IMG/VR virus record: IMGVR_UViG_3300017987_000063
Location: 1 to 64,000 of that record
Reading direction: 5' to 3' (one strand)
Length of the DNA stretch: 64,000 nucleotides
Source: a virus
This document shows, in pieces, positions 1 through 64,000 of this stretch. The notes under the pieces are model-generated. The model did no database searches. It worked only from the letters and a program-made list of their open reading frames with translations, and was not told the DNA's origin. Within the stretch, counting starts at the first letter, position 1. Each line of letters begins with the position of its first letter. The position numbers were made by a program, and so were the translations under genes.

Positions 1-2690
1 ACGTCCTTGCTGTTATGGACAAATACGCCGGAACACAAGGCAAAATTATTCCATTTGTCTACTTCAAGATCATAAACCTCAACAGGATCGTCAAACTTAA
101 CAGGGATAATGGCTCGCACTTTATGGTTAAAGCCTACTCCCTGTTCAGCCGTAAAAGCATCCCATGATTCAAAACCATGTTCCCGAAGAACTCTTATCAC
201 AACATTCCGACCACACCCTATAATACGCGCCGCCGCGTTTGCATTTGTGGCCTCTGGATCGGTTTTTATACGCTCTAAAGTTGCATAATCAACATCGGAT
301 CGAAAATTAGGGTTTTTTCTGGCGCGGGCCTTAAAATCATCCGGTGTCATGGCGGCCATTGTTTTTCGCACAGCTTTTGCATGTATCTTCCTCCCTCGCT
401 CGCTTAAATTGAAGATTTGCGCCCCGCGTTTAACGGCTTCATGGTAATCAGAATCAATTCGGTGCCGTAAAACTGTATGCGTTCTACAATGTTCTGCGTG
501 CGCTTCTACACTTAAATTCCCCGGTAAATTATTCAGTTTGTCCCCATCTTTATGATGAACACACTCTCCCTGTGTAATAACCTGTCCTGTAATCCCTTGT
601 ATAACCATGTGGTGCGTCAACATTCTATCGCCGTCCTTATCTACCACTCGTTCATAACCTCCATTAACCGGCCACTGCCTTTTTATGGGCATTAACCTAT
701 CTATGCCTGGCCGCAAATCCTTAGCCGGTTTATACGAACCATCCCGAAGCATCCACAAATGTTCTGCGGTACACCTCTCCACCGCCCCTGAATCCAGCAC
801 AACATCCACCAAGTAGGTTACTTTTTTGGTTACGCGGCCTCTTGCCTTACCGGGGACGATTCTACCATCAGAAGTCGCCGAATATACCCACACATCTTTA
901 TTATTTAACTCCTTAATCATCGGTGTTGTGCCATCCAATAGTGGAATACGGGTATCTCCAACAAAGCATCCCCGCGTAGGGTGGTCGGGCTTGCCTTTAA
1001 CCTTAATCCACTCAAGCTGCCGAAGCTCTGTTACCACAGGGTCATATCGGTATGCCTGAATTCTGCCATCGTAAAAGGCGGACTTGAGCGGGTTATAGCC
1101 TTCCGCCGTGTCCACGCTCAAGAGCAGGGTCTCATAACCGTGCCTGCGGTAAATCTGCAGCGTTTCCGGCCCCGCAAACCTGTCCATACTCACCACCCGC
1201 ACTGGAAAGCCCATAGCCTCAAGGTCATAAACCAACTGGCGCACCGCCCTGTACTCAATCTCCCCCCGGTGCGGGGGCATTATCCGCAGCATAAAGTCAA
1301 TCCAGAACACCGGCAGCCGCTCAAGCTGCTTCACGCCCTCGTCGTCCTCGCGGATTAAATCTTCAAGATCACAAATACAGCCCATACATATCCCGGTCGC
1401 GTCACCTGTGAGAGACGGGTCTATGTGTACCCAGCGTGGGGCTTCGGGATAATCGAGCGGGACTTTTTTGCCTTTTACATCCTCGCATAGCTCCTCGACA
1501 ATAAACTCCGCGCCATCCTGCAGGGTGGTCTCAATCATGGTAAAAGGATGCGGCCTTGTTGCCGGAAAAGCCCGCATAACGCGATTCCACTGGACGAAAT
1601 ACGGGTTAATGCTCAAGGTCGCCACGCCCGCAAGCTCGCGCAGGGCATAATCAATATCCCGCACAAAGTCCTCTTGGAACTCCACCGGCACCTCCACCAG
1701 CTTTTCGCCCTCCTGTATTTCATCCCCCTGTCCAAGAATATGGGAAGGCCGGTACATATCCCCCACCACCACATAAAACTTTTTCCCGCAGAACCGCTCC
1801 TTCGGCTGTGGCCCCCATGTAGGATAATCGCGGACGAAAAACATGGGATCGCCTTTGCTCTCGTCCACGAGCCTTTCCATAAAGGTATCGGGGTGGGTCT
1901 TGGACGATATCAGCATAATTTTACCGGGGAGCCTGCCCATCCGCTGATAGCGGGACTTCATCCTGGTCAAAATTGTCCGGTACATGGTCTCGGCGAAATC
2001 GTATTTTTTACCCTTCCGGCTGGGGTCGGCGGCCTTGCTTTTTTCCACCACCTGCATAAAGTTGGTCTCGTCCATCGCCGCGCCAATAACGTGCATTCCA
2101 AGCATCGAGGTATCCGTGCTGGCCGCAGGGGAAATCCATATATCCTTCGGGAACCTTAGCTCTGTAACCACATGCGGGTCATAAGGTAACTGCTCCCTGA
2201 AAAATGGGCTACGGGACACCTTGTCCCGGATGCCTTTGAAAATAACCTTCCGCGCCTGAAACTCACTTACGGAAATATTCATAAGGGCTATCGTATCGCC
2301 GGACATCAGGCCGAGGGAACTCTGCGGGTTATGATAACAGCCGCATTCATAAGCCATCCGCGCTATCCCGAACTCGGCTATTGTACTTTTCCCCCATCCA
2401 ACGCCTCCGGTAAATACCCCGACGTTGTAATCTCCCTCGAAAAACTCCACGAGGTCATCCACAATCTGCGGCCAAAGCTCGCGCCCCGTCTCCCCCATGT
2501 AATCAGGGTGCCTCAGCCACGTCTCCATATCCACCGGCTTCCACTCGTATTGAAGTTCCTGCAAAAGCTCCAGAAGCTCCCCGCCGAATCCCGGCTCATC
2601 TTCCAATAAAAGCATAACTGCCTCAAGCTCGTCGGGGCTTAAAGCTCCAAGCTCGGCTTTTACTATATCCAGTCTGGCCAGCGAACTCAT
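1..2690 (-). CDS. terL: Terminase large subunit, intein-containing (3' end runs off window)
   Basis: Hand translation from ATG at 2690 (not in ORF track): Walker A GVFTGGVGWGKST, Walker B IGAAMDE, nuclease motifs WVHIDPSLTGD and DHPTRG/SKDV. Confidence 0.88.
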   Translation of the reverse strand, partial: MSSLARLDIVKAELGALSPDELEAVMLLLEDEPGFGGELLELLQELQYEWKPVDMETWLRHPDYMGETGRELWPQIVDDLVEFFEGDYNVGVFTGGVGWGKSTIAEFGIARMAYECGCYHNPQSSLGLMSGDTIALMNISVSEFQARKVIFKGIRDKVSRSPFFREQLPYDPHVVTELRFPKDIWISPAASTDTSMLGMHVIGAAMDETNFMQVVEKSKAADPSRKGKKYDFAETMYRTILTRMKSRYQRMGRLPGKIMLISSKTHPDTFMERLVDESKGDPMFFVRDYPTWGPQPKERFCGKKFYVVVGDMYRPSHILGQGDEIQEGEKLVEVPVEFQEDFVRDIDYALRELAGVATLSINPYFVQWNRVMRAFPATRPHPFTMIETTLQDGAEFIVEELCEDVKGKKVPLDYPEAPRWVHIDPSLTGDATGICMGCICDLEDLIREDDEGVKQLERLPVFWIDFMLRIMPPHRGEIEYRAVRQLVYDLEAMGFPVRVVSMDRFAGPETLQIYRRHGYETLLLSVDTAEGYNPLKSAFYDGRIQAYRYDPVVTELRQLEWIKVKGKPDHPTRGCFVGDTRIPLLDGTTPMIKELNNKDVWVYSATSDGRIVPGKARGRVTKKVTYLVDVVLDSGAVERCTAEHLWMLRDGSYKPAKDLRPGIDRLMPIKRQWPVNGGYERVVDKDGDRMLTHHMVIQGITGQVITQGECVHHKDGDKLNNLPGNLSVEAHAEHCRTHTVLRHRIDSDYHEAVKRGAQIFNLSERGRKIHAKAVRKTMAAMTPDDFKARARKNPNFRSDVDYATLERIKTDPEATNANAAARIIGCGRNVVIRVLREHGFESWDAFTAEQGVGFNHKVRAIIPVKFDDPVEVYDLEVDKWNNFALCSGVFVHNSKD
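12..968 (-). mobile_element. Intein (319 aa) with HNH endonuclease in TerL
   Basis: Starts CFVGDTRI, block B CTAEH, HNH-like VHHKDGDKLNN, ends VYDLEV...GVFVHN followed by Ser. Confidence 0.9.
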
Positions 2691-2693
2691 GTC

Positions 2694-2957
2694 TTAAAAA
2701 TCCTTTATACCCCCCTGCCTAGTCAGCATGGCAATATAATTTTTCTTGTAAACCTTGAAAGGCGTTCTCAAACCCACAGGAATATCGCAAGTCGCCGCAA
2801 AATAGGCCACACAATACCGGTATTCAATACAGGTAAAGCAGGGGTCGGGCACCATATCTATAAGCTCCCTTCCCGTTTTACGGCATGGAAATATAAATCG
2901 CAAATCCTGTTCCCACTTACTCCGCAGATACTTATAAGGCCGCGCACCGGGGAACAT
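2694..2957 (-). CDS. Hypothetical protein
   Basis: Fills the gap between MTase and terL on the coding strand. Confidence 0.5.
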   Translation of the reverse strand: MFPGARPYKYLRSKWEQDLRFIFPCRKTGRELIDMVPDPCFTCIEYRYCVAYFAATCDIPVGLRTPFKVYKKNYIAMLTRQGGIKDF

Positions 2958-2966
2958 GACAGGCTC

Positions 2967-4265
2967 CTACCAGCCAAATTCAAGGATAAGCTGGTCATCC
3001 TTGACCACCTCCGCATGTCGTCCGAGCGTTTCACGAATAAAATCGCCTTCAATTCTACTTTTGGCGGCTTTACAGTCCAGCGGGTTAAGCTCTATGCCCA
3101 CATAAGCCCTGTCCAGCCTTCTGGCCATCAGTCCCGTGGTGCCGTGCCCGAAAAAAGGGTCTAACACGACCGGCTTGGCAACTTCCGCATTACAGGAGCA
3201 GGCCGGTTCCCAGCCCAGCGTCCTGTAAGCCGACTGCTTGTCCTCTGGCTTCCGGTGATCCAGCCCATACCTCTTTCGAGCGGTTCGGGTATCAACCTCC
3301 AGCCCGCGCTCCTCCGCGTCTACCCTCCAATCTTTATCGTTTATCCCGCCGTTCCCCCCATTTATCCGCTCCACTTTTCGGACGTATTGCGCTCCGCAAG
3401 CCGAGCAACAGCCCCGCGCCGAGGTACTGGCCTTAATGCAAATCTCCGGCAAGGCCGGTGGAAATGTCGCATAATGCGCTCCCCCATACGGCACGGTATT
3501 GATAACCCACACGCTCCGTCTATTCCTGCCCGCCGCATCCGGCCTCATGTTTCTTCCCGGTCTGGTAATCGTGGCCGCCTTAGCAAGCTCCACCAATGCG
3601 GCCTTATTCTGTGGGTCGTCTTTTATCGCGTCCCCACCCCACCGATTCAGCGGGTTGGTATAAGGCTCTTTAACGGCATGGTGGTCATAATAATATCGGC
3701 CTTGCCGGGTAAGCATGTAAAGATACTCATGCGCCGAAGATGGCCTGTCCAAGACATTTTCCGGCATGGCGTTCTCCTTGTACCAGATAACGTCCCGCCG
3801 CACAATCCAGCCATCGGCTTGAAGGGCAAGCACCAGCCGCGCCGGTATTAAGGCCATATTTTTATAGGGCAGGTCAACTTTAGACCAGTCTGTTGGGGCA
3901 ATATCCTCATCGGTATAAACCGCCTTGCCGTGAATGCCGTCCTTACAGCCCAACCCCTTTCCGCTGCCAATGTAACTGTCCGCGATGTTAAGCCAGAGCG
4001 TCCCATCCTGTCTCAGCACCCTGCCGACCTCCCGCATTACCCGCACCAGATGGGAAACGTAAAGGTCGGGGGTAGGCTCCCTGCCAAGCTCGCCCACCCA
4101 ATCCCCCCAATCATAAGGCTCCGTCTTGTAATTGCGTAGCCCCCAATAAGGCGGGCTTGTAATGCAGGCATGGACAGAGTTACCGGGTATCACCGGCAAC
4201 ACGTCCAGCGCATTTCCCTGATAAATCACGCCCGCAGGGGCCTGTAAAGTCTGTGGGCCTGTCAT
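2967..4265 (-). CDS. DNA N4-C/N6-A methyltransferase (beta class)
   Basis: ITSPPYW catalytic motif, HYATFP, VLDPFFGHGTT SAM-binding motif. Confidence 0.92.
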   Translation of the reverse strand: MTGPQTLQAPAGVIYQGNALDVLPVIPGNSVHACITSPPYWGLRNYKTEPYDWGDWVGELGREPTPDLYVSHLVRVMREVGRVLRQDGTLWLNIADSYIGSGKGLGCKDGIHGKAVYTDEDIAPTDWSKVDLPYKNMALIPARLVLALQADGWIVRRDVIWYKENAMPENVLDRPSSAHEYLYMLTRQGRYYYDHHAVKEPYTNPLNRWGGDAIKDDPQNKAALVELAKAATITRPGRNMRPDAAGRNRRSVWVINTVPYGGAHYATFPPALPEICIKASTSARGCCSACGAQYVRKVERINGGNGGINDKDWRVDAEERGLEVDTRTARKRYGLDHRKPEDKQSAYRTLGWEPACSCNAEVAKPVVLDPFFGHGTTGLMARRLDRAYVGIELNPLDCKAAKSRIEGDFIRETLGRHAEVVKDDQLILEFGW

Positions 4266-4459
4266 TTCTCTTCCGGATCATCCACTACGTGCCAATTGGC
4301 CACCGTTGACGCCTTTCGCCATACTATCTCCTTTGTACGGACGTTAAACAAGACAACCGCATCCCCGCGCTCGCCCGCCACATAAGCCTTTACGATAAAC
4401 AGGTCTGCCTCCTCATCGTTTATCGCCCTCAGCCGCAATCCCGGCTTCACGAAGCCCAT
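4262..4459 (-). CDS. Hypothetical protein
   Basis: Stop/start overlap with MTase, RBS upstream. Confidence 0.55.
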   Translation of the reverse strand: MGFVKPGLRLRAINDEEADLFIVKAYVAGERGDAVVLFNVRTKEIVWRKASTVANWHVVDDPEEK

Positions 4460-4685
4460 CGGTATTACCCTCCTTCTCCCCTATCGGGTAAACTACCTTT
4501 TCATAAGCCTCAATCGCCGTTGATAACTTACAGAGTATCTTCCCCTCAACTGAATCCATGAGCGGGTCTCGCGCTATAAGCTCATTGGCCACCTTTAACA
4601 CCGCGTCATAAAGGGCATCGCCCGCAATCGCTTGCGCCGAAGCGTCCAGCAGCAGGCTCGCGCCCAGCGTACCGTGTTTTTTCAT
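4413..4685 (-). CDS. Hypothetical protein
   Basis: Coding strand, G-rich RBS. Confidence 0.5.
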   Translation of the reverse strand: MKKHGTLGASLLLDASAQAIAGDALYDAVLKVANELIARDPLMDSVEGKILCKLSTAIEAYEKVVYPIGEKEGNTDGLREAGIAAEGDKR

Positions 4686-4697
4686 CCTCTGCCCCCC

Positions 4698-5684
4698 TCA
4701 GCCCCCCCGCGCTCCGTCATCCCGCGCCTCTTTTCGGGCGGCTATCTCCCGCAACTTATCCTTTGACACCTTAAATTTACGCTTTTCCGGCTCCCTTTTC
4801 TCGACTTTTTCGACATCATCGCAAACATTCTCGTTATTTTTCAATGACTTAGCCCCATTTGTCGAATCCGAAGCTGGTTTTGTCGGGCCAGCCAGAGGGA
4901 TCAGCCCGCGCACCGCGTTCAGTATTTTCATTCGGGACTTTTCGTCCCGAAGGGCGCGACCAATAGCGGGATGTTTCTCAGATACCCCCCTTAACCTTTC
5001 CGAAATATCTATCTGTGCAACACCCGCCACCCTTACATCATGTCTTGAAGGCATGCGGTCGTACAGTCCAAGCTCCATCTTGAGTTGTAGTAGCCTAGTC
5101 AGTATGCTCTCGGCTCGCTGCATCTCCATTGCCATGCCCGGTATCAGCTTGGTAATCGTCTTCTCATTACCGTACTCCATGAGGATGCGTTCCATCTGTA
5201 GCTCGTAAAGCCGCTCCAGCTTCTCAAGCTCGGCTATGCCCGTATCCAGTGCCTCAAGCTTCTCCCCTATTACTGCAGGGGGAGCCATGCCTATTGACCC
5301 ACCCCCTACCGGTATGGCCGCCCCTTTATCCCCATCGGTAATCTCTTCTGGTATACCCCCCTCCCCTGTCCCCCTATCCTCTGACTCCGATCCCCCTACC
5401 CCTGTGGGAGGATGGGTAACCTTTACCCCGCTATCATCCTCCCTGCGCTTTATAATAGCCTGTGGGCCTAGCTTAAAATGGCTTGGCGGTATGCCATCCC
5501 TTAGCCTATAGAGCGCACGCTCCAACGCCCCCCTGTCCATGTCAACCGCCTCATGGAACTCAGTGTGTATCCGCGCAGCCACACGGGGTATGCTGAACCC
5601 CATGACCAACATCTCATAGACCTGCGGATAACATTGTAGCTTCCTCAGCTTACTATGCTGTCCCTTTTTAAATAAAGGCTTCAT
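4698..5684 (-). CDS. Helical phage protein, possible terminase small subunit
   Basis: Likely start MKPLFKKG; N-terminal HTH-like segment plus coiled coil; lies upstream of terL. Function inferred from position only. Confidence 0.35.
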   Translation of the reverse strand: MKPLFKKGQHSKLRKLQCYPQVYEMLVMGFSIPRVAARIHTEFHEAVDMDRGALERALYRLRDGIPPSHFKLGPQAIIKRREDDSGVKVTHPPTGVGGSESEDRGTGEGGIPEEITDGDKGAAIPVGGGSIGMAPPAVIGEKLEALDTGIAELEKLERLYELQMERILMEYGNEKTITKLIPGMAMEMQRAESILTRLLQLKMELGLYDRMPSRHDVRVAGVAQIDISERLRGVSEKHPAIGRALRDEKSRMKILNAVRGLIPLAGPTKPASDSTNGAKSLKNNENVCDDVEKVEKREPEKRKFKVSKDKLREIAARKEARDDGARGG

Positions 5685-6620
5685 CCTGTGCTTCCCTAAG
5701 TAACCGCGCCACCTCGGGTATGCTCTTAGTAAAGAACTCCGGCCCGACCAGTGTAATACACCTGCCCTTATCGTCAAATATCTGTATATCGTCCCCCTGC
5801 ATCTCCTCGCAATCATAATTCTCCAGCACCCACGCCAGTGTGGGGCTTGGAAGGCTATCATGGATTATCGGCCTCCCCACCGCATCCCGCAGACTCAGAC
5901 TACTGCCCATCCTGTTTATCTCCTGTCTGGTGTATCAGCACCCACGGAGGCACGAGCAGAGGCTTACCTTTTACCGCCTTGTTATAACGGTTCGCTGTCA
6001 CATGCACCACGAAGATGCGCCTCCACGTCGGCCTCTTGTCCTTCGGCATTTTAGCCAAGTGCGCCAAGTCCGACCGCAGATTCTTACTGTAGATTTCCAC
6101 ATACTCCGGCTTGACTATCCGGTGCTTCAGTAAAAATGCCTTAACTCTCGCCACGATCCAACGCATTGATCCTCTCCTGTAGCTCGTCCCTTATCTGTTC
6201 AAAGCCCACTGTTTTTAAAACCCTGTAGGAGATAACCCCTATTTCCCTGCCTTTGTCATCATAAACCCTGAAATATAGATTTTTGCCGCCGAATACTCCA
6301 TATTGCTCCTCCCAAAAAGGCTCACAATCAAACTCCAGCAGCAGCATGTCCACATCAGGCGAGTCCGGCCTGCGCCGCTCCGTCGCGCTCGGCTCACGCG
6401 GCTCCGGTGGTATGCCGGTAAGCTCCCGCAACATGTCCCGCGCTTCGGGGATGCGTATGGCTCCCATATTCATCAAATCCCTGATTTTATTGATATTTTC
6501 CTTAATATCGGGGGAAGGAATAATGTCGGACAGGCGGGAGCGAGCAAACGAATTTACCCACGAAGGCCCTTTTTTATCTACATTCGCCTTCATATCGCCT
6601 ATTTTAACACTTTTTCCCAT
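5668..6620 (-). CDS. Three short overlapping hypothetical genes (5668-5910, 5900-6166, 6141-6620)
   Basis: Tightly packed ORFs on the coding strand. Confidence 0.55.
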
Positions 6621-6657
6621 TTAATGCTCCTGCGACCTGACTACTCCTGACATCCCG

Positions 6658-6671
6658 CGCAAGTGATTGCG
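6658..6671. repeat. 14-bp dispersed site CGCAA-TCAC-TTGCG (first of 9 exact copies)
   Basis: Exact copies at 6658(rev), 10709, 17366, 26452, 37857, 44192(rev), 49391, 54299, 60461; 1-mismatch copy at 4623. Confidence 0.9.
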
Positions 6672-6881
6672 TTCATTTATCCGTCTTGTTTAACGCCCAT
6701 TGATATATCTGCCACCACATGCTCCGGTGGATCAGGCACCTCCATCTCCACCTCAATCCCCTCGTGGCATATTGAGGCTTTTGCCTTTGTAAACCTTTTA
6801 AAAGCCTCAAGAGCCACGTCTTTAGGTATCCATGTCCTCCCATAAGGAAACCACGCGCCCTCCTCGCCTTTTTCGTTCCGC

Positions 6882-7202
6882 TCAAACCGTAACACCAATG
6901 CTTTTATTATCATTTTTCCTTCCTTTATATCCACAACCCTGCTCTCGCGGGGCACCATACGGATACAGTGAACAGGTCTTGGGACGCTTATCATAAATCA
7001 GGCACGCGGCCTTTTTCTTGCCGTTTGGCGGCCTGTAATGTTTACAAGTCGCTCGATAGTGCTTGCCTTCAGGATGAACCTCGCCTGTCCACACCATAAT
7101 CTCTAACAGGTCTTGCGCCCCTATTTTTCTGGCCTCTTTTTCGGTAACAGGCAGCCAAATATTCTCGCAGCACTTCCCGCATCTTTTACACGCTCTCGGC
7201 AT
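6882..7202 (-). CDS. YkgJ-like CxxCxxCC cysteine-cluster protein
   Basis: CKRCGKCC ... CLIYDKRPKTCSLYP. Confidence 0.75.
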   Translation of the reverse strand: MPRACKRCGKCCENIWLPVTEKEARKIGAQDLLEIMVWTGEVHPEGKHYRATCKHYRPPNGKKKAACLIYDKRPKTCSLYPYGAPREQGCGYKGRKNDNKSIGVTV

Positions 7203-7383
7203 TTTTACTCCCGTAAGCCCGCACCTGCCTACGCAGTTCGCTTAACAGGCTGTCAATCCCATCCCGGTGCGCCTTGTCCAGTATCGGGTCGTCCAGCGGC
7301 TTTTCCTCCGCAAGCTGTCTGGCCTTCTCCAGCCGCTTAATCTGCTCCTGCGTTATCTTTAGTTGGAGGTCGTTCTCAATCAT
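7186..7383 (-). CDS. Small helical hypothetical protein
   Basis: ORF coupled to its neighbours. Confidence 0.55.
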   Translation of the reverse strand: MIENDLQLKITQEQIKRLEKARQLAEEKPLDDPILDKAHRDGIDSLLSELRRQVRAYGSKNAESV

Positions 7384-7871
7384 AGCCTCACCTTCGTCTT
7401 TATTGGAGTACCTGTATGCCCGCGCAGGCTTCCATACTCAGGCACACCTCCTGTCCTTAATGCCTCCAGCAGCTTCTTGCCTATATTTTCCTGCCCCCTC
7501 CTGTCTACACCCGACAAGCCACCTTTTGTCTCCCGAAAAAACTTAAATTGAGTGGTCTCCAGTAAAAACTTGGTGGCTTTGGTTATCTCTTTAATACTCG
7601 TATTTTCCTCCATCGCCGAAAGCCATTGTAACGTCTCGTGCAGGGAAGCGTTTAAAAAATCGTACCACGTAACCCGTAAAAAGACAGTCTCGACATCCCC
7701 ACTAAATTCCAGCTTGAGCATAATAACAAAGTCATACTCCCCCTCCTCCACTACGTCGAGCCTCTCGTAAAGCATGGCTTTTCTGTCGTTTTTCCAGTTT
7801 GCGCCCGGTTCGGCCACCTTTCCTTTAACCAAGAAGGCCGGATTCACTTTAACCTCCATCGGCCACCTCAA
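7380..7871 (-). CDS. Hypothetical protein
   Basis: Coupled ORF; likely start MEVKVNP. Confidence 0.55.
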   Translation of the reverse strand: MRWPMEVKVNPAFLVKGKVAEPGANWKNDRKAMLYERLDVVEEGEYDFVIMLKLEFSGDVETVFLRVTWYDFLNASLHETLQWLSAMEENTSIKEITKATKFLLETTQFKFFRETKGGLSGVDRRGQENIGKKLLEALRTGGVPEYGSLRGHTGTPIKTKVRL

Positions 7872-8340
7872 GCTCGCCCATAAGCATTTTCAGCAGCACC
7901 TCATCGGTTATCCTGCGCACCTTCAGTTTTTTACGAAGGCAGTAATAATCGGGGCACTGGTAGCGAACATCTATAACTTCCAGCCTTACCTTCAAGCCCC
8001 CGACCTTTTTACCGGCTAAGTCCCACAGGCTATGGGGCATCATGTCAATCACGCGCCCATCGGCATACGGCCCCCTGTCAAATATCACCACCGCCGTACC
8101 TTCGCCGTACCTGTCGCTGCGCCTGTCATCGTTTATCACCCGCACGATGGTGCCGTAAGGCAGCGTCTTGTGCGCCGCGATGGGGTCGTCCGCATGTACC
8201 ATAATCCCCGAACCGCCGAACCGCTTGCCGCTCCAGCCGAATCCGTAGTGGGTAGCTATTCCGGTCATGGAATGAGCCATTATCAGGCCGCAAAATATGA
8301 AGGTAATCAGGTTCATAAGCCCCTCCCGCTTATAGCCCAC
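7849..8340 (-). CDS. RlpA-like double-psi beta-barrel lytic transglycosylase with signal peptide
   Basis: AAHKTLPYGTIVRV, DRGPY, GRVIDM; hydrophobic N-terminus. Confidence 0.85.
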   Translation of the reverse strand: MGYKREGLMNLITFIFCGLIMAHSMTGIATHYGFGWSGKRFGGSGIMVHADDPIAAHKTLPYGTIVRVINDDRRSDRYGEGTAVVIFDRGPYADGRVIDMMPHSLWDLAGKKVGGLKVRLEVIDVRYQCPDYYCLRKKLKVRRITDEVLLKMLMGELEVADGG

Positions 8341-8969
8341 GGACTCCAGTGCTGTGCGGGGTCATTATTTTCCACGCTATTATTCATAGCCCGCACCCAT
8401 AAATCTCCACCAAGCCCTCCCACACAAATAAGCTCCCTGCTGTGGGTCTCATAAAGTGGAGACTCAATTTTATCCATCTGAAGGGTCATTTTAATCAACC
8501 TCGTAGAATCGTGGTCAATGTTCATGCTTTTAATCACATAGCCATTTATCGCAGTTGCAACCGCTTCCGGCAGGGATGGAAGGTTAAACATATCCAGAAT
8601 TTCCTTGATAATCTTGGCGTTGGGGTCGTAACCGGGGGCAGGAGGCAGAGCAGCATGGCTCAATGATCTTGCCGAACCGATAAGACTCTTTCGCTTTTCT
8701 CCCCGCTCAACCACCTTTTTTATGGCCTCCCATATCATTCCGGTCGTGTATGGGCCTAACTTGTTTTTATAGGCATCTACCCACTTGATAAAGTACTCTT
8801 CGGAGGCCTGAAACAGAAGCACAGCCTGCATGTATTTGCTCATAATGGTAAAGCCCGCGCCATTATCGATGGCAAATGTTCCCGGCTCCGCGCCTAAAAA
8901 CTCGTCCGCATTCTCCTCGGTAATCTCAATGCAGTCAAGCTGCTCCAGCATATAAGCCAAGCGATCCAT
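8313..8969 (-). CDS. Hypothetical protein
   Basis: 218-aa coupled ORF. Confidence 0.6.
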   Translation of the reverse strand: MDRLAYMLEQLDCIEITEENADEFLGAEPGTFAIDNGAGFTIMSKYMQAVLLFQASEEYFIKWVDAYKNKLGPYTTGMIWEAIKKVVERGEKRKSLIGSARSLSHAALPPAPGYDPNAKIIKEILDMFNLPSLPEAVATAINGYVIKSMNIDHDSTRLIKMTLQMDKIESPLYETHSRELICVGGLGGDLWVRAMNNSVENNDPAQHWSPWAISGRGL

Positions 8970-9577
8970 TACTGATAAATCCAGCCCTTCTCCCGCAGAA
9001 TCTCGTTAATGGATTTGGCCAGTGAGCGTTTTTCGGCTTCCTTCATGTTATAAATCACCGCCAGCCATCGCCCGTACTTCTCGGTCTTATGGCTCCAGAC
9101 GATAACTGTGGAGCCAACTGGAGCGTACTCGTTGACAATCTGGACGCTCTCGTCGAACCGCTCCTTGCCGCGCTCTGGTGTGTTTACGTCCAGCAGCCGG
9201 AACCTGTCGTTTTTCCATATTCCAAATCCCAAGTCCACCGCCAGTTCAACGGTATCGCCGTCAATCCACCGGACAACCTTTGCCTTATAAACATAGGTAT
9301 CCACGCACTCGATTGCGCTCATGGGAACCTCCTCCAGCGGCATTTCAGCCGCCACCGCCACCTGTTTACTGTGGACGTACTTTACCCCGCCCGCTGTAAT
9401 ATATGCGGTCAAGGCGACCAACATCATACATTCAATAAAGGTTAATCTGAACACTCGTTTCCTCCTTTCATTTTGAAATGCCTCGCGGAGCATGCACATT
9501 GGGCAATTTAAAGGGCTTCCATAGTGAAACGACACAAGCCCATTTCGCCACGCCCGCTCATGCTCAGGGCATCTCAC
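8969..9577 (-). CDS. Membrane-anchored thermonuclease (SNase-like)
   Basis: RWIDGDT, RLLDVNTPE, EKYGRWLA after a transmembrane segment. Confidence 0.85.
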   Translation of the reverse strand: MRCPEHERAWRNGLVSFHYGSPLNCPMCMLREAFQNERRKRVFRLTFIECMMLVALTAYITAGGVKYVHSKQVAVAAEMPLEEVPMSAIECVDTYVYKAKVVRWIDGDTVELAVDLGFGIWKNDRFRLLDVNTPERGKERFDESVQIVNEYAPVGSTVIVWSHKTEKYGRWLAVIYNMKEAEKRSLAKSINEILREKGWIYQ

Positions 9578-9729
9578 TTACCACGTCGCTGCCTTCTCTG
9601 GCGACCTGCGCCGCGCCGGTTATTTCTCAGCCAGTCCGCGTCCTCACGGTTGCGGTCTATGTGTGGGATAGTTTCGCGCCGCACGCCTGTCTGTCGCCGT
9701 TTCTTGTCTTCGCTTTTCCGCTCGGTCAT
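9574..9729 (-). CDS. 51-aa Arg-rich peptide with HID-x4-DADWL motif (not in ORF track)
   Basis: MTERKSEDKKRRQTGVRRETIPHIDRNREDADWLRNNRRGAGRQRRQRRGK; AGGAGG RBS, own promoter, GTGA overlap with next gene. Confidence 0.75.
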   Translation of the reverse strand: MTERKSEDKKRRQTGVRRETIPHIDRNREDADWLRNNRRGAGRQRRQRRGK

Positions 9730-9748
9730 ATTTTACCTCCTGACTATT

Positions 9749-9776
9749 ATTATAGCATATAATTTTATAATGTCAA
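9749..9776 (-). promoter_or_regulatory. Strong sigma70-type promoter, repeated family
   Basis: TTGACA-16 bp-TATAAT with TG extension. Related copies at 19953, 21306, 23795, 27580, 34290, 38071, 46202, 48699, 50765, 52527, 53909. Confidence 0.85.
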
Positions 9777-9785
9777 GTCTTTTCT

Positions 9786-10673
9786 TTATTTTAGCCAATC
9801 TGCGTCCGATCTACTCGCGTCAATGTGGACGTTTAGCCGTAAAACGCCCCGCGCCTGCCTGCCCTTTGTTCTTTTATCGAAGTCCGCCACGCGCTGGAGA
9901 TTAACAGTAGCCCTGCCTCGCATAACCGGAACCACCTCCATCTCGCGCCTGAATGAATGTTGAAATACGGAATTAACCGCCGTCCGCTGGGTAAACAGAA
10001 TATCGCTCCTCGGCAGCCGTGTTGATAAAACTACCCCCGGTCGCGTCCTTGACTGGGCAGAGCGGGCAAAGTTTACCGCCGCACTGGTGCTTCCGCTCCA
10101 CGATGATGTGGGATTTACCCCCACAGTGGCTCGCAAAGTACCGCCTGCGGGTATCCTGTTTACTGTGTTGCCCAACGAACGCCCACCGATACCCCTGTAA
10201 AGGGTCATGGCTGGAACGCCCTGCCTGCCTAATATGTATTGGGTAAAAGCGTACTGCCTATCAAGCCCCCTAAATGCGGTTTCCCTGTCTATCCTGCCAT
10301 AACCCGGCGCGACCTGTCTTCGGAAGGTATATCCATCGTTGAAGCGACGGATTTCGCGGGCTCCACTAAACCTGCGCGGCTGTCCCTCCTCATTCCTCCG
10401 CGTCCAGATGGTTCCCCTGTAGCCGAACCGGGTAGCCGCCCACTCGTGCATTACATGGCCGCCTTCGATATTTGACGAGGCCGACCATGATTGCTGGATG
10501 CCATCCACCGCCTGCCCTTCTGGAGTATCCCTGAAGTCCTGCCGCCAGCGATTGGTAATGGCCTCAGCCTGCGCCGCGTCAATCTCTCCGGTGCCGTACT
10601 CATCCTCAAGCCGCTTAATTTCGGCTTCAACGGCTCCACCGCCCGCGCCTATTGCTCCACCTCCGCGTCCCAT
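9786..10673 (-). CDS. MGRGG-leader protein with ADP-ribosyltransferase-like C-terminal domain
   Basis: N-terminus MGRGGGAIGAGGG; R-S-E-type motifs TLYRG, SSWS...AVNFA, EMEV. Confidence 0.7.
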   Translation of the reverse strand: MGRGGGAIGAGGGAVEAEIKRLEDEYGTGEIDAAQAEAITNRWRQDFRDTPEGQAVDGIQQSWSASSNIEGGHVMHEWAATRFGYRGTIWTRRNEEGQPRRFSGAREIRRFNDGYTFRRQVAPGYGRIDRETAFRGLDRQYAFTQYILGRQGVPAMTLYRGIGGRSLGNTVNRIPAGGTLRATVGVNPTSSWSGSTSAAVNFARSAQSRTRPGVVLSTRLPRSDILFTQRTAVNSVFQHSFRREMEVVPVMRGRATVNLQRVADFDKRTKGRQARGVLRLNVHIDASRSDADWLK

Positions 10674-10774
10674 GTCACATTACTCTTTCACTATAGCGCA
10701 GTGTGACACGCAATCACTTGCGCTTCTTCTTGTTTTTAGGTTTTGGCCCTGTACGGGAAGCATAAGTCTGTCTT

Positions 10775-11401
10775 TTAAGCTGGTTGCGCCTCTGCCGCTC
10801 GACTGTCTTTTTCTTCTTTTTTCGGCCCATTGATAAGCTCCTTTATCATAAGCGGGGTCTCCTTGCCGGTCGGGGCAACCGATATAACCCACGTTACGAA
10901 CTCCGGAAGCGGGGTCTTCTTTATGTCTTCCATTGTCTTAAAACAGTAATCCCCGCTCATGCGGTCGTTCTGACATACCCACCATGCTGGCCAGCCTTTA
11001 AAGGGTAACTTACCGCCCCATGCTTGCCTTATTTCCTCCGCCCATTCCGGCGTTATTTCCTCACAGTCCAACATCTCCAGCATAAAGCCCAGTTTCCACT
11101 TATATTCATGGTCTTCAATACCCCATTTTACCCTGTGAAAAACTGCGGAAATAAGGGCATTACCTGTAGCCTCGTCCGATATAGCATCATGAAGCATCTC
11201 TGCGCTTATTTCCATCTGTGTGCATACTGTTACAGGGGCAAGCACGCCGGGCACTTCCCATTTTTTAAAACCGGCGATCACGGCTCTTTGATAACCCGCG
11301 CCAAATAGGTATTCAAACTCCAGCCCCGCCTCCTTGAACTCGGCTTTTATGGTCTGGAGCAGTCTATGCTTTGCGCCCGCCGAACTTGAAAGAGCCGCCA
11401 C
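10775..11401 (-). CDS. Hypothetical protein
   Basis: 208-aa ORF on coding strand. Confidence 0.6.
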   Translation of the reverse strand: MAALSSSAGAKHRLLQTIKAEFKEAGLEFEYLFGAGYQRAVIAGFKKWEVPGVLAPVTVCTQMEISAEMLHDAISDEATGNALISAVFHRVKWGIEDHEYKWKLGFMLEMLDCEEITPEWAEEIRQAWGGKLPFKGWPAWWVCQNDRMSGDYCFKTMEDIKKTPLPEFVTWVISVAPTGKETPLMIKELINGPKKEEKDSRAAEAQPA

Positions 11402-11702
11402 TGACTCCTCCTTTTTCCACCTTTATGCCTGTAGCCGCATGCTGTTGGCCTTTGATACCAATCGCCCGCCGCTTGGCATCTTGTAAGCTCTGCTCCTTCT
11501 CCAGCGATTTCTTGACCTTAAAATCCAAGTGCCCGCGCTTGTGCCGAACGAAGTCCTCAATGCTCATGTGGTACGGGGGAGCGTTGACCTTGATATGCAT
11601 CTCCTCTCCGCACTTAGGACATAACCGTCGCTCGGTGCGTTTACAGAGAACGTCCATCTCCAGATGCTCGCACTTCGGGCACAGATAATCGTTAAGCTGC
11701 AT
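11364..11702 (-). CDS. Zinc-ribbon protein (FmdB-like)
   Basis: DYLCPKCEH ... CPKCG. Confidence 0.7.
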   Translation of the reverse strand: MQLNDYLCPKCEHLEMDVLCKRTERRLCPKCGEEMHIKVNAPPYHMSIEDFVRHKRGHLDFKVKKSLEKEQSLQDAKRRAIGIKGQQHAATGIKVEKGGVSGGSFKFGGRKA

Positions 11703-11710
11703 AAAACCCC

Positions 11711-12334
11711 CTAATCAAAAGTTGGCCCGTAGACACGCCGCAGAGGGCTGCCAGCCGGTAATGCCCTGCCGACATCGCCTCCCATGCCGTAGCCCAGCCC
11801 CGGCCCGCTTCTGGCAATGTTTCCAGCCGTTGTGGTTCGGGGCATCCTACCCCTGTAAAGCACATACCGCGCCCGTGGTGCCCTTGTACCGGGAACTCCA
11901 GTGTTAAACATATCCGCATTTCCGCTTCCCGGTGTTCTGTCAAGGTTGCTCAAGGCTATGCCATTAAACCTCAAGGCCGTGCCCTGCCCTCCGGCTCCAA
12001 ACGTTCCTCCCCCTTGAGATGTAAGCCTTAGCTCTCCGCCCTGTCGTGCCACAACCCCATGCGCCGCAATGTGGATATTGCCTCCAATATCGCCCCTGCT
12101 AGGCTCCCAGTCGTTAAACCGGACAACCTCCATCGCCGTATAACGATTTCCACGCTCTCCTGCCCGCTGCTGGATTAAAGTGTACGGGGTATTGGGCTCC
12201 ATTCGCCGGGTCAACATCTCGGACATCGCAGCGGCATCATACTCGCCAAGCGGAATGACCTCTGCAGATGCCGGTAAAGCTCCAGAGAGACCGGCTATGC
12301 CGCCACCCCCACCTGCTGCTCCGCCTCTGCCCAT
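11711..12334 (-). CDS. MGRGG-leader protein, unknown domain
   Basis: MGRGGAAGGGGG; AGGAG RBS; no Lys or Cys in 207 aa. Confidence 0.8.
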   Translation of the reverse strand: MGRGGAAGGGGGIAGLSGALPASAEVIPLGEYDAAAMSEMLTRRMEPNTPYTLIQQRAGERGNRYTAMEVVRFNDWEPSRGDIGGNIHIAAHGVVARQGGELRLTSQGGGTFGAGGQGTALRFNGIALSNLDRTPGSGNADMFNTGVPGTRAPRARYVLYRGRMPRTTTAGNIARSGPGLGYGMGGDVGRALPAGSPLRRVYGPTFD

Positions 12335-12335
12335 T

Positions 12336-12683
12336 TTACTCCTCCTTCTTGCTCTTGCGCTGTCCCAGTCTTACCCGCGTTATATTCGCTCCTACCCGAT
12401 CCAGTTGGGCAGGCCCGATGCGGATAAACTGGCGGGTCGTAGGATTTGATAACACAACATCCCTGCCCGGCCCGCGAATCGCCCGCGCATTGTTGAATGT
12501 TCGCTCGTTTATCGTAAGGCTGCCCGCGCCCTGATTGCCCCGAACCACCACCTGTCCCTGATTGTTGATAGCCGTGCTGGTCATGTTTCCAATAGGAACC
12601 CCCAATGCCCGCGCCAGATTTTCAGCGGTTCCGGCTCCAGACACCGAGTTTCCCGCTCCTGCTCCACCACCTCCGCGTCCCAT
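12336..12683 (-). CDS. MGRGG-leader protein (115 aa; start corrected to 12683)
   Basis: MGRGGGGAGAG with AAGGAG RBS directly after the upstream stop. Confidence 0.8.
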   Translation of the reverse strand: MGRGGGGAGAGNSVSGAGTAENLARALGVPIGNMTSTAINNQGQVVVRGNQGAGSLTINERTFNNARAIRGPGRDVVLSNPTTRQFIRIGPAQLDRVGANITRVRLGQRKSKKEE

Positions 12684-12684
12684 A

Positions 12685-12948
12685 TTACTTCTCCTTCCTG
12701 AAAGTAGTGATTCCCGCTGTCGTAGCCCTGCGGACATCCGCCCGCCGTGGCTGCGGAAATTTATCTATGATAACCCGATCCTCTATTGACCGGGTATCCT
12801 TGATATTGCTCACGCTGTTCATTAACCTTCTATCTTCCGCCGATATATCAGGGTCGTTTAATATGCCCTCAATATCGGCCTGCAAATCTGACAACGTAGC
12901 TTCTATCGCGGGGCCTCCGCCCCCTGCTCTGCCTCCGCCTCGTCCCAT
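12685..12948 (-). CDS. MGRGG-leader protein (87 aa)
   Basis: MGRGGGRAGGGG; preceded by a promoter. Confidence 0.8.
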   Translation of the reverse strand: MGRGGGRAGGGGPAIEATLSDLQADIEGILNDPDISAEDRRLMNSVSNIKDTRSIEDRVIIDKFPQPRRADVRRATTAGITTFRKEK

Positions 12949-12965
12949 TCCGCCTCTCTTTAACT

Positions 12966-12994
12966 ATTATAATAGCTTTTATTTCACTTGTCAA
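12966..12994 (-). promoter_or_regulatory. Consensus promoter upstream of three MGRGG genes
   Basis: TTGACA-17 bp-TATAAT overlapping the end of the ParB-like gene. Confidence 0.8.
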
Positions 12995-13733
12995 GCGTAG
13001 CCAGCCACTCCCGTGCCGCCGGCTCCAGTAACTCGTGCATTTGCTTGTTATTATCCCTGCAATAATCCGCAAGGTCGTCCATAACGTCCTTGAAAGACGA
13101 GGACATTTGCACCCAGTAATGCGGCCTGCCGTTAAGGGTCAACACGATAAAACTGTGCTGCAGGTCGCTGCCATGCTTCGTCAAGGTCTGCTGTATGACT
13201 CGCCCCAAGTCTTTCACACTCTCCACGCCCTGCGCCGCCTCTCCGAATCTTTTACCGGTCTCGCCGGGGAGCCCGCGCTGGATTTTACCGACAAGACTCT
13301 GAAGGGCCTCCATCTTGCTGAATCCCATAAGCCCTTTTAAAGCCTCATCGGAATACTTCTGCGCCATCTCCTTGTATAAGGCCATAAATTTGGTCTTGTT
13401 TAGCCTGCCCTTGACGATATTAAGCTGCATATTGACGAATTTCTGTCTGTCTTCGTCGAATTCCTTCGGGTCAAGCACCACACAGGGAAGAGTTTCCCAG
13501 CCTAAAGCCCGCGCCGCTTTCCATCTATGCTCCCCTCCAACTATCTGGTACTTGGCGGGCTCCTCAAGCCCCTCTTTCGGAAGCACCTGTATAGGGTCAA
13601 TCATCCCTATCTCATCCAGCTTTTCGGCGAGAATGTTAAACTCCTCCTCGTCCATCTGATTGGGGTTCCATGGAGCGGGCAGAATTTCTCCTATCGGAAT
13701 ATCCTGCACTGTGCCGCGAAGTTTACCTGACAT
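12984..13733 (-). CDS. ParB/Srx N-terminal domain protein
   Basis: PAPWNPNQMD, GMIDPIQV, YQIVGGEHRWKAA. Confidence 0.88.
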   Translation of the reverse strand: MSGKLRGTVQDIPIGEILPAPWNPNQMDEEEFNILAEKLDEIGMIDPIQVLPKEGLEEPAKYQIVGGEHRWKAARALGWETLPCVVLDPKEFDEDRQKFVNMQLNIVKGRLNKTKFMALYKEMAQKYSDEALKGLMGFSKMEALQSLVGKIQRGLPGETGKRFGEAAQGVESVKDLGRVIQQTLTKHGSDLQHSFIVLTLNGRPHYWVQMSSSFKDVMDDLADYCRDNNKQMHELLEPAAREWLATLDK

Positions 13734-13752
13734 CTTTTACTCCTTTCATCCG

Positions 13753-14124
13753 TTAATCGCCGCGCCGCTGCGGGCCTCCACCGGTTGTTCTAGGAGGCAA
13801 GTAACTAAGTCTTCCGCTTATGGTAATCAAACCGCCTCCCGGTGTCCTGTTCACTGTCTGTCGAGTATCGGTAAAGCCTATGCCGGAAGCCCGTAACGAC
13901 CCGCGAATCGCCCTGTTAAGGTCTGTCGCATCGGCTCTTGTAGCTACCTCAAGATTCCCAGTCTGAAAAATTGCCCTATTCCCGACCATGCGCATCGAAT
14001 TTACTGGAAGATTCTGTGTAGACTCTGCCAGTCTGCGGGGGGTTATTGCAAGATTCGGAAATAATGGCTGGCCTTCAATAACTCCACCCGCTCCACCACC
14101 TCCTGCTGTGCCTCCTCTACCCAT
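13753..14124 (-). CDS. MGRGG-leader protein (123 aa)
   Basis: MGRGGTAGGGGAGG; AGGAGG RBS; no Lys or Cys. Confidence 0.8.
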   Translation of the reverse strand: MGRGGTAGGGGAGGVIEGQPLFPNLAITPRRLAESTQNLPVNSMRMVGNRAIFQTGNLEVATRADATDLNRAIRGSLRASGIGFTDTRQTVNRTPGGGLITISGRLSYLPPRTTGGGPQRRGD

Positions 14125-14125
14125 C

Positions 14126-14530
14126 TTATTCCTCCTTCATGACGCGCTTTAAGCTGCCGCCGTATTCCCTGAAACCATCCCGCGCCGCGTTCATCTCCGA
14201 CCGCGCCGCATTAAAATTACCCGCACGAAATTCAGCAGATGCCCGCCCAAATCTGGCCGCGCCTTGCGTATATGCCCTCGGCTGCCACAAACCTCCTATC
14301 GGTGGCCTCTCGTTGCGACGGAGCGTGTTGAGCGTGCGCCGCTCCAGTTGCGCCGCTGTTCTTGCCCGCCTTGCCATTTCCGTATTGTTGCCTGCTGGTA
14401 TCGGCCTTGCCAGTTCCGCAGCCGCGTTCTGAAGCAGGTTCGTTTCGTTTGCTAATTGTTCGTCCCAGTTTCGGGCAGTGAATGTAACTCCACCGCCCGC
14501 TCCACCTCCTGCTGCTCCGCCGCGTCCCAT
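14126..14530 (-). CDS. MGRGG-leader protein (134 aa, helical)
   Basis: MGRGGAAGGGAGGG; AGGAG RBS. Confidence 0.8.
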   Translation of the reverse strand: MGRGGAAGGGAGGGVTFTARNWDEQLANETNLLQNAAAELARPIPAGNNTEMARRARTAAQLERRTLNTLRRNERPPIGGLWQPRAYTQGAARFGRASAEFRAGNFNAARSEMNAARDGFREYGGSLKRVMKEE

Positions 14531-14539
14531 TATTGTCTC

Positions 14540-14692
14540 CTATTTGGCTCTTTTTGCCTGTCTGTGCTCGCGCTTTCGTTCTTCCTTAGCCTGTCGTGCC
14601 TTTTTTCGCTGTTTAGCCCTGTCCTCTTGCCGATACCGGACTCTCGAAGGCTTATTTTTCTTTGAACGCTTACCTTTTTTAGCCTTCCCCAT
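14540..14692 (-). CDS. 50-aa highly basic peptide (not in ORF track)
   Basis: MGKAKKGKRSKKNKPSRVRYRQEDRAKQRKKARQAKEERKREHRQAKRAK; 25 of 50 residues K/R; fills the gap between neighbouring genes. Confidence 0.65.
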   Translation of the reverse strand: MGKAKKGKRSKKNKPSRVRYRQEDRAKQRKKARQAKEERKREHRQAKRAK

Positions 14693-14873
14693 CGGTCTTA
14701 TCCTCTATCGGCCTGCCCTTTATTCTATTCCAAATCGAGCTTGGAATACCGAATATCTTTTTAGCCCTGCTCTTTTCAATCCGGTTTGCCTCTCGAATAT
14801 TCTCGATATACTCCTCGGCGTGCTCCACCACCGCCTTCTCGACATCATCCGTCAACTTATCCGCATACTTCAT
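14679..14873 (-). CDS. Hypothetical protein
   Basis: ATGA overlap with upstream gene. Confidence 0.6.
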   Translation of the reverse strand: MKYADKLTDDVEKAVVEHAEEYIENIREANRIEKSRAKKIFGIPSSIWNRIKGRPIEDKTDGEG

Positions 14874-15418
14874 GGTCTTACTTCCTCCTCGCGGCCATTG
14901 CCCGCGCCGCCATGCTGCATAATCAGGTCTGCCGCCCGCTCGCTGAAGCCGAATCCTACCAGTAAATCCCTATCTCCCTTGCGTTTTTCCGCCGGTACAT
15001 CCCGCACCCGCTGCTTCATGGCTATTATAGCCGCCCGCACGGACTCGGACACTAGTCCGCGATCCCGCAGGTCACCGCCATCCTTGTAAATCCGGCCAAG
15101 TAAGCGGAACTCCCTGCGAAGTGCGGGCTCCTCATCGCCTCCCTGTACCCCATGAATGGCCTCATGAATAGCCGAAGATGCCCACAGAACCGCGCTGTCC
15201 TTTATCGTGTTTGGATTTAAGGCAATAACCTTAGATTTAAGGTAGGAGCTTCCGAACAAACCGGGACGCTTCTCCTCTTCCACGCGCCGCAGGCCGCCCA
15301 TCAGCCTGACATCGCTGCCGTCCAAGAACCTCCAGCCGGATTTCAGGCCGCGATCAATCCGCTCCGTCTCAACCTGCCTGCGCCTGCGCCACTGCATGTA
15401 ATTTTGCTGCGTCGCCAT
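14870..15418 (-). CDS. Putative zincin metallopeptidase (182 aa; start MATQQ)
   Basis: SSAIHEAIHG...DEE (HExxH plus downstream Glu); GGAG RBS before ATG 15418. Confidence 0.6.
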   Translation of the reverse strand: MATQQNYMQWRRRRQVETERIDRGLKSGWRFLDGSDVRLMGGLRRVEEEKRPGLFGSSYLKSKVIALNPNTIKDSAVLWASSAIHEAIHGVQGGDEEPALRREFRLLGRIYKDGGDLRDRGLVSESVRAAIIAMKQRVRDVPAEKRKGDRDLLVGFGFSERAADLIMQHGGAGNGREEEVRP

Positions 15419-16478
15419 ATCGCTCTCCCTTTTCCTCGATAATAGTATCATAAGCCGACTGCAAATACTCGGCATTATCCACAAATAAATCCGGAATAGT
15501 GTTACCATGACTCCAGCCGCGATCCCCGTAACAATGCCGGTGAAATTCCGCATACCGGTAAGCCTGCGCGTCCACAAAAGTTGCGTTCTGGCAAACCTCC
15601 AAGAGCCTCCTCATTCGCTTTGGGCCGCTCGCGCCGAAAAACACCATCCGCACGGGATACCCAACCCTGTCGAAAAACCGCTCCAACAACTTCACCTCGC
15701 GCTCCAGTTGCTTTTCGTTCATGCGCCGGACTGTCTGCATGTTAAGAGAGACCACCGGGACGTTATTACCTCGCACCCAATCCGCGCACCTGTCCACATC
15801 TATCAACCGCACCCAGCCCACGTCCGGCACCACGTTTACCCCGCGCTGCTGCAGTTTTTCAAGGCTTTGGAAGCATCTTTTTAGATTAACAAGGCGGTCA
15901 AGAGGCGGATAATTATCATACATGCTGAAATTTATGGCAAATACGAAGTCAACTCCCTGATACCACGCAATTTTATCGTAAACCGCCTCAATATTCTCCA
16001 GCCACATATCCAGCACCCTGTCCTTCGTAGCAAAGTTCAGGCAAAGTTTGCTCTCCGCCGGTATGTTAAAGCGGGCTTTCAGGTCGCGCTCCCTGCCCCA
16101 TGACTGGTAACGCCAATAAAAAATGTGCTTGAGGGCGATGGTGTAGATAGGTTGATAAAGGTTATATGCGGTTCCATTAAGCTGCCAGATGAAAGGAGGC
16201 CAATCCTGCGGGCTTTCAGCGAAGCTCCACGGAGCCCATCGTTCGGTAAGGCGTAACGTGCCCAAGCCCTCCAGAACCTTATCCTTGTCGGGCCTGTCGC
16301 AGCACACGGCGCGACAATGATCACACTGACCGGTACACCACCGCGCATCGTCTTCAGGCCGCCAGCCGCCGCATATAGGGCGAATTTTACATGATAGGCA
16401 TCGAGCCGTTTTTTCAAGCTCTGCCGTAGAGAAGAAGTGCCTCTTATGCTTAGGCACCTTTGAAATATCAAAGCCCAT
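15369..16478 (-). CDS. DUF4417-like protein with Cys-rich N-terminal metal-binding region
   Basis: NFSMYDNYP...NLKR...LQQRGVNVVPDVGW matches my recollection of the DUF4417 core; N-terminal CxxC-x5-C and CxxxCxxCxxxCC. Confidence 0.65.
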   Translation of the reverse strand: MGFDISKVPKHKRHFFSTAELEKTARCLSCKIRPICGGWRPEDDARWCTGQCDHCRAVCCDRPDKDKVLEGLGTLRLTERWAPWSFAESPQDWPPFIWQLNGTAYNLYQPIYTIALKHIFYWRYQSWGRERDLKARFNIPAESKLCLNFATKDRVLDMWLENIEAVYDKIAWYQGVDFVFAINFSMYDNYPPLDRLVNLKRCFQSLEKLQQRGVNVVPDVGWVRLIDVDRCADWVRGNNVPVVSLNMQTVRRMNEKQLEREVKLLERFFDRVGYPVRMVFFGASGPKRMRRLLEVCQNATFVDAQAYRYAEFHRHCYGDRGWSHGNTIPDLFVDNAEYLQSAYDTIIEEKGERYGDAAKLHAVAQAQAG

Positions 16479-16496
16479 CGGTGTGCCTTAACGGAT

Positions 16497-16525
16497 AATA
16501 TGACATACTTTGCGGGATGTGTCAA
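16497..16525 (-). promoter_or_regulatory. Promoter for the DUF4417 operon
   Basis: TTGACA-17 bp-CATATT with TG extension. Confidence 0.55.
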
Positions 16526-16655
16526 TAGGAAAAATTTAGGCTCGCTGCATATTGTCTCCGCCATTGAACGTCTACTCCCCCTTGTGGGACACCGGCAGGC
16601 ATCGGGCCGCCCTTTCAAAGGGTAGCCCTAGCCACCGGTTTGTTTCGAGGCTTTT

Positions 16656-16728
16656 TGACAGGCAGAGGGAGTCGAACCCCCATCTTCGGCCCTCATAGCC
16701 GATGTCCTACCATTAGACGATACCTTCA
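16656..16728 (-). tRNA. Degenerate tRNA-like gene (loop TATGAGG)
   Basis: D arm GTCTAATGGTAGGAC, anticodon stem TCGGC/GCCGA, T arm GGGGGTTCGACTCCCTC; imperfect acceptor stem, no U33. Confidence 0.6.
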
Positions 16729-16763
16729 GCCCTGCTCAATGGCAGACAATATATAGCGAACCT

Positions 16764-17354
16764 TCAATCGCTCCTTAAATTTTCATCAGGGTCTTCGTCC
16801 ATATCTTCCTCAAAATCAGCCGCGTCCTTGACGTTGACCCACATGGTACTATCGCTCTCCGGATAATGCAAGTAAAACCATATCAAGCCCTCACTGTGGC
16901 ATGCCACCCGTATCCTGCCGGGGGTTTCCTCCTGTACCCGAACCTCAGTAAAGCTGCCGGGATATTCGGTATACTTTTCGCCATTCTGGAGCGTTGTCTT
17001 GCAGAAGGTATCCCACATGCCCTGTATTTTGTGCCCTAAAAACTCCATAAGGCCGATGGTCTTATCGCCTTCATGCATGTTTTTAAGCCATAAATCCAGC
17101 GCGATTTTCGAGAAGGTGTCCACCGCGCCATCGTTCAGCTTAACCTCGGCTCCCGCGCTCGGAGCGATTCCGAGCGTTTTAAAATGCTCCCGTATGGCCG
17201 GTTCATAATACTCGAATTTCTGCCGGAGCATCCACTGGAGATATTGTATCTCGTCCGCCTCGGTCATGCTGGATATTTTCCGGCCTTTATACTTGCCGAA
17301 TGTCAGTTCCTTTTCGGTACTGCTGCTCTTTTTACTCACTGCGCTCAAATCCAT
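16764..17354 (-). CDS. Protein with DUF3820-like FGKYKG module
   Basis: LTFGKYKGRKI...YLQWM. Confidence 0.6.
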   Translation of the reverse strand: MDLSAVSKKSSSTEKELTFGKYKGRKISSMTEADEIQYLQWMLRQKFEYYEPAIREHFKTLGIAPSAGAEVKLNDGAVDTFSKIALDLWLKNMHEGDKTIGLMEFLGHKIQGMWDTFCKTTLQNGEKYTEYPGSFTEVRVQEETPGRIRVACHSEGLIWFYLHYPESDSTMWVNVKDAADFEEDMDEDPDENLRSD

Positions 17355-17370
17355 GCTCTATTACGCGCAA

Positions 17371-17883
17371 TCACTTGCGTCTTATTGTCGGAGGAGGATC
17401 GTACCCCGCATCCCCGCTATTTTCAAGGCTCTGCTCGCCATCGGAAACTCCATCAGCATCTTCGATCACTTGACAATCCGTTACGCTGCCAGACTCTACT
17501 GCATCTCCCATCATGCCATCCTTGTATTGGCTGCCTTCCGGCAGTGGGTTCTCGTGGCCACCGGGCTCGCCCTTTATGTCCAGATATACCTTCGTTCCCC
17601 ACACCCTCAGCTTCTCATTATACTCACGCCGCTCCTGTTCTGTCTGGTCTATTTTTACGGATGCCGGATGCTGTACCGGCATAGACTCCCCTATGGCGGT
17701 CTCTATCGCGTCCAGTATAATGTTCGCGCAAGCCTCACACCACTGCCGCTTAACTCCCGCATAGGCATGAGGCCGCTCGGCTATAATGTAAAGGCGATAC
17801 CACCCTACCTTCAAGGGTCTATCGCCTTTACTAAACTCCGCACCGCACCGCTGGCATCTTAGGTATTCGGGTTCGTATGGCAT
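17371..17883 (-). CDS. Hypothetical Zn-finger protein
   Basis: CQRC ... CEAC. Confidence 0.55.
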   Translation of the reverse strand: MPYEPEYLRCQRCGAEFSKGDRPLKVGWYRLYIIAERPHAYAGVKRQWCEACANIILDAIETAIGESMPVQHPASVKIDQTEQERREYNEKLRVWGTKVYLDIKGEPGGHENPLPEGSQYKDGMMGDAVESGSVTDCQVIEDADGVSDGEQSLENSGDAGYDPPPTIRRK

Positions 17884-19901
17884 TATGCCGCCTTCGCTTT
17901 TTTACCCTTCAGCCCTTCGCCTTTAACCAGTATCCTCTCAAGCTGCCTTATAACCTCGCGGGGCAGGGCTTCAATGTCGTTCAGTAACACCCAGTCAGGG
18001 TAAAACGAGCTAACCGCGCTGCTGTTGATGCCGATGCCGATGGTATGGATACCGCTTTTATTTATCCGCTCAACGACCTCGCGCAGGTGGCTGTTTAACT
18101 TGTTATTGTCGCCTTCGCTTGCAGGGTATCCATCGCTCAACACTATCAAGACCTTCTTGGACTCTTTACGGGCAGCCAGCCTTCGCGCCGCTATCATAAC
18201 GCTCTCGCCATCCGTATTATTCGCCCCTGCTAACAGGAAGGCGAAGTTGCTTTTCTTCTCCCCGAAGGGCTTGGCGATGTAATGGTTGATTCGCTCACTG
18301 TAGCGGTTAAAAGGTTTCAAGGGGCTGTCCGCATCCTTGTAAACGTCGCCCTCCGGATTCTTGGCCTTGTATTCTTTTCTAACTTTGCTTATTTCGCGAT
18401 TCAAGTTCGCGTCGGCATGGCAGTCAAAGCCCGCGACCTCGTGGTCTATGTCCAGCCTTTCAAGGGCGATGCTTAAAGCCGCCGCCGCTTCCCTTGCGGT
18501 CTTTATTTTCCTGCCGCTCATCGAGCCGCTGCAGTCCACCAGAAGGCTCACCGCTACGTCGCGGGTCTCGCCCTGTATCTTCTTCTTAAACACCCTGCTA
18601 CTGGTTCCGGTCGCCACCCTGTAGAGCATCCTGCTGTCCAGCTTGCCGCGCTTCTGCTCAAATAACTCCTTAGCCCTTTCCTTAGCTATCAAAGCCCGCT
18701 CCAGCCTGTGAATCAAGGGGTTCACTACGGGCTTCACGCTGCGCCTTATAGTTTCATCGGTAATCTCCGCGCCGCGTCCCCTGTATTTCATGTTCTCGCT
18801 ATCCATGTCGCTTGCGCTTATTCCATTGAACACCTTGTCATATTTTGTGCTAAAAGGTATGTGGGTATTCTCACCCGCAAACTCGTTTATCCTTTTAACC
18901 TCTTCTTCAATGGCAGGGCTTAAAAGGTCTTCGATGCTCATAACCTTAATGCCGCTCACTCCGCCTTCGATACCACCGCCCGGTGTGGATGTTTCAGAAG
19001 GCTCATCGCCATCTTCGCGGCCCCTATCTTTCGGGCTTCCCTGTGGCTTTCCGCCCTTTCCTTCGCCAGCCTGTCCCTTTTCGCCCTGTCCCTGCTGGTC
19101 ATCGGCCTTGCCGCTGGCTTTTTCGCCGCCTTTTTCGCCCTGTTCGCCGCTGTCGCTGTTTTTATCGTCCTGTCCCTGTCCTTGTCCCTGTCCCTGTCCT
19201 TGCTGGCCGCTATCGGGCTTTCCTTCGCTTTTTCCAGTGCCTTTGCCCTGCTGCCCTTCACCGCCCTGCTGTCCAGCATTCTGCTGCGGGTTGGGGGCTT
19301 TGTTACCCTTCTCGTTCCAGTAAGCTATAATTTCCCGCGCCATCTTTAAAACGTCTCTGGTGCTGGTAAGGTCATGCTTCTTTTTCAGTATTTTAACAAG
19401 CCCTTCGTCCAGATACTTGGCCAGCGGGGTTCCCTTGTAATCGGCGGGGGTCGTAAAGCCATGAATCATTTTAAACACGCCCAAGCCTATCTTGGTGCCC
19501 ATGTCGCCTTTGGCGTTTACCGTAGCCTCAGCCTCCGGCAGGGTAATCTCAATGCTGCGCCTGATATTTTCTTCGCACCCTATCCGGTATTGGCTCATTA
19601 AATGGTCTACCCGCCAATCTTCAATTCCCCGTAAAAGCTCCTCTTCCATCGGGGTCTTGCACTCTTTGCTTATTAGGAAGGTCGGGTCGGTATACTTTAC
19701 ATGGCTGCATTCGTGGTCAATAAAGCCATCCATCAGCTTGGTCAACTTGGCCAGTTCCTCTTTGCCGATATTGGCTACTGGCGGAAGGTACATAATTTTA
19801 TCCACCAGATTGACCATCGGGCAGCCAGCCCTAAAGACTACCTTTAAGCCCATCTCCCTGCTCACTATCTTTGCTATTCTCTCTATGGCTGTCTCTAACA
19901 T
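17883..19901 (-). CDS. CobT-like VWA protein with N-terminal HExxH domain
   Basis: DHECSH; G/Q/K/D low-complexity linker; MIDAS LVDCSGSM, DGE, LSDGYP. Confidence 0.85.
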   Translation of the reverse strand: MLETAIERIAKIVSREMGLKVVFRAGCPMVNLVDKIMYLPPVANIGKEELAKLTKLMDGFIDHECSHVKYTDPTFLISKECKTPMEEELLRGIEDWRVDHLMSQYRIGCEENIRRSIEITLPEAEATVNAKGDMGTKIGLGVFKMIHGFTTPADYKGTPLAKYLDEGLVKILKKKHDLTSTRDVLKMAREIIAYWNEKGNKAPNPQQNAGQQGGEGQQGKGTGKSEGKPDSGQQGQGQGQGQGQDDKNSDSGEQGEKGGEKASGKADDQQGQGEKGQAGEGKGGKPQGSPKDRGREDGDEPSETSTPGGGIEGGVSGIKVMSIEDLLSPAIEEEVKRINEFAGENTHIPFSTKYDKVFNGISASDMDSENMKYRGRGAEITDETIRRSVKPVVNPLIHRLERALIAKERAKELFEQKRGKLDSRMLYRVATGTSSRVFKKKIQGETRDVAVSLLVDCSGSMSGRKIKTAREAAAALSIALERLDIDHEVAGFDCHADANLNREISKVRKEYKAKNPEGDVYKDADSPLKPFNRYSERINHYIAKPFGEKKSNFAFLLAGANNTDGESVMIAARRLAARKESKKVLIVLSDGYPASEGDNNKLNSHLREVVERINKSGIHTIGIGINSSAVSSFYPDWVLLNDIEALPREVIRQLERILVKGEGLKGKKAKAA

Positions 19902-19976
19902 TGTCTTATCCTGTCCTCCTTTCAGGGGGCTTATTCGCCCCCTTTGATTATTATTATAGCATATATTCTTATAATG

Positions 19977-20405
19977 TCAAGCGGTTTCGCCGACTTTTTT
20001 CGATTTTAACGCTTTTTTCAGCCCCTCAAGCTCCTGTTTTACTATTTCGGCCAGCTTAACAGGGGTCTCTTTAAACAGGTTCGCGTCCGGAGGCGGCATC
20101 TCGGCAGCCTTCGGTTCCGCCGGTACATGGGAAGGATCGGTTAAGCTGGCATAAGTCTCTTCCATCGCGGCCTTCCAGTTCTCCATCGTGGCTTCCCATC
20201 CCTTGCTTTTATGGTCGCGGACGATTTTTTTCGCAAGCTCCACCGCGTTCCATAATGTGTTCTTCTGGCCTTTTTTAAACTTGCGTCCCGCCCTGCCGCT
20301 CGCTTCGGGTTCGTGTGCGTACACCGTGAAGCTGGTGGTATCCAGCAGGATAATGCGTTCGCGCCCCTCGTCTTTTTTTATCAATTTCGCTAAAGTAACT
20401 TCCAT
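19977..20405 (-). CDS. Hypothetical protein
   Basis: Conserved GGAGGACAGGAC leader. Confidence 0.65.
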   Translation of the reverse strand: MEVTLAKLIKKDEGRERIILLDTTSFTVYAHEPEASGRAGRKFKKGQKNTLWNAVELAKKIVRDHKSKGWEATMENWKAAMEETYASLTDPSHVPAEPKAAEMPPPDANLFKETPVKLAEIVKQELEGLKKALKSKKVGETA

Positions 20406-20418
20406 CGTCCTGTCCTCC

Positions 20419-21255
20419 TTATGCTGCTTTCCCGCCGATCCACCGCTGAATCACTCCAGCGACGACATCGCGGTCTTCTTTCGAGAGTTTGTTTAAAATG
20501 GTAACCTCAGCCGCGTTTTTCATATCCCCGTATCTCATTATTTTTTCCGCCCACTGTAAGCATTTGCGGGGACTGAAGGTCGTGGTAACCGCATCCTTAA
20601 AAAAGGCGTCCCGTATCTCCGCCGCGATGTTTACTATCATGTGGGCGATGCCGTTCGGGAGTTCGCTCACGCGGCTTTTCAGGATTTTAACCTCAAGCTC
20701 TTTTTCGGGGTAGCCGACTTGGTACACGAAGTCCCATCTGTCTAAAAACGCCTCGTTCATGGCGTTTGTGCCTTGATACAGGGTACGGTCTTCCATGTTA
20801 GCCCCGATGGTGTTGGCTGTGCCGAAGATTCTGAAGCCTTTTTCCCCGTACACGACCTCGCCGTTTTTTTCGCTCAATACCAGCCGTCCGCCCTCTTCCA
20901 GTAAGCCGTGCAGCACCGCCAGTATTTCGGGCTCCGCGAAGTCCACCTCGTCCATAATCAGCCAAGCTCCATTTTTAAGAGCCTGTACCGCTATGCCGTC
21001 AATCCATACGACCTCGCTGCCCTTTACAATCCATTGCCCTATCAGGTCGCTCACCGTGGTGTGGCCGTGCAGGTTCACCCTGCGAACCTCTTGGTTCCTG
21101 TGCGCGGCTATCTGCTCGATGGCCGATGTTTTGCCGACACCGCAGTGCCCTACCAGAAGGACGCGGTCGTTATGGTCAATCGCCTCCTCTAATAGGGGCA
21201 TCCATGTATGGTCTACATACCCCTCAATTTTTTCCGGTATCATATTGCCTTCCAT
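20419..21255 (-). CDS. MoxR/CobS/CbbQ-type AAA+ ATPase
   Basis: GHCGVGKT, LIMDEVD, TANT, NEAFLDRW, SPR. Confidence 0.9.
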   Translation of the reverse strand: MEGNMIPEKIEGYVDHTWMPLLEEAIDHNDRVLLVGHCGVGKTSAIEQIAAHRNQEVRRVNLHGHTTVSDLIGQWIVKGSEVVWIDGIAVQALKNGAWLIMDEVDFAEPEILAVLHGLLEEGGRLVLSEKNGEVVYGEKGFRIFGTANTIGANMEDRTLYQGTNAMNEAFLDRWDFVYQVGYPEKELEVKILKSRVSELPNGIAHMIVNIAAEIRDAFFKDAVTTTFSPRKCLQWAEKIMRYGDMKNAAEVTILNKLSKEDRDVVAGVIQRWIGGKAA

Positions 21256-21366
21256 GTCCTGTCCTCCTTTAAAATCGTATTGGGCTTATCGCCCTCTTAT
21301 ATAAAATAATAGCATATATTTTTAAATAGTCAATACCCTTTCACGACTTTTTTCGCTTTTCTGCGA

Positions 21367-21663
21367 TTATTTTAAAGGAGCTTCCGCGTTATCTTGCGCC
21401 CATGTAGGGCATACCATTCCTTCTGGTATGCTTTTCGCCGCCTTAGCCGGAGAATGGCAGCCCGCGCAAGTAGGGGCTTCCTCTACTGGAATCACCATGT
21501 AAAGCCTTCCATCGGCTTTTATCCAGCCCTTGTCCAGCTTTTCCTTCACGACTATCCACGATGTGGCGGAAGGGTCTTTGGCAGCCGCTTTTTTAAAGGA
21601 ATTGCTTATCATATTAACCGCCTTCGCGCCCACCGCCACAATTATTACAATACACAGCACCAC
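21367..21663 (-). CDS. Small membrane protein with a CxxCH motif
   Basis: Hydrophobic N-terminus; CAGCH. Confidence 0.5.
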   Translation of the reverse strand: MVLCIVIIVAVGAKAVNMISNSFKKAAAKDPSATSWIVVKEKLDKGWIKADGRLYMVIPVEEAPTCAGCHSPAKAAKSIPEGMVCPTWAQDNAEAPLK

Positions 21664-21718
21664 TTACCACCATCCTCAGCTTATCATCGAGCTTATCATC
21701 GTTCACGGTCGTTCTCCT

Positions 21719-23764
21719 TTAATAGTCTACCGGTTTTTCATCGTCACTATCGTCACTCTCGTCCGTCTTTTTACCCTCCTCATCCTTTTTCCGCCTCAAG
21801 AATATCAGGAGTTCCTTCGCGGTAAGCGGCCCGGTCGTGCTTATCGGCCCTTCGCCATATAACTTTGCCCGAACATCCTGCGCGGGAGCGTTTACCACCT
21901 GCTCCAGCAGGTTAATCAACAAGCCGCTATCCGCTCCAGCGGGCTCATACTTGACACCGGTAATCCGCTCAATCTTCTCCAGCCATCCACCCACCTTTTT
22001 CTCGACTGTCGCGTCCGGCTCATTATTGGTAAGGAAGTCAAGGCTCACCAGTTCAAGACACCGGCTCGGAGACACGCTGCCGCTCATGGTAGCCGCCAGT
22101 TCCAAAGCCTTTTCGATAGTCTCCCATTGAGCCTCGCTGAACCCGAATGTTTTACGGATAGAGATTGTCTCGCTGCCGCTCCGAATATCCTTCGCCTTCT
22201 TTACCTCAGCGGTAAATTCTGTGGCATTCATTTCTTCGGCTTTTTCCAGCCACTCGTCCAGATCGGTCTCGTCGGCCACCTGTATCAAGTCCTTCGCCTT
22301 AGTATTATAGGACGCGGCAGGACAGCAGAACATTCCGCTTTGAGTGCCTATATGGTAGACAGTATCATTTGGCCATTCCAGCTTATGGTGGCTCCTTACA
22401 GGCACCCCATATCCTGTTGGCAATACAATATATTCTCGTGTCGGCCTTTTTACGGTAACAGGCAGGCCGAATAATTTTTCGGCATCTCCACTGCTTATTG
22501 TAACCGCCCACATGGGCAAGCGATTTTTACTTTTTTGCCTTACTTGCGACAACCCCGGCAGGATACCTAACGTCATAGTCAACAGACGTACTTTACACGC
22601 CAGTTGATAAGAAGTTGTAGTTACCAACCAGTATCCTTTTTTTGAGGCACTTCCATCTCCTTGCCACAACGCCCGTAAAAATTCCGTTCGACACTCTCTA
22701 GACACCCCGAAAAATTCATCGGGAAAAGTTTTATTCGCACTGCCCTTTCCAAACCAGTTGTCGAAAGTCCTGTGTAACTGTAATGTCCTGTTTTTGCCCT
22801 GAAAACCGCCCGAAATAGACACCCTGTAACTCGGCTCCCTGCTATCGTAAGTTTTTACAGAATAATCGGGGTATAACTTTTCGGCAATGTCCCTCAATCT
22901 ATCCCGGACGGCGCGTCCTGCCCGACCAAACGTTATTCTTATCTGTCCTTCTGGAATTGTAAATCCCTCGGCCACATACCATCCCGCAAGCTCAAAAAAT
23001 TCCATAGGCATATCTCTGAAACGTCCCGCCGATACATCCGTGCGCGGAAATGGTACGAGCAGTAAATCCCCTTTATCTATGTCCCACGCTTTGACCCGCT
23101 TTACATTAGCTCTAAACCCTGTTTTTCTGCGCCTTCCATTTATAAGCTCTCTCTGTCCATTTATAAGCTCTCTCTGTCCATTCTTAATTATAGGAAAAGA
23201 ATGGTCAAAAGAGGCTCTTATAGCACCGATTTTTGCGGCTTGTATCTCAAATATAAATCCTCCTGCCCGGTGCTTTCCGTGCTCTGTTACCTGTGTCCAC
23301 GATCCATCCGCATCTAGAACAATATCCCCTTCAACCGCGTCTTGGATAGCCTTTCGGCCTGTTTTACATTCAATGACCTGTTCTCCGGCAAGGCACCAGC
23401 CGATGCCCCTGATTTTATCCCTGTACTCCGGCGGATACCGGTATTCCAGCGCATACCAGATGCTCATAAGGTACTCGGCCTTCCTTATGCTGTAACCGAC
23501 TTCGCCCTCAACATATTCCTTGAATGTCTCCCACCCGAAGTCCATGTAAGCCTTGCTCGCGGCTATCTTATACAGAACGCCGCCAAGCTCATCATACGAA
23601 TCATCGACCACCTTGACCAGAGCCTTCGCCCTGTCCCGTAAAAAATCCGCGTCTTCCTTGTCCAACGTGATTGCGGTGGCCTCAACGCTCTTCCGAACAT
23701 CTTCCATCATCTTCGCGGAAGGAGCCTTATCCAGCCCCGCCCCAAGTTTTTCTACCTCTGCCAT
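21719..23764 (-). CDS. Uncharacterised helical phage protein interrupted by an intein
   Basis: Exteins join as RGIGW|TKAKDL; WETFKEYVEGEVGYSIRKAEYLM looks HTH-like. Confidence 0.75.
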   Translation of the reverse strand: MAEVEKLGAGLDKAPSAKMMEDVRKSVEATAITLDKEDADFLRDRAKALVKVVDDSYDELGGVLYKIAASKAYMDFGWETFKEYVEGEVGYSIRKAEYLMSIWYALEYRYPPEYRDKIRGIGWCLAGEQVIECKTGRKAIQDAVEGDIVLDADGSWTQVTEHGKHRAGGFIFEIQAAKIGAIRASFDHSFPIIKNGQRELINGQRELINGRRRKTGFRANVKRVKAWDIDKGDLLLVPFPRTDVSAGRFRDMPMEFFELAGWYVAEGFTIPEGQIRITFGRAGRAVRDRLRDIAEKLYPDYSVKTYDSREPSYRVSISGGFQGKNRTLQLHRTFDNWFGKGSANKTFPDEFFGVSRECRTEFLRALWQGDGSASKKGYWLVTTTSYQLACKVRLLTMTLGILPGLSQVRQKSKNRLPMWAVTISSGDAEKLFGLPVTVKRPTREYIVLPTGYGVPVRSHHKLEWPNDTVYHIGTQSGMFCCPAASYNTKAKDLIQVADETDLDEWLEKAEEMNATEFTAEVKKAKDIRSGSETISIRKTFGFSEAQWETIEKALELAATMSGSVSPSRCLELVSLDFLTNNEPDATVEKKVGGWLEKIERITGVKYEPAGADSGLLINLLEQVVNAPAQDVRAKLYGEGPISTTGPLTAKELLIFLRRKKDEEGKKTDESDDSDDEKPVDY
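22304..23395 (-). mobile_element. Intein (364 aa) with LAGLIDADG endonuclease
   Basis: Starts CLAGEQVI, ASFDH, LAGWYVAEG, FLRALWQGDG, ends VYHIGT...SYN followed by Thr. Confidence 0.85.
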
Positions 23765-23815
23765 ACCAGCCTCCTTAAAAAATGTTTAGCTAATACAATA
23801 GCATATATTTTTAAT

Positions 23816-24448
23816 TTAGTCAAGTCCCCATCGCTCTTTATCCGCTTTTTTTACTTTACCCTGCCGGTGGGTCATTCGGTGAATACCTTCCAGTGCTTTA
23901 ATCTGCATTGGGGTCATGGCCGCCGCCTCCGCCTCGATGTCCAACTGGACGCAGCCCGCGACGGTTCGGGCGATAATCCACGCATCCTGCTCGTGGGTTG
24001 TCGAGAACTTTCGCCCTGCCTGCTCCAGTAACCGGGTAACTTCCGGCTTCTTCTGGATACCTTTGCCCAACACAAATGCCCGCGCCGCGCTCACCGGCAC
24101 CATATAACAAACCTGCTGCCGACCTGTCCACAGCATGTGCTTGATAATCCCGACAAGCTCCCCAAGCTGTGGGAGACTGCCGTGTTGACGGAAAGCGTAG
24201 CCCTCGATCCCTACCCACCGGATATCATACCGCTCAACCACATTCCAAATCTCGTTGGCGATGGTAAGCAGGCGCGTCATTTTATCAAGCTCTCCGCCTT
24301 TCGCTATGGTGTAGCCCATTGTGCCTGTAATTATCTCGCCATCCTTTAAGACACACCAGCCCGCCTCTGTAAGGCCGGGGTCAATCCCCAAGACTTGGGA
24401 AATCGGCGAGTCCAATATCTTCTGGTAAAACAGTGGCAGCCTTTCCAA
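23816..24448 (-). CDS. RuvC-like Holliday junction resolvase
   Basis: VLGIDPGLT, VGIEGY, HEQDAW; TTG start chosen from AGGAGG RBS (start uncertain). Confidence 0.8.
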   Translation of the reverse strand: MERLPLFYQKILDSPISQVLGIDPGLTEAGWCVLKDGEIITGTMGYTIAKGGELDKMTRLLTIANEIWNVVERYDIRWVGIEGYAFRQHGSLPQLGELVGIIKHMLWTGRQQVCYMVPVSAARAFVLGKGIQKKPEVTRLLEQAGRKFSTTHEQDAWIIARTVAGCVQLDIEAEAAAMTPMQIKALEGIHRMTHRQGKVKKADKERWGLD

Positions 24449-25325
24449 AGCACACCTCCTTGAAAAAACAGGTTCCAGCCCGCTTGGTTTTATCTGTTGG
24501 GCATACCCCCTTTGCCCACCGGCCTTCGCTCTTAGCCTGTGCAAGCTCTCCTAAATCCCTGCGCACCGCCTTCATGACTTTCGGGTCGTGGGTAACCAGA
24601 AATTCCTTTAAAGGCGGGTCATTTTCCTCTTTCGAGACGTACAGAATCACACAAGAGCGCAGTTTTGCCATGTGCATGTAAATATTCACTTGATACACAT
24701 GGGAGGGGTAGGGCTCCTCCAGCCTGCGGAATCCATCGCGGTAAATGGTCTTAATCTCCAGCCCTACGTCCTCGTCCGGCAGCGGCCCCCGCCCTACCAG
24801 CACTCCATCCATACTGCCCACGATATTAAGCTCGTTATCCACAAGCTCGATCTCCATGTAATCGCGGCCCATGTTTTTACGGCCTTCCTCTCCCTGTCCG
24901 CATCCGGCCTTCGCCTTCGGGCATGGCGCACCCCATAAGTCCACACCCTCAATCGTCTTTCCGCACGCCCTGCATCGCCAGTGTCCGTAAAGGCCGCCGA
25001 TTTGCTTCAGCCAGTAATCCCGAACGATAATATTCATGGCATGACCAATATCAAATGTAACGCGCCGCGCCGCCTCGACCTGTTCGGTAAATTTCATGCC
25101 TTTTTCTTGGCAGACCTCTATAAACTGCGCCTCTCGCGGGCACATATTATAAAGGCCGGAAGCATGGTACATGCCCGGCGTCCACCTTTTTTCCCGCACA
25201 GCCCCTAAAAACTCCAGCAGTTGCGGAGCTATCACCGTGCTTGGCATAACCTTCGGGGTAGTGTCCACCGGAGGTCGCAATTTATCCAATAGATTTTTCA
25301 TCGAGTAACTCCAGTAATGTTTCAA
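24381..25325 (-). CDS. Cas4-like PD-(D/E)XK exonuclease
   Basis: HAS...CPR, GSMDG, LEIKT, QVNIY, C-terminal Cys cluster. Confidence 0.8.
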   Translation of the reverse strand: MKHYWSYSMKNLLDKLRPPVDTTPKVMPSTVIAPQLLEFLGAVREKRWTPGMYHASGLYNMCPREAQFIEVCQEKGMKFTEQVEAARRVTFDIGHAMNIIVRDYWLKQIGGLYGHWRCRACGKTIEGVDLWGAPCPKAKAGCGQGEEGRKNMGRDYMEIELVDNELNIVGSMDGVLVGRGPLPDEDVGLEIKTIYRDGFRRLEEPYPSHVYQVNIYMHMAKLRSCVILYVSKEENDPPLKEFLVTHDPKVMKAVRRDLGELAQAKSEGRWAKGVCPTDKTKRAGTCFFKEVCFGKAATVLPEDIGLADFPSLGD

Positions 25326-25656
25326 GGGGTATCATCGCCCAATCCTTCGGCACCGGTCTCGGCATATTATCAAACCGGACTGTTAATACCGGAGTCTGGT
25401 TAATACCGGCCTCTTGGTCTATCTTTTCCAGCCATTCCTGCTTTATGGACAGGCTTTTTTTCGCCGTAGCCTTGGCCTCTATCCTTGCCCTGTATTTGTC
25501 GGCTATTATATCGCTTTTAAAGCCCTGAAAGGCTCCGGATGCTGGTGTCCTAAAGCCGCCGGTCTTCTTCGCCACGTCGCGCTCGTGGCGGCCAAACAGG
25601 GTAGCTTTACTCCTGCCCCTCGGCTTCGGTATCTTCGGTCGTTCCGGCATTGCCAC
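25282..25656 (-). CDS. Small PD-(D/E)XK nuclease (Hjc-like)
   Basis: HER...SGA...KSD...IEAK. Confidence 0.7.
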   Translation of the reverse strand: MAMPERPKIPKPRGRSKATLFGRHERDVAKKTGGFRTPASGAFQGFKSDIIADKYRARIEAKATAKKSLSIKQEWLEKIDQEAGINQTPVLTVRFDNMPRPVPKDWAMIPLETLLELLDEKSIG

Positions 25657-26755
25657 TGGTCATTACCCCCATCAGTATTTTTTTAATATCGTCAAACTTA
25701 TCTCCGCGCTCTTGCCAATAAATGTTAATGTCCTCAAGCGTTTTATGCTTTGCCTCATCCCCATAAACAGTCCAGCCGCCCTTCCCTTTTATAATAAGCC
25801 CCCACCGCTTGGCCAACTTAGCCACTGGTGCTATCTCCGGCATTTCCCCGATCTTGTAACCCTCATAATCGGCTATCTGTAACTCGAACTGCCCTTCGTG
25901 ATATGGGGTAAAGGTCTTATTTTTCTCAATGACGAAATCCGTAACCGCCCGAATGGGAATCTTACCTTTCGGGGCATAAACAGGAGGTCGCCTCTTGAAT
26001 TTAGCCCGTACCGATGGCAGGAACTTCTGGCCTTCACCTCCCGGCAGGACTTCAGGGTTCCCATACATAACTCCGACCTTGAGCCTTATCTGGTTAATCA
26101 GCACCACGGTCGGCATAATTCCGAACTGGGCTTTTGCGTCCGCTATGGCTACTCCCCACTTTCGGAATAGCCGATTCAGAGCCCGCGCAAGCAGGGCGAC
26201 CAAATCATCCTCTGCCGAAGCCTCAATTTCCTTTGACGTAGTCAAGGCCGCAATGGAGTCCAGAACTATCAAGTCGCAATGCCCGCTCCTTATAGCCTCT
26301 TCGCCCACGTCAATAACCTGTTCGGCATACCTGTCCTGCACCACGAAAAGCCGCTTGTTATCCACGCCATTCCGCTCCGCCCACCGGTAATCATAAACAC
26401 CTTCCGCGTCTATCCACGCCACGGTCATTGGAAACGCACCGCCCTTACACGCGCAATCACTTGCGGGCAACCTGCATGTGCGACACGTTCTGTGCGCCGA
26501 AGCCGCTGTTTTAAGGGCGATCACGGATTTGCCGGAGCTTTCATGCCCGTAAAGCAAAGTAAACCGGCCCATCGGTATTCCACCGCCGAGAGCGGCATCC
26601 AACACAAAAGAGCCGGTTGAAAGGCGGGGAATATCACGATAGGCAGCGGTCATTTTATCCGCCCGAACTGCCGTGTTCTCCCCGTATGTTTTGCACGTTT
26701 TATTGAAAATGTTTTGAAGCCCTGCAAGAGCTTCGTCCAGCTTAGGAGCCGCCAT
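25607..26755 (-). CDS. recA: RecA-family recombinase
   Basis: LDAALGGGIPMGR, GHESSGKS, IDAE, LDSIAAL, INQIRLKVGVMYGNPE. Confidence 0.93.
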   Translation of the reverse strand: MAAPKLDEALAGLQNIFNKTCKTYGENTAVRADKMTAAYRDIPRLSTGSFVLDAALGGGIPMGRFTLLYGHESSGKSVIALKTAASAHRTCRTCRLPASDCACKGGAFPMTVAWIDAEGVYDYRWAERNGVDNKRLFVVQDRYAEQVIDVGEEAIRSGHCDLIVLDSIAALTTSKEIEASAEDDLVALLARALNRLFRKWGVAIADAKAQFGIMPTVVLINQIRLKVGVMYGNPEVLPGGEGQKFLPSVRAKFKRRPPVYAPKGKIPIRAVTDFVIEKNKTFTPYHEGQFELQIADYEGYKIGEMPEIAPVAKLAKRWGLIIKGKGGWTVYGDEAKHKTLEDINIYWQERGDKFDDIKKILMGVMTSGNAGTTEDTEAEGQE

Positions 26756-27083
26756 CGCGCTTCTCCCGAACCTCCTCTATTTCCTTGAGGAGCCGCGCCT
26801 CGACAACCCTGTTACACCACTCCAGCCCCGCCGGAATTTCCTCACAGTAAACAGGCCGAGTCACCGACACGTCCACCCGCGCCGATTCGTAGTTGCCGAG
26901 ATTCACGGTAATGCCCTTTTTAATCCCCACATAAGCAGGTTCCACCGCAAATGTTCCAACGTCAAGGAACTCCTCTTTTTCAGTTTCACCCTCATTTTTA
27001 ATGCTGGTGCTAACCGAAACTGTGGCAGGGCCTCCATCGCCGGGCTTCTTTACTTTTTCCTGTTTTTCTTTCGCCACTTTCAT
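26742..27083 (-). CDS. Conserved-looking phage hypothetical protein
   Basis: TVNLGNYESARVDV. Confidence 0.6.
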   Translation of the reverse strand: MKVAKEKQEKVKKPGDGGPATVSVSTSIKNEGETEKEEFLDVGTFAVEPAYVGIKKGITVNLGNYESARVDVSVTRPVYCEEIPAGLEWCNRVVEARLLKEIEEVREKRDGGS

Positions 27084-27559
27084 CCTCCTCGTATGCCGTT
27101 TGGCATTTTATCAAATTCAGCTTTTACAAGCTGCGGGAACGCCGAACTTTTCCATTGGACGTTCCCCTGTTGAGTAAGCGAGACCTTGCGAGCGGTAAGA
27201 ATAACGTCCACTTGGTCTTCCGTCCACAGCCGGTTCTCGCCATCATCCCGGTAAGTCGCCTCCGGTATGATGCCGCGAGCCAGCCACACACGCAGTGTCC
27301 CTATTTTAATGCCAAGCATTTTCGCAAGGGTTCCATTGCTGTAAACCTTGACCTGCCGACCATTTATGGAAATATACTTTATCGGCATCGGGCCTCCAGC
27401 GCGTCCCCCGCTTGTTGCCGTTTTCGGCTTGGTACGCTCTCGCCACTTGCGTCCCGCCTCAAGCATGCGCTCTCGGTAAGCCTTATCTTCCCGATAACGC
27501 CTGCGCCGCTCGGAATTAAGCCGCTCTTTATTCTCATCGTACCACTTTTTCCATCCCAC
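27080..27559 (-). CDS. MerR-like HTH DNA-binding protein
   Basis: TLAKMLGIKIGTLRVWLARGIIP...RLWTEDQV. Confidence 0.75.
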   Translation of the reverse strand: MGWKKWYDENKERLNSERRRRYREDKAYRERMLEAGRKWRERTKPKTATSGGRAGGPMPIKYISINGRQVKVYSNGTLAKMLGIKIGTLRVWLARGIIPEATYRDDGENRLWTEDQVDVILTARKVSLTQQGNVQWKSSAFPQLVKAEFDKMPNGIRGG

Positions 27560-27604
27560 AGAATCACCTCCTGACTATTAGAATAGCATATATATTTAAA
27601 AATG

Positions 27605-30193
27605 TCAAGTCCCTTGCCCTGTTTTTTGCAATTTGGCATAAATAAGTTTCCTGTTAAGCTGCCAGTCTTCGCAAACCGGAAGTTCGGTATCCAGTATATC
27701 GGTAACCACAGGCTCCTTTTTCTCCGCATAATCCCTCAGAATCCTTCCCACTGGTTGCTCCACGTCCACCGCCGGAGTCGCCATGAGCAGGGTATCCAGC
27801 CTCGGAATATCCAGCCCTTCTTTCGCCATCTGGTATGTCGCCAGCACAATGTGCGCCTCATTCTCGCTAAACTCCATCATGGTCGCGCTTTCCCCGCCGA
27901 TGTATCGCCCGACCTTGAGCCAGTCATGCGCCGCCAGCATTTGCTCCAGAATTCCGACCTGCTCGCGCCGCTCCGTCAACACCAGCACGCTCCGGCCTGC
28001 CTTTGCCGCGTTTACAAGCTCTCCGGCGATCATGCGGTTCCTGCTTTCGCGCTTGGCTATGTCGGTAATCAAAGCAGACCTGCGCTTCTTGTTATACTCC
28101 CACAGGCCGGTATTTTTATTCTTGGAGCCATACTTTCGCAGGGTATAAGGGCCGTTAAACCGGATATAACGAATCTTCGGAGCCAGATACCGGACACCAG
28201 ACTCGGCGAGAATCGGCCCAATGTGGGCATAAAGCAGGGGCATCATTCCATCCTTCCGGCGAGGGGTAGCCGTAACCCCCACCCTGTACGTTGAAGGAAA
28301 CATGGTTATCACCTTCTGCCACTCCGCCGCGCCGTACCGGTGACAATTATGGGCAACTACGCCATTCCCTACAAAGTTATGATTCCCCTCAACTGTCAAA
28401 TCATAAACGTCCCTGCATCCTGCAGGGGTAATGGATTGAATCTGTTTTATACCGCATTTCGGGGATGATAAAAAGGGCGATTTTTCCGATGAAAATGGCG
28501 GACATTCCGGTTCGCATGCTAATATTCCAATGCCTTCCCGTCCAGCGGACTTCGGAAATAATGCCTTTTTCCTCCAGCCACGCCCTAATAAGCTGATTTT
28601 CTTGTTTTGAATACCCCTCAGTATGTAAAGTAACTTGCCCATTTTGAGCGGAGCCATCGTCCATAAACCACCAAGCCATTCCTTCATCTGATATATTATT
28701 GAGCCATTGTTCAGTAACCCGCTTTTTCCCTGTTTTTCTGCAAATTTCCCAAATTTCTTCCAGAACTGGTTGCGTTGCAGATACCGCCCGTATAAGCGGC
28801 CCTCCCCACCCCCCATTTTCCACCTGTTTAACTTTGAAAGCAAGGCATGATAATTTCTTTGCCTTATAAAATACCCAAGCCGCCTGTCGGATACTGTGCT
28901 GAAACAGTAATCGAGGCCCCCGCGCTGTCCTGTGGGGTCTATTAATACACCCATCTCCCAACAAGGTACCGAGAATAAGCCCTTTAATGCCCTTAATATC
29001 TTTGCACTCAATGACACCTCGCCGGTTATGCCCCAATTTATATTCAGGCCAGTCAATCTTTTTACACCGCTTCTTTTTATAATATTCCCAATCCAATTCA
29101 ATACGCTCGCCGCACCCGCATTTACAATATGGGGCAGTTGCTTTCCATATTTCAATCCTTTCCACCCAGTCAACCCTTCTCCGTAAATCTCTCGTGTGTC
29201 CCTGTAACCGCCTTCGCTCCCTACCCCGCGCATCAAATTTGAACAGTGTTTTTCCACATCCGCAGGCGCACTCAATAAGAACATTTTCGGCTTTAGCTCT
29301 CGCGCCTCTCGCCATCCATCTACTGTCAACACTCGATGCTCCGGCGTACATATCACGCTCGTCCCGTCCGTAAACTGGATTTTCAGGGTCTGCCGCTTTC
29401 CTCTCGGTAACCATGCCAATATTCTCCTATACTCAAAGGTAGATCGTGTTTCATTGAATGATAGCACTAAAGAGGCTTTTTCGCAACTAGCTATTGGCAT
29501 ACTCCCTTGTTCGGTTATAACCCTCGTATCCCCTGCCACGCACTCGTCAAAGATAACAGTCCCGAACTCCCTGAATAACTGCTCCGGATAGGCTTCCCTC
29601 CCCCGCTCGACCAGCGATTGAATCATGGCCACCGCGACCTTAACATCGCTTCCCCACTCGCACCTGTCCTGCTGGATAAGCCCTATTTCCTCCCGCGCAA
29701 GCCCGCAAAAGCTCTGAAAAGTTTCAACCCACTGGTTGTATAAAAATTCTTTATGCACCAGAACGACCGGTTTCCTGCCAAGTTTCGCCGCAATATCCGC
29801 TCCCACTACTGTTTTACCGAAGCCCGGCGGAGCGCAAAGGATGCCTCCATGACACCCGCTGCCTATTCCTTCATGAAGCTCCCGCAGGAAACTGTCCCGC
29901 ACCTTGACCTGCGCCCCCCTGTGCTTCCACGCGCTTGCCTTTAGCTCGTCAAAGGTAAATCCAGCCGCCGCCCCAATAACCGTCTTATCCTGCACCCTAT
30001 CCTTCGTGGTGTTCGCCAGTAAATCATATCCGAACACGCGGGGCAGACACAAATAGCCGTTCTCCTCCTGCCATCCGTAGACCTCGGTTTGCTCTTGGGT
30101 CATGTAATCGGTAATGGTGAACGTAAGACGGGGTTTGATTATGCTTTCGATAAACCAGCCTTTCGGTCGCCGCAAGCGCAGCCATTCGGCCAT
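27605..30193 (-). CDS. Superfamily 2 DExH helicase with intein (start uncertain)
   Basis: APPGFGKT, FDE|CH, TATP, KEGLDIPRLD, QPVGRILR. Confidence 0.9.
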   Translation of the reverse strand: MAEWLRLRRPKGWFIESIIKPRLTFTITDYMTQEQTEVYGWQEENGYLCLPRVFGYDLLANTTKDRVQDKTVIGAAAGFTFDELKASAWKHRGAQVKVRDSFLRELHEGIGSGCHGGILCAPPGFGKTVVGADIAAKLGRKPVVLVHKEFLYNQWVETFQSFCGLAREEIGLIQQDRCEWGSDVKVAVAMIQSLVERGREAYPEQLFREFGTVIFDECVAGDTRVITEQGSMPIASCEKASLVLSFNETRSTFEYRRILAWLPRGKRQTLKIQFTDGTSVICTPEHRVLTVDGWREARELKPKMFLLSAPADVEKHCSNLMRGVGSEGGYRDTREIYGEGLTGWKGLKYGKQLPHIVNAGAASVLNWIGNIIKRSGVKRLTGLNINWGITGEVSLSAKILRALKGLFSVPCWEMGVLIDPTGQRGGLDYCFSTVSDRRLGYFIRQRNYHALLSKLNRWKMGGGEGRLYGRYLQRNQFWKKFGKFAEKQGKSGLLNNGSIIYQMKEWLGGLWTMAPLKMGKLLYILRGIQNKKISLLGRGWRKKALFPKSAGREGIGILACEPECPPFSSEKSPFLSSPKCGIKQIQSITPAGCRDVYDLTVEGNHNFVGNGVVAHNCHRYGAAEWQKVITMFPSTYRVGVTATPRRKDGMMPLLYAHIGPILAESGVRYLAPKIRYIRFNGPYTLRKYGSKNKNTGLWEYNKKRRSALITDIAKRESRNRMIAGELVNAAKAGRSVLVLTERREQVGILEQMLAAHDWLKVGRYIGGESATMMEFSENEAHIVLATYQMAKEGLDIPRLDTLLMATPAVDVEQPVGRILRDYAEKKEPVVTDILDTELPVCEDWQLNRKLIYAKLQKTGQGT
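28346..29542 (-). mobile_element. Intein (399 aa) in helicase motif II
   Basis: CVAGDTRV, CTPEH, VYDLTVEGNHNF...VAHN followed by Cys. Confidence 0.9.
28401..29315 (-). CDS. LAGLIDADG homing endonuclease in an alternative frame inside the intein
   Basis: GLILGTLLGDG, MAWWFMDDG, IPEMRYK; two N-terminal CxCGCG motifs; start MARG inferred. Confidence 0.85.
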   Translation of the reverse strand: MARGARAKAENVLIECACGCGKTLFKFDARGRERRRLQGHTRDLRRRVDWVERIEIWKATAPYCKCGCGERIELDWEYYKKKRCKKIDWPEYKLGHNRRGVIECKDIKGIKGLILGTLLGDGCINRPHRTARGPRLLFQHSIRQAAWVFYKAKKLSCLAFKVKQVENGGWGGPLIRAVSATQPVLEEIWEICRKTGKKRVTEQWLNNISDEGMAWWFMDDGSAQNGQVTLHTEGYSKQENQLIRAWLEEKGIISEVRWTGRHWNISMRTGMSAIFIGKIALFIIPEMRYKTDSIHYPCRMQGRL

Positions 30194-30270
30194 CTTGTTA
30201 TCAGTCGCTCCTTCCAGCCCGCGCCGCGCAAGCTCTGCATCGCGCCCGACCAGTCCCCCGTAGCCTTTTC

Positions 30271-33177
30271 TTATGCTTTTGCCTCTTTCCATGTCACTCC
30301 ATGCCCTACATCCGCAATCAGGGGCAATTTCAAGGTAACGCATGTCTCCATAATACCCTTTAATTCCCTTGCCACTATCTCCGCTTTGTCCTCCGGGCAC
30401 TCCACCAGAATTTCATCATGCACCTGTAAAATCTGTCTCGCGCCCCATTTGGATTGTTTTTTAAAGAAATTGCGCTGTGCAATCTTGACCATATCCGCCG
30501 CGCTGTTATGCACTACCAGCCCATTTGCCATAAATCTGCTCGTAGGACTGTTTAAGGCATCATACATCCGTATTTTCTCGCCTGTAAAAATCACCCTTTT
30601 AACCCTGTTACAATTTCCTTGTATATTTCCATATTTAGCTAGACCGGACTGCCCTTGTACTGCCATCCTATTTTTCGAAGGGTTCAAAAATCCAATCCTT
30701 TTTATAAAATCAAGATTGAATTTTGTGGATACCTGCACCACTGTCCTGTCATCTGGATAGTGTCGGACGCGGGAGCGAATCCCGAAAAGTAACAACGCCT
30801 GCTGCACGTCCCTTGCCCACTTTTCTTTATATTTATGCTTTCCAAAAACCAGAGTAATAGCCTTTCCCGATACCCCCCCATCACCATCAAAAAGTCCTCT
30901 TAAATAGCCGGAAATAGCCTCATAAGATGTTAAAACATTCCACGGAATCCCCCTCTTAACCCCCAATAACAAAGCATCTCGCGCCAGCATAGCGGAATCT
31001 ACATACAGCCAGTAAATATTCTGTTTTCCCTTCCTTTTATGTGTCCACTCTCTGACTTTTCCGAATGGTGTCAGGGCTTTTTTTAGCTTGTTTAAAAGTC
31101 CTCTCTCATGCTCCGCTACCAGCCAGCCGACCGCTTTTTCGGGGGAAATTGTACCATCCGAAGCCAACCTGCCCAAAAGCATCCCTAAAGTAACATCGTC
31201 TTTAATTAAAGAAAAAGAAAGCTGTTTATCGTTTGCTACCCCTTTAATCGCTTTCCAATGTGTTTTTCGCGGGTTTATAGGCCACCTTTTTTCAAATTTA
31301 AAACCAACCTCCACGCCATTGCCCGTTAAAAGCCTCTCTACCGCCTTAAACTCTTTTGGAGTTTTCCACAATTTATGCCCCGCCTCATTTACAGTTAAAA
31401 AACAATGGTCTGGACTACAGATTATTTTATTCCCATCGTAAAAATCCACGATTACCTTATCCTTTAGGCCAGAATCTACTACCTCCACAGGCACATACTT
31501 GTTTCCATCCCACAATTCAATATTTTTTCCCGCCTGCCTTTCCATGCAAGTCATACCTATACCCCTTGCAAAAATACGAGTATCGCCCCCCAAACATCCC
31601 TGAATTATACTGTTAATGGCCTGCCGCTGCTCCGCCCATTTTCGCTTTCCTTTTAACTTGAGCCAGTCGGGGAACCTGCGCCTCCGGCCTGTAACCGTGG
31701 AAACATACTGCTGCTTATCGAGAATCATCGCCACCCGATCATGGAACCTTTTTACTCCTTTGTAAGCGGTAAAATAGCGGTTCCGCATCTCCACAGCCTT
31801 CTCATCCGTCACATCCGGCGGTTGGCGACTCTTGAGCCTGTAAGTGTTTAACTGGCGAGCCAGCGTCGGCCCGCTCATCCCGTAAATGAGCCCGAAGTTT
31901 ACTGTTTTACCCTGCTGTCTGGTACACCCACAAAAGTCCCCTGTCCGCTGGTGTACGTCCTCACCCTTGAGATAGGCTTCCATCAGCAGCGGGTCTTGCG
32001 ACCAGTGCGCCATCAGTCGTAGCTCCAACTGGCTGAAATCCGCGCACACAAACTTATGCCCCTGCTTGGCCTTAAACAGTACCCGCAAAAGCTCGCGCTC
32101 AATATTCTGCATATTAGGGTCTTTACTCGCGAGCCGCCCGCTAACTGTCCCTGTGTGCAGGAAGGTAGAGCGTATCCGACCATCGTTTACCGCCGCCCAC
32201 TCCTTCAACGGCAGCAGGAAACTGTTAATCATGTGGCTCTTACCGCGCCACTCAATAATCTCCCAAAATAAAGGGTCGTCAAACTGAAAAGCCAGCAGAA
32301 CGTTCGCCGCCGTAGACCACTCGCCGGACGCGGTCTGCTTCATCCAATCCTTCGGCTTAAATTTAAGGTCGTCAAAAAGTATCTTGCTCAACTGCTGCGT
32401 CGAGCCTATATTAAACGCTTTCCCCGCCTTTTTATAAATCTCTGTCTCGTGTGCCTTGATTTGGGCCTGAAGGTCGTCAATCATGGCATCCGCCGCCGGA
32501 ACGTCCAGCATAACACCCGCAAGCTCCATATCGGCAAGCACCCAAACATACTCCATTTCAAGGGTATTAAAAACTTTCCACAGCTTTTGCTCAACCAGCG
32601 CAGGGTAGTATTTATCCCATAACAGGAGAGGAGCCCGCACGTCCTCGCAGGCATATTCCAGCATTTTTTCGCTGCTGTCCTCAAAAAGATTCCCCGCGCT
32701 CGCCTTTTCATACCCCACCATATTAAGGTCAAGATGGTCTTTCGCGCAGGGCTTCAGGCCATGTCGCTTCCGGTTCTCGTCCAGCAGCCAGTCCGCTATC
32801 ATGGTATCCCGCAACACCCACCCGATGTTAATCCCCTCAAACCCATGCTCCAGTTTTAACCGCTTGTTATGAATAACCAGACACTCAATATCAAACTTTA
32901 AATTATGCCCCACAACCGCCCTGTCGCAGGCGAATACCTCTTTAAGGGTAGTCATAGCCTCCAGCAGGGAAAAAGGCCCGTGTGCGGGTTTTAGGGCTAC
33001 ATAATACTGGTCTTCCTCTACCCCGAAGGCGAAGCTTGCAAGCTCGTTCCTGAAGGGGTCGAGTTTAGCCGCCTTATTAGGCCCCTCGCACTCCACGTCG
33101 AAGCTAAAAATATCGGCTTTAAGGAGCCGCTCCTTTAACTGGAGCAGCCCCTCTGCCGTTGTTACGTTATGTTTCAT
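30271..33177 (-). CDS. polA: Family A DNA polymerase (3'-5' exonuclease + polymerase) with intein
   Basis: FDVE, GRLAS.DPNMQN, DFSQLELR, KTVNFGLIYG, QG|SAAD, QVHDEI. Confidence 0.95.
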   Translation of the reverse strand: MKHNVTTAEGLLQLKERLLKADIFSFDVECEGPNKAAKLDPFRNELASFAFGVEEDQYYVALKPAHGPFSLLEAMTTLKEVFACDRAVVGHNLKFDIECLVIHNKRLKLEHGFEGINIGWVLRDTMIADWLLDENRKRHGLKPCAKDHLDLNMVGYEKASAGNLFEDSSEKMLEYACEDVRAPLLLWDKYYPALVEQKLWKVFNTLEMEYVWVLADMELAGVMLDVPAADAMIDDLQAQIKAHETEIYKKAGKAFNIGSTQQLSKILFDDLKFKPKDWMKQTASGEWSTAANVLLAFQFDDPLFWEIIEWRGKSHMINSFLLPLKEWAAVNDGRIRSTFLHTGTVSGRLASKDPNMQNIERELLRVLFKAKQGHKFVCADFSQLELRLMAHWSQDPLLMEAYLKGEDVHQRTGDFCGCTRQQGKTVNFGLIYGMSGPTLARQLNTYRLKSRQPPDVTDEKAVEMRNRYFTAYKGVKRFHDRVAMILDKQQYVSTVTGRRRRFPDWLKLKGKRKWAEQRQAINSIIQGCLGGDTRIFARGIGMTCMERQAGKNIELWDGNKYVPVEVVDSGLKDKVIVDFYDGNKIICSPDHCFLTVNEAGHKLWKTPKEFKAVERLLTGNGVEVGFKFEKRWPINPRKTHWKAIKGVANDKQLSFSLIKDDVTLGMLLGRLASDGTISPEKAVGWLVAEHERGLLNKLKKALTPFGKVREWTHKRKGKQNIYWLYVDSAMLARDALLLGVKRGIPWNVLTSYEAISGYLRGLFDGDGGVSGKAITLVFGKHKYKEKWARDVQQALLLFGIRSRVRHYPDDRTVVQVSTKFNLDFIKRIGFLNPSKNRMAVQGQSGLAKYGNIQGNCNRVKRVIFTGEKIRMYDALNSPTSRFMANGLVVHNSAADMVKIAQRNFFKKQSKWGARQILQVHDEILVECPEDKAEIVARELKGIMETCVTLKLPLIADVGHGVTWKEAKA
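30505..31596 (-). mobile_element. Intein (364 aa) with LAGLIDADG endonuclease
   Basis: CLGGDTRI, CSPDH, LLGRLASDG, YLRGLFDGDG, VVHN followed by Ser. Confidence 0.92.
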
Positions 33178-33450
33178 GCGTTCAGTAGTTTTGCTACCTC
33201 AGAGAGCAGCGACTTGTCTATCGCAATGAACTGCATCGCCGGTTCGCTCTGTACGTTAATGGTAAGCACTTTATGCTTCGTTAGAGCCTCAACCACCGTT
33301 CGCATATCCTTGACGTTGATATAACCCTCACTCAACGCGCCACCAATTGATTTAACGGGAACTCGCGCTCCACCAATTCCGGTCGGCGGAGTTATTTCTG
33401 TGCGACTGTAGTCTTTGGTTTTTCCATTTTCTTCCATTGGATACATCCTT

Positions 33451-34113
33451 TCAGTAATCCACTTGTCCGGAATCGCCTGCCCCGGCATCGCCACTGCCTT
33501 TACCCTCTTTATCCCAAGGGTCTCCCTCGCCGACTCCGAGAGCCGCCATATCGCGCTCGACCTCAAACGCTTCCAGCGGCTTGAACATTTTCATAAAATC
33601 GAAGGGCTCCACATCCTTGAGCGTCGCTATATCGAATTTACCTTCGAAATCGAAGCTGCCGCCCACGCGAGCGGTCTTTTCGTCCGCCCTGTAAGCCTCA
33701 TACTTGAGCCCCTTCAGACTGCCCCGCTTTTCCTGCTGGTCTCGCAACCACTTGAGCGTCCTGCTCTTGGCCGCGAATATCCGCTTGGAACCGGTGGCAT
33801 GCTCGACCCCGTTTTTATCGGTATAAGGAGTCAAATCCTGAATGGTAATCATGCCGACATAATAGGGCTTGTTCCCTATTTTGCACAGCGGGCAACCCTG
33901 CCGAAGACAGGTAAAATAATTGCCCCAAGAGCCATTCGCGTAAAGATGATGCTCGTAGAAGCAGAGCGGTTCAGACTCAAGAAAAACTATCATCCTTTTT
34001 TCGCCTTCCTTGAGCCAGAAGCGAGGCTGGAATTTACCCTTTTCCTTATCCATCGCCTCATCCAAGCCGTTGTAACCGGTATCAAACCAGTCTTTTCCCT
34101 TGCCATTTCCCAT
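33451..34113 (-). CDS. Single-stranded DNA-binding protein (gp32-like, Zn-binding)
   Basis: EHH...C-x4-CPLC, acidic C-terminus ending VDY, next to the polymerase. Confidence 0.65.
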   Translation of the reverse strand: MGNGKGKDWFDTGYNGLDEAMDKEKGKFQPRFWLKEGEKRMIVFLESEPLCFYEHHLYANGSWGNYFTCLRQGCPLCKIGNKPYYVGMITIQDLTPYTDKNGVEHATGSKRIFAAKSRTLKWLRDQQEKRGSLKGLKYEAYRADEKTARVGGSFDFEGKFDIATLKDVEPFDFMKMFKPLEAFEVERDMAALGVGEGDPWDKEGKGSGDAGAGDSGQVDY

Positions 34114-34314
34114 CGTGTACCTCCTTGACCTTTCGGTCGTAAAATTTAGACCTTACGGTCTTTAATACTCGCCGGGTATCGGGAGCGCACCTGCGGGCCA
34201 CCCCGTCCCTTAACACCCGGCGACCTACTCATTTGCACGACGAGGACTGGACAGGTACTTTCCGTGCAGGCCGGTGCCGCCTGTATAGAATAATAACTCA
34301 TATTTTCTTAAATG

Positions 34315-34695
34315 TCAAGCCCCCTCCTGAAATAAATTCATCTGTTTATCAAGAAAATCGCCCTGCTTGAATGCCTCATCATAAAACACCTTGCGGTCAA
34401 CACTATTCCCGTTCGGATGCACAAATTCCTCCCCCCTGCAAGCCTCTTCATAATCATCGTGGCTGCTTCCACAATCCATGCACTCCCAATGGTGGACGTG
34501 TTTACATTCCAGCTTAAAATATTCCCCGCCGTATGTCCATGCGGCCACCTCCATATCTGTCTCACCGCAATCGGGACAGTCCACCATCCCTTCAAGCTCC
34601 GAAATAATGGCCTGTATGTCCTTCGGAATATCGCCATTATCCTGCGGTCTTTTTATGGTGCCCTTTTCAATCAATCGCCATCTTTCCTTGTCCAT
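34315..34695 (-). CDS. Cys-rich hypothetical protein
   Basis: CPDC, CMDC. Confidence 0.55.
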   Translation of the reverse strand: MDKERWRLIEKGTIKRPQDNGDIPKDIQAIISELEGMVDCPDCGETDMEVAAWTYGGEYFKLECKHVHHWECMDCGSSHDDYEEACRGEEFVHPNGNSVDRKVFYDEAFKQGDFLDKQMNLFQEGA

Positions 34696-36742
34696 GTCCT
34701 TCCTCCTTTGCTTTAAGCGTCCAGTAATTTACTCGATGCTTCGCCACTTCGAGATATTTTATGTATTTTTCCAGCCCGATATAATTCACGCCCTCCAGCA
34801 CCGCCGCTATAAGCGTAGTGCCTGTCCCTGTAAAAGGGTCTATAACCAGTCCCCCCGGCGGGGTAATCATCCGCACCAGATACCGCATAAGCTCGATGGG
34901 CTTCACTGTGGGATGCGGGTTCCGCAGACACCGCTCCTCCCTACCGCCCACCATGTGGGTCTCGCTTTTAAGATTTTTACATACTGTGCAGGGAAGATTC
35001 CCAATCAGCCCTGCCTCGCGCTCGTCCCTGCGGGCTTTCGGGATATAAAAGTACCGGCTTCGCTCGCCGATTAAACCGATGGGACAGTCAGGATGGCACA
35101 CCCAGTCTTCAACCATCTCCATGCCATCCTCATCCGCAAATCCCTTCACCGGCACGTCGCCCAGCGGATTTTCCTTCCTATCCGAATCGCCGAGACTGAA
35201 AGATGTGCCCCCGCGCCCTGTAGGATAACCCTTATGCCCCGGTATTTTCTTGGTGCCCTGATATTTACATTCGGGATGGTGCGCCATTATCACGTTTGAA
35301 GGCCACCGGCCTAAATCTGCGGACTTGTCCAGCGTATAAATCAACCGACCTTCCGGCTTGTTTACATGCCTGTCTCCAAGCATCGCCCCGTGCGCCATTA
35401 ACCCCTCCATCTCGCTGCGGGCATAGCTCGCCACCGTATGCTTGGCAATATCCCTATCTTCCTCATTCGCCCACGGAACCCTGCAGCCGTCCACGTTTAT
35501 GCCCCCCGTGCCCCATACTATCACGTTCAGGAATAGCGGCCCCGACAAAGGCTTCCGCGCCAGCGTTATAGGAGTAACCTTAATGGGTCTTGCATCTCGA
35601 AGCGTGATAACATTCCGACCCGCAATAGATTCGCTTTGGATTGTTACTTCTAAATTCTGCCCCGCAAAATTTACAAGTGTGGTGAGTATGCTTCCCGCGA
35701 TTTTTTCTATAACACTCGCGTCCGCAAAAAGTCTCTGGATGTTTGGAAACTTCAAGCCTTTTCCGTTGAAATACTTTTCCGCATTCAACGCATTTGCACT
35801 CGACCCATTTGCTGGGGACTCTTCGGCAAGGATGATACCGCGATATATGGTCTCCCGGAGACAGTAGCTCAAGGTTCTCAACTCTGTTATCAGCCCTATC
35901 TCCGTTAATATGGTGGACTTCCTCAAATCGTGATAAAGAGCGGCCAAGATACCGTTCCATAACGAGACGATGTTCAAGCCTATTGATGCCCCCTCCTGTA
36001 ACCTGAATATATCCATCTTTTCGGACTTTATGGGTAACCCTTCCAAAAATTTTTCGACGGCACTCCATAGAGCAAAATCTGACCCTGCTTCTTCGCAATC
36101 TGTTTGGCTTGACTTTAAAATTTTGTCCACAAATTTCGCATGTAACAACAGGCATAATAGCGCCTCCATGAGATACGTTATATGTGCTATTATAGCATAA
36201 GGGGGAACAACTGTCAAGCCTTTAGTAGCCCATGTTATTGGCTCAACTGCGGGCTTCAACTGTGTGCCCCAACCATCCCACCGCGCCGCTAAGTCCGTGC
36301 CGGCCGCCGTAACGTCAAGCTCGACCTGTGGCCTGTCCCCGCTGAACAATGTCCCTTTTTCGCTTTTTCCGAACGCAGTTCCAGCCACTTTGCGCTCCGC
36401 GCCCAGTCCCTTATCAATGGCCTTGCCTATATCTTCGCTCTTGGGATACCCCTCGCCGTAAACCCACACCAGCATATCCCGCACCTCAAATCCGGCCTCC
36501 CGTATCCGCCCCATAACTAAATCCGTCGTCCTCGCCCCGCTGAAGGCCATCAGGTGCGCTCCCGGCTTCAACACCCGGTAAACCTCTCGCCAAATATCCA
36601 CCGCCGGACAGTCGTCATCCCACACCTTGTTGGTTATGGAAAAGCCGTAAGGCGGGTCGCACACGCAGGCATCCACCGAGTTCGATGGTATTTCCGCCAG
36701 TTTCAGCTTGCTATCGCCGAGAATTATCTTGTTCAAGTCCAT
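34667..36742 (-). CDS. DNA methyltransferase with about 220-aa in-frame insertion
   Basis: CDPPYG, WDGWGTQLKPA, GRWPSN, HPTVKP, DPFTGTGTT. Confidence 0.9.
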   Translation of the reverse strand: MDLNKIILGDSKLKLAEIPSNSVDACVCDPPYGFSITNKVWDDDCPAVDIWREVYRVLKPGAHLMAFSGARTTDLVMGRIREAGFEVRDMLVWVYGEGYPKSEDIGKAIDKGLGAERKVAGTAFGKSEKGTLFSGDRPQVELDVTAAGTDLAARWDGWGTQLKPAVEPITWATKGLTVVPPYAIIAHITYLMEALLCLLLHAKFVDKILKSSQTDCEEAGSDFALWSAVEKFLEGLPIKSEKMDIFRLQEGASIGLNIVSLWNGILAALYHDLRKSTILTEIGLITELRTLSYCLRETIYRGIILAEESPANGSSANALNAEKYFNGKGLKFPNIQRLFADASVIEKIAGSILTTLVNFAGQNLEVTIQSESIAGRNVITLRDARPIKVTPITLARKPLSGPLFLNVIVWGTGGINVDGCRVPWANEEDRDIAKHTVASYARSEMEGLMAHGAMLGDRHVNKPEGRLIYTLDKSADLGRWPSNVIMAHHPECKYQGTKKIPGHKGYPTGRGGTSFSLGDSDRKENPLGDVPVKGFADEDGMEMVEDWVCHPDCPIGLIGERSRYFYIPKARRDEREAGLIGNLPCTVCKNLKSETHMVGGREERCLRNPHPTVKPIELMRYLVRMITPPGGLVIDPFTGTGTTLIAAVLEGVNYIGLEKYIKYLEVAKHRVNYWTLKAKEEGHGQGKMAID
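35580..36155 (-). CDS. HNH homing endonuclease in an alternative frame inside the MTase
   Basis: EHRLVME...VHHINGDRADNRVENL plus Zn-finger repeats; GGAGG RBS. Confidence 0.9.
   Translation of the reverse strand: MPVVTCEICGQNFKVKPNRLRRSRVRFCSMECRRKIFGRVTHKVRKDGYIQVTGGGINRLEHRLVMERYLGRSLSRFEEVHHINGDRADNRVENLELLSPGDHISRYHPCRRVPSKWVECKCVECGKVFQRKRLEVSKHPETFCGRECYRKNRGKHTHHTCKFCGAEFRSNNPKRIYCGSECYHASRCKTH
36189..36217 (-). promoter_or_regulatory. Internal promoter for the hidden HNH gene
   Basis: Perfect TTGACA-17 bp-TATAAT with TG extension inside the MTase coding sequence. Confidence 0.8.
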
Positions 36743-36901
36743 AAATACAATCCACCGTATCTGGCTCCAGAGACTCGCCACTTAACCATAAGGTTGCCAC
36801 GCCGTGTTTGCAATTGTTACACCGCGTCCAACCAGTCACGCCGTATTGCGGACACTCGACCTTACCCCCTTTAATCTTTCGGGCTACACCAGCCGCCGGA
36901 G

Positions 36902-37405
36902 TTAAGTCTTGTTCAGTATCAGACATTGGCACCTCTCAAAGAAAATTAGCGGTATTCCGCCCCCGCACCGTAAATGCTTGACCAAGCTTCTGCCCCTGCA
37001 GTAAAGCCGGACAGGGCTTCTCAGCTTATTTGCCCTTCTTTTTGCCACATCCACGCAGCCCTGCGAGGGCAGTGTAGCCGTACACCGCACCGCCGGAGGC
37101 TGTGGAAACTGGCACCGCTTGATAAAATCAATCACAAACTCATCATCCGTCTTATGCTCACTCGGCATCCCGAAAAAGGCTTCCATCGTTTGCATCCAAT
37201 GTTTGCTCCCAAGATAGGGCAATGCCTTGTCTGCCTTTATAATGCTTTTACAGTCCACTGTCAAAATAGCGGTATTATCAAGTTGGATTTTTACTGTATA
37301 GCCATTTCCCACATGGTTGATATTATAAATTCTGCCAAGCATCCCGGCGCACTTTCCCTCTGTTATCTTAACCCTGTCCCCTATTTTCCAGACTTCACGC
37401 TCCAT
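36902..37405 (-). CDS. KOW-motif hypothetical protein
   Basis: KIGDRVKITEGKCAGMLGRI. Confidence 0.5.
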   Translation of the reverse strand: MEREVWKIGDRVKITEGKCAGMLGRIYNINHVGNGYTVKIQLDNTAILTVDCKSIIKADKALPYLGSKHWMQTMEAFFGMPSEHKTDDEFVIDFIKRCQFPQPPAVRCTATLPSQGCVDVAKRRANKLRSPVRLYCRGRSLVKHLRCGGGIPLIFFERCQCLILNKT

Positions 37406-37691
37406 CTTGAACCTCGGCTACCACATTCTCCAATCTTCGCTTTAATTTCGCCCCCTCGCCGGACAGTTTATCCAGCGGGATCGGCATAACCGAATCCCAT
37501 GCAAGGGCAAAATATTCTGACATTGCCTTCCGCGCTTCCTGCGGGGTAGCTCCGCGTCCTAATATCGGCCAGTCCGCCATCTGGCACACCCATTGACCGG
37601 CCTCACGCTTAAACTCCAGCAGGATGGCCTGTTTAAATACCCATAAGCGGCTTTTATGCCGCAGGGCCACTATTTTCTTATCCTGCTCCAC
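37395..37691 (-). CDS. HicB-like fold protein
   Basis: WVCQ..DWPILGRGATPQEA. Confidence 0.5.
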   Translation of the reverse strand: MEQDKKIVALRHKSRLWVFKQAILLEFKREAGQWVCQMADWPILGRGATPQEARKAMSEYFALAWDSVMPIPLDKLSGEGAKLKRRLENVVAEVQDGA

Positions 37692-38086
37692 CTTTGATTT
37701 ATTTTACCGGGCGGCATGGTTACCTATTTCAGAAGGCTTTCACTCCAATCAATGTTACTTCATCCCGTATCACCGGGGTAGCCTCGCATTGAAATTCAGT
37801 GAATCGGGCCGCGACCATACCTTGTTTATTCCTGTAGGAACCCGGTTTATACTCTGCGCAATCACTTGCGCTTTACAGTTCGGTCTCCACCAGCCCCTCA
37901 AGGCTCTTTAACACCGCCTCAATGGGGAGGTTAAGGCAGGCGAAGTCTTCGCCGCGCCGTAAGTTCACCGGCATCCGAGGCCCCTCATAGCTGAAGGTGC
38001 CGTCCATCTCAAGTTCCATATAGCTTATTGTCCACTCCATTTTCCTGTCCTCCTTTATCCTTTTACTATTATTATAGCATATATAT

Positions 38087-39031
38087 TTAAAATGTCAATA
38101 CCTCTGGCCGGAAAAAGTGCGCTTTTTCCAATATTTCTCGCGCCTCTTCCATCGAACACTCGGCAGGGTCTTTACGGGGGTACAGATATGCCGCTTCTTC
38201 CACCGGAATGCGCCTGTAAAGGGCTTTTCCTATGCGCCCCGCTGCTTCCTTACCCGGCCCATCGTTATCAAGGAATAACACCACTGGGCAGCCCCATTCA
38301 ACCAGTTTTTGCTCCTTCTGCACCGTAAGAGAGGAGCCCATGAGCCCTAAAATATCAAACTCAGGCAGTTTCCACTGCCACAGCTTTAAAACGTCCATAA
38401 GCCCCTCAACCAGCACAATCTTAGGCTTTCCTTCTAGTTTCCATTCCCCATAAAAATGAAGCCGCTTTTTCAGCCCAAGCAGTCCCTTATAGCGGGGTCG
38501 GGTCTTACTTGGTTTCAAGAGCCTGCCCTCCGCGCCCACGAGCTTGCCGCTTTCGTCCCGCACCGGAAATACCACTCGTCCATCGGACTCGGCGATTCTG
38601 ATACCCCATTCTTTAGCCGTATCAAAGTAAACCCCCCGGTTCAGGATATAATTCGGCACCGCCTTCCGATAACCGGACAGAATCTCCTCCTCAAGTTCGG
38701 GGTCTGTGACTGATGGAGCGGCGACACTGCCCGGCCCCATGCGCTCGTTAAGCTCCACAAACTCCATAAGCTCCGGCAGTGACTTCTTACCGAACCACTC
38801 CAGCTTTCGCACCATCGTTCGCAGGTTCCGACCTTTATGCCCGCATGTAAAGCAGTTAAATGGGCTGGCACCCCCTTCCACGGCCTTAATTCCCATCGAG
38901 GGATGCCTGTCCTCTCCATCTTCATGCGTCCACCGGGCAAGTGGGCACTCCATCGTGTACTCAGGCTCCGATGCCCGTACCCGCTTCGCACCGATTAACT
39001 CTAGGAATGTTTCAATATCCGATGCTTTCAT
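38087..39031 (-). CDS. DNA primase (Zn finger + TOPRIM)
   Basis: CP...H...CFTC, VLVEGLMD, FLDND. Confidence 0.9.
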   Translation of the reverse strand: MKASDIETFLELIGAKRVRASEPEYTMECPLARWTHEDGEDRHPSMGIKAVEGGASPFNCFTCGHKGRNLRTMVRKLEWFGKKSLPELMEFVELNERMGPGSVAAPSVTDPELEEEILSGYRKAVPNYILNRGVYFDTAKEWGIRIAESDGRVVFPVRDESGKLVGAEGRLLKPSKTRPRYKGLLGLKKRLHFYGEWKLEGKPKIVLVEGLMDVLKLWQWKLPEFDILGLMGSSLTVQKEQKLVEWGCPVVLFLDNDGPGKEAAGRIGKALYRRIPVEEAAYLYPRKDPAECSMEEAREILEKAHFFRPEVLTF

Positions 39032-39321
39032 GTTTACCTCAATGTTTCACGTGAAACAATTGGAAAAAAGCCGTTTAAAATCAAGACCTTCCGAGAATAA
39101 AACCCGCAATTGCGACAGGCTTTAAACCCACGCGCAGCATATTTTTAATCACCGCGATGGCATCCGTACTTAGACCCGTAGGATCTTCCCGCCAATCATG
39201 ATTCCGGATCGCCGTACAGGTGTCTGCGCAGGCCCGCGCACCCCACTGGACGTTATGGTTGAGGAAGCCATCTATCCACTCCTCAAGATGCCGGGCGACC
39301 CGCTCGGCTGCGACTTTAAGC

Positions 39322-39723
39322 TTATTTTGTCCCTTCGTGAGACCCACAGTTACATCCTCCTTCCTTCTCGACAAATACGTCCGCCATGCCCAGCGACGCC
39401 ACACCGTCACCCGCATCCTCCTCCAGCAGGGTAAGGAAGATAAAGAGATAGTTTATCATGTCCACCACCCTGCCTTCCACCGGCTCGCTGCGTACCTCTC
39501 TATCGTTGAGCCATGTTAAAAGGGCATCGAAGTGTTTCAGGAAGTAAACCGCCCACACGTCAATCGGGTCAATATTCCGGCCTTCCAGCCGCTTTGCGCC
39601 CTCCTTAAAGTTGTTATTCGCGTCCTTACCCTGCGTATAATCATGGCCTTTGGTCTCCAGCAGGGGAACGCACTTCTGCATGAAAGTCTCCTTGATTTTT
39701 TCAAGCCGTGTCTTCGCGTCCAT
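39322..39723 (-). CDS. All-alpha nucleotide-modification-associated / MazG-like domain
   Basis: KGHDY...NF...DMINY. Confidence 0.6.
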   Translation of the reverse strand: MDAKTRLEKIKETFMQKCVPLLETKGHDYTQGKDANNNFKEGAKRLEGRNIDPIDVWAVYFLKHFDALLTWLNDREVRSEPVEGRVVDMINYLFIFLTLLEEDAGDGVASLGMADVFVEKEGGCNCGSHEGTK

Positions 39724-40538
39724 GTCTACTCCTTTCCATTAAATTTTCCCGCATAGCCCCAATATGCGCCTTTTGCCCGCAATAGGGGCACCGAATATTC
39801 CACCTGTCCGCCCTATGTTCAAACTCAGTCCCGCACGTGCAGGCTATCTTGAGCATATTAACCTGCGGAGTCCAGCGGGCATCCAGTATCTTCATTTGAC
39901 CCATAATCGGTAACCTCAAATTTGGTATTGGGGCAATAGGCATGTAAAGCCACCGCCACGTTATCCTTGTTTAGCCAGAACTCCTCGTCTGGCCAATCCC
40001 ATTTTATTTTTATCACTATTTTAGGCATGTTCTCACCTCCTTATGTTTTTCAAATAAGCCCTGCACCGCAAAAAAGGGCATCCATTCACGTCAAACTCTC
40101 CGGTAAACTCCAGCGCGGTCTCTATTGGCTTGGGACACTGGCCATTTTTATTGAAAATGCAATCCAGCATCGGGCAACGGGCAGTGGGCCGCCTACTCGT
40201 CTCGATTAAAATATCGCTGAAGCACTGTTCGCAATAAGCCGCCCCCTCTACCAGCTTATCCCCGCAGTTGTTACAGTTACCTTCTATTTCTCGCATCGTG
40301 TGCCTCCTGTATTCCTATGACATTCTTAACCCAATTTTTAAATCCATCCAGCCCTTTCACGAATATATCTTCCTGCTCAAATATAACCCCCTCAATATAC
40401 TCCAGCTTTACGTCAAAATATCCGCGAGGATTCGGAGGATGTTTTACCCTCCAGTAAATCAAGCGGTCGCGTTCGTCCCAAAATTCCTCGCAGTCCAGAT
40501 TCTCCAGCATGTAATCAATGGCTTCCCGTATCTCCGGC

Positions 40539-43109
40539 TCAATAATCAAGGGGCTCTTCCTCGCCGATTTCAATATCGTCCGGCACCCCTTTTACAAGGC
40601 TGTCCCCCTCCCTGCCGACCAGCCCTGTCTCGGTAAAGTCATTATCCATAAAATTCCAGTTTAACAGGAACTCCACAAGCTCGTCCTCCCTGTTTTTAAG
40701 CAGCCGAACCAGCATAGTCTTATCCGTCAAGTGGTCTTGATTGCGGAACAGGGCGAGGATAACATCCGCGTTCTGTGGCAGCCTGTCGCTCAACCCGACG
40801 TTCTCCATCCCCGCCCGCAGGCTTTTAAGGTTGACCTGCTTATTGAACTGGGCAGTAATCGCCACCGGAACATGCTGCCTGTGCGCCATCAGGGTAATAT
40901 CATCCGCGATATTCGTAACCCGCTCCCACATTGAAGTGGCCTTTTTCCAATCCATAAACAGGTAAACACCATCCACGAACACAATATCCGGCTTCGTAGC
41001 ATTCACCACCCGCTCCACGTCCGGCACCGTGCTTACATCCTCTGCACCGATCATGTGTAGTCCGCCCTTACCGGCCAGTAAATCCAGCGCATCCCATAAT
41101 TTTTTCTCGTCAAAGGCTCCGAGCGTTCCCTTCCTTAGCCTGTGGTGTGGGACACCCGCTAAAATGGCATAAAACCGGCGAATCATGGCTATCTTGCTCA
41201 TTTCCATCGTCACAATCAGCACTTTTTTACCCATCTGCCATGCCGCCCACGCCAGAAACAGCAGGAAAAAGGTGTTGTGGGCGACCAGACCATTGGCGAC
41301 AAAATTATGAGTTTCCAACACCGTAAAATCGAACACTCTTCTTTCACCCACATTCTGTACCTTTTCCACCCGATCCCATATTATGTCAGGACTGCTCAAC
41401 CATTCAAATTCGTGGAGTAGCCCCTTATTAGCTCTTATCAAGCCTTGAAACATTCTCCGGCTAACCCTTCCCGAATTGTGCTTATTCAAAAACTCGCGAG
41501 CCCCCCACCGCCGGGGGTTTGTTAGCCCCAAGCACTTTGCGGCCTTTGTAAATAGCCCCTCTCTGTCCGCTGGCCGAACCCCCTTATGTTTGCGGTTTAC
41601 TTTAGCTATTGTAATGATTCTTTCCCTTATCTCTTTGCTTACTGGAACAGCATCAATATTTGGATTGCAACTGGGATTTAGTTTCGCCAACGCCGTACTT
41701 TTCGGGCCGGGAATGTCGGTAAATACAGTTTTAAATGCCTCCCGCGACGTACTGTCAACGATAAACTCCCATGACTTGAATTTCCGGCCATTACAGCGGC
41801 TTATTTTCACTCGTTTCCTGCCGCTGATCCCGAAACGCATTAACAGCTTTTGAATATCGTCAATCATTCCCTCCGATCCCAGTCCAATGCCTATGCAGCC
41901 GCGCTTATCGATATAACCATCTCCAGCCCATAACACCTCAATAAAGCGGATCAAAGTTTTATATGGAAGCCGGAACACCCCTACCGGCACTCTTTTTTCG
42001 GTCGCCTTCTCGTGCCCCAGTCCATATTTTTTCAATAATTTCGCCCTGATATTCCCTTTAATACCATAGTCATATTTGCCATGCTTCCGCTTATGTATCT
42101 CACATCCGATTGCGGATGCCGCCTTTTTCACAACGCTTAAAAAAGCGGCACATCCGCTTGTAATGGTGACACTGCTCCCTGTATAACCGCCTTCGGATAA
42201 TAGGGCCGCTAATAATTCAACCTCGCCAATAGGCTGATTCACCGGCATCTCTGGCTCCGGCACCATCTTGGCTGCCGCTATATAATCTTCCTGCTGCAAC
42301 TCCGATGCCTTGGCCCAGCCTCGCTGTGTCAAAAAGGGATGCTCCGGCGTTACTGTAATGCGCCGACCAGAACGTGTTTCAACCTCGACACACGCCTTAA
42401 TTCCGGTATCCAGATGGGCGAATGGTTTAACAGATTTAAACCGCCCTCCTGCTTTTTCAAAAGTTAGCAGCTTACGTTGCTCGTGAACAGCGTCCTTCGC
42501 GCTCGGCCACTCCCCCGTTAAAGGGTCATAGATAGGTGTATCTTCGGCAACGCATTTCCCCGTACCCGGTCGGGCAACTATCAGGATGGTTTCCCCCTCA
42601 TGCCAGCCGTAAGTAGCCTCGTTTAAAGTCCCCCACGGAGTAATGATGCCGTCCGGCCCGCCGATTTTCTTGATAAGCTCGTACCTGTCCCGCTGGAGTT
42701 TTACCGTAGATTTTGCCATAACGTCCAGCACGATCTCCGAAGTCGCCCCGATCCTCGCCGCCGCCGTCCCGGTATCCGTCAGCCCGCGCCGTGCCGCCGC
42801 GAAGTCCCCCCTGCGGATTGCTGCCTCAACGCTTCCAATACCCTCCAGCATAACGCTTCGGGTCTCGCGCTCCAGCATTTTATCAACGTAGTACTCCAGA
42901 GGCTCAAGAGCTTCCTCAACCTCAAACGAGTAATCCGTCTTTAGCGCGGTCTCCGTGGGCATGGTGCCGTATTTCTTCCGGTGTTCAAGGATGTGTTCAA
43001 GAGTTCTTCGATGGTCTTTGAAGAAGTCCGGCGATACCCCGCGCTCACTCAGGAGTTCAAGCCGGGGATCGGCCAGCAGTCTCGTTATTATCTGCCGTTC
43101 AAGCCCCAT
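40539..43109 (-). CDS. dnaB: DnaB-like replicative helicase with intein
   Basis: ARPGTGK|T, TMEM, FVDG, AQFN, LKNRE. Confidence 0.9.
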   Translation of the reverse strand: MGLERQIITRLLADPRLELLSERGVSPDFFKDHRRTLEHILEHRKKYGTMPTETALKTDYSFEVEEALEPLEYYVDKMLERETRSVMLEGIGSVEAAIRRGDFAAARRGLTDTGTAAARIGATSEIVLDVMAKSTVKLQRDRYELIKKIGGPDGIITPWGTLNEATYGWHEGETILIVARPGTGKCVAEDTPIYDPLTGEWPSAKDAVHEQRKLLTFEKAGGRFKSVKPFAHLDTGIKACVEVETRSGRRITVTPEHPFLTQRGWAKASELQQEDYIAAAKMVPEPEMPVNQPIGEVELLAALLSEGGYTGSSVTITSGCAAFLSVVKKAASAIGCEIHKRKHGKYDYGIKGNIRAKLLKKYGLGHEKATEKRVPVGVFRLPYKTLIRFIEVLWAGDGYIDKRGCIGIGLGSEGMIDDIQKLLMRFGISGRKRVKISRCNGRKFKSWEFIVDSTSREAFKTVFTDIPGPKSTALAKLNPSCNPNIDAVPVSKEIRERIITIAKVNRKHKGVRPADREGLFTKAAKCLGLTNPRRWGAREFLNKHNSGRVSRRMFQGLIRANKGLLHEFEWLSSPDIIWDRVEKVQNVGERRVFDFTVLETHNFVANGLVAHNTFFLLFLAWAAWQMGKKVLIVTMEMSKIAMIRRFYAILAGVPHHRLRKGTLGAFDEKKLWDALDLLAGKGGLHMIGAEDVSTVPDVERVVNATKPDIVFVDGVYLFMDWKKATSMWERVTNIADDITLMAHRQHVPVAITAQFNKQVNLKSLRAGMENVGLSDRLPQNADVILALFRNQDHLTDKTMLVRLLKNREDELVEFLLNWNFMDNDFTETGLVGREGDSLVKGVPDDIEIGEEEPLDY
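41274..42554 (-). mobile_element. Intein (427 aa) with LAGLIDADG endonuclease at the P-loop
   Basis: CVAEDTPI, VTPEHPF, LLAALLSEG, LWAGDG, VAHN followed by Thr. Confidence 0.92.
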
Positions 43110-43725
43110 TCTCCGCTCCTATCGTAGCCGTTTTGCGCCACTGAACGCCTTTAAGCTCCAGCATTACCGCGCTTTCCATTAAAAGCGCCATGAAAGACTG
43201 GCTGTAACCCGCTTTTAAAAGGCCGGAAGGCGCGACATTCGTGGTTATCAAGGTAATCTGTAGGTTCTGCGCCCGCGCCCTTATAATTTCCTCAACTGTG
43301 GCCTCTGTAAAGCCGGACGCGGCCTTGTATTCCTTGCCGAGGTCGTCTATTACCAGAACGTCCACATCTAAAGCCCTGTCGTACCACGTGCCGCCCTCAT
43401 CAAACTCCCGCTTGGCGATAATCATATCCCGAAGCTCCCCCGCCCTGACAAATAAAGCCGTGTAGCCCCTGCGCCGGTACTCTTTGGCGATGGCTATAGC
43501 CGCCGAGGTCTTTCCGGTTCCATTATCCCCCCACAGCACAATTCCTAATCCATCCCCATAATTATCGCGCTCAAGATACTCGATCAAGGTCTTCTTGTGT
43601 GTGGCTGTATCGGGAATTTGGGAAATGGAAACACCGTAGAACCTGCGGCCTACATGCATCCGCTCATAATCAGCTTGCTGGAGCTTCCGCCTTTTCATCC
43701 TGTCCTGCTCCTCGTTCCCATCCAA
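43099..43725 (-). CDS. DnaC/IstB-like helicase loader ATPase
   Basis: GDNGTGKT, LVIDDLGKE, ITTN. Confidence 0.85.
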   Translation of the reverse strand: MDGNEEQDRMKRRKLQQADYERMHVGRRFYGVSISQIPDTATHKKTLIEYLERDNYGDGLGIVLWGDNGTGKTSAAIAIAKEYRRRGYTALFVRAGELRDMIIAKREFDEGGTWYDRALDVDVLVIDDLGKEYKAASGFTEATVEEIIRARAQNLQITLITTNVAPSGLLKAGYSQSFMALLMESAVMLELKGVQWRKTATIGAENGA

Positions 43726-44689
43726 GTATCTTCATAAGGTCTTCCACTGTCTCTCCAGCCGTGGCGGGGTCATATTCCCGCGCCGCTCGTGGGTCACGCT
43801 TTTCCGGTATATCCCCCTTCTCCCTGTAGTATTTTATAGTCTCCCGGAAGCCAAGTATAATCCCAGGAGTAGGGTATAAGGCGCTCACGCCGATGGCTTT
43901 ATACAGTTTATGCCAGCACTCAAAGGTAAAAGTTATCAATAAAACCGCCTCAACCGGCCCCATAATGTCGTAAAACTTATTCAACTGCCCTGCCTCCTTG
44001 CCGGTAAGACCGCCGCTAACATCCGCAGTTAACTCTCTCTGCTTGGCATACAAGGCCCGAATATCCGCCTTTGTGTAGTCATGAATCTCTTTTATTACTG
44101 GTTCTCTAGGAGACTTAACCCTCTTTGCCTTTTTACCCTGTCTTTTAACTCTTGCCGCCGTTGCCCTATTTTTACCCCGCTGGAGAGCTTGCGCAAGTGA
44201 TTGCGCCTTCCCATCGGCGTGCGCCCGTAAGGGCGTCTCGCTATGTTCTTCATCTTTGTTTGTTTTTATTAAAGATTTATCTTTAATATCTTGTATTATT
44301 ATGTCACGCACCTGCGATGGAACGTATTCCTTATCCTGCGATGGAATACGTTCCATTATCTCTGATGGAATAAAGGCGGGTAATTTATGGTCTATAAGCC
44401 CCGTTTCCTGTGTTAATCCCAGCCCTCTTCTGGTGGTTGAAATTATACCCATTTCCCTGAGTTTGCGGTATGCTCTATCAATAGTAGGCACAGATAACCC
44501 TAACCTATCTGCCAGAGTTTTATGGCCAACAATGCACTTGGATTTTTTGCCATAGCAATAGGTCGTAAGAGCTACATAGACTTGGCAGGTAGTAGGGTCA
44601 AGCGAAAAAATAACGTCTGGATGGACTTTTGCAAATCGCTTTAGTGTTCGCTCGTTATCTTTTTTTGCATCCTTTTTTTGCTTTTTCAT
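43670..44689 (-). CDS. Replication initiator with N-terminal HTH
   Basis: TLADRLGLSVPTIDRAYRKLREMGII; upstream of loader and helicase. Confidence 0.7.
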   Translation of the reverse strand: MKKQKKDAKKDNERTLKRFAKVHPDVIFSLDPTTCQVYVALTTYCYGKKSKCIVGHKTLADRLGLSVPTIDRAYRKLREMGIISTTRRGLGLTQETGLIDHKLPAFIPSEIMERIPSQDKEYVPSQVRDIIIQDIKDKSLIKTNKDEEHSETPLRAHADGKAQSLAQALQRGKNRATAARVKRQGKKAKRVKSPREPVIKEIHDYTKADIRALYAKQRELTADVSGGLTGKEAGQLNKFYDIMGPVEAVLLITFTFECWHKLYKAIGVSALYPTPGIILGFRETIKYYREKGDIPEKRDPRAAREYDPATAGETVEDLMKILGWERGAGQDEKAEAPAS

Positions 44690-47600
44690 TTATTTTTCCC
44701 CCGCTTCCTCGCTGGAGGGGTCTCCTCTTCCTGCTCCTCTACGGCTTTTTGCAATACATAAGGAGGCGCCCCTTCACGAATTAAAAGGCGCAAATAATCC
44801 GCGTCGGTCTCTGCCTGCAAAATCAGACCTTCTTTTATAAGCGTCCGCTCAAATTCTGCAATAACATTGCCTGTAATGTAGCGGTAGCCATTTACCTCTT
44901 TAAAAAGTTTAGCCCATGCCCTTCCAAGTTCCAGCCGTATTCCTTCATCTTCACAACCTCGTGCAGCATCGTAAAGAGGGTCGAGCGCGAAGGCATCCGC
45001 AAATTCCCTAAAAACCGGATCGTCATTTCCTTTTTTGTGTAGTCTGAAGATTATCGAAAGCTCGTTCTTCCGCCATTCTAGCTCAACTTTAATTGGGATA
45101 ATATCGGTAAGCGTATCTGTAGGCATACAACCTCCTTCTCCTTAAATAATGAAGCCCGCCGAGGGCAGCAAAATGATGGGTAGAAAAGGTGCGCTACACT
45201 CCCGGCGGGCTTTTGATTTTCTTTATGTATCCACCCATCGTTCGGAAGCATAGCATCCCGTGCCGCGCATGTCAAGTAAAAAATCAGCAATGGGGGCAAT
45301 TTTCCTCATCAGTATCGAAAAGAAGCATATCCATAAGCATTTCTTCCTTAGCTTCCAGATAGGTCTTTCGCTGCATTTTATTGGGATACAGGCTATCAAC
45401 CACCTTTTTTGCCGCCTGTTTTAAAGGGCACTTGTCGCTGTTTACGTCCGGACATTTATCACAACCTTCCGGCCCCGCGCACCCGCTGAAGTCAATTAGG
45501 TCTTTCATTAAGCCTCTCCTTCCACCAGTTTCATGGCTCTGGTAACCAGCGGCTTTCCAACCACCCACCCGCAGGGCATTGTATGCGCGAAGGCTTTGCC
45601 GCGCCTGTACGCCTTGTCTGCATGGGTAATGGCTTTCGCTATACGCTCGGCCTCGGCTATACAGTCTTCACAGCCCACCAGCGGGTCGCCGCAGTTTGAC
45701 CCTTTCGTGGCTCCGAGCTTCCAGCATTTACGCATCCCGAAGTTTTTAGCCCTCATTTCATCCTTGCCCTCCGGAACCCCGTTCGTCCCGAAGAATTTAT
45801 CCAGCTTCTCAAGATTCGGTAATCCTATCATTGTCCTGTCCTCCTTTTTAGTTTCGGCCTCATAAAAGACCTTGTTATAAATCTCGTAAACCTTATCCTC
45901 CGCCGCTGTCTGCCCGTATCCTACTATATACCGGCCTATGGTTATGGCGAAGCCTATTATCCTTTCCCTTACCGCCGTATCGTCCACCTCGCGGAACCCT
46001 TTGCCGGTGGCCATTCTGAACATGGTCATAAAGTATTTTTTTAACGCCCGTGCGAAGGTAACCCCTTCTTCACAGTCCTTTTTCAGCAGGATGGCCATGT
46101 TACGCACCCGCCTGTTACCCTCTGGAGTAAACATGCTCCACTCGGTCGGTACGTTTATTTTCTTATGTATTGCTCTCATGTCCTGTCCCCCTTATACTAT
46201 TATTATAGCATATATTTTTATAATGTCAAGTCTTTTCATAGCACTTTCGCCAGAAAAATGCAAGACCAGCGAAAAAATTTTTCGTGGGTCGGTTTTTGCG
46301 GTATCCGAAAAAAGTAATGCCCCTCTTGGACATTGAGGGGCATTTTAAGGAGGGGGTATAAAAACGAGCCGTTATTTTATGGCTCTGAGAGAAGCCTGCT
46401 CACGCGGAATATCCGTCTGCAGCCGACCAAGTCGGTTACAGTGAATTACTTGGAAGCCATCCCGCTCGGCGCAAGAATACTGTGGGCCTTCCCAATGGCG
46501 CGGAATGGCCTTGTAACAACCAGCCGGAGCGATTTGAGCGCACGGCCCTGCACAAGTCTTCATACATCCTCGCATCATTTTAACCGGCATTTCTGCCTCC
46601 TGATTAAAAATATAACATACATCCCGCCACTTGTCAACCCCCGATGCGCCTTGTGACGGGTCGCGGTGCCTAGTGGAGTCCATCTGCCTTCTCCTCCTTC
46701 ATTTGCAGATAGGCCGCCGCAATCTCTGTCATGTGCGCCGCCGAAAAGCCTATTAGGTACATGGCAATCTCCCGCGAATTGCAGCCATGCTTCCACAAGG
46801 GCATCAGGTAGGGAATATTCGCCCGCGCCTCGTCCATTTCCATCATGCGCTCAATCAGCTTGGCATAAGTCATCCACGGTTCCTCTCCCGTATGCTCAAA
46901 CTGCTTTTTCAGTTGGGACATGGCTCCGAGAACACGTTTAGTCAGTTTTTCGCTCATTGGCATCATCCTTAAAGCTGTCGGGCAGGCACAAATTGCACTC
47001 TCCTTCGCCTCGCATGATTTTAATGGCCTCTTCCCCGTGCTTCTCGGCAATAATCCTGTCCACCTCTTTCATATCGTTCCAGAACTTATCGCGCACCTCG
47101 TCCGTAACCCTGCCAACGAAGTCCTTCTTCTCCACAGACCATATCAATGGCCCGCATAAAACGTGTGCATCCGGATGAATTGCGTGGATAAGCTCCAGAC
47201 GCTTTTCCTCCCAGTCCGCGTTGACCACCTTCATTTCCTTGCGGACATGCTCCAGCAGCACCGGTATTGCGCCTCGCTCAAACACATCCTGCGTGGCATC
47301 CATGATTTTTTTCCGCACATCGGTCAACTGTGCGTCACGCTCCGTCGTAAGCGTCCCAGCGAAGCTCCCATTGCGCCTGTACTGTTCCAGCCCATCCAGC
47401 ACCAGCCCAAACTCCTCCGCGTCAAGCTCCAGTATTACAAGATCGCTCATGTTGCCTCCTTTTTAGGGTGGGGGGCTTGCAGGGAATCTCACCCTGACAC
47501 CGGGTAGCTATGCCGGTATTGGCCACAAGCCCCCATAAAATTTAAAGCGTCCGGTCTCTCACCGAATCGGTCATGGCCACTCCCGTTTTTACCGGCCTGT

Positions 47601-50383
47601 CCGGTATCTGCTCTCGCGCAGCCACTTCGTTATTTTTTATTCCACGTTGAAGCAATTTCCTCAAGCTGTCCCTCAACGCTCTGGATTGTAGCCCATTTGC
47701 CTTTGGGGAACCACGCATCTGCATCGGGCAGGGCTTTCATAAGCTGAAGAATCCATGACATTCTTTCAGGCTGCTCCTCCACCGCAAAAGGCTCCCCGAA
47801 TGCAAGCTCCAGCCCTTTTGCGGCCTTCTCCGATAATGTTACTGTGGTCTTCATACTGCATCCTCTCAATAAGGCGGAACATCCGTCAAGTCCGCCCGCT
47901 TCTCCACGTTCGGCTTCCGGTAAGGCTTGTAAACGGCCTCGTTGTCAGATACAGGGAACCGCAGGTCATAATACCGCCCCTCAATCGGGGCATCCTCGCA
48001 CATCTCCACATCGTGGTCGGTAAAGCGGATAATTACCGCCTGGCGCCGGGCTTGGTCTCTTGTCCGCATATTTCACATTTATTCATGTTTAGCTCCTGTC
48101 CTGTAAAAAAGTCAGGCGAGGGTGGGAGGACAGGCCACACCCCCGCCCTCAATTATGCGGTCATATCAGCCGCGATTCTCGCAAGCTGTCCCGCATACTT
48201 CTTAATCTTTTTCCGTATAAGCTCGCCCTGCTTCGGGGTAACAAACCCCTTGTCCATATACCACTGGGCGATGCTGGTAAGCACCGGCGCGTCGTGGCCG
48301 GTAAAGCCGACACCATTATTGTGGCGCGTGTCGCCCGCTGCCTGCTCGTCTGCGGTCTGCCGGTGGTACAAGGCCACCAGAGCATTTGCGAGCCTTTTGT
48401 GCGGGGCTGTGGCTATCCAGCCAGCCATTTTTGCCTTCTGTGCCTTCTGTTCTTTAGTCATTGTCCTGTCCTCCATGCCCATCGTCAAGGGCTTGCGCGG
48501 CCTGTTCAAGCTCGCGCTTTGCGGTTTCAACGTAACTCCATTCGCCTTCGGTCAAGGCATCGTTTAAATGGTCTAATGCCTCGTTGACCTTGTTGGCTAT
48601 AAAATCGTAATCGCGTTTCATTATATGGTCTCCCGTGGTGCTTCGGGGAGTCCGAAGGTATCGCTGTTCACCCCCGGCCTGATGTCCACATGATTATTAT
48701 TATAGCATATATATTTAAAACGTCAATACCTCTGGCCGGTTTATTTCGCCTTTTTCGGCTTTTTCTTCAGGCCAATCTCGATTATTGTCTGAATAATGAT
48801 GGCCACCACCACCGGCCATATCAGGGTCAAGGCCATAATCATGCGTGGCCTGTCCGGTTCATCTTCCGGCAGATAAATTGCCAGTAAAAAACCGGTAATA
48901 ATAGCCCCCCACAGGTATATGGTCATGGCCATCATTTTTCCACCTCGATTCTGATTTTGCGGATAGTAAAACCTTCGCTTTGTAATAGCTTCCAGTGATT
49001 TTTGCCCGGCCCTTGCCATCCGCTAAACTCCTTATTGGTTTCTTCAATTGCGTCTTTTCTTTTTTGCCGAATTGAGGCTATAATTATTCTGCCTTTGGGA
49101 GTAAATCCCGCCCATACGATGATTGGTTTCATTTTTTCGGCCCTTCCAGCTTGATAAGCCCCGCCTCGGTAGCCCTTCGGTAAAGCTCACCGGTATCGCA
49201 CCATGCCTCCTGCGCCTTTACCTCGTCGGGGAAGACTGTCCTCAGCCGCTCCTTGTTAATCCTGTCCGCTGCGCCGATGGCGTTAAACAGGTGGGTCGAA
49301 AAGCTCCCCGCCTTGTTTTTCTGGTAATCCAGATAAAGCATCTCGGCTTCGGTAAACTTGATTCCTTTGATTTCCGGCATTTTATCCTCCCGCAATCACT
49401 TGCGCTTTGGTAACTCGGCCTCAATACCCTTTTCGGCCTGTTCTTCAAAGCCCTTGATAAGCTCGTCCATGCTGCCATCCGGAAGCTCGAATTCGTCCCC
49501 GAATATCTTGTCCAAGCCCATCTTTTTCATGGTCTTAAAGGTCTCGGCCAGTTCCGCACCCTGTGCCTTGACCGCCTCATTAAACTGCTCCTTCGTTATA
49601 TTCAGGTCTATCTTTTCCATCTCCTTTTTCTCCCTTCTGTTCATCTCCCGCTTTATTGCCCTGCCATTCGGACAGATGCAGGGCCTCTGGTCGGTATAGA
49701 CGCGCCCTGTCCGCGCATTAACCACCTTCAGGTCAACCATGCCGGAGTTATCGCATAGCCCGCATTTATTGAATTTCGGTAAAAAGCTATCATCCATTTC
49801 CACCATAAACTCCCACCATAATGCTTTTGCCATGTCAACCTCCTAACTGTAGTCAACCTCAATGGGCTCCCCGCGCAGGGTAAACTCACCGCGCTCCAGC
49901 GTAGCCGCACCGGATATTACACCGATGGCCACCGCGTCCCAGTCGCCCATAAAGGCTCCAGCCGCCGACACGCCTCCATGCGTATCGTCAAACTCCCCGC
50001 TCTGGCCATAGGTTTCAATCATCCTGTCCGTGCAGTGTAGTGCCCTGCCTTCGGGGAAGATTATCTTGTTATGGTAATGGCCTATCTCCCGCTCCTCTAC
50101 GATGCAGTCGCGCCGGGAGATAACCCGCGTCCGTACCCATTTGCGTCCTTCTTCCATGTTATGCCGCCATCCCTTCCGCCCGCGCCAAGTCCTTCCGTAT
50201 GGCTTCCGCGATAGCCAATTCAGCGGCAGCCGCCTCAGCGTAACCGCGCAGCCAGCACATGGCCATGTCAAAATCTCTGCCTTTGAAGGGATTATCGGTT
50301 ATAAAGTATTCGCGGTCGAAGGCTTCCTTACCCTCAAAGTAAGCCGCCCTGCCTTCCTCGGTAATAATAGCGGTATTTTCCAT
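44686..50383 (-). other. Cluster of roughly 15-20 small hypothetical early-type genes
   Basis: Short coupled minus-strand ORFs with repeated promoters and leaders. Confidence 0.6.
47471..47534 (-). ncRNA. Small tRNA-like three-stem element
   Basis: Closing stem GGGGCTTG/CAAGCCCC enclosing ACCGG/CCGGT and CAGGG-TGAGATT-CCCTG hairpins. Confidence 0.4.
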
Positions 50384-50435
50384 TATCCTGTCCTCCTGTT
50401 ATGTTTTTATGGAAGGGGCTTGCGCCCCCGCCTTG

Positions 50436-50708
50436 TTATTCGTTATGGGCATCCATCCAGTTGCTCACCGCAAGCTGGTGTTTGCAGGGTATTCCGAACC
50501 TTTTTGCATGGGTCTCATGGTCTTTGCAGGTGCAGCGGGTCGCACCCTCGTCGTCCATGTGGATGCTGTAAAATGTGTCTTCGGCGGAGCCTTTAGCGAT
50601 AAACTCGCGCTCGCTGGCTCTCTCAATTTCAACCTCTGCCGCCCTGTCCATGCGGGCAAGGTACATCTCCATCCTGCGTCCGTATTGTGTTAGTGCCATC
50701 TTTGTCAT
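50436..50708 (-). CDS. SWIM zinc-finger protein
   Basis: CTC...CKH. Confidence 0.75.
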   Translation of the reverse strand: MTKMALTQYGRRMEMYLARMDRAAEVEIERASEREFIAKGSAEDTFYSIHMDDEGATRCTCKDHETHAKRFGIPCKHQLAVSNWMDAHNE

Positions 50709-50788
50709 TGTCCTGTCCTCCTGCTTTTTTATTTTCGGGCTTTATCTCGCCCCTTATGATTATTATTATAGCATATATATTTATAATG

Positions 50789-51181
50789 TCAATAGGTTTC
50801 GGAAAGAATATTCGCTTTTTCAGCAGATTCTTCATCCCGTACCCATTTTCCACCCTTTTTCACCTCGATCTTCAGGTTCTCCGCCCTCATAGCCCGCTCC
50901 GTAGCCTTTTCCACCTCGGCCTCAACCTGAACGACCTGTCCGGTCTTGATTTTTAGCCACCTCTGAAACTCCTTGCTTTGCGCCATGCGCTTAAACGCCA
51001 GCTTCTTGTTCTGCCTTTGATACCGCTCATCCTGTGCCGTGCCCACCGCTCCGCTTGGAGGATGGGTACACCGAACGGCAGTGTCTCGCTTATTCCTGTT
51101 CTGCCCACCCGCGCCGCTCCCCCTGAAATAATCCCACTTACAATCGGCAGCGGTCACCGAAAAGAGTAATTTACGGCTCAT
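50789..51181 (-). CDS. RF-1-domain peptidyl-tRNA hydrolase (GGQ), ArfB/PrfH-like
   Basis: RGSGAGGQNRNKRDTAVRCTH...ERYQRQNK. Confidence 0.88.
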   Translation of the reverse strand: MSRKLLFSVTAADCKWDYFRGSGAGGQNRNKRDTAVRCTHPPSGAVGTAQDERYQRQNKKLAFKRMAQSKEFQRWLKIKTGQVVQVEAEVEKATERAMRAENLKIEVKKGGKWVRDEESAEKANILSETY

Positions 51182-51287
51182 TATTCACCTCGCATTGATT
51201 TTCTCCGCTCCTCCAGCCTTTTTCCCCATCGCTCCAGCATATCCCCAAAGTTCCACAGCCATCTGGCTAAAATCCGTCTTATCGTGT

Positions 51288-51962
51288 TCATCCCGTACTC
51301 CTTCCTCTGCTTAATAATGCCTTCGCCATAGGCAGTAACTCCTTCCATTCATCGCCATACATCTTGGCGGGGTCTGGCTCTTCCCCGAACCGTACCCTGT
51401 CCAGCCTGTCCGCATTTGCAAAGCATATATCCAGTGTTCCGGCCTGAATACCCTCCCCCGGCTGTAGAAAATCGTGCTTATTTATCGCCTCAGCCACGTA
51501 TTCTATCCAGCGGGGGTCATACCCCCTGCGGGACGCAAACGCCCGCCACGTGGCCGCTCCTGCCGCCCCGTGCCCCTTTTCGGAGCCCTCTCCTTCCCTC
51601 ATACAGTCATGGAAGAAGGCAGCCGTGGTCACGCCATACCGGATTATCTCCACATCGCGGAATATTTCGCCCTGCGGATACCGGTGGTTCTCGCACCACA
51701 ATCCAGCCATAGCCCGCCCCAATATGGCCACCCTTACCCAATGAGCATAACCATGTAGCGGGGAATCCCATTGCTGAAAAGCCCCCTCAATGGTCTCTCG
51801 CTCATGAGCGGTCAAGTGGAGCCACCTGTTAAAGTGAAACTCCACTTTTTGCCGGTGGTCTTCAACCTCAAATCCGCTTAACACGATCCCCACCCTCCTA
51901 TCAGCCAGAAGCTCTCCTCTGGAGTATCGGCTATTATTGGGATGGCCACCGCATATTCCCAC
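51288..51962 (-). CDS. HD-domain phosphohydrolase (true start probably near 51890)
   Basis: HG..HW.RV, FHD, HG, HD, ADRLDRVR. Confidence 0.8.
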   Translation of the reverse strand: MGICGGHPNNSRYSRGELLADRRVGIVLSGFEVEDHRQKVEFHFNRWLHLTAHERETIEGAFQQWDSPLHGYAHWVRVAILGRAMAGLWCENHRYPQGEIFRDVEIIRYGVTTAAFFHDCMREGEGSEKGHGAAGAATWRAFASRRGYDPRWIEYVAEAINKHDFLQPGEGIQAGTLDICFANADRLDRVRFGEEPDPAKMYGDEWKELLPMAKALLSRGRSTG

Positions 51963-52589
51963 TTTCGCGCATTCCTCATGCAGAATTTTCGCGCATCTTT
52001 CAAGCCATCTTCGCGGTAAAACGCCAGCCCTCTAATAACGACATTGTCCATCGTATCGAAGCCGCCGCCGTAACCATCGGGGTCATATTTTTCAATGGCA
52101 TCCCGCTGCTGCTGGAGTTTAAAGATTTTCTTGACCTGCTCTGGAGAGCAGTGCCCTGCCACCCTCATTTCAATAAAGATTGCGCCCATCTTATAACTCC
52201 TCAAGCTGCCTGTCAATCCGCTCGATCTGGTCGTCCATGCACCGGCGGAAGATTTCCCTGCCCTGCTCGGAGCAGAGCGGTAAAATATGGTCGCGCTCTT
52301 CAATGTACTCCTCGCGGAGCCTTCGGAGCCTTTTCCTGATTAATTCTTTGCCTTCCATCCTGTCCTCCTTAATACCAGTATTTCTGTAAGTTTTTAATTT
52401 CCTCGTCGTCCTGATGCTCTTGAGCGTACCTCATACCCTCAATAAAAGCCTCAAGGTTAATTTCGCCATCCTCGTACTGTGTCATCTCCTGTTTTTCGTT
52501 CATTGTCCTGTCCCCCTTTAACTATAATTATAGCATATATATTTAAAATGTCAAGCATTTTCCAAAGGAATTTGTGGAAAAAGCGAAGA

Positions 52590-53380
52590 TTCAGATAGCG
52601 GGGCGCGAATATTGACGTATTTTCCGCCCGGCTGCTGTTGAGCACTCCGCAGTCCGCCAAGAACTGCTTTACCCCGCTTTAACTTATACACAGGCAGGGT
52701 TGCGGAAGCGGCCCCGCGCCATCTCTACGTCCTCTGGTTGAGGCCCTCAATGTTACGCTTGCGTCCAGCCCGTTCGCCGGTTACCACTCGGCATACTCAA
52801 CTGGACTGATTTTTCAGTGGTGGGGTTTGGCTACCTCTCGGCGACCTTTTCAGGTGTCCACGTCAACACATGTCCGGTGTGCGTTCTTACACCGCCCCCG
52901 CCGGGCTCCACGCCAAGCAGGGGAAGGATTTTCACCTTACCTCCAGACTCTATGGCTCTGCGACCGCCATCCTGTCCACGTCTATAAGGGCTTACTGCCT
53001 CCACCGCCGTTCCGCTCCCATTTTTCAGGCTGTTTGCCGCAACCCTGTCTGTGTATAAATCTTATACGCTCAAGCGGGGGAGCGACCTTTCGGTCGCGTC
53101 CTGTGCCCGCTGGCTTACTCCACTGGCGGGAATGTCAACACCCGCATTTTCAATATGTTCCGGTTACATCACAGCGGATTCACCCGCTTCAGCCTATAAA
53201 GTAACCGGTAAAAGGTGGGCAGCTTCAGGTGAGGCCCCGGTCGTCTATAGGTGCCTCTCAGATTCCGTTTGACTTGTAATGCGTAACTTATAGCCGGGTA
53301 TCCGACCGCCCGGCCTCCTTATGCCTCTGTGGGCATCTGGCATACGCCTCCCCCTTTTTACCGATATTATTCAGATATTC
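52590..53380 (-). ncRNA. Candidate large structured noncoding RNA
   Basis: About 0.8 kb with no credible coding-strand ORF; 22-bp long-range inverted repeat; GNRA-capped hairpins on the minus strand. Confidence 0.55.
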
Positions 53381-53385
53381 AATTT

Positions 53386-53859
53386 TCAATGATCGTATAA
53401 TTTGCTCTCGTACTCGTCAATCCATTCGTTGTATTTTTTATACCCGCCGATGGCCTCCGCCAGTGCGTCTAGTGTGTGGTGGAGCCCTGCATCGCGGGTC
53501 GTGCTCAATTCGTACATCAGCCTCTTGGCCATCTCCGCGTCCAGCTTTATGGTAACATCCGCGAAGTCTCCGATTTGGCTGGTGGTAACCTCAATGCCTT
53601 TTTCCTTTAACAGTCTTTTCATGTCCTGTCCTCCTTAATAATCTTCCGGCTGCATGCCTTCAAAATCTTCAAGTTCCTGTTGGGCTAAAATGCTGTCCAT
53701 TCCAGCCTCGGCCTCATCCTTCAGGGCTTGCTCAAAGCCCGCATCCCATAATCCCGCCCGCGTTCCATCATCGTAAGGGTTATCTTCGGCCTCAAGGCCC
53801 TCAAGAGCCGCGTCATAACCTTCACTGTAAATGTCCTCATGGTCTTGTCCGTATCTCAT
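53386..53859 (-). CDS. Two small hypothetical genes (53386-53622, 53635-53859)
   Basis: Both carry the GGAGGACAGGAC leader, downstream of the promoter at 53909. Confidence 0.7.
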
Positions 53860-53983
53860 TGTCCTGTCCTCCTTGTTTTATTGGGCTTTTCTCGCCATCT
53901 TATATATAATAATAGCATATATTTTTAAATTGTCAATACCTTTCCAGAATTATTTGCCGAAAAATTGCAGATTCTTGGGGAAA

Positions 53984-54055
53984 TAGCGGGGGCAGGAGTT
54001 GAACCCACGATAGCCGGAATATGAATCCGGTGCCTTACCACTTGGCTACCCCGCT
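53984..54055 (-). tRNA. tRNA with CAT anticodon (Met or Ile2)
   Basis: Acceptor AGCGGGG/CCCCGCT, anticodon arm CCGGA-TTCATAT-TCCGG, T loop TTCAACT; CCA not encoded. Confidence 0.85.
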
Positions 54056-54130
54056 AAATCAAACGCCCCCGGTGGCGACGAGGGCGTTTGTGAAAGGAGG
54101 ATTCTTCCGGCAGTAAGCCAAGAAAAACCA

Positions 54131-54667
54131 CTAGAATTTAAGTATATCAAATCCGATGGCGAAATGCAAGCCCCGTTCGATAGGCTCATCCGGTGTCCAG
54201 CCGCAGCCCATCGTAAGGGTTAAAATCTCCGGTATAAGCTCCGTGCCTGTACCGATGATAATAACAGTCGCCCCCGCGCTCAACTCCACAAAGTCAGGCG
54301 CAATCACTTGCGCCCATTTTATCCATGTCCTGTTCGCGGGATTCTGGATTTGGGGAAAAAGGCGATACCGCGCTCCAATTGTAGGGGTAATAAGCGAATC
54401 TTCCCCAATAACCACTACGAAACCTCCTGTAATCTGTGGAAAGTACGTTGCCAGTTTCGCGCCGGGGTCATCGGTTATCAGGTTGCCTTCGTCGTCGTAA
54501 CGGAGCGGCGGTGCGCCTGCTTCCTCCGCGATAACCTCCGCCTCACTGTCATCCTGTCCAAACGCGCCATAAGGCAGTAAGAAAAGAATTGAGGTCATTA
54601 GGGTCAGGAGGATGCTTAATCTTTTCCCATGCCCGAAGGTACTGGACAAGTCGGTAAACTTTCGCAA
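54131..54667 (-). CDS. Exported/membrane hypothetical protein
   Basis: Signal-peptide-like segment, C-terminal Phe. Confidence 0.55.
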   Translation of the reverse strand: MRKFTDLSSTFGHGKRLSILLTLMTSILFLLPYGAFGQDDSEAEVIAEEAGAPPLRYDDEGNLITDDPGAKLATYFPQITGGFVVVIGEDSLITPTIGARYRLFPQIQNPANRTWIKWAQVIAPDFVELSAGATVIIIGTGTELIPEILTLTMGCGWTPDEPIERGLHFAIGFDILKF

Positions 54668-54802
54668 AGGCTTTTCTCCTATCTCGCTTCTGGAACCACT
54701 GGACGGCGGCCTGATTTACCAGCAGGGTCGCCGTTTCCAGCTTGGTTCCTTTAAGCCCTCCGGCCTTGCCGAGCATGTAAGCATACTGGGTAAGGCCGAT
54801 AA

Positions 54803-55363
54803 TTACTTTTTTGGCGGCACCGAAGGGGTTTTTGTGGCCTTATTTCGCTCCTTAGACAACTGGGCGGCATGCTCCACCGCGCCGGTAAGCATGGAATCCA
54901 CGTCCTGAACGCCTGCCTGTCCGAGCGCGAGCAGGGATGCGGGGCCGAGCATCTTCTTCATCTGCGTCAACGCAAGACCCTTCAACTGGGTAATTTCGTC
55001 CTTTGTGAGCTTGCCATCGGCCTTAGCCGCCTTCATATCCTTGACATAAGCCTCATAAAGGTTCTCGGCCACCCACCAAGCCGCCGTGTTGACGTTATCC
55101 AGTATCGAGGCCACCGCCTCATTCTGGACTTTGGCCTTTATCATACCGGAAACCGCCACCTTGCCCTTGATAAACAGGGCGGAGATGATGGAACCGAAGA
55201 TACCAGCCACTGCGACCACGATGGTTACGATGGTATCCAGTGTCGGGTCAACCGGTACATCCGTCGCGGGCGGCAGGGGAACCTCTGCGGTCTGTCCCAG
55301 CGCAATGGCTACCAGTCCCAGCACGAGCAGGGCGGAAAGCCCCAGCAAAATGTTCCGCTTCAT
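54803..55363 (-). CDS. Holin-like membrane protein
   Basis: Two hydrophobic segments; downstream of endolysin. Confidence 0.55.
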   Translation of the reverse strand: MKRNILLGLSALLVLGLVAIALGQTAEVPLPPATDVPVDPTLDTIVTIVVAVAGIFGSIISALFIKGKVAVSGMIKAKVQNEAVASILDNVNTAAWWVAENLYEAYVKDMKAAKADGKLTKDEITQLKGLALTQMKKMLGPASLLALGQAGVQDVDSMLTGAVEHAAQLSKERNKATKTPSVPPKK

Positions 55364-55797
55364 TACTCACCTCCCGTATAGGGCAGCGCAAGTATCGCCG
55401 TGCGTATTTTCATCTGCTCTTTTACGGGCAGCTTGGCATAAATGTCCATAAATAGCTGGGCTGTTGGAAGCTCTCCCGGCGATTCCTCGTCACCTTTTTC
55501 AATAGATTGAATCCACCACTCGGCCAGTAATGGAAGGGCCTGTGTAGCAGCGGTTTTAATGCACTCAGCATTTTCATCGTAGTATTTGCACTGCTCCTCT
55601 GTCCACTTGCCGGTCTTGCATTGATTCCTTGCGGCGGTATCAAGGTAAGGCCAGCCGGTCTGGATACCTATAGTCGCCACCTGAAAGCCAATTTCAATGG
55701 CTTGCTTCTGGTCGCACTGGGTCGCGCCGATTGTGACACCGCCTATGCCGAGGCATATTGCCAAGACAACCACGATTCGCATCATTTTCGCTCTCAT
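55363..55797 (-). CDS. Exported protein in the lysis cassette (possible lipoprotein/spanin)
   Basis: Signal peptide followed by Cys; position. Confidence 0.4.
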   Translation of the reverse strand: MRAKMMRIVVVLAICLGIGGVTIGATQCDQKQAIEIGFQVATIGIQTGWPYLDTAARNQCKTGKWTEEQCKYYDENAECIKTAATQALPLLAEWWIQSIEKGDEESPGELPTAQLFMDIYAKLPVKEQMKIRTAILALPYTGGE

Positions 55798-55906
55798 CGG
55801 TTCCTCCTAAGTTTTTAGTGTCCACCCGCAATGCGGGCATATTATAAGCCCCCACGGATCGAAGATAAAATACCTTCCACACTGGGGACAGAGTCGCCAC
55901 CATACA

Positions 55907-56947
55907 TCATGTGGTGCGTTCCTTATCACCGGATTCCTGTATGTCTCCGCTGGCCGTGCCATCGAAATCCGCATCCATAAGCAAGGCGGGGGCTATTATA
56001 AACCATTTTATCGAGCTTTGGGTAATGTTCCTACTCCGGCGGCCACCGGAATTGGAGATATTGCCCTCGCGGAGTTCCAGCTTAGATGGCAGACCATTTC
56101 GCTTGATTACCCGCGCCACGCTGCCGGTATGCCCCCGTGTGCCGCCGTAGTTCATTATCATCGCCGAGCCGACGGGCAGCGCGACGTTGCCGTTGACCAC
56201 GTCCTCCTTGTTGACCACCCAGCCGATCATCTTTTTCTTGGGGTCAATTTTATTGTGCAGCGGGCTGCGGGGCTGCTTTTTCGCCCATGTGTAGTTGGCA
56301 TAGCACAGGCCAATGCGCCCGCCGGAGTTTATGTAAGACCCTTTTCCGGCGGTCAAGCCGCTGGCCTCCCACTCTATGCCGCATCTGGAATAGCAGCACC
56401 ACGCGGGGCCTTGTGCCTTTTTAGCGGGGTTGTACCGTATCCACCAGTCAATGCCCCCGTGATCCGCTCCCGGCCATAAGGGGGGCAGATAGGGGCCGCG
56501 ATTGGAGCCGTTGGGTATCTCTTTAAGCCCCTGTATGATATAATGCTCCCACACGGCTATTATGGCCGCGCCGAGGGCTGTTTTTTCCCTCTGTACCGTA
56601 GCGGGCACGCCTTGATTCTGTTTTTCAGGCTCCGAGTTTTTCAAAGCCCACCAGACATCCAAGTCCACCACGCCGGGCTTCGTTATCTCGTCCAGTGGTA
56701 TTTTTCGCGGGCCTATAAGCTGGACTTGGGCGAGCTTAACTGCCTCCTCTGTCCACGTCCCGAAGTCGCCATCTATCCAGAATTTCTTGGCCTTCGGGTC
56801 TTCGGGCGTGCGAATGTTATTCCTTTTCGCAACGCTGGACGACCAGAATGGGTTATCGGGGCCGACACAGCCAAGTCCCCACAGGAGTCCCTGTAGAGCC
56901 TCGACATCCGCGCCCTGATCCCCTTTCATCAGAATTTTTTCTGGCAT
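55907..56947 (-). CDS. Endolysin: peptidoglycan-binding domain + CHAP-like domain
   Basis: GDQGADVEALQ, IDGDFG.WTEEAVK, SNRGP, AWC, GHTG, EGN. Confidence 0.8.
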   Translation of the reverse strand: MPEKILMKGDQGADVEALQGLLWGLGCVGPDNPFWSSSVAKRNNIRTPEDPKAKKFWIDGDFGTWTEEAVKLAQVQLIGPRKIPLDEITKPGVVDLDVWWALKNSEPEKQNQGVPATVQREKTALGAAIIAVWEHYIIQGLKEIPNGSNRGPYLPPLWPGADHGGIDWWIRYNPAKKAQGPAWCCYSRCGIEWEASGLTAGKGSYINSGGRIGLCYANYTWAKKQPRSPLHNKIDPKKKMIGWVVNKEDVVNGNVALPVGSAMIMNYGGTRGHTGSVARVIKRNGLPSKLELREGNISNSGGRRSRNITQSSIKWFIIAPALLMDADFDGTASGDIQESGDKERTT

Positions 56948-56959
56948 AAAACCTCCTTT

Positions 56960-58976
56960 TTAAGCCAGCAAGTCGGTTATTTCCGAGTAGTCTGCCGGAT
57001 TTATAGTGTTCACCCCATCCACTTCGATGGGCGTGCAGGGATCGTCCAAAATTTTATATAGATGAACCGCGCCCGTAACAGGGTCGGGGTCATCTTGGCC
57101 GTTCGGAGCCCCATAAACTTGCCAAGCCAGCAGCACCTGTCCTGCATCCGAATGCGCATAATTAATCATTTTATCCTCCTTCTTTAAAGGGCCATCGCGG
57201 GCAATTTAAGGGCAGTTAATCTGTGTCCGCTCGCCCAAAACGACAACTCGAATGTTCTTGTGCCTGCAGCACCTGCGGGCGTGAGGAATGCCTGAAGTCT
57301 GTCTCCCGGTAAAAGCATTATTCCTCCATACTTTAGATATTCGGTAGGAGTGGCTCCCACCCAATTCCAGCCGCTTGATTCATTCCAGTCGCCTGAAACA
57401 TTATCAGCGGGGGTGCCTTTAGTGTGTTCGAACAAGTGAGTAGCGTATTTCCAATTTGCCGCAGGAATATAGACAGGCGATAAACCGGTCGTCCGGTAGA
57501 CCTCTATTTTTGCCGTTCCCGCAGTAGCCCCTACCTGAAAGACCGTTTTTACATCGGTAACTATTACCACCTCGTTTGCCGGAACCACAGGACTTAAATT
57601 CCACAAAAGGCCATTATTTGTGATGGTCTGATAGGTATCGTGAAACTCCGAAATGCTTACTACCGGACTGTCCTGTCTATCTTTTATGTCCTGCAGCAAA
57701 GTTTCAAGAGCACCTGTGTTGGTCTCAATAGCGGTCAATAAGGCAAGAAACTCCTCGTCCCCGCCAATAACCTTCGGTAAATAGTTTTTAACCATCTCTA
57801 TTCTCCTTTAGGCCACCAGACTGTCAATGGCCTGCGTAAACTTGGAAATCTCGCGGGGATAGTCTCCAAAGTCCGCAAGGTTCCCCGCGCCGGACGTAAA
57901 GCCCAAGAGAGCGGATACATCGTTGCTGGCAGGGGTAATTATCTCCACGCTGCCGGGGCCTGTGGCGTTTTTAGAGCGTATTCCAAGCTGCCTGCTATCC
58001 CCCACCTGCGCCGCAAAAGCCTCGGCAAGCGTATTAAACGCGACCAGTGAATTCAGATAATCCACAATCCCCGGCCCCACAGCATCCTCCTGTACCAGTC
58101 TTCCAGCCGTAGGGGTAAGGTCAATATCAACCAACGGCAAACCATCAATCTGAAACTTCACGTTGGCCGGAGAGCTTGGGAAAGTCACCGGATAGCTTGT
58201 CCCCGCCGAAATAAGCTCTGCCATTGTATCGTAAGCATGAAGGCCGGGATTCCACGGAGAATCTGACCCCAGCGTCAATATCCGGCGCATACCCCGTACC
58301 ATCCAAAGGCCATAATTCACCGCCGAAAGCATGTTTTTAAAAAAGTACGGAATATGGTTGATATTCGTCAATGGAGAGGCCACCGGAAAGCCGAAAGACT
58401 GCCGAACAGACTCCTCAAAATTCGGTATTTGGCCTTGTGGCACAGCCCATACCGCCTTAATGTCATAAGGCGCGGCTGCTGCCCATTCTACCACCACAAG
58501 TTGGTCAAGTTTTGGTCTGATTATCATAACTGCACCTCCACGCCGGAGACCCTTGCTCCTATGTAATTATCGAACGTAACGTCTGCCGAGGTAATCCATG
58601 CCCAAGTAAGGATAAGCTCTTCGCCCGGCTCCAGCACGAGAGACGATTTTTCTCCTCCGCTGAAGTTGGGGAAGTAAATACCATCCGGTTCATCCGTCCC
58701 CGTAGCCTCGCTCCTTACCAATCCCATGCCGTTTGATACCGATAAAATAAGGTCATTTTTAGTCACACTGGCAGGGGGACTTCCTTGCTGGACTTCCTCT
58801 GCACCGGGATAATTCGGCAGCCAGTTTACCCTGACATCCTTGATTATCGCTCTTTTATCGGCGGGAGCTTGATACAGAACCACCTGCTGTTTTAAGCTCC
58901 GATGGTTTGCCGTACCATCATTCGCCAGCATAATAATATGCTGGGCTAAAACGCGCTCTTCAATTGCTCTTGCCAT
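56960..58976 (-). CDS. Four hypothetical, probably virion, genes (56960-57169, 57184-57795, 57808-58527, 58524-58976)
   Basis: Packed ORFs with strong RBSs between tail and lysis genes. Confidence 0.6.
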
Positions 58977-58988
58977 ATCTGCCTCCTG

Positions 58989-60257
58989 TTAATCGTTCAT
59001 CCATATAAGGACGCGCAGCCCAAAGGCTTCCACCACACCCGCATTAAGGCGGGCAATAGCATCCCTATGGGATTCGTCATCCTGTACTGCTGAAACCCCC
59101 GACACCACCTCGCTTGGCCCTGCGGAATAGGTTAAATTTCCATAGCGGGCATCGTGATCCGCCACCGCTGCCGATGGAGGGGTAATTGTATCCGGCATAT
59201 TGGATAGCTTATCGTGCGGGATGGTCAACTCAACCGCATCAGGATTAAGCGTACCATCGGGCATGATAACTCCATCCGTCACCGGTAAGCCGGTATAAGG
59301 GTCATACGTCCGATAAATCCGCTCCTCCAGCGAGGACATAAGCCCACGAGCGATCTCAATTTCAGGGCTGGAGCCAAACCACGGGTCTCGCAGGTCGGTT
59401 ACCATAGCCGCCGAAATGTTGGGGTCGCCATCATCCCTATCAATCTGCGCGAGCGGCACTATGTAATGGAGGTTGCCCTGCGTGTCCACATAATCGGCGG
59501 GAATAGAGCCATCTTCAATAACCCTCACCCACTGAATGACCTTTAACCGCCGAGCAGACTCTATACCGGTTCCCACAGGATGAAGCAGGTCGGGGTCTTC
59601 CGTGGCATTCCACTCCATAACGTGAACGTCCAAGTAGGCATAATCTGTCCTATCGCTGCCCACCGGGGTCGTAAGCCCTATCCTGTAGTAATCGCCCACC
59701 GCCGCGACTGTGGTATGGTCTCCTGCTGTGGTAATGCTGGTCGCCGTGTTGGAGATAATCGTAAACCCTGTTGCGCTGTCCACATTCGGGTAAAGTGTCC
59801 GGCCCACAAGCTCGTTGACCTGCCACTTGCCGTTAATATCCGTCAAGGTAAGCGCATCGAGGCCAGTAGACTTGTGGAAAATCTCGTCCTTGAACTGCGC
59901 TGCTACCGGCGGGGTCGGAGCAAACTCCCTGTCGGCGGTAAGGATAACATGCAGACCATCCGCCCAACCATGAGCATAAGTTTCAGGGTCACCGACCGAT
60001 GCCGCCAGCCCATCTATGTTAAAATTATTGGGCAGCCCCGCGCCTATTATCTGGAAGGATGTGCTGAAAAACTTTCGGCCTGTAGCCCTCTGAAGAGCAC
60101 GTTGAAGCTGATGGAATAGCGTCTCAGCGGCATCGTTGGCATCGCGGTCAATGGCCTCCTTGCCTTGCTGCTGGAGCTTGCCTAGATACCGCTTTCGCTC
60201 GTCGAAAATGTTACCGCTGTAATAACCATTCCTGTCCGCGCCGTGTTGGTTGCTCAT
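58989..60257 (-). CDS. Baseplate/tail-fibre-associated structural protein
   Basis: FDERKRY...QQGKEAID.D.N N-terminal motif; position after wedge genes. Confidence 0.65.
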   Translation of the reverse strand: MSNQHGADRNGYYSGNIFDERKRYLGKLQQQGKEAIDRDANDAAETLFHQLQRALQRATGRKFFSTSFQIIGAGLPNNFNIDGLAASVGDPETYAHGWADGLHVILTADREFAPTPPVAAQFKDEIFHKSTGLDALTLTDINGKWQVNELVGRTLYPNVDSATGFTIISNTATSITTAGDHTTVAAVGDYYRIGLTTPVGSDRTDYAYLDVHVMEWNATEDPDLLHPVGTGIESARRLKVIQWVRVIEDGSIPADYVDTQGNLHYIVPLAQIDRDDGDPNISAAMVTDLRDPWFGSSPEIEIARGLMSSLEERIYRTYDPYTGLPVTDGVIMPDGTLNPDAVELTIPHDKLSNMPDTITPPSAAVADHDARYGNLTYSAGPSEVVSGVSAVQDDESHRDAIARLNAGVVEAFGLRVLIWMND

Positions 60258-60269
60258 TGAAACCTCCTA

Positions 60270-60446
60270 TTATCCGCGTCTGCCTTTTCCTCCACCGCGT
60301 CCACCGCCTCTTCCTCCGCCGGGGCCTCCACGGGAGCATCCGCCGGTATTACGACCACCCCTTCTGCCGCCAACCATACCAACGCCCCTGCCTCTGCCAT
60401 CTCTTGGTCTTGCCTGTCCTCTCGGATTCCTTGTTGCAGTAGCCAT
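60270..60446 (-). CDS. 58-aa RGG-rich peptide (not in ORF track)
   Basis: MATATRNPRGQARPRDGRGRGVGMVGGRRGGRNTGGCSRGGPGGGRGGGRGGGKGRRG; AAGGAG RBS; stop adjacent to next gene's RBS. Confidence 0.7.
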   Translation of the reverse strand: MATATRNPRGQARPRDGRGRGVGMVGGRRGGRNTGGCSRGGPGGGRGGGRGGGKGRRG

Positions 60447-60475
60447 TTTTTAACTCCTTCCGCAATCACTTGCGT

Positions 60476-62005
60476 TTAAGTAGGATATACCTGTCGCCAT
60501 GCCGCGCCATCCTTTCCGAAAATGTACCAGAATACTGTCATCGGGACGAAATCCTTGAAATATTCTTCAATTAACGCAAGCATATCCGCTGTTATATTAG
60601 TATAAGGTGTGTTGAACCAAAAACCAATCGTGCGCGGTGTCCACTGCGCCCAAAGGGTAAAATCCATATATCTCTCATAAGGGTCTGTCGGGGTATTAAG
60701 GAACTTCCACGGAGGAACCTGCGCCAGCCCCGCTGTAATATCAATATAAGTGCTGTTGACCACGTTGTAGCGCAGTAAGTTTTTTCTAAACTCCGTCACG
60801 ATAGGCACCAGTCCTACAATGGCGGTGGCAAAGTCAATGGAACCCTGCAAAGTCCCGCGAATCTGGTATAAGAATATCGCGTTACGAATTAAAAACCGCT
60901 GGCGGGCGATGCTTAGGCTTGGAATAAGCCGCAGGCCGACATACTGCGCCAGCAGCGGCAGATGGTTAACGCGGACATTGTCCACATCGTAAAACGTCCC
61001 GAAATACTCAATAAGCTCCCGAATAGAGCCGAATTCCAGCCCAAAGAGCTTTAAAAACCGGTAAAGCTGGCCATGCGCATCCGTATCCTCGTCCCAGTTA
61101 TACTGCTCATCCAGCGGGCCGACCAAAGGCTCAAGCAGCTTTTGAAGCGTGCCCACGTCCTTATTCCGGTAAAGCTCTGCCAGCCGATGCCAGAGCCTTA
61201 AATGGTAATCGCCGCCGTCCAGCGCGGTCTCGAATATCTTGGAAAAATCATCAGAGTAATCATTACCTGCGGCCACCACGAAGGCATGATAATAGTAGGT
61301 CTGTCCACCATCCACCGCTAAATCAGAGAAGTAATACCCCGTGCCGCTGTAAACCTCAATTCCATCCGTTATGAGTGCAGGGTAATCCAGAACGGCCCTC
61401 CGCACCTTTATTTCATAGTCAATAAGAATTTGAAAATAGCAATCCTTCGTATTATCCTCGTGCCAGACAAGAGCCCCATCCCTGTATAGTAAAACTCCAA
61501 CATCTGCGCCCACATCCACCGAGGACACCGCACCCACGTAAGCGGGATTGGTAATTGTGCCAAGCCCCTCCATGATAAAGGCATAGTCAGTGCCGGGGGT
61601 CAAGCTCACCGATGGCGAAAAGGTAAAGACAAACTCAGGAACATTTGCCCATGGAGTAATGGCGGGCAATAGACTTAACCAGTATGCTTCGTTCGTGGCA
61701 TCGGCCAGCTTAACAGTAGGGACACCCGCTACCACTGTCCAGACCGAAAGATGCATTCTATTGTCCGGCAAAATCGTCCCATAACCAGCCTTTAATTTAA
61801 CCGCCACAGCGTTAATATCTACGGAATCAAACACCTGAAACTTTTGCCCCAGCCGGTCTATTACCCCCGTTATAGGAAATTGGTAATCCATATCCGCGAT
61901 AAGCTGCTTCAAATAGGCATTATCATAGGAATCCCACTGGAGCAGTAATTGCGGGCCTTCATAACCTCGCTTAATCTGGAGGTTCTGTATGGCTTGGACA
62001 GTCAC
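60476..62005 (-). CDS. Baseplate wedge / P2 gpI-like tail protein
   Basis: LPLLAQYVG...RFLIRNAIFLYQIRGTLQG. Confidence 0.75.
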   Translation of the reverse strand: MTVQAIQNLQIKRGYEGPQLLLQWDSYDNAYLKQLIADMDYQFPITGVIDRLGQKFQVFDSVDINAVAVKLKAGYGTILPDNRMHLSVWTVVAGVPTVKLADATNEAYWLSLLPAITPWANVPEFVFTFSPSVSLTPGTDYAFIMEGLGTITNPAYVGAVSSVDVGADVGVLLYRDGALVWHEDNTKDCYFQILIDYEIKVRRAVLDYPALITDGIEVYSGTGYYFSDLAVDGGQTYYYHAFVVAAGNDYSDDFSKIFETALDGGDYHLRLWHRLAELYRNKDVGTLQKLLEPLVGPLDEQYNWDEDTDAHGQLYRFLKLFGLEFGSIRELIEYFGTFYDVDNVRVNHLPLLAQYVGLRLIPSLSIARQRFLIRNAIFLYQIRGTLQGSIDFATAIVGLVPIVTEFRKNLLRYNVVNSTYIDITAGLAQVPPWKFLNTPTDPYERYMDFTLWAQWTPRTIGFWFNTPYTNITADMLALIEEYFKDFVPMTVFWYIFGKDGAAWRQVYPT

Positions 62006-63693
62006 TACACGCCTCCAATATAAGTCAGGGTAACGGTTCCTCTTACCCCTACCTCAGTCGGCAGCACATCCACGCTTCCCAGCAGATCGCTCACCCTGAA
62101 CTGGGCTATATCGCCCAGCGACATGGGAGATGTTCCAGAATTAAGCGTAAAAGATACCTCCCCGCCATCCGAGGCATACGGGGTATCCAGCGTTCCGGTC
62201 GCCGCCTGCAGGCCCGAAACCGATCCACGCACATTAAAATCAGTCGGATTGATAAAGCGAACTTCCCATGTTTCCGCGATGGTCGTACTGGAAATCCCTA
62301 TCGGGCCGAAATATGCATCCCCTGTCTTTACCCGCCAATCCACTCGCGGCACCATTGTGAGCTTGGAAAGCTCCACAAAATCCACGCCCCGCACATTCTC
62401 CATCATGGCAAAAACATCGCCAATCCTTATATCGCCACGCGGGTTATCCTCTTCCCCGAAAGGTCGCAGAGCGGGATCAAAGTAATTTTCCACCGCATCT
62501 TCCACAGCCACAACCACCGCCGATTGAAGATACTGCGATAAAACATGCACCTCAGCCGTCAAGTCAACGGTCACCTCATTGGCCGAGAACACTTCCACGC
62601 CATCGCTGGCCATGCGGAAGGTATCAAGCTGGCTCAAAACATAGGCAAGGAGCGCAGGAGAGGCCGTTCCGCCGCCTGTAGGCACGATATAGATGTGGAT
62701 TAAGGCTATGCCCGCAAGTATCGCCTGTGCCTTTTCTACGCCCGCGATGGCCTCTGTTAAACCTTGATAATCGTCCAGCGTAACCGCCCGCTTCAGGGAC
62801 TTTAACTCCAACGGGCCTCTTGCCTTAGCCGTCCGAATATCCTCCCTGTCCTCGCCCCCTGTCGCCCGCACGGGGTTGGTAACCTGTACCGGCGGGGAAA
62901 TGGTGTCCAGCACCACGCGGATAGCCCCGATGCCCACGTTTCCTGAAACCCCGCCTCCCACGCGCCCATTAAAAGTCAGAGTCGCACCGGAAGCGGGTAT
63001 TTTACCATTGATTCCATCCCCGAATTCTATGGTAATCAGGTCATCCTCGTCCCGCGTTACCGCAAAAACCTCATCGGAAGGCCCCGCAAGAGCCAGAGAT
63101 TCCACCGCCGTCCATTCGGTAATATCTACCAGCACGCTCCAACTGTCGTCAATTACAGGGGTTAAAGCTATCGGAAATTTCTGAAACTGTGTCCCATCGC
63201 TCGTTCCCATCGCCTCGGTCTTTGTCTCCCCTTGTGTAGCCGCAACTTCCGGCGACGTAAGCTGGCCGGTCGGAATATCAACATCCTCATCCGTCTCGAA
63301 CACAATCTGTGCCCCTGCCCCTGCTGTGGCTATTCTAGTCCCTTCTGGAATGGTCAAATCGTACCCCAAAGGCGAAGAAATGGAGAATATCACGTTTACC
63401 CGCGCAGGTTGTGCGCTTTTTAGCCGAATTCCTATTAACTGGAGCAGCAGCCTAACCGCCCTGCGGCTTAATGCCGTCTCCAAATAACACTCATTGGCCT
63501 GCCTGTCAATATACCAATGGAGTACGTCCGCCATGCCCGCAAAAAGCTCTATCAATACGATGCCGAAATCATCGGGATTGTGGTCTGTCCACTCGTCAAT
63601 ATAAAACTGTATCCGGCTTATAATATCATCCCGAATGCTCTCATAATCGCGGGTATCATAAGCCAAGACTGGGGTTACAAAGTCTTCAGCCAT
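62005..63693 (-). CDS. Baseplate J-like protein
   Basis: RDYESIR, WTDHNPDDFG, FGDGINGKIP, GGEDRE, RAVTLDDY. Confidence 0.92.
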   Translation of the reverse strand: MAEDFVTPVLAYDTRDYESIRDDIISRIQFYIDEWTDHNPDDFGIVLIELFAGMADVLHWYIDRQANECYLETALSRRAVRLLLQLIGIRLKSAQPARVNVIFSISSPLGYDLTIPEGTRIATAGAGAQIVFETDEDVDIPTGQLTSPEVAATQGETKTEAMGTSDGTQFQKFPIALTPVIDDSWSVLVDITEWTAVESLALAGPSDEVFAVTRDEDDLITIEFGDGINGKIPASGATLTFNGRVGGGVSGNVGIGAIRVVLDTISPPVQVTNPVRATGGEDREDIRTAKARGPLELKSLKRAVTLDDYQGLTEAIAGVEKAQAILAGIALIHIYIVPTGGGTASPALLAYVLSQLDTFRMASDGVEVFSANEVTVDLTAEVHVLSQYLQSAVVVAVEDAVENYFDPALRPFGEEDNPRGDIRIGDVFAMMENVRGVDFVELSKLTMVPRVDWRVKTGDAYFGPIGISSTTIAETWEVRFINPTDFNVRGSVSGLQAATGTLDTPYASDGGEVSFTLNSGTSPMSLGDIAQFRVSDLLGSVDVLPTEVGVRGTVTLTYIGGV

Positions 63694-64000
63694 TATTCGC
63701 CTCCTGTAACTGGAATCACGGCTACTCCTTCATTTACATAAAAAGGAAATACCTCGCTGCCCTGCTCATAAGTTGCCCGAATAAGGTAATCGGCAATAAT
63801 CCTAACGACACCCTTATAAACATCCGCATTTATATCTACATTCAGCAACTCCACGCGAGGTTCCCAGTCCTCTATTCCCGCGCCCACATAATAACTTAAA
63901 AGGGCAAGCAGGGTATCGTCCAGCGGATCAAATATCAGATCATGCAGTCTGGTTCCAAACTCAGGCCGGAAAAACCGCTCGCCAAGTGCTGTAAGAACAA
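63693..64000 (-). CDS. gp25/GPW baseplate wedge protein (5' partial)
   Basis: LTALGERFFRPEFGTRL...WEPRV. Confidence 0.88.
   Translation of the reverse strand, partial: VLTALGERFFRPEFGTRLHDLIFDPLDDTLLALLSYYVGAGIEDWEPRVELLNVDINADVYKGVVRIIADYLIRATYEQGSEVFPFYVNEGVAVIPVTGGE

Follow-up and report, generated by a model that had tools for sequence, protein, structure and literature searches.

The ParB-fold protein Noc, which works without ParA, has around 70 sites on the Bacillus subtilis chromosome, i.e. a dispersed 14-bp palindrome termed NBS. The stoperators of cluster A mycobacteriophages (L5 gp71) are likewise found in many copies; these 13-bp sites are often located at stop codons and oriented with transcription, are asymmetric and are bound by the immunity repressor in temperate phages. 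In the IncP plasmid RK2, the ParB-family reader KorB loads at 12 OB operators and slides from there (PMC11790492, PMC13768133), while phage ParB homologues without an obvious DNA-binding domain have been described as activators of thymine dioxygenases in a 2026 paper (PMC13229309).

KorB–OB, Noc–NBS and ParB–parS are the closest known systems to the site array analysed here, which was found in the virus record IMGVR_UViG_3300017987_000063 (G000), of which positions 1 to 64,000 form the window. As for KorB–OB, a palindrome of 13–16 bp is repeated around every 5 kb across a whole mobile genome, and the predicted fold of the candidate reader P0121 matches KorB (8qa9). KorB, however, has the partners ParA (IncC) and KorA and a proven helix–turn–helix (HTH), whereas ParA was not found on the 91-kb contig of G000; moreover, G000 is a large myovirus, apparently of the virulent type, and the phage sites are significantly evenly spaced and, in relatives, often forced into genes. 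The likeness to Noc–NBS consists of a dispersed 14-bp palindrome and a putative ParB-fold reader without ParA, but the half-site sequences are unrelated to those of Noc and ParB, and the setting is a phage and not a chromosome. Stoperators are resembled loosely and by G000 alone (junction copies, one main orientation), since the phage arms are palindromic, the relatives carry perfect palindromes in genes and no repressor was identified.

Copy number, form and position of the palindrome

A sequence-only reading of the window had reported nine exact copies of CGCAATCACTTGCG, two reversed (6658 and 44192) and seven forward, together with a variant at 4623. All were recovered at these positions and on these strands, the variant with the core TCGC (Table 1), and the reading frames given for the copies within genes (ASDC in RecA, AQSLA and AQVIA) as well as the placement of one copy just ahead of the MGRGG gene proved correct, the distance to the gene start at 10673 being 35 nt. 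Its claim that the copy number exceeds chance was borne out, as the nine copies in the 64-kb window compare with none in 100 dinucleotide-preserving shuffles. The full record of 90,971 bases, 63 % complete according to CheckV, contains 11 exact 14-mers (control, 0), i.e. nine forward and two reverse, the additional copies being located at 65542 and 80861. The general form CGCAA-N4-TTGCG is present 14 times on the contig versus 0.08 expected (around 170-fold), while other palindromes are not enriched in this genome. Chance is thus ruled out by the shuffles, the control and the excess over expectation. The site class is defined by its arms, CGCAA and TTGCG, and some variation of the core is tolerated.

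The flanks are unconserved except for a G at −1 (around 80 %) and a C at +1 (around 57 %), with which the site becomes a 16-bp quasi-palindrome, often GCGCAA-N4-TTGCGC. Because the flanks are otherwise unrelated, the footprint of a longer repeat or mobile element was discarded. The copies are spaced more evenly than expected by chance (CV 0.38, P=0.0002), with an interval of around 6 kb. A match with two mismatches and a broken arm at 33743 probably arose by chance.

Table 1. Sites and selected genes in the window
Feature	Position	Strand	Context
Variant site CGCAA-TCGC-TTGCG	4623..4636	+	Inside minus-strand gene, read AQAIA
Exact site, reversed	6658..6671	-	Intergenic; 5 nt past stop, 37 nt ahead of ATG 6620
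Exact site	10709..10722	+	Intergenic; MGRGG gene start 10673 lies 35 nt downstream
ParB/Noc/KorB-like P0121	12984..13733	-	ParB_N 7.8e-13, phrog_26387 1e-51; leading candidate reader
Exact site	17366..17379	+	Sense-strand TGA is the stop of gene 17371-17883; next ATG 11 nt on
Exact site	26452..26465	+	Within RecA/UvsX gene, read ASDC
MerR-like HTH regulator	27080..27559	-	Pfam MerR_1 9e-7, phrog_19880; alternative candidate reader
Exact site	37857..37870	+	2 nt past stop of 55-aa gene; consensus sigma70 promoter precedes gene
O-like winged-helix replication initiator	43670..44689	-	Contains site 44192; alternative candidate reader
Exact site, reversed	44192..44205	-	In O-like initiator gene, beside AT-rich stretch, read AQSLA
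Exact site	49391..49404	+	TGA is the stop of gene 49396-49833; abuts GGAGGA ribosome-binding site of next gene
Exact site	54299..54312	+	In ORF 54131-54667, read AQVIA
Exact site	60461..60474	+	1 nt past stop of 509-aa tail gene; next ATG 14 nt on

By manual reading, seven of the 11 exact copies lie at gene junctions, and an automated lower bound places at least six of the 11 in non-coding DNA, which makes up 13.5 % of the sequence (P=0.003). Six junction copies begin 0–5 nt past the upstream stop, and in nine of the 11 copies the sense strand reads CGCAA-GUGA-UUGCG. A role as sigma70 promoter was rejected, since the phage promoters are found elsewhere and several sites are merely 10–14 nt from the next ATG, and so was an intrinsic terminator, given a stem of 5–6 bp that is not followed by a T-run on the sense strand. 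The near-consensus sigma70 promoters of G000 do not coincide with the palindromes.

Close relatives of G000 were found neither by megablast against the phage collection (zero matches) nor by a metagenome scan, and the next homologue of its RecA is 40 % identical; an identical RecA is carried by six contigs. The searchable literature yielded no paper describing such a site array, and searches with nine site sequences returned primers and PurR/MalR boxes only.

Site arrays in distant relatives and in unrelated small phages

Conservation in related phages, which the sequence-only reading had named beforehand as a test, was found for the site class as such. Distant relatives carry between 9 and 33 copies of YGCAA-N4-TTGCR each, with a preferred 4-bp core that differs by lineage, i.e. 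20 in G015, 16 in G016, 32 in Summit, 27 in RcKickapoo, 18 in RHph_TM16, 33 in JP1, 25 in V-YDF132, 11 in PG28 and 9 in RcZahn, with an imperfect form in KarBoss, as opposed to 0, 0, 2, 2 and 5 copies in five control viral records. These relatives comprise two uncultured phages and cultured phages of Stenotrophomonas, Rhodobacter, Rhizobium, Agrobacterium and Vibrio, which have RecA, helicase, primase, DnaB, PolA, capsid and portal in common at 25–40 % identity. Even spacing was again found where copies are numerous (Summit, P<5e-5; G016, P=7.5e-4; JP1, P=1.5e-4; V-YDF132, P=1.6e-4), with an interval of around 3 kb, and most copies in the relatives lie inside genes. In the pairs G015/G016 and G001/G002, the flanks diverge while syntenic sites are kept, one of them with a flipped core, which points to selection on the DNA.

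The cores of JP1 (ACGT), RcKickapoo (TCGA) and the Vibrio phages (TTAA) are themselves palindromic and make the sites perfect palindromes, as would be expected if a symmetric dimer bound the duplex. The central step of the core varies by lineage as CA, TA, AT or CG. The invariant asymmetric core and the orientation described for G000 hold for this genome but fail for the class, and the stoperator-like option raised in the sequence-only reading is unsupported, considering the perfect palindromes of the relatives and their location mostly inside genes.

The same sites were also found in three unrelated small phages with 62 % GC (G001, G002 and G017), of which G001 and G002 have zero detectably shared proteins with G000. 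This sharing of sites without a shared protein would suit a conserved host factor recruited by the phages, e.g. a regulator of the LacI/PurR type or a nucleoid protein, as would the arms, since the PurR box ACGCAA-ACGT-TTGCGT has identical ones, and the JP1 site, which includes GCAAACGTTTGC. Still, we regard a host factor as very unlikely: the hosts range from Vibrio to Rhizobium with constant arms, whereas the cores are phage-specific even on one strain, and the different cores of two phages that share one Rhodobacter strain as host (TCGA versus TCAA/TTAA) argue against a host reader. Sites of the LacI family carry a central CG, which is missing in most lineages, and a LacI HTH was encoded in none of nine phage genomes. 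Among the matches listed for the 14-mer in bacterial genomes and viral contigs there were scattered single matches only, except in G001 and G002, which speaks against a host factor and led us to reject a genome-wide repeat of the host (DUS, REP or Chi-like).

Even more improbable is an RNA or single-strand hairpin at gene junctions, with a 5-bp stem and a GNRA loop, which might act as a signal in transcript processing or stability, in antitermination like boxB, or as a block of the stoperator kind. Such a hairpin would account for the orientation of nine of 11 copies in G000, with which all three exact GTGA copies of G001 agree, and for the seven junction copies, six starting 0–5 nt after a stop. 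On the other hand, changes in the arms are never compensated (no covariation), the loops of the relatives are arbitrary or palindromic with copies mostly in genes, the core is inverted in one syntenic copy, G000 itself has two reversed copies, including one at a junction, and a U-tract is absent. Taken together, the data point to duplex DNA read by a symmetric phage-encoded protein, and not to an RNA hairpin, promoter, terminator or stoperator.

Candidate readers

The protein that would most likely read these sites is P0121, which resembles ParB, Noc and KorB. It possesses the GxxRxxA motif (as GEHRWKA), and its AlphaFold2 model (pLDDT 84) shows six helices beyond the N-terminal domain. In Foldseek its best folds were Noc, KorB (8qa9) and ParB, over 190–230 alignment columns with TM values of 0.34–0.43, a match that spans the N-terminal domain as well as the helical domain behind it. 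Noc is the best match by sequence as well as by fold, the matches to the NCBIfam Noc and ParB models being far below the cut-offs; an HTH was not called by Pfam, and the family consensus shows no evident ParB box III in its canonical form (ENxxR). A ParA partner was not found on the 91-kb contig (63 % of the genome), as judged by AAA_31 and CbiA.

A ParB-like protein was found in every array-bearing member of the clade. The link to a ParB locus proposed in the sequence-only reading is backed, short of proof, by co-occurrence, with sites in 11 of 13 phages bearing the ParB-like protein; all 11, however, belong to one clade, such that the association may only mirror common ancestry. The remaining two, KellEzio and DanielleIgnace, both Arthrobacter phages, lack an array although they encode a full-length homologue (around 31–33 % identity) that resembles P0121 in the helical region too, which weakens the link. 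No positions clearly discriminating phages with sites were seen in an alignment of the 13 homologues. A further weakness of the link is that G001, G002 and G017 carry sites while ParB_N was not found in their assembled part (38–77 %); nor was it found in the one control record searched for it (G006).

The existence of the ParB-like protein without an array could also mean that a different phage protein docks at the sites, i.e. the MerR-like protein, the O-like initiator or a small unrecognized DNA-binding protein, with the sites serving as a global set of operators or as multiple origins or primosome-loading sites. One copy lies within the initiator gene with an AT-rich stretch adjoining, the G015 copy upstream of a DnaC-like loader occupies the same relative place, and the MerR-like gene is kept between helicase and RecA in G000, G015, G016 and Summit. 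We nevertheless consider a different protein unlikely, as both proteins were undetected in the array-bearing RcKickapoo and RHph_TM16 and an even spread of dozens of origins would be without precedent. The O-like initiator was not detected in the cultured relatives, while the MerR-like protein is present in G015, G016 and Summit only among the relatives; its absence from searches of two array-bearing relatives led us to reject it as a clade-wide reader. The sole other clade-wide non-enzyme, a protein of 220 aa (33451–34113), was discarded as reader because it resembles SSB, with clustered cysteines and an acidic tip of the form D..PF at its C-terminus.

In the cultured relatives, the ParB-like gene forms a module with a glycosyltransferase, a coiled-coil protein and terL, and JP1, V-YDF132, RcKickapoo and G001 have a site 67–187 nt inside the 5′ end of terL. 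This arrangement resembles the ParB-dependent thymine dioxygenase systems, where a phage ParB homologue without ParA is located near a glycosyltransferase and terminase and can activate DNA dioxygenases (PMC13229309, which reports no site array), and could make the sites marks or guides for sequence-specific modification, nicking or packaging of the DNA (ParB-DUF4417, glycosyltransferase, terminase recognition). Of the explanations weighed here we give this one the least credence: the neighbours of the ParB-like gene have no enzymatic signature, and many evenly spaced pac sites would lead to the genome being cut into pieces. Tet/JBP dioxygenases gave no match in six genomes, which is a weak argument, as the control search likewise gave none anywhere.

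Proposed mechanism and biological implications

Judging from sequence comparison, we hold with moderate confidence that the 14-mer is the G000 version of a docking array found throughout the clade, with P0121 as the likeliest candidate for its reader. The genome-wide protein-binding site of the sequence-only reading is thus favoured, parS being the closest analogy, and is supported in part. In this model, the half-site (G/T)(C/T)GCAA, present as two copies inverted around a 4-bp core, would be bound on double-stranded DNA by a symmetric phage-encoded protein, most likely the ParB/Noc/KorB-like P0121 without a ParA partner. Selection would maintain the even spread of around 6 kb in G000 and around 3 kb in the relatives, and this regularity suggests that the DNA served by any one site extends only a limited distance to its left and right. 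Each site may be a loading point from which the protein spreads or slides, such that the whole chromosome becomes covered. We infer that the sites are bound by a protein, that P0121 is this protein and that it spreads outwards from the palindromes. A symmetric reader leaves the 9 : 2 orientation bias and the junction preference of G000 unexplained.

The purpose might be organization or condensation of the DNA for packaging, shielding from nucleases or silencers of the host, global control of transcription or plasmid-prophage maintenance. It is tempting to speculate, if only tentatively, that a ParB/KorB-like nucleotide-switch clamp without ParA is loaded at the palindrome lattice and coats the chromosome across a clade of 80–150 kb Proteobacteria phages in order to organize, shield or package the DNA, and that phages of the G001 type borrow or compete for this clamp.

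If the model is true, protein-docking sites would form a regular lattice over the entire chromosome in a wide group of phages, some of them cultured, including Delepquintavirus phages of Stenotrophomonas as well as phages of Rhodobacter, Rhizobium, Agrobacterium and Vibrio. Such lattices are known from RK2 (KorB) and Bacillus (Noc), while we found none described for phage genomes. Since cultured phages hold 25–33 perfect copies, the model is directly testable. It would provide a concrete DNA substrate for many orphan ParB-fold proteins of phages (PMC12704722, PMC13229309). The even spacing, enforced even in genes, implies an action of limited range and could serve to predict such systems from sequence alone.

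The site in the genome of the large myovirus

G000 (IMG/VR record IMGVR_UViG_3300017987_000063; 90,971 b, CheckV completeness 63 %, the window being its first 64 kb) is a large myovirus with strongly negative GC skew all along and nearly all long ORFs on the minus strand, encoding a baseplate J protein, family A polymerase, DnaB, primase, a RecA/UvsX recombinase, CobT and several inteins. A megablast search of the phage collection returned no close relative; for RecA the next homologue has 40 % identity, and by baseplate protein the nearest viral contig has 51 %. Eight near-consensus sigma70 promoters (TTGACA-N16/17-TGcTATAAT), sharing long AT-rich flanks, probably serve early transcription by the host RNA polymerase.

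The nine window copies of CGCAATCACTTGCG claimed by the sequence-only reading were all borne out at their positions, while 100 dinucleotide-preserving shuffles yielded none, in line with its claim that they are not due to chance. Over the whole record there are 11 exact copies, i.e. nine forward and two reverse. A mismatch-tolerant search of the window added just the previously noted variant at 4623, a core variant, and a match with two mismatches that is probably fortuitous. The flanks have in common only a tendency to G before and C after the site, giving a 16-bp quasi-palindrome, and read on the transcribed strand 9/11 copies show CGCAAGTGATTGCG.

When only the arms were fixed (CGCAA-N4-TTGCG), 14 copies were found in the contig against 0.08 expected, and no other palindrome with 5-bp arms was enriched in G000. 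Eleven carry the TCAC/GTGA core and the rest TCGC, GCTC and CTGA; thus it is the arms that define the class, and the core, previously described as invariant, varies (3/14). Copies do occur both at gene junctions and inside genes, as had been read: 7/11 lie at junctions and 4/11 in genes or ORFs (P=0.003 for the junction preference, an automated lower bound). In six of the seven junction copies the site starts ≤5 nt from the preceding stop codon, and the next ATG follows 10 to 38 nt downstream.

Features of G000 and related phages by position
Genome	Feature	Position	Strand	Remark
G000	Site copy	17366		Internal TGA is the stop codon of the preceding gene
G000	Site copy	49391		Internal TGA is the stop codon of the preceding gene
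G000	In-gene copy			RecA gene
G000	In-gene copy	44192	reversed	In O-like initiator gene, adjoining AT-rich stretch; just upstream of DnaC-like loader gene
G000	In-gene copy			ORF 54131-54667
G000	In-gene copy	65542		Within 58-aa ORF that may not be real
G000	Match, two mismatches	33743		
G000	P0121, ParB/Noc/KorB-like	12984-13733	minus	
G000	220-aa protein, phrog_17226	33451-34113	minus	
G000	DnaC-like loader gene	43099-43725		
G000	O-like initiator gene	43670-44689	minus	
G000	sigma70 promoters	9749, 19953, 36189, 38071, 46202, 48699, 50765, 52527	minus	
G000	Intein genes	3-2690, 27605-30400, 30271-33177, 40539-43109		HNH or LAGLIDADG domains; hosts are an unidentified ORF at the contig end, helicase, PolA and DnaB
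G000	GGAGGACAGG	12 copies, 19910-53863		At minus-strand gene starts, frequently lengthened to AAGGAGGACAGGACAATGA; copy at 48125 in reverse orientation
G015	Site copy	54139		Same relative place as 44192 in G000
G015, G016	Syntenic in-gene site	47201, 1234		Arms kept, core inverted (TCGG vs CCGA), as if flipped in place
JP1, V-YDF132, RcKickapoo, G001	Palindrome 67-187 nt within 5' end of large terminase gene	5140, 63635, 13680, 13466		P ~0.003 for the four lineages (rough post hoc estimate)

Arrays in uncultured and cultured phages

Searching IMG/VR with the 14-mer (among the matches listed) and the 16-mer (complete scan) gave two phage groups. The first comprises the small 62 % GC phages G001 (IMGVR_UViG_3300011337_000257), G002 (L034) and G017 (L273). 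G001 has seven copies of CGCAA-N4-TTGCG within 22.6 kb; it is 79 % identical to G002, with two in-gene copies exactly kept and their flanks diverged. No protein common to these phages and G000 or any array-bearing phage was detectable, and no ParB_N domain was found within the assembled 38-77 % of each genome. Their GTGA and TCGG cores are those preferred in G000 and in G015/G016. Such sites may stem from a common host, from borrowing of the reader or from mimicry.

The second group, the large 56 % GC phages G015 (identical to G013) and G016, is distantly related to G000, with common proteins at 25-40 % identity, i.e. the ParB-like protein (34 %, E=1e-49), RecA, helicase, methylase, DnaB, primase, exonuclease, RuvC-like and MerR-like proteins. 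They carry 9 and 10 copies of CGCAA-N4-TTGCG (20 and 16 of YGCAA-N4-TTGCR), mostly in genes and with mixed cores. Between the two, syntenic sites are kept while their flanks have diverged or cannot be aligned. Conservation in relatives, a check proposed in the earlier reading, was found at the level of the site class.

Full-length homologues of the ParB-like protein were detected by tblastn in Stenotrophomonas, Rhodobacter, Rhizobium, Agrobacterium, Vibrio and Arthrobacter phages, all but the last with a module of glycosyltransferase, ParB-like protein, ~200-aa coiled-coil protein and terL. By de novo palindrome count, arrays built alike but particular to the phage occur in all of the proteobacterial phages: RcKickapoo (27 copies, TGCAA-TCGA-TTGCA), Summit (32, core TCAA), RHph_TM16 (18, core CATA), JP1 (33, TGCAA-ACGT/ACAT-TTGCA), V-YDF132 (25, TGCAATTAATTGCA), PG28 (11, mostly TGCAATTAATTGCA), RcZahn (9, cores TCAA and TTAA) and KarBoss (about 10, imperfect form TGCAGTTAATTGCA). 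Five viral control records had 0, 0, 2, 2 and 5 copies; no ParB_N was found in G006, the sole control searched for it. The array-bearing relatives and G000 have a replication and structural core in common and therefore form one distant clade. In G015/G016 and the cultured relatives the majority of copies are in genes, by rough gene calls that are crude in GC-rich relatives. The strict TCAC core, 9:2 orientation bias and junction preference appear to be peculiarities of G000.

Nature of the site and its putative reader

Taken by itself, the anatomy in G000 resembles a stoperator, or else an RNA hairpin whose loop is of GNRA type. Both, as well as a promoter or terminator, are countered by the perfect palindromes, the in-gene copies, the invariant arms without compensatory changes and the flipped core, which together point to a symmetric protein on duplex DNA. 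Therefore, the protein-binding site proposed from the sequence is favoured, but its stoperator option is disfavoured by the same evidence.

The reader is probably phage-encoded, judging from sequence comparison, since the arms are constant from Vibrio to Rhizobium hosts while the preferred core differs by phage, even between two phages on the same Rhodobacter strain. P0121 is the leading candidate, as the sole clade-wide protein with known precedent for site-specific binding. It has a GxxRxxA motif, its best PDB sequence matches are Noc and ParB, and its AF2 model (pLDDT 84) aligns with Noc, KorB and ParB across 190-230 columns, spanning both the N-terminal domain and the helical one after it. 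No ParA was found in the contig. The suggested co-occurrence of sites and ParB locus holds in all array-bearing clade members but is confounded by their shared ancestry, and two phage groups speak against it: the Arthrobacter phages KellEzio and DanielleIgnace encode a homologue (~31-33 % identity, with the resemblance extending into the helical region) and have no array, and the G001-type phages have sites and no ParB_N in their assembled parts. Phage ParB homologues activating T-dioxygenases reportedly lack an obvious DNA-binding domain (PMC13229309); a Tet/JBP search gave no match, as did the control search everywhere, and is hence uninformative.

Other candidate readers fare worse. The MerR-like and O-like proteins, proposed earlier as alternatives, are not present clade-wide, and no LacI-type HTH is encoded, though the arms are those of the PurR box. 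The clade-wide phrog_17226 protein, a non-enzyme without Pfam match whose family has >1,400 representatives, has the hallmarks of an SSB (clustered, conserved Cys residues; an acidic D..PF tip at the C-terminus), and this is probably its role in the phage. The region around 44192 is a candidate replication origin, which would lie within the initiator gene as in lambda.

We found no earlier description of these palindromes in the literature searched: site sequence strings returned nothing relevant, the DLP3/DLP5 and Rhodobacter phage papers do not mention them, and they are absent from the text of a ParB-fold survey. The nearest known systems would be KorB-OB on RK2, with its 12 OB operators (PMC11790492), Noc-NBS and ParB-parS, making the phage array a putative member of this type. 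The spacing of the 14 G000 positions is more regular than that of randomly placed points (gap coefficient of variation 0.38, P=0.0002), and so is that of the 11 exact copies (0.48, P=0.009; smallest gap 4.05 kb, P=0.0015); regular spacing is also seen in Summit (P<5e-5), JP1 (P=1.5e-4), V-YDF132 (P=1.6e-4) and G016 (P=7.5e-4). Held even within coding sequence, this spacing suggests that each site serves a limited neighbourhood, as is expected of loading sites for a spreading or sliding protein.

Follow-up and report, generated by a model that had tools for sequence, protein, structure and literature searches.

A recurrent Gly-rich N-terminal tag on different phage proteins encoded beside a DUF4417-like protein with a predicted TGT-type fold

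In the 90,971-bp contig of an uncultivated phage, six different proteins were found to begin with the same short leader, MGRGG followed by a Gly/Ala run (about 15 aa), and to be encoded around a DUF4417-like protein predicted to adopt a TGT-type barrel. The pairing recurs in related and distant phages, and a literature search found no paper describing a DUF4417 enzyme together with such a tag. We tentatively favour, with somewhat less than even confidence, the reading that tag and neighbour constitute an enzyme-plus-tag system deploying a variable set of phage effectors.

The MGRGG leader and its gene neighbourhood

A six-frame scan of the 64-kb window (the whole stretch of DNA analysed here) and of the entire contig revealed exactly six occurrences of MGRGG, all on the minus strand at 14530, 14124, 12948, 12683, 12334 and 10673 (ORFs of 134, 123, 87, 115, 207 and 295 aa, respectively). 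Every one is a gene start with a ribosome-binding site upstream, and all six lie within 4 kb. The Shine-Dalgarno sequence is a good AGGAG type in five of the six and a weaker AAAGAG at 10673; because AAGGAG lies just upstream of the ATG at 12683 (7 nt 5' of it), this start of tagged protein 4 is likelier than the upstream ATG at 12737. The leader codons vary among the copies (CGC, AGA or CGA for Arg, all four codons for Gly) and the DNA of leader plus ribosome-binding site shows only 60-71% similarity over 58 nt; therefore, conservation is at the peptide level, as the first-pass annotation had argued from the codons. That annotation had also described the six starts, the dissimilar bodies and the interleaving of the tagged genes with DUF4417-like, peptidase and ParB-like genes, all of which were confirmed: without the leader the bodies gave no pairwise blastp match better than E = 0.15, and as judged from these comparisons the six are mutually unrelated.

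All features of the module lie on the minus strand. The DUF4417-like protein (369 aa, 15369..16478), assigned from Pfam, its relatives and an AF2 model, is followed by an HExxH (HEAIH) zincin-like protein of 182 aa (14870..15418), whose gene is conserved beside the enzyme gene within this phage clade and whose residues H85, E86, H89, E96 and E103 are invariant in an alignment of six orthologues. No Pfam or PDB family was found for it, and among named Atlas clusters the nearest to it is M78/IrrE-like, with a value of only 0.88. Conserved 3' of this gene is a small acidic protein of 64 aa (14679..14873), for which no family match was found and which has an EK...IEK...FG motif common to five aligned orthologues. 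Tagged protein 1 (134 aa, 14126..14530; K 2, R 19, C 0), with a weak relative in the related contig L001 (E 0.005), starts MGRGGAAGGGAGGG, and tagged protein 2 (123 aa, 13753..14124; K 0, R 15, C 0) starts MGRGGTAGGGGAGG. They are followed by a ParB-fold protein of 249 aa (12984..13733; Pfam ParB_N, 48.7 bits; phrog_26387, E 1.2e-51) whose GxxRxxA box (GEHRWKA) is intact. Tagged protein 3 (87 aa, 12685..12948) starts MGRGGGRAGGGG, and tagged protein 4 (115 aa, 12336..12683) starts MGRGGGGAGAG and has a body related to L010_2905 and L005_12382, both with different tag heads. Tagged protein 5 (207 aa, 11711..12334), starting MGRGGAAGGGGG, contains neither lysine nor cysteine, and searches that included Pfam and PHROG gave no family match for it.

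Two untagged genes come next. A zinc-ribbon protein of 112 aa (11364..11702; phrog_1076, E 5.5e-06, and a weak Zn_ribbon_8 match) has a conserved position in the module, with counterparts in L005 and L009, and a Lys-rich protein of 208 aa (10775..11401), with no family match found, is only 19-21% alike to the proteins at the same position in those two contigs. Tagged protein 6 (295 aa, 9786..10673), with the MGRGGGAIGAGGG tag, is an R-S-ExE ADP-ribosyltransferase (ART): it matches Pfam DRAT at 27.2 bits, over the 25-bit cut-off, and its translation contains the ART motifs LYRG ... GSTS ... EME. ARTs recur as tagged cargo, a VIP2-like one being found in phage Boohoo. A promoter-like site read directly from the sequence (TTGACA-16-TATAAT, 9749..9776), directly after the ART stop codon, is likely the downstream boundary of the module.

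Recurrence of the pairing and features of the tagged proteins

As the first-pass annotation had anticipated, the leader co-occurs with DUF4417 across genomes. All related contigs obtained (L001, L005, L008, L009, L010 and L017/18) have it beside their DUF4417-like gene, with two to five tagged genes each and an enzyme 41-43% identical, and at distant loci (L006, L007, L014 and L015; 33-35% identity) the adjoining gene has an MG or MA, Gly-rich start. The annotation's statement that DUF4417 is often followed by a gene starting MGGRG also held in six cultured phages, A25, Javan576, L5, Boohoo, Chaser and CicholasNage, where this ORF starts MGGRG or MGRGR, such starts being often mis-called. The cultured phages with the pairing, which span Mycobacterium and Streptococcus hosts, are unrelated and have quite different gene orders. 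The DUF4417-ParB linkage, likewise noted there, is in print, and ParB-DUF4417 fusions are common in phages (bioRxiv 10.1101/2025.10.10.680097). The ParB and HExxH proteins, placed in the module at first reading, are not constant members of it; the modules of L005, L009 and L010 have no ParB. Because the close relatives belong mostly to a single phage clade, their shared gene order may partly reflect common descent, and 6-7 kb separate two tagged genes of L005 from the enzyme gene.

Each phage has its own first tag residues, even on orthologous bodies. Heads in other phages include MGDAR, MGDGK, MASGK, MAKAV, MGTGG and MGTS (the last in L001), so that Arg3, previously taken as invariant, varies, and one body family bears MGDARA, MAKARG or MGTGGS according to the phage, a pattern that fits a tag co-adapted with a partner from the same phage. 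Residue 2 is either Gly or Ala throughout; the earlier suggestion that Gly2 is exposed after Met removal has direct experimental precedent in such tails, with the amendment that the residue can be Ala. The 24 distinct tagged bodies of the related contigs have no Cys where 38.7 were expected, 65 Lys against 209.6 expected and 408 Arg against 199.9 expected (2% lysine and 12.7% arginine in the tagged proteins overall, which have no cysteine). Since GC3 is not raised, this bias reflects selection on the protein, and the loss of both nucleophilic side chains is consistent with chemistry aimed at a single alpha-amine. No Lys depletion was found in the cargos of the Streptococcus phages.

The DUF4417-like protein and its closest precedents

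HMM and structure searches with the product of 15369-16478, as proposed at first reading, placed DUF4417 below the Pfam cut-off (20.8 against 28.9 bits) and pointed to a TGT-type fold. DUF4417 is matched by 111 of the 150 best relatives of this protein, whose family has 619 representatives, and its named viral matches are mostly queuine tRNA-ribosyltransferases. An N-terminal region with eight cysteines (residues ~27-60, including C-x3-C-x2-C) precedes a TGT-type (beta/alpha)8 barrel predicted at residues ~84-369 (AF2 model, pLDDT 93.2). The model matches ArcTGT (Z 19.4), QTRT2 (17.0), TGT (16.2), DpdA (16.1) and Cap10 (13.6), and other TIM barrels at Z <=12.7, which places the TGT family clearly above other TIM barrels among the predicted fold matches and upholds, at Z 16-19, the likeness of DUF4417 to TGT-like base-exchange folds named at first reading. 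Residues D153, S185 and G282 are conserved, together with D177, D227 and N246 in close relatives, and the polar ones would lie at or near the predicted barrel strand ends. A 150-sequence profile of the family matched no solved TGT; the modelled likeness is one of fold level only.

The closest precedents of this pairing are type IV CBASS and DpdA/DpdB. In type IV CBASS, the QueC-like Cap9 and the TGT-like Cap10 act on the CD-NTase N-terminus by NDG deazaguanylation, and Gly2 of an M(G/S)G(G/S)GG tail bears the nucleobase (deazaguanine) and sits in the Cap10 active site (Wassarman et al., bioRxiv 10.1101/2025.04.06.647259; PDB 9NTN). The phage module likewise places a TGT-fold protein, with Cap10 among its fold matches, beside proteins with a Met-Gly, flexible Gly-rich N-terminus, where Met1 removal would expose Gly2; tail threading is a CBASS feature. 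It differs in being phage-encoded rather than host defence, in its DUF4417-family enzyme, which is not Cap10 or TGT by sequence, in having not one substrate per genome but two to six different ones, in the basic residue and longer Gly run of the tag, and in having no CD-NTase gene. DpdA, also TGT-like, needs the ParB-fold ATPase DpdB, and the pair exchanges a base in DNA (PMC10164549; PDB 7UI4). The combination of a TGT-fold enzyme (DpdA itself being a fold match) with a ParB-fold NTPase is shared; however, the ParB protein here is plain ParB_N with GxxRxxA, in contrast to the DGQQR motif and C-terminal helical domain of DpdB, it is not in every module, the preQ0 pathway is missing, and Dpd has no known tagged protein substrates. 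Searches of the contig and three relatives (one 100% complete) turned up neither a QueC-like ligase nor a TGT Pfam match, QueD or FolE; therefore, an NDG-type reaction is not encoded, and membership in either system is ruled out by the lack of QueC and deazaguanine genes.

Other systems share single features. In phage T4, a common capsid-targeting sequence is found on internal proteins and on the ADP-ribosyltransferase Alt; it is not Gly-rich and is cut by a serine prohead protease. In both cases several unrelated proteins, an ART among them, have a short N-terminal peptide in common and co-delivery with the DNA is presumed, but no TGT-like enzyme is involved in T4, where packaging has been shown, whereas here it is a proposal. 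Phage ARTs are often delivered with DNA, and Alt packaging has been summarised (PMC9503650). In QatABCD, QatB carries a long disordered tail whose MGTS tip is essential and which is inserted into an enzyme of a nucleobase pathway (PMC13279940), and the L001 tag starts with the same residues; the QatB partner, however, is QueC-like rather than TGT-like, and QatB is a single substrate of a host defence. MuF-fused polymorphic toxins of phages, as cited in PMC9503650, have swappable effector domains, often ARTs, on a constant element with virion delivery, although that element is a whole head protein and not a 15-residue tag with a separate enzyme.

Proposed mechanism and alternative explanations

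We hypothesize that the substrates are six unrelated basic proteins, one an ADP-ribosyltransferase, each with a tag made of Met1 (removed, leaving Gly, or Ala in some relatives, at residue 2), a head of three to five residues common to all tagged proteins of one phage, and the flexible Gly/Ala run. The tag would serve the adjacent DUF4417-family protein as a handle: the flexible tail would thread into the barrel pocket with its free alpha-amine foremost, as the CD-NTase tail does in Cap10, and the ParB-fold NTPase would aid this enzyme as DpdB aids DpdA. The chemistry would join the tagged protein to a base or to a nucleic acid, with phage DNA as the most plausible target, so that the effectors would travel with the genome, and the HExxH protein may later trim or release them. 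We favour this enzyme-tag reading because MGRGG occurs six times in 91 kb, at gene starts only and with differing codons, because the pairing recurs in relatives, distant loci and cultured phages, because of the TGT-type fold and the CBASS, QatB, DpdA/DpdB and ParB-DUF4417 precedents, and because of the phage-specific heads, the Lys/Cys depletion and the recurrent ART cargo. It is weakened by the lack of a QueC-like ligase, a TGT Pfam match, QueD and FolE in the contigs searched, the fold-level nature of the TGT likeness, the single clade of the close relatives, the distant tagged genes of L005, the modules lacking ParB and the Streptococcus cargos without Lys depletion; against coupling, packaging DNA with a folded protein attached would be difficult.

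The tag could instead be a non-covalent signal for loading into the procapsid or tail, comparable to the T4 capsid-targeting sequence, with the DUF4417-like protein as loader or chaperone and the HExxH protein cutting the tag, an alternative that we consider unlikely but deserving of serious attention. The cargo includes ARTs, a class often packaged in the head, especially in myoviruses (PMC9503650), and this phage encodes a sheath and baseplate; the siphophage pair adjoins the terminase in A25, Javan576 and MM1, and in L5, Boohoo and many cluster-A phages it lies at genome positions ~400-1300 as gene 1. Many virion proteins of this phage are likewise Lys-poor (1.5-3%), and Cys-free basic proteins would suit passage in an unfolded state. 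However, the virion proteins are poor in Arg as well as Lys, unlike the Arg-rich tagged proteins, the module lies ~40 kb from the head genes amid DNA-metabolism genes, and the near-invariant polar set predicted at or near the barrel strand ends across 150 diverse sequences looks enzyme-like rather than adaptor-like. To our knowledge, none of the known prohead proteases is an HExxH enzyme.

It is improbable, in our judgement, that the tags act against host defence by mimicking the acceptor tails of immune proteins (CD-NTase MGGS, QatB MGTS) and jamming or hijacking host QueC-like enzymes, with the phage TGT-like protein binding or diverting capped tails. The resemblance to published acceptor motifs, clearest in L001, the Cap10 fold match and the absence of a ligase of the phage's own would agree with it, but a decoy would hardly need six different bodies including an active-looking ART, phage-specific heads point to a phage-encoded partner and not a host one, and the phages with the pairing infect hosts as far apart as Mycobacterium and Streptococcus. 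That the starts have no common function, being a G-rich, SD-like translation or mRNA feature or low-complexity drift, with the DUF4417 linkage an inherited gene order, seems very improbable: the GGN-rich starts do contain SD-like GGAGG strings and the close relatives are one clade with conserved gene order, yet cultured phages that are unrelated and arrange their genes quite differently have the pairing too, residue 2 is never anything but Gly or Ala, orthologous bodies swap heads by phage, and depletion of Lys and Cys over whole proteins cannot stem from an mRNA feature.

What is new here is the TGT-type barrel predicted for the DUF4417-like neighbour, together with the Lys- and Cys-poor composition of the tagged proteins and the phage-specific tag heads; on the enzyme-tag reading, phages with this pairing may deploy different effectors through one short peptide.

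A shared start on otherwise unrelated proteins

A single viral contig of 90,971 bp (CheckV completeness estimate 63%) begins with the window, which covers its first 64 kb and has nearly all genes on the minus strand. PHROG matches to baseplate wedge, sheath, tape measure, head-tail adaptor and portal/terminase proteins identify a myovirus, and further matches in the contig were a DNA polymerase, a DnaB-like helicase and methyltransferases. A six-frame scan found MGRGG six times in the window, and the same six times in the whole contig, always as the start of an open reading frame (14530, 14124, 12948, 12683, 12334 and 10673); a good Shine-Dalgarno sequence lies directly 5' of five of these starts and a weaker one at 10673. 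The codons of the common peptide vary among the copies and the DNA of leader and ribosome-binding site is merely 60-71% alike between them, which rules out a DNA repeat or recent gene conversion as the source of this tag. After removal of the first 20 residues, blastp detected no similar pair among the six bodies (best E 0.15), and whole-length paralogy is thereby excluded. The first-pass annotation had described six unrelated proteins with an identical MGRGG start, a description confirmed on every checkable point by scan, codons and blastp. Extremely rich in lysine and arginine, a 50-aa ORF (14540-14692, minus strand; start MGKAKKGKRSKK) separates the gene of an acidic 64-aa protein from the first tagged gene, and a similar small basic ORF (3631-3759) occurs among the tagged genes of L009, a contig with a relative of the DUF4417-like enzyme.

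Seven more contigs encode an enzyme 41-43% identical to that of the window, amounting to five sequence-distinct relatives; L008, L017 and L018 probably represent one phage, as they have a 100% identical tagged protein in common. Near the enzyme each relative has two to five tagged genes, and the anticipated co-occurrence of leader and DUF4417-like gene holds in all five, these close relatives being one clade from a few metagenomes. The starts are MGTSGAGGGG and MGVRGARGGG in L001; MGDARAGGGGGG, MGDARGGGGG, MGDGIGGGAG, MGDGKGAGGG and MGDGKGGGAG in L005; MATGKGKGGG, MASGKGRGGG, MASGKSRAGG and MAGKSRAGGG in L009; MAKARGGAGG and MAKAVGRAGG (twice) in L010; and MGTGG(R/S)(A/S)GGGG in L008, L017 and L018. 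In an alignment of 24 tags (A8), the general form is Met, Gly or Ala, a head of 3-5 residues and then 5-9 Gly/Ala, and one basic residue is common in the head. The arginine that had been taken as invariant in the leader is not so, since Arg3 is replaced in tags of the relatives. The tagged bodies split into many families, and where a family is found in several phages each copy has the head typical of its own phage, a pattern indicating that each phage supplies a partner of its own. Next to more distant enzyme relatives (33-35% identity: L006, L007, L014 and L015), the adjacent gene starts with MG or MA followed by small residues.

Cultured phages give a similar picture. The DUF4417 protein of Streptococcus phage A25 had tblastn matches in at least 508 phage records, including L5, D29 and A25 and mainly from Mycobacterium, Streptococcus and Gordonia phages, and seven cultured phages were opened. 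The ORF that follows DUF4417 starts with MGGRGASSG in A25 (858 in L025, annotated start nine codons late), MGGRGASIGGG in Javan576 (2136-2507 in L031, unannotated) and MGGRGSKGGPGPG in L5 (1081-1419 in L026, unannotated and overlapping the end of gene 1). In Boohoo (about 1100-1985 in L029, start truncated) it consists of MGGRGSGGGGPARG, about 80 Gly-rich residues and a VIP2-like ADP-ribosyltransferase (ART), a toxin annotated without its MGGRG tag and glycine linker of about 80 residues. The corresponding ORF has a GTG start and GGRGGGGGGP in Chaser (annotated gene 124), begins MGRGRHSGP in CicholasNage (annotated gene 108) and is ambiguous in MM1. The expectation that phage DUF4417 genes are followed by a gene starting MGGRG is borne out, with starts of the MGGRG or MGRGR type in all of these phages except the ambiguous MM1, and in four of the seven (A25, Javan576, L5 and Boohoo) the tagged partner is unannotated or its start was called late.

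Composition of the cargos and genes of the module

Expected residue counts were derived from the composition of this phage's other proteins. Across 24 distinct tagged bodies (3,224 residues) cysteine was absent where 38.7 were expected, lysine occurred 65 times against 209.6 expected and arginine 408 times against 199.9; the six window bodies contain no cysteine (10.2 expected), 13 lysines (55.4 expected) and 114 arginines. Eight of the 13 lysines of the six window proteins fall in the last few residues, most of them overlapping the ribosome-binding site of the next gene, and the interleaved untagged genes are lysine-rich (8-13%). The tagged genes have a raised GC2 but no raised GC3 (0.44-0.59 vs 0.53-0.69 in neighbours); the bias therefore acts on the protein, and the GC3 values rule out GC bias as the cause of the lysine depletion. 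The cargos of the Streptococcus phages are lysine-rich, so the depletion belongs to the window clade and not to the system everywhere. Low lysine, without high arginine, is likewise seen in many of the phage's virion proteins: lysine makes up 1.5-3% of the baseplate wedge, sheath, adaptor and the 565-aa and 435-aa head-region proteins (window 54000-64000 and contig 64001-84000), and 5-15% of replication and other non-structural proteins. Possible causes of the low lysine in the virion are the environment and a host defence directed against lysine residues. The loss of both nucleophilic side chains from the cargos fits chemistry meant for one amine, and hints at amine-directed chemistry.

The 295-aa tagged protein matched Pfam DRAT (PF07357) with 27.2 bits, above the cut-off of 25, and its translation contains in order LYRG, GSTS and EME, the R, S-T-S and E-x-E motifs of arginine-type ADP-ribosyltransferases; phmmer found no solved relative. 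The other five tagged proteins had no family match, and an Atlas search with the 207-aa cargo returned noise-level matches only (0.82). Among the untagged proteins, that at 12984-13733 matched ParB_N (PF02195) with 48.7 bits against a cut-off of 26.3 and has an intact GxxRxxA NTP-binding box, as GEHRWKA. Its gene is 1.6 kb from the barrel gene in the window; ParB is adjacent in L001, L006, L007 and L015 and missing from the L005, L009 and L010 modules, so that the expected association of the leader with ParB stands for some relatives and fails for these three. The protein at 14870-15418 has an HEAIH motif and conserved downstream glutamates, with no family in Pfam, PHROG or PDB and merely weak leads in the Atlas. 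This HExxH protein, an acidic protein of about 60-64 aa and a zinc-ribbon protein accompany the module in this clade, whereas ParB does so in some members only. PADLOC gave nothing on the module proteins except MTase-like matches on the ParB domain. Proteins of about 208 aa at the same position in the relatives are just 19-21% alike, and their homology was rejected.

At the flanks, a near-consensus TTGACA-16-TATAAT (9749-9776, minus strand) lies between the stop of the ART gene (9786) and a 51-aa ORF (9574-9729) with its own AGGAGG site, where it probably opens the next transcription unit and closes off the module. The C-terminus of the ART, HID...DADWLK (9786-9830), is echoed in the 51-aa ORF as HID...DADWLR (9620-9680) with a 24-nt DNA match, which may be the scar of a cassette exchange. 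Upstream of the module (17883-21255), a CobT/vWA-like protein of 672 aa and a MoxR/CbbQ-type AAA ATPase are encoded, and the vWA-like protein keeps the same position in L005 and L008.

A DUF4417-like protein with a predicted TGT-type barrel

The protein encoded at 15369-16478 (minus strand) matched Pfam DUF4417 (PF14386) over residues 168-295 with 20.8 bits (E 3e-4); as this is below the gathering cut-off of 28.9, we call it DUF4417-like. A profile search of 1.84 billion representatives collected 619 relatives, and 111 of the best 150 match DUF4417 at E <= 0.01 (best 2.6e-17), which connects the protein to the family through intermediate sequences. Blastn and tblastn with the region and the enzyme, and likewise with the relatives P0010 and P0045, had no match in 50,697 phage records; a word-based homologue search with the enzyme returned itself only, no prophage copy was found in a scan of genome contigs, a scan of P0063 found nothing and L024 (a 394-kb phage) was uninformative.

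An AlphaFold model built on a 150-sequence alignment reached pLDDT 93.2 and pTM 0.90, an earlier two-sequence model (pLDDT 41) having been discarded. Exhaustive structural comparison places this predicted model among TGT-type (beta/alpha)8 barrels. The top five matches are all of the TGT family, namely archaeosine TGT (1iq8; Z 19.4, 276 aligned, rmsd 3.9), QTRT2 (6fv5; Z 17.0), bacterial TGT (3unt; Z 16.2), the DNA preQ0 insertase DpdA (7ui4; Z 16.1) and Cap10 complexed with the NDG-modified CD-NTase (9ntn_B; Z 13.6), and unrelated or generic TIM barrels appear from Z 12.7 downward. Foldseek agrees, and phage queuine tRNA-ribosyltransferases make up most of the viral matches that have a name. 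The TGT-like fold ascribed to DUF4417 is therefore upheld on the predicted model, where the TGT family leads with Z 13.6-19.4 against 12.7. Pfam TGT (PF01702) had no match anywhere in the contig, and the 150-sequence profile retrieved no TGT chain at E <= 10 and nothing meaningful among PDB sequences; the likeness to TGTs lies in the predicted fold and does not extend to membership by sequence. D153, S185 and G282 are near-invariant, as are D177, D227 and N246 in closer relatives, and all sit at or near the ends of predicted barrel strands. Strand ends form the catalytic face in TIM barrels.

N-terminal to the barrel, residues 27-60 (16299-16400) include eight conserved cysteines, of which C48-x3-C52-x2-C55 are spaced as in the iron-sulfur sites of radical-SAM proteins; the fold matches included no radical-SAM enzyme, and the canonical DUF4417 of A25 is without this region. 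Directly upstream of the enzyme in L001 (6700-10001), motifs suggest a radical-SAM protein, an LmbE/PIG-L-type deacetylase and a glycosyltransferase-like protein, a combination hinting at a pathway, not present in the window, for modification of a sugar or base.

A possible enzyme-tag system and its rivals

Previous studies offer a framework for these genes. The CD-NTase of type IV CBASS begins M(G/S)G(G/S)GG; Met1 is removed, the QueC-like Cap9 amidates Gly2 with 7-deazaguanine (NDG), and TGT-like Cap10 takes the capped tail into its base pocket, ready for the transfer step (bioRxiv 10.1101/2025.04.06.647259). In QatB a disordered tail carries at its tip an essential MGTS (PMC13279940), DpdA, a TGT-like DNA transglycosylase, depends on the ParB-fold ATPase DpdB (PMC10164549), and ParB-DUF4417 fusions are common among phages (bioRxiv 10.1101/2025.10.10.680097). 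As in type IV CBASS, the proteins described here have a Met-Gly start on a flexible Gly-rich extension, with six putative substrates in the window and 24 aligned tags, and as in Dpd a TGT-fold enzyme is found together with a ParB-fold protein. Unlike the NDG module, no Cap9/QueC-like ligase is encoded with the TGT-like protein: PF06508 had no match in the contig (63% complete) or in three relatives (one 100% complete). The 7-deazaguanine precursor genes FolE, QueD and QueC were not found in the contig or in the three relatives, and such precursors may be supplied by the host. Lacking QueC, QueD, FolE and a canonical TGT, the window system falls outside both NDG and Dpd, and by analogy it may work like them.

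With a TGT-fold protein, a ParB-fold NTPase and several Met-Gly proteins with glycine tails, the ingredients of NDG, Qat and Dpd recur in a new setting, and we read the module as a putative enzyme-tag system for deploying phage effectors. The alpha-amine of the tag would enter the TGT-type barrel, where chemistry would attach or dock the effectors, with nucleic acid as a possible partner, for delivery with the phage genome; the HExxH protein would be a candidate for releasing them. Phage ARTs are often delivered with DNA (PMC9503650), and the ART cargo fits delivery into the host. A bolder version, which we consider improbable, is that DUF4417 enzymes are protein-nucleic acid transglycosylases that use the tag's alpha-amine, direct or base-capped, to fix effectors covalently to DNA (or RNA) through base exchange, with the genome carrying them into the host. 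If true, this would be a new kind of protein-DNA linkage and would suggest nucleic acid as the acceptor in the transfer step of systems like Cap10.

The main rival is that the tag serves non-covalent packaging of the T4 kind, an explanation favored by the position of the DUF4417-tag pair, which neighbours the terminase in streptococcal phages and lies at gene 1, near position 400, in phages like L5. In the present contig, however, the module is distant from the head genes, and the conservation of the barrel is enzyme-like. None of the scanned proteins was recognised as a prohead protease. It is also possible that the tags mimic host acceptor tails and jam defence enzymes, as their resemblance to such tails would allow, although mimicry would need neither six bodies nor phage-specific heads. 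A purely translational or accidental origin of the shared start is contradicted, since the composition bias spans whole proteins and the pairing recurs in unrelated phages.

No paper in the searchable library, whose scope leaves out subscription literature, describes a function of DUF4417 or the tag. The window is unusually rich: a single block unites six cargos with a ParB NTPase and a candidate peptidase for their release. If the module is indeed an enzyme-tag system, it would explain how swappable effectors such as ADP-ribosyltransferases are deployed in many phages, it would provide a 15-residue address label for engineering, and it would offer tractable models (BRED in L5 or D29) for TGT-like chemistry on protein N-termini, a question opened in 2025 by the discovery of deazaguanylation.

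Follow-up and report, generated by a model that had tools for sequence, protein, structure and literature searches.

Introduction

The closest precedent for the proteins described here comes from bacteriophage T4, whose head holds polymorphic basic proteins that share a common tag (reviewed in PMC9026906). In this group (IPI, IPII, IPIII and Alt) the capsid targeting sequence (CTS), MKTYQEFIAE, is a short N-terminal peptide borne by proteins that are otherwise unrelated, basic and poorly conserved; one member is an ADP-ribosyltransferase (ART), and a protease, gp21, belongs to the system. T4 IPII, IPIII, gp22, gp67 and gp68 are all free of Cys, and the internal proteins (IPs) are rich in Lys, with K/(K+R) of 0.76-0.79.

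A strong preference for Arg over Lys is typical of another kind of polycation. Sperm protamines, adenovirus proteins VII and Mu, and baculovirus P6.9 condense DNA, are Lys-poor and consist of 25-60% Arg; for some core proteins of this type a precursor is synthesised first and is then cut by a viral protease at Gly-rich sites. Long Lys-free stretches in which Arg is kept have also been described as lysine deserts (Szulc et al. 2023, PMC10665810; review PMC13696103), and protection from Lys-directed tagging has been proposed as their role, a suggestion extended to Mycobacterium phages. The published phage signal is proteome-wide, stems from high-GC Mycobacterium phages and is called GC-confounded in the review (PMC13696103).

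The window analysed here is a stretch of 64,000 nucleotides from an uncultured phage record of 91 kb. It contains six ORFs, all on the minus strand, whose products (P1 to P6, 961 aa summed) begin with a common MGRGG leader.

Results

Lysine and cysteine in the six leader proteins

The six proteins are P1 (9786..10673; 295 aa, 41 Arg), P2 (11711..12334; 207 aa, 22 Arg), P3 (12336..12683; 115 aa, 13 Arg), P4 (12685..12948; 87 aa, 11 Arg), P5 (13753..14124; 123 aa, 15 Arg) and P6 (14126..14530; 134 aa, 19 Arg). The counts for P3 start from the ATG of MGRGG; initiation further upstream, at the ATG in 12737, would give 133 aa. Our recount of Lys and Cys is identical to that of the sequence-only reading: 13 Lys (4, 0, 3, 4, 0 and 2 from P1 to P6) and not a single Cys, against a total of 121 Arg. 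No homology among the six was detected outside the leader, and the leader codons themselves differ at synonymous sites, Arg3 being encoded by CGC, AGA or CGA. P2 and P5 are orphans, with no homologue found among 5.8 billion proteins and no relative among 1.84 billion representatives, respectively; P6 has a weak homologue in L006 (13162-13497, E = 0.005).

Lys and Arg together amount to about the same total as in other proteins, and what distinguishes the six is thus a swap of one residue for the other. Arg makes up 12.6% of the residues and net charge ranges from +7 to +16 in five of the proteins; P4, in which the bias is mildest, stands at only +1. RG/GR motifs are not enriched in the six, which lie at the border between folded and disordered rather than being clearly disordered. 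All of them reach the lysine-desert criterion of at least 50% of length, and P1 (which has a continuous stretch of 246 aa devoid of Lys) and P2 also reach the 150-aa criterion. The earlier reading was right in placing most Lys residues in C-terminal tails: all three in P3 fall within the final 6 residues and both in P6 within the final 7. Part of this tail Lys is accounted for by the Shine-Dalgarno sequence of the next gene, since the tails KKEE*, MKEE* and KEK* result from AAGGAG being read in frame.

Base composition does not account for the bias

The background consisted of the remaining 87 minus-strand ORFs in the 91-kb record (K 6.56%, R 6.12%, C 1.17%; median K/(K+R) 0.50). In the six leader proteins K/(K+R) ranges from 0.00 to 0.27 (Mann-Whitney p = 4e-5), and Lys and Arg counts differ from those of the background with a Fisher p of 5.7e-24. 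When the 93 ORFs are ranked by K/(K+R), the seven lowest include five of the six. Among size-matched other ORFs 16 of 48 are Cys-free, which puts the chance of finding six out of six at about 0.001.

Local GC content, which the sequence-only reading had named as a possible refutation, does not explain these figures. GC3 is 0.55 in the six and 0.56 in the others (0.52 and 0.60 at fourfold sites); K/(K+R) was not seen to fall with rising GC among the other ORFs. Asn (AAY) is 1.5-fold up in the very proteins in which Lys (AAR) is 5-fold down, and their choice of Arg codons is that of the genome. The overall GC of the six ORFs (0.53-0.60) is slightly above the window mean because of the K-to-R swap itself. 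GC content is not the cause of the Lys depletion.

The bias accompanies the leader in other sources

Leader proteins were found in four other sources covering 47-58% GC, and the bias recurs there; the second outcome that the sequence-only reading had named as refuting, a lack of bias in homologous leader proteins, was thus not observed. L006 (48% GC) has two leader ORFs (1K/17R and 0K/17R), L009 (56% GC) a protein with 2K/19R, and L151 (58.5% GC) two MAKGGG ORFs with Lys only within the tag. Exactly five leader ORFs are present in G001/L132 (47.6% GC; tag MGDGKG, itself Lys-containing), all five Cys-free and four of them Lys-poor. The exception, a protein of 159 aa (G001 46078-46557), has normal Lys (9K/9R), an observation that speaks against the head-cargo reading discussed below. 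A homologue of P1, P0002, has 7K/37R/0C. Position 2 is always Gly in this phage, G001, L006 and L009, and Ala or Arg in L151 and P0002.

Pooled, the 17 leader proteins (2,523 aa) contain 39 Lys, 321 Arg, only 13 His and no Cys at all, the last a far stronger result than the test on the six alone. P2, P5 and one protein each from L006 and G001 (L006b, G001b) are completely free of Lys. Leader and end pieces do tolerate Lys: in proteins of at least 100 aa, 23 of 31 Lys residues fall within 35 residues of the N-terminus or 30 of the C-terminus, compared with 86 of 277 Arg residues (p = 5e-6). Where Arg is substituted, moreover, the replacement is Lys in 6 of 78 cases (8%) in leader proteins, as opposed to 34 of 132 (26%) in neighbouring genes (p = 0.001), a scarcity that we read as a mark of ongoing selection. 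These data support the proposal of the sequence-only reading that the six form one functional class, the bias being common to them in spite of their lack of homology outside the leader and travelling with that leader into the other sources.

P1 is a DRAT-type ADP-ribosyltransferase

Following its leader, P1 matches Pfam PF07357 (DRAT; 27.2 bits, cut-off 25). Residues R160, S190-S191-x-S193 and E244-x-E246 are invariant between P1 and P0002 (51% identity), and the Atlas model of P1 superimposes on the DRAT family with a TM of 0.62-0.64. By sequence and model, P1 is a DRAT-type (R-S-ExE) ART. It resembles DraT, the dinitrogenase reductase ADP-ribosyltransferase, in scoring above the family cut-off and in keeping the R, S-x-S and E-x-E elements, but differs in being phage-encoded, tagged, 14% Arg and almost Lys-free, and in having no nitrogenase context. 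The model also matches a phage cluster of MuF fusions (TM 0.60), in which 99% of members carry Phage_Mu_F, 37% DRAT and 27% ADPrib_exo_Tox. As in MuF-fused polymorphic toxins and head-delivered phage ARTs, where a comparable domain sits on a head-associated carrier, P1 joins an ART to an N-terminal element; unlike them, it has no MuF domain, and a Gly-rich tag of 15 residues takes the place of the carrier.

Neighbouring genes and promoters

That the immediate neighbours are Lys-rich, as had been claimed, holds throughout. A ParB-like gene inside the cluster (12984..13733, minus strand; Pfam ParB_N E = 8e-13, phrog_26387 E = 1e-51) encodes 21 Lys and 11 Arg, a zinc ribbon protein has 15K/8R, a 208-aa ORF 18K/6R, and the very basic 50-aa peptide encoded directly upstream of P6 (14540..14692, minus strand) is extremely rich in both residues. 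An SNase-like gene is also near. Further upstream on the same strand lie a small HExxH protein, a candidate peptidase (14870..15415; no Pfam or PDB match), which by alignment adjoins leader genes in L006, L009 and L132 as well, and a Cys-rich DUF4417-like protein (15369..16478; PF14386 E = 3e-4, below cut-off) that stands at the head of the block in four phages and has homologues of 41-43% identity in L006, L009 and L132. Four phages have the DUF4417-like and HExxH proteins alongside their tagged genes, and a ParB-like protein accompanies such genes in three (this window, L006 and L151); in phages, DUF4417 often occurs as a fusion with ParB folds (bioRxiv 10.1101/2025.10.10.680097).

Two perfect sigma-70 promoters are found on the minus strand, one with consensus TTGACA-17-TATAAT just upstream of P4-P3-P2 (12994-12966), the other directly after the P1 stop (9776-9749) and a member of the early-promoter family conserved in this phage. 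Such promoters, perfect or nearly so, are restricted to the stretch from 9.7 to 54 kb, apart from a single one at 88 kb; the tail block has none.

One leader gene of G001 overlaps the start of the large terminase gene, which is followed by genes for the portal, a large protein and the capsid; gene order is similar in L151, where the assignments are limited to ParB and a weak match to a portal. The large G001 protein is homologous to one of 1081 aa that adjoins the portal in the present phage. The best structural match of the N-terminal domain of the latter is T4 gp21 (Z 8.0 over 128 residues, next match 5.8; a herpesvirus protease is also listed), on a model with a mean pLDDT of 50; HMM support for this domain was not found. 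The 1081-aa protein thus contains a predicted gp21-like protease domain.

Discussion

The six proteins belong together as a single class of polycationic, fast-evolving accessory proteins, whose defining feature is an N-terminal tag of about 15 residues rich in Gly and Ala. That their bodies are free of Lys and Cys and poor in His is due to selection acting on the peptide rather than to base composition, and Arg provides the positive charge. Chance, shared ancestry or base composition, with no special constraint at work, would be a scarcely credible explanation. The slightly raised GC of the six ORFs, and the low K/(K+R) of some virion proteins (0.26-0.32), could be cited in its favor. The test results do not support it: GC3 is not raised, Asn is enriched, Arg codon usage is the genome's, the six are not paralogous outside the leader, sources of 47-48% GC show the bias too, and the Fisher test returns a p value near 6e-24.

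What the class does is a matter for more tentative judgment. The sequence-only reading had offered three possible causes: amine/thiol chemistry confined to the N-terminus, passage through a conduit, or escape from Lys-directed conjugation or proteolysis. The sequence data narrow this choice only slightly, through the tolerance of Lys in leader and end pieces and through the composition of the T4 head-internal proteins. The reading that we favor, as a possibility, is by analogy with T4: head cargo of the CTS type, from whose bodies Lys and Cys are excluded. The tag would act as the T4 capsid targeting sequence does, loading the proteins into the prohead, where they would be kept with the DNA until their ejection into the host, and an Alt-like, arginine-type ART would be among them. 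Stored copies would be irreplaceable and would have to outlast the maturation protease, long extracellular storage, passage across the envelope and, after that, whatever Lys-directed tagging or proteolysis the host may apply, and this need would have purged Lys and Cys from the body and left them tolerated only at the ends. Packaging, cleavage of the tag and whatever selects against Lys are parts of this scheme that we infer. Like the T4 group, the six combine a short N-terminal peptide with unrelated, basic, poorly conserved bodies, include an ART, occur with a predicted gp21-like protease domain and are Cys-free. When K, R and C are left out, the composition of all six is virion-like, as against 17-19% of non-virion ORFs, a soft indication. 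The match of P1 to the MuF-fusion cluster and the gene order next to the packaging genes in G001 and L151 also speak for cargo. The differences are equally plain. The tag here is of the form MGRGG...GGG with no evident L/I-x-E cleavage site, the proteins are Lys-poor, and their genes bear consensus sigma-70 promoters, which point to early transcription, unusual for head cargo. As the head-internal proteins of T4 are Cys-free but, like Alt, Lys-rich, packaging does not by itself require Lys avoidance, and head cargo could explain the missing Cys but not, alone, the missing Lys.

The promoters fit better with early cytoplasmic effectors of host takeover that are never packaged, an explanation we consider rather unlikely. 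Host RNA polymerase would transcribe the genes at once, and Lys-free bodies would evade marking or inactivation through Lys by such systems as the Pup-proteasome, ubiquitin-like (Bil-type) conjugation or acetylation, leaving the tag some other use, such as processing, localisation or turnover. The cluster does lie inside the promoter-rich early region, the shielding role of lysine deserts is an established idea, and T4 ModA and ModB, annotated as early unpackaged ARTs, show that P1 need not be cargo. In contrast to published deserts, the one here is confined to a single tag-defined class in mid-GC genomes whose other proteins are Lys-rich, and is accompanied by total loss of Cys. Against the effector account, a complete lack of Cys over 2,523 residues has no obvious cytoplasmic reason. 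The other early genes of the phage, immediate neighbours included, are Lys-rich and often Cys-rich, so that a general cytoplasmic pressure is not evident; Lys is tolerated at the flexible termini, the most accessible sites for conjugation; and the virion-like composition and the position of tagged genes close upstream of packaging genes in G001 and L151 also count against this account.

Binding or condensation of phage or host nucleic acid, with Arg preferred as in protamines because it grips phosphate and bases harder than Lys, is an unlikely alternative on several grounds, even though the polycationic character of five of the six, the swap itself and the surrounding DNA-handling genes (ParB-like, SNase-like, DUF4417-like) are in keeping with it; loss of Cys and His would then be a by-product of a simple, surface-dominated composition. 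Arg content here is only 12-14%, P4 is nearly neutral, P1 is an enzyme, the bodies look foldable, RG/GR is not enriched, the DNA-associated internal proteins of T4 are Lys-rich, and a mere preference for Arg leaves unexplained both the rarity of Arg-to-Lys substitution and the confinement of Lys to the ends. Very improbable, finally, is a chemistry in which the N-terminal Gly exposed by Met removal is the only reactive nucleophile, an enzyme of the block coupling the tag covalently to DNA or to a head protein and Lys, Cys and His being purged so that only the tag reacts. It would suit the four Lys-free proteins, the absence of Cys and near absence of His in all 17, the invariant Gly2 of four sources and the recurrent DUF4417-like, HExxH and ParB-like partners, the first of which is so often joined to the last. 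It is nonetheless pure conjecture, with no block enzyme assigned a reaction, and competing nucleophiles are present as Lys in the G001 and L151 tags, in tails and, nine times over, in one tagged protein; position 2 is not Gly in L151 and P0002.

Head cargo of the T4 type thus remains our preferred, if tentative, reading. The bias marks the six proteins as a special class, probably one of cargo carried inside the virus head.

Results

Six tightly packed ORFs with good Shine-Dalgarno sites lie on the minus strand of the window at 9786-10673, 11711-12334, 12336-12683, 12685-12948, 13753-14124 and 14126-14530 (P1 to P6). They are real genes, and each product begins MGRGG and continues with a Gly/Ala run about ten residues long. 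The source, an IMG/VR phage record whose first 64 kb form the window, is 90,971 bp long, has nearly all of its genes on the minus strand, and encodes a DNA polymerase, a DnaB-type helicase, methyltransferases, a contractile-tail module, a capsid protein and a portal with a probable intein. When the leader is removed, pairwise comparison of the six yields nothing significant (best E = 0.017). Recent paralogy is thereby ruled out, and the composition that these proteins share was not inherited from a recent duplication.

The sequence-only reading had claimed that the six proteins avoid lysine and cysteine, and its counts were reproduced exactly: 13 Lys (4, 0, 3, 4, 0 and 2 in P1 to P6) and no Cys in 961 residues, against 121 Arg. 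In the 87 other minus-strand ORFs, Lys accounts for 6.56% of residues, Arg for 6.12% and Cys for 1.17%. K/(K+R) ranges from 0.00 to 0.27 in the six proteins, compared to a median of 0.50 elsewhere (Mann-Whitney p = 4e-5; Fisher p = 5.7e-24 for the Lys and Arg counts). As the sum of Lys and Arg is about equal in the two groups, lysine has been swapped for arginine while charge has not changed. Absence of Cys is found in one third of size-matched ORFs, which makes the chance of six out of six about 0.001. The cluster neighbors (the ParB-like protein, the zinc ribbon, a 208-aa ORF and a 50-aa peptide) are Lys-rich, as had also been claimed for all but the 208-aa ORF, and some are Cys-rich too. 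The 50-aa peptide, encoded directly upstream of P6 (14540-14692, minus strand), consists almost entirely of Lys, Arg, Glu, Gln and Ala. Two other viral sources (L006 and G001) have small Lys-rich ORFs in the equivalent position.

The longest Lys-free runs in P1 to P6 cover 246/295, 207/207, 109/115, 49/87, 123/123 and 127/134 residues. This places the proteins among lysine deserts (Szulc et al. 2023), taken as a Lys-free stretch of at least 50% of the length or at least 150 aa; among other ORFs of at least 80 aa, only five contain a Lys-free run reaching 50%. Part of the residual lysine is imposed by translational coupling: three tagged proteins end in KKEE, MKEE or KEK immediately before the stop codon (minus strand, 12336-12350, 12685-12700 and 14126-14140), and these tails are the in-frame reading of the AAGGAG ribosome-binding site of the following gene.

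Local GC content, which the sequence-only reading had itself raised as a possible explanation, does not account for the bias. Third-position GC is 0.55 in P1-P6 and 0.56 elsewhere, the Arg codons used are those of the remaining genome, and Asn, whose codons also start with AA, shows a 1.5-fold enrichment as against a 5-fold depletion of Lys. These results rule out nucleotide bias as the cause; at fourfold sites GC is in fact lower in P1-P6 (0.52 vs 0.60). RGG/GAR-type disordered, low-complexity RNA-binding regions are likewise ruled out, since RG+GR counts equal the shuffled expectation in all six proteins (p 0.28-1.0); in charge-hydropathy terms the six lie on the border between fold and disorder. 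When K, R and C are left out of account, all six resemble virion proteins of the same phage in composition, as do only 17-19% of non-virion ORFs. The virion block itself shows a milder trend in the same direction (K 4.4% and C 0.35%, vs 7.7% and 1.6%).

The gene block is conserved: it, or one similar to it, was found in four further places, at 47-58% GC. In L006 (48% GC) the order is DUF4417-like, HExxH, small Lys-rich ORF, ParB-like, two tagged ORFs and SNase-like; the tagged products begin MGTSGAGGGG (1K/17R/0C) and MGVRGARGGG (0K/17R/0C). In L009 (56% GC) a tagged ORF (2K/19R/0C) sits between the DUF4417-like and HExxH genes. In the 86.8-kb G001 (locus L132; 47.6% GC) an MGD[AG]x-Gly tag is found on exactly five ORFs. 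All are Cys-free and four are Lys-poor, and two of them show the two lowest K/(K+R) values among the 99 ORFs of G001; the exception, at 46078-46557, has normal Lys (9K/9R) and is still Cys-free. In L151 (58.5% GC) two MAKGGG ORFs follow a ParB-like gene and have their sole Lys in the tag; the 387-aa protein of this source has no detectable DUF4417 likeness. Thus the bias, far from being absent from homologous leader proteins, recurs in all four sources, where the tagged proteins are mostly Lys-poor and without exception Cys-free. Pooling 17 tagged proteins (2,523 aa) gives 39 Lys, 321 Arg, no Cys and 13 His. In those of at least 100 aa, 23 of the 31 Lys fall within 35 residues of the N-terminus or 30 residues of the C-terminus, vs 86 of 277 Arg (p = 5e-6); the bodies of the tagged proteins are essentially Lys-free. 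Lysine avoidance is ongoing, as indicated by the rarity of Arg-to-Lys change: among substituted Arg in aligned homologous tagged proteins, 6 of 78 changed to Lys, as opposed to 34 of 132 for three other genes of these loci (DUF4417-like, HExxH and ParB; p = 0.001).

Scanning viral contigs with degenerate tag patterns returned mainly chance Gly runs, L151 being the useful exception, and the ParB neighbors in Rhizobium phage RHph_TM16 include no Gly-tagged proteins. On an unrelated viral contig, a 513-aa protein beginning MGSGGGGGGGGG is encoded behind a strong ribosome-binding site (L085 2182-3723, minus strand; L080 from 723, plus strand). Its Lys, Arg and Cys counts are 5, 40 and 0; it matches no PHROG family and is possibly another tagged, Lys-free protein.

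Past the Gly run, a second short motif, approximately G-x-(I/V/Y)-D-(A/S)-(A/S), occurs in P1 (residues 27-36), P2 (residues 28-36) and the products of L009 11070-11612 and L132 9455-9988, so that the functional tag may be some 35 residues long. An RNA-level motif in place of a peptide tag is unlikely, given that Arg3 is encoded by CGC, AGA and CGA and that third positions vary; with all Gly codons starting in GG, the RNA might conceivably act through a G tract. After the Gly run, the tagged proteins show no cleavage motif in common: x-x-E within residues 14-26 is present in P1-P6 and absent in L006 and L009. A search for LPXTG-type sortase signals gave only two chance matches. Lys-directed cleavage of the leader is ruled out by the existence of several entirely Lys-free members.

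Among the six, the only protein with a family match is P1, which scores 27.2 bits against PF07357 (DraT; cut-off 25, E = 2.7e-6). PF07357 is also the precomputed family assignment of P0001 and of P0002, the single homologue of P1 (51% identity), in which Y-R160-G, S190-S-W-S193 and E244-M-E246 are invariant; the Arg, Ser-x-Ser and Glu-x-Glu positions were assigned by inspection rather than by alignment to a solved ADP-ribosyltransferase. From profile and motifs, P1 is predicted to be a DraT-family (R-S-E) ADP-ribosyltransferase. An Atlas model of P1 (pTM 0.79) matches DRAT clusters with TM 0.62-0.64 (our own AF2 model has pLDDT 45). The Atlas model also matches, at TM 0.60, a phage cluster; of its members, 99% have the MuF head-protein domain and 37% have a DRAT domain. 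Pfam finds no Phage_Mu_F domain in P1, and the likeness is restricted to the region that P1 and the cluster have in common. P2 and P5 are orphans in large protein collections, and structural look-alikes of P2 in the Atlas are at chance level. Neither family nor structure matches were obtained for the HExxH protein, nor PDB sequence matches for the DUF4417-like profile. The DNA of the region, P1 and the DUF4417-like protein have no match in cultured phages, and a homologue scan of genome contigs was equally negative. Matches to the ParB and capsid proteins have hosts scattered across many phyla.

A perfect TTGACA-17-TATAAT promoter precedes P4-P3-P2 (12994-12966), and a second perfect promoter, after P1 (9776-9749), belongs to a conserved early family of the phage. 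Near-identical minus-strand copies of the latter, serving many non-structural genes, span 9749-53936 (for example at 9776, 19980, 38098, 46229, 50792 and 52554); in these, TTGACA and TATAAT are separated by a 16-nt spacer with an extended TG at its end, and aATAgT comes after TATAAT. The other class has an unconserved 17-nt spacer (12994, 36217 and 34318). Promoters matching at least 11 of 12 positions are confined to 9.7-54 kb, plus one at 88 kb, with none in the tail block. These perfect promoters in the early region suggest that the tagged genes are probably transcribed early by host polymerase.

One tagged gene of G001 overlaps the large terminase gene at its start; next in line come the genes for the portal, a 1127-aa protein and the capsid. 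The order in L151 is similar, with only ParB and a weak portal match assigned there. In the full record, the gene after the portal (84176-87421, minus strand; L008 2176-5421) encodes a 1081-aa protein whose first 140 residues, as modeled (mean pLDDT 50), match the T4 prohead protease gp21 (5jbl) best among 48,161 chains (Z 8.0, rmsd 4.1, 128 aligned; next match 5.8). This weak model also matches the protease of the herpesvirus VZV (Z 5.6). Pfam, PDB sequence and Foldseek searches with the N-terminal domain gave nothing significant; H67, S123 and H152 are invariant in the G001 homologue. The long Lys-rich remainder of this candidate protease may be a fused scaffold. The portal itself (88033-90786, minus strand; L008 6033-8786) has 917 aa, vs 556 aa in G001, and carries a LAGLIDADG-type insertion that is probably an intein.

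Discussion

T4 already provides a precedent for N-terminal tags shared by phage head proteins. Its capsid targeting sequence, 10 residues long, serves to load polymorphic basic internal proteins, which are later ejected, and the ADP-ribosyltransferase Alt is likewise loaded and ejected (PMC9026906). The present phage resembles T4 in having one short N-terminal peptide on six otherwise unrelated proteins. We tentatively favor the idea that the tagged proteins are head cargo. The tag would address them to the phage head, for later ejection; since their copies would be irreplaceable, and would have to survive the head protease, storage, transit through the envelope and Lys-directed attack by the host, their bodies would have been purged of Lys and Cys. 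Bearing on this idea are the virion-like composition, the position of tagged genes upstream of terminase and portal in G001 and L151, and the match of P1 to the MuF-fusion cluster; P1 differs from MuF polymorphic toxins in having no N-terminal MuF domain. In the T4 record (NC_000866; L128 and L129), all prohead-core and internal proteins examined, namely IPII, IPIII, gp22, gp67 and gp68, are Cys-free, yet Lys-rich, so that status as head cargo could account for the lack of Cys in the tagged proteins, though not for their lack of Lys.

One could alternatively view the tagged proteins as unpackaged effectors, made early and relieved of Lys to evade Lys-directed tagging. Their probable early transcription suits such cytoplasmic take-over functions at least as well as it suits cargo; we consider this interpretation rather unlikely. 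We give little credit to a scheme in which the N-terminal Gly of the tag would be the only reactive amine and would form a covalent bond with DNA or with a component of the head, the bodies being purged of Lys, Cys and His to confine coupling to the tag. Candidates for the coupling enzyme would be members of the conserved block (the DUF4417-like/ParB pair or the HExxH protein) and, in a transpeptidase role, the head protease. The restriction of Lys to the protein ends accords better with the avoidance of cuts inside the protein, or with some constraint acting on the body once folded, than with the avoidance of conjugation or of nucleophiles as such. If the ends are themselves trimmed, as they may be, end-restricted Lys is compatible with every version. 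A protamine-like preference for Arg in binding nucleic acids is improbable as the source of the bias, and that the pattern is an artefact or due to chance is hardly credible.

Lysine deserts have been defined and discussed elsewhere (PMC10665810, PMC13696103) and are debated, as high GC confounds both the phage and the actinobacterial signals. The published phage signal is proteome-wide, in high-GC Mycobacterium phages, and is GC-confounded according to the review itself (PMC13696103). In contrast, the desert described here is limited to a class of proteins defined by a tag, in mid-GC phages of several lineages whose other proteins are Lys-rich, and Arg-to-Lys change is still being avoided: it offers a clean natural case. 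We found no paper coupling a Gly-rich tag to Lys/Cys-free polycationic proteins.

Arg-to-Lys swaps in tagged proteins could expose what it is that attacks lysine, the candidates being proteases, conjugation systems and chemical reactions. In the improbable event that coupling through a sole amine proved true, it would represent a new protein-DNA or protein-capsid conjugation system in phages. The Gly-rich tag may constitute a second, non-T4 route for addressing variable effectors, one of them a predicted ADP-ribosyltransferase, and would as such be relevant to phage counter-defence and to the engineering of phage heads as protein carriers.
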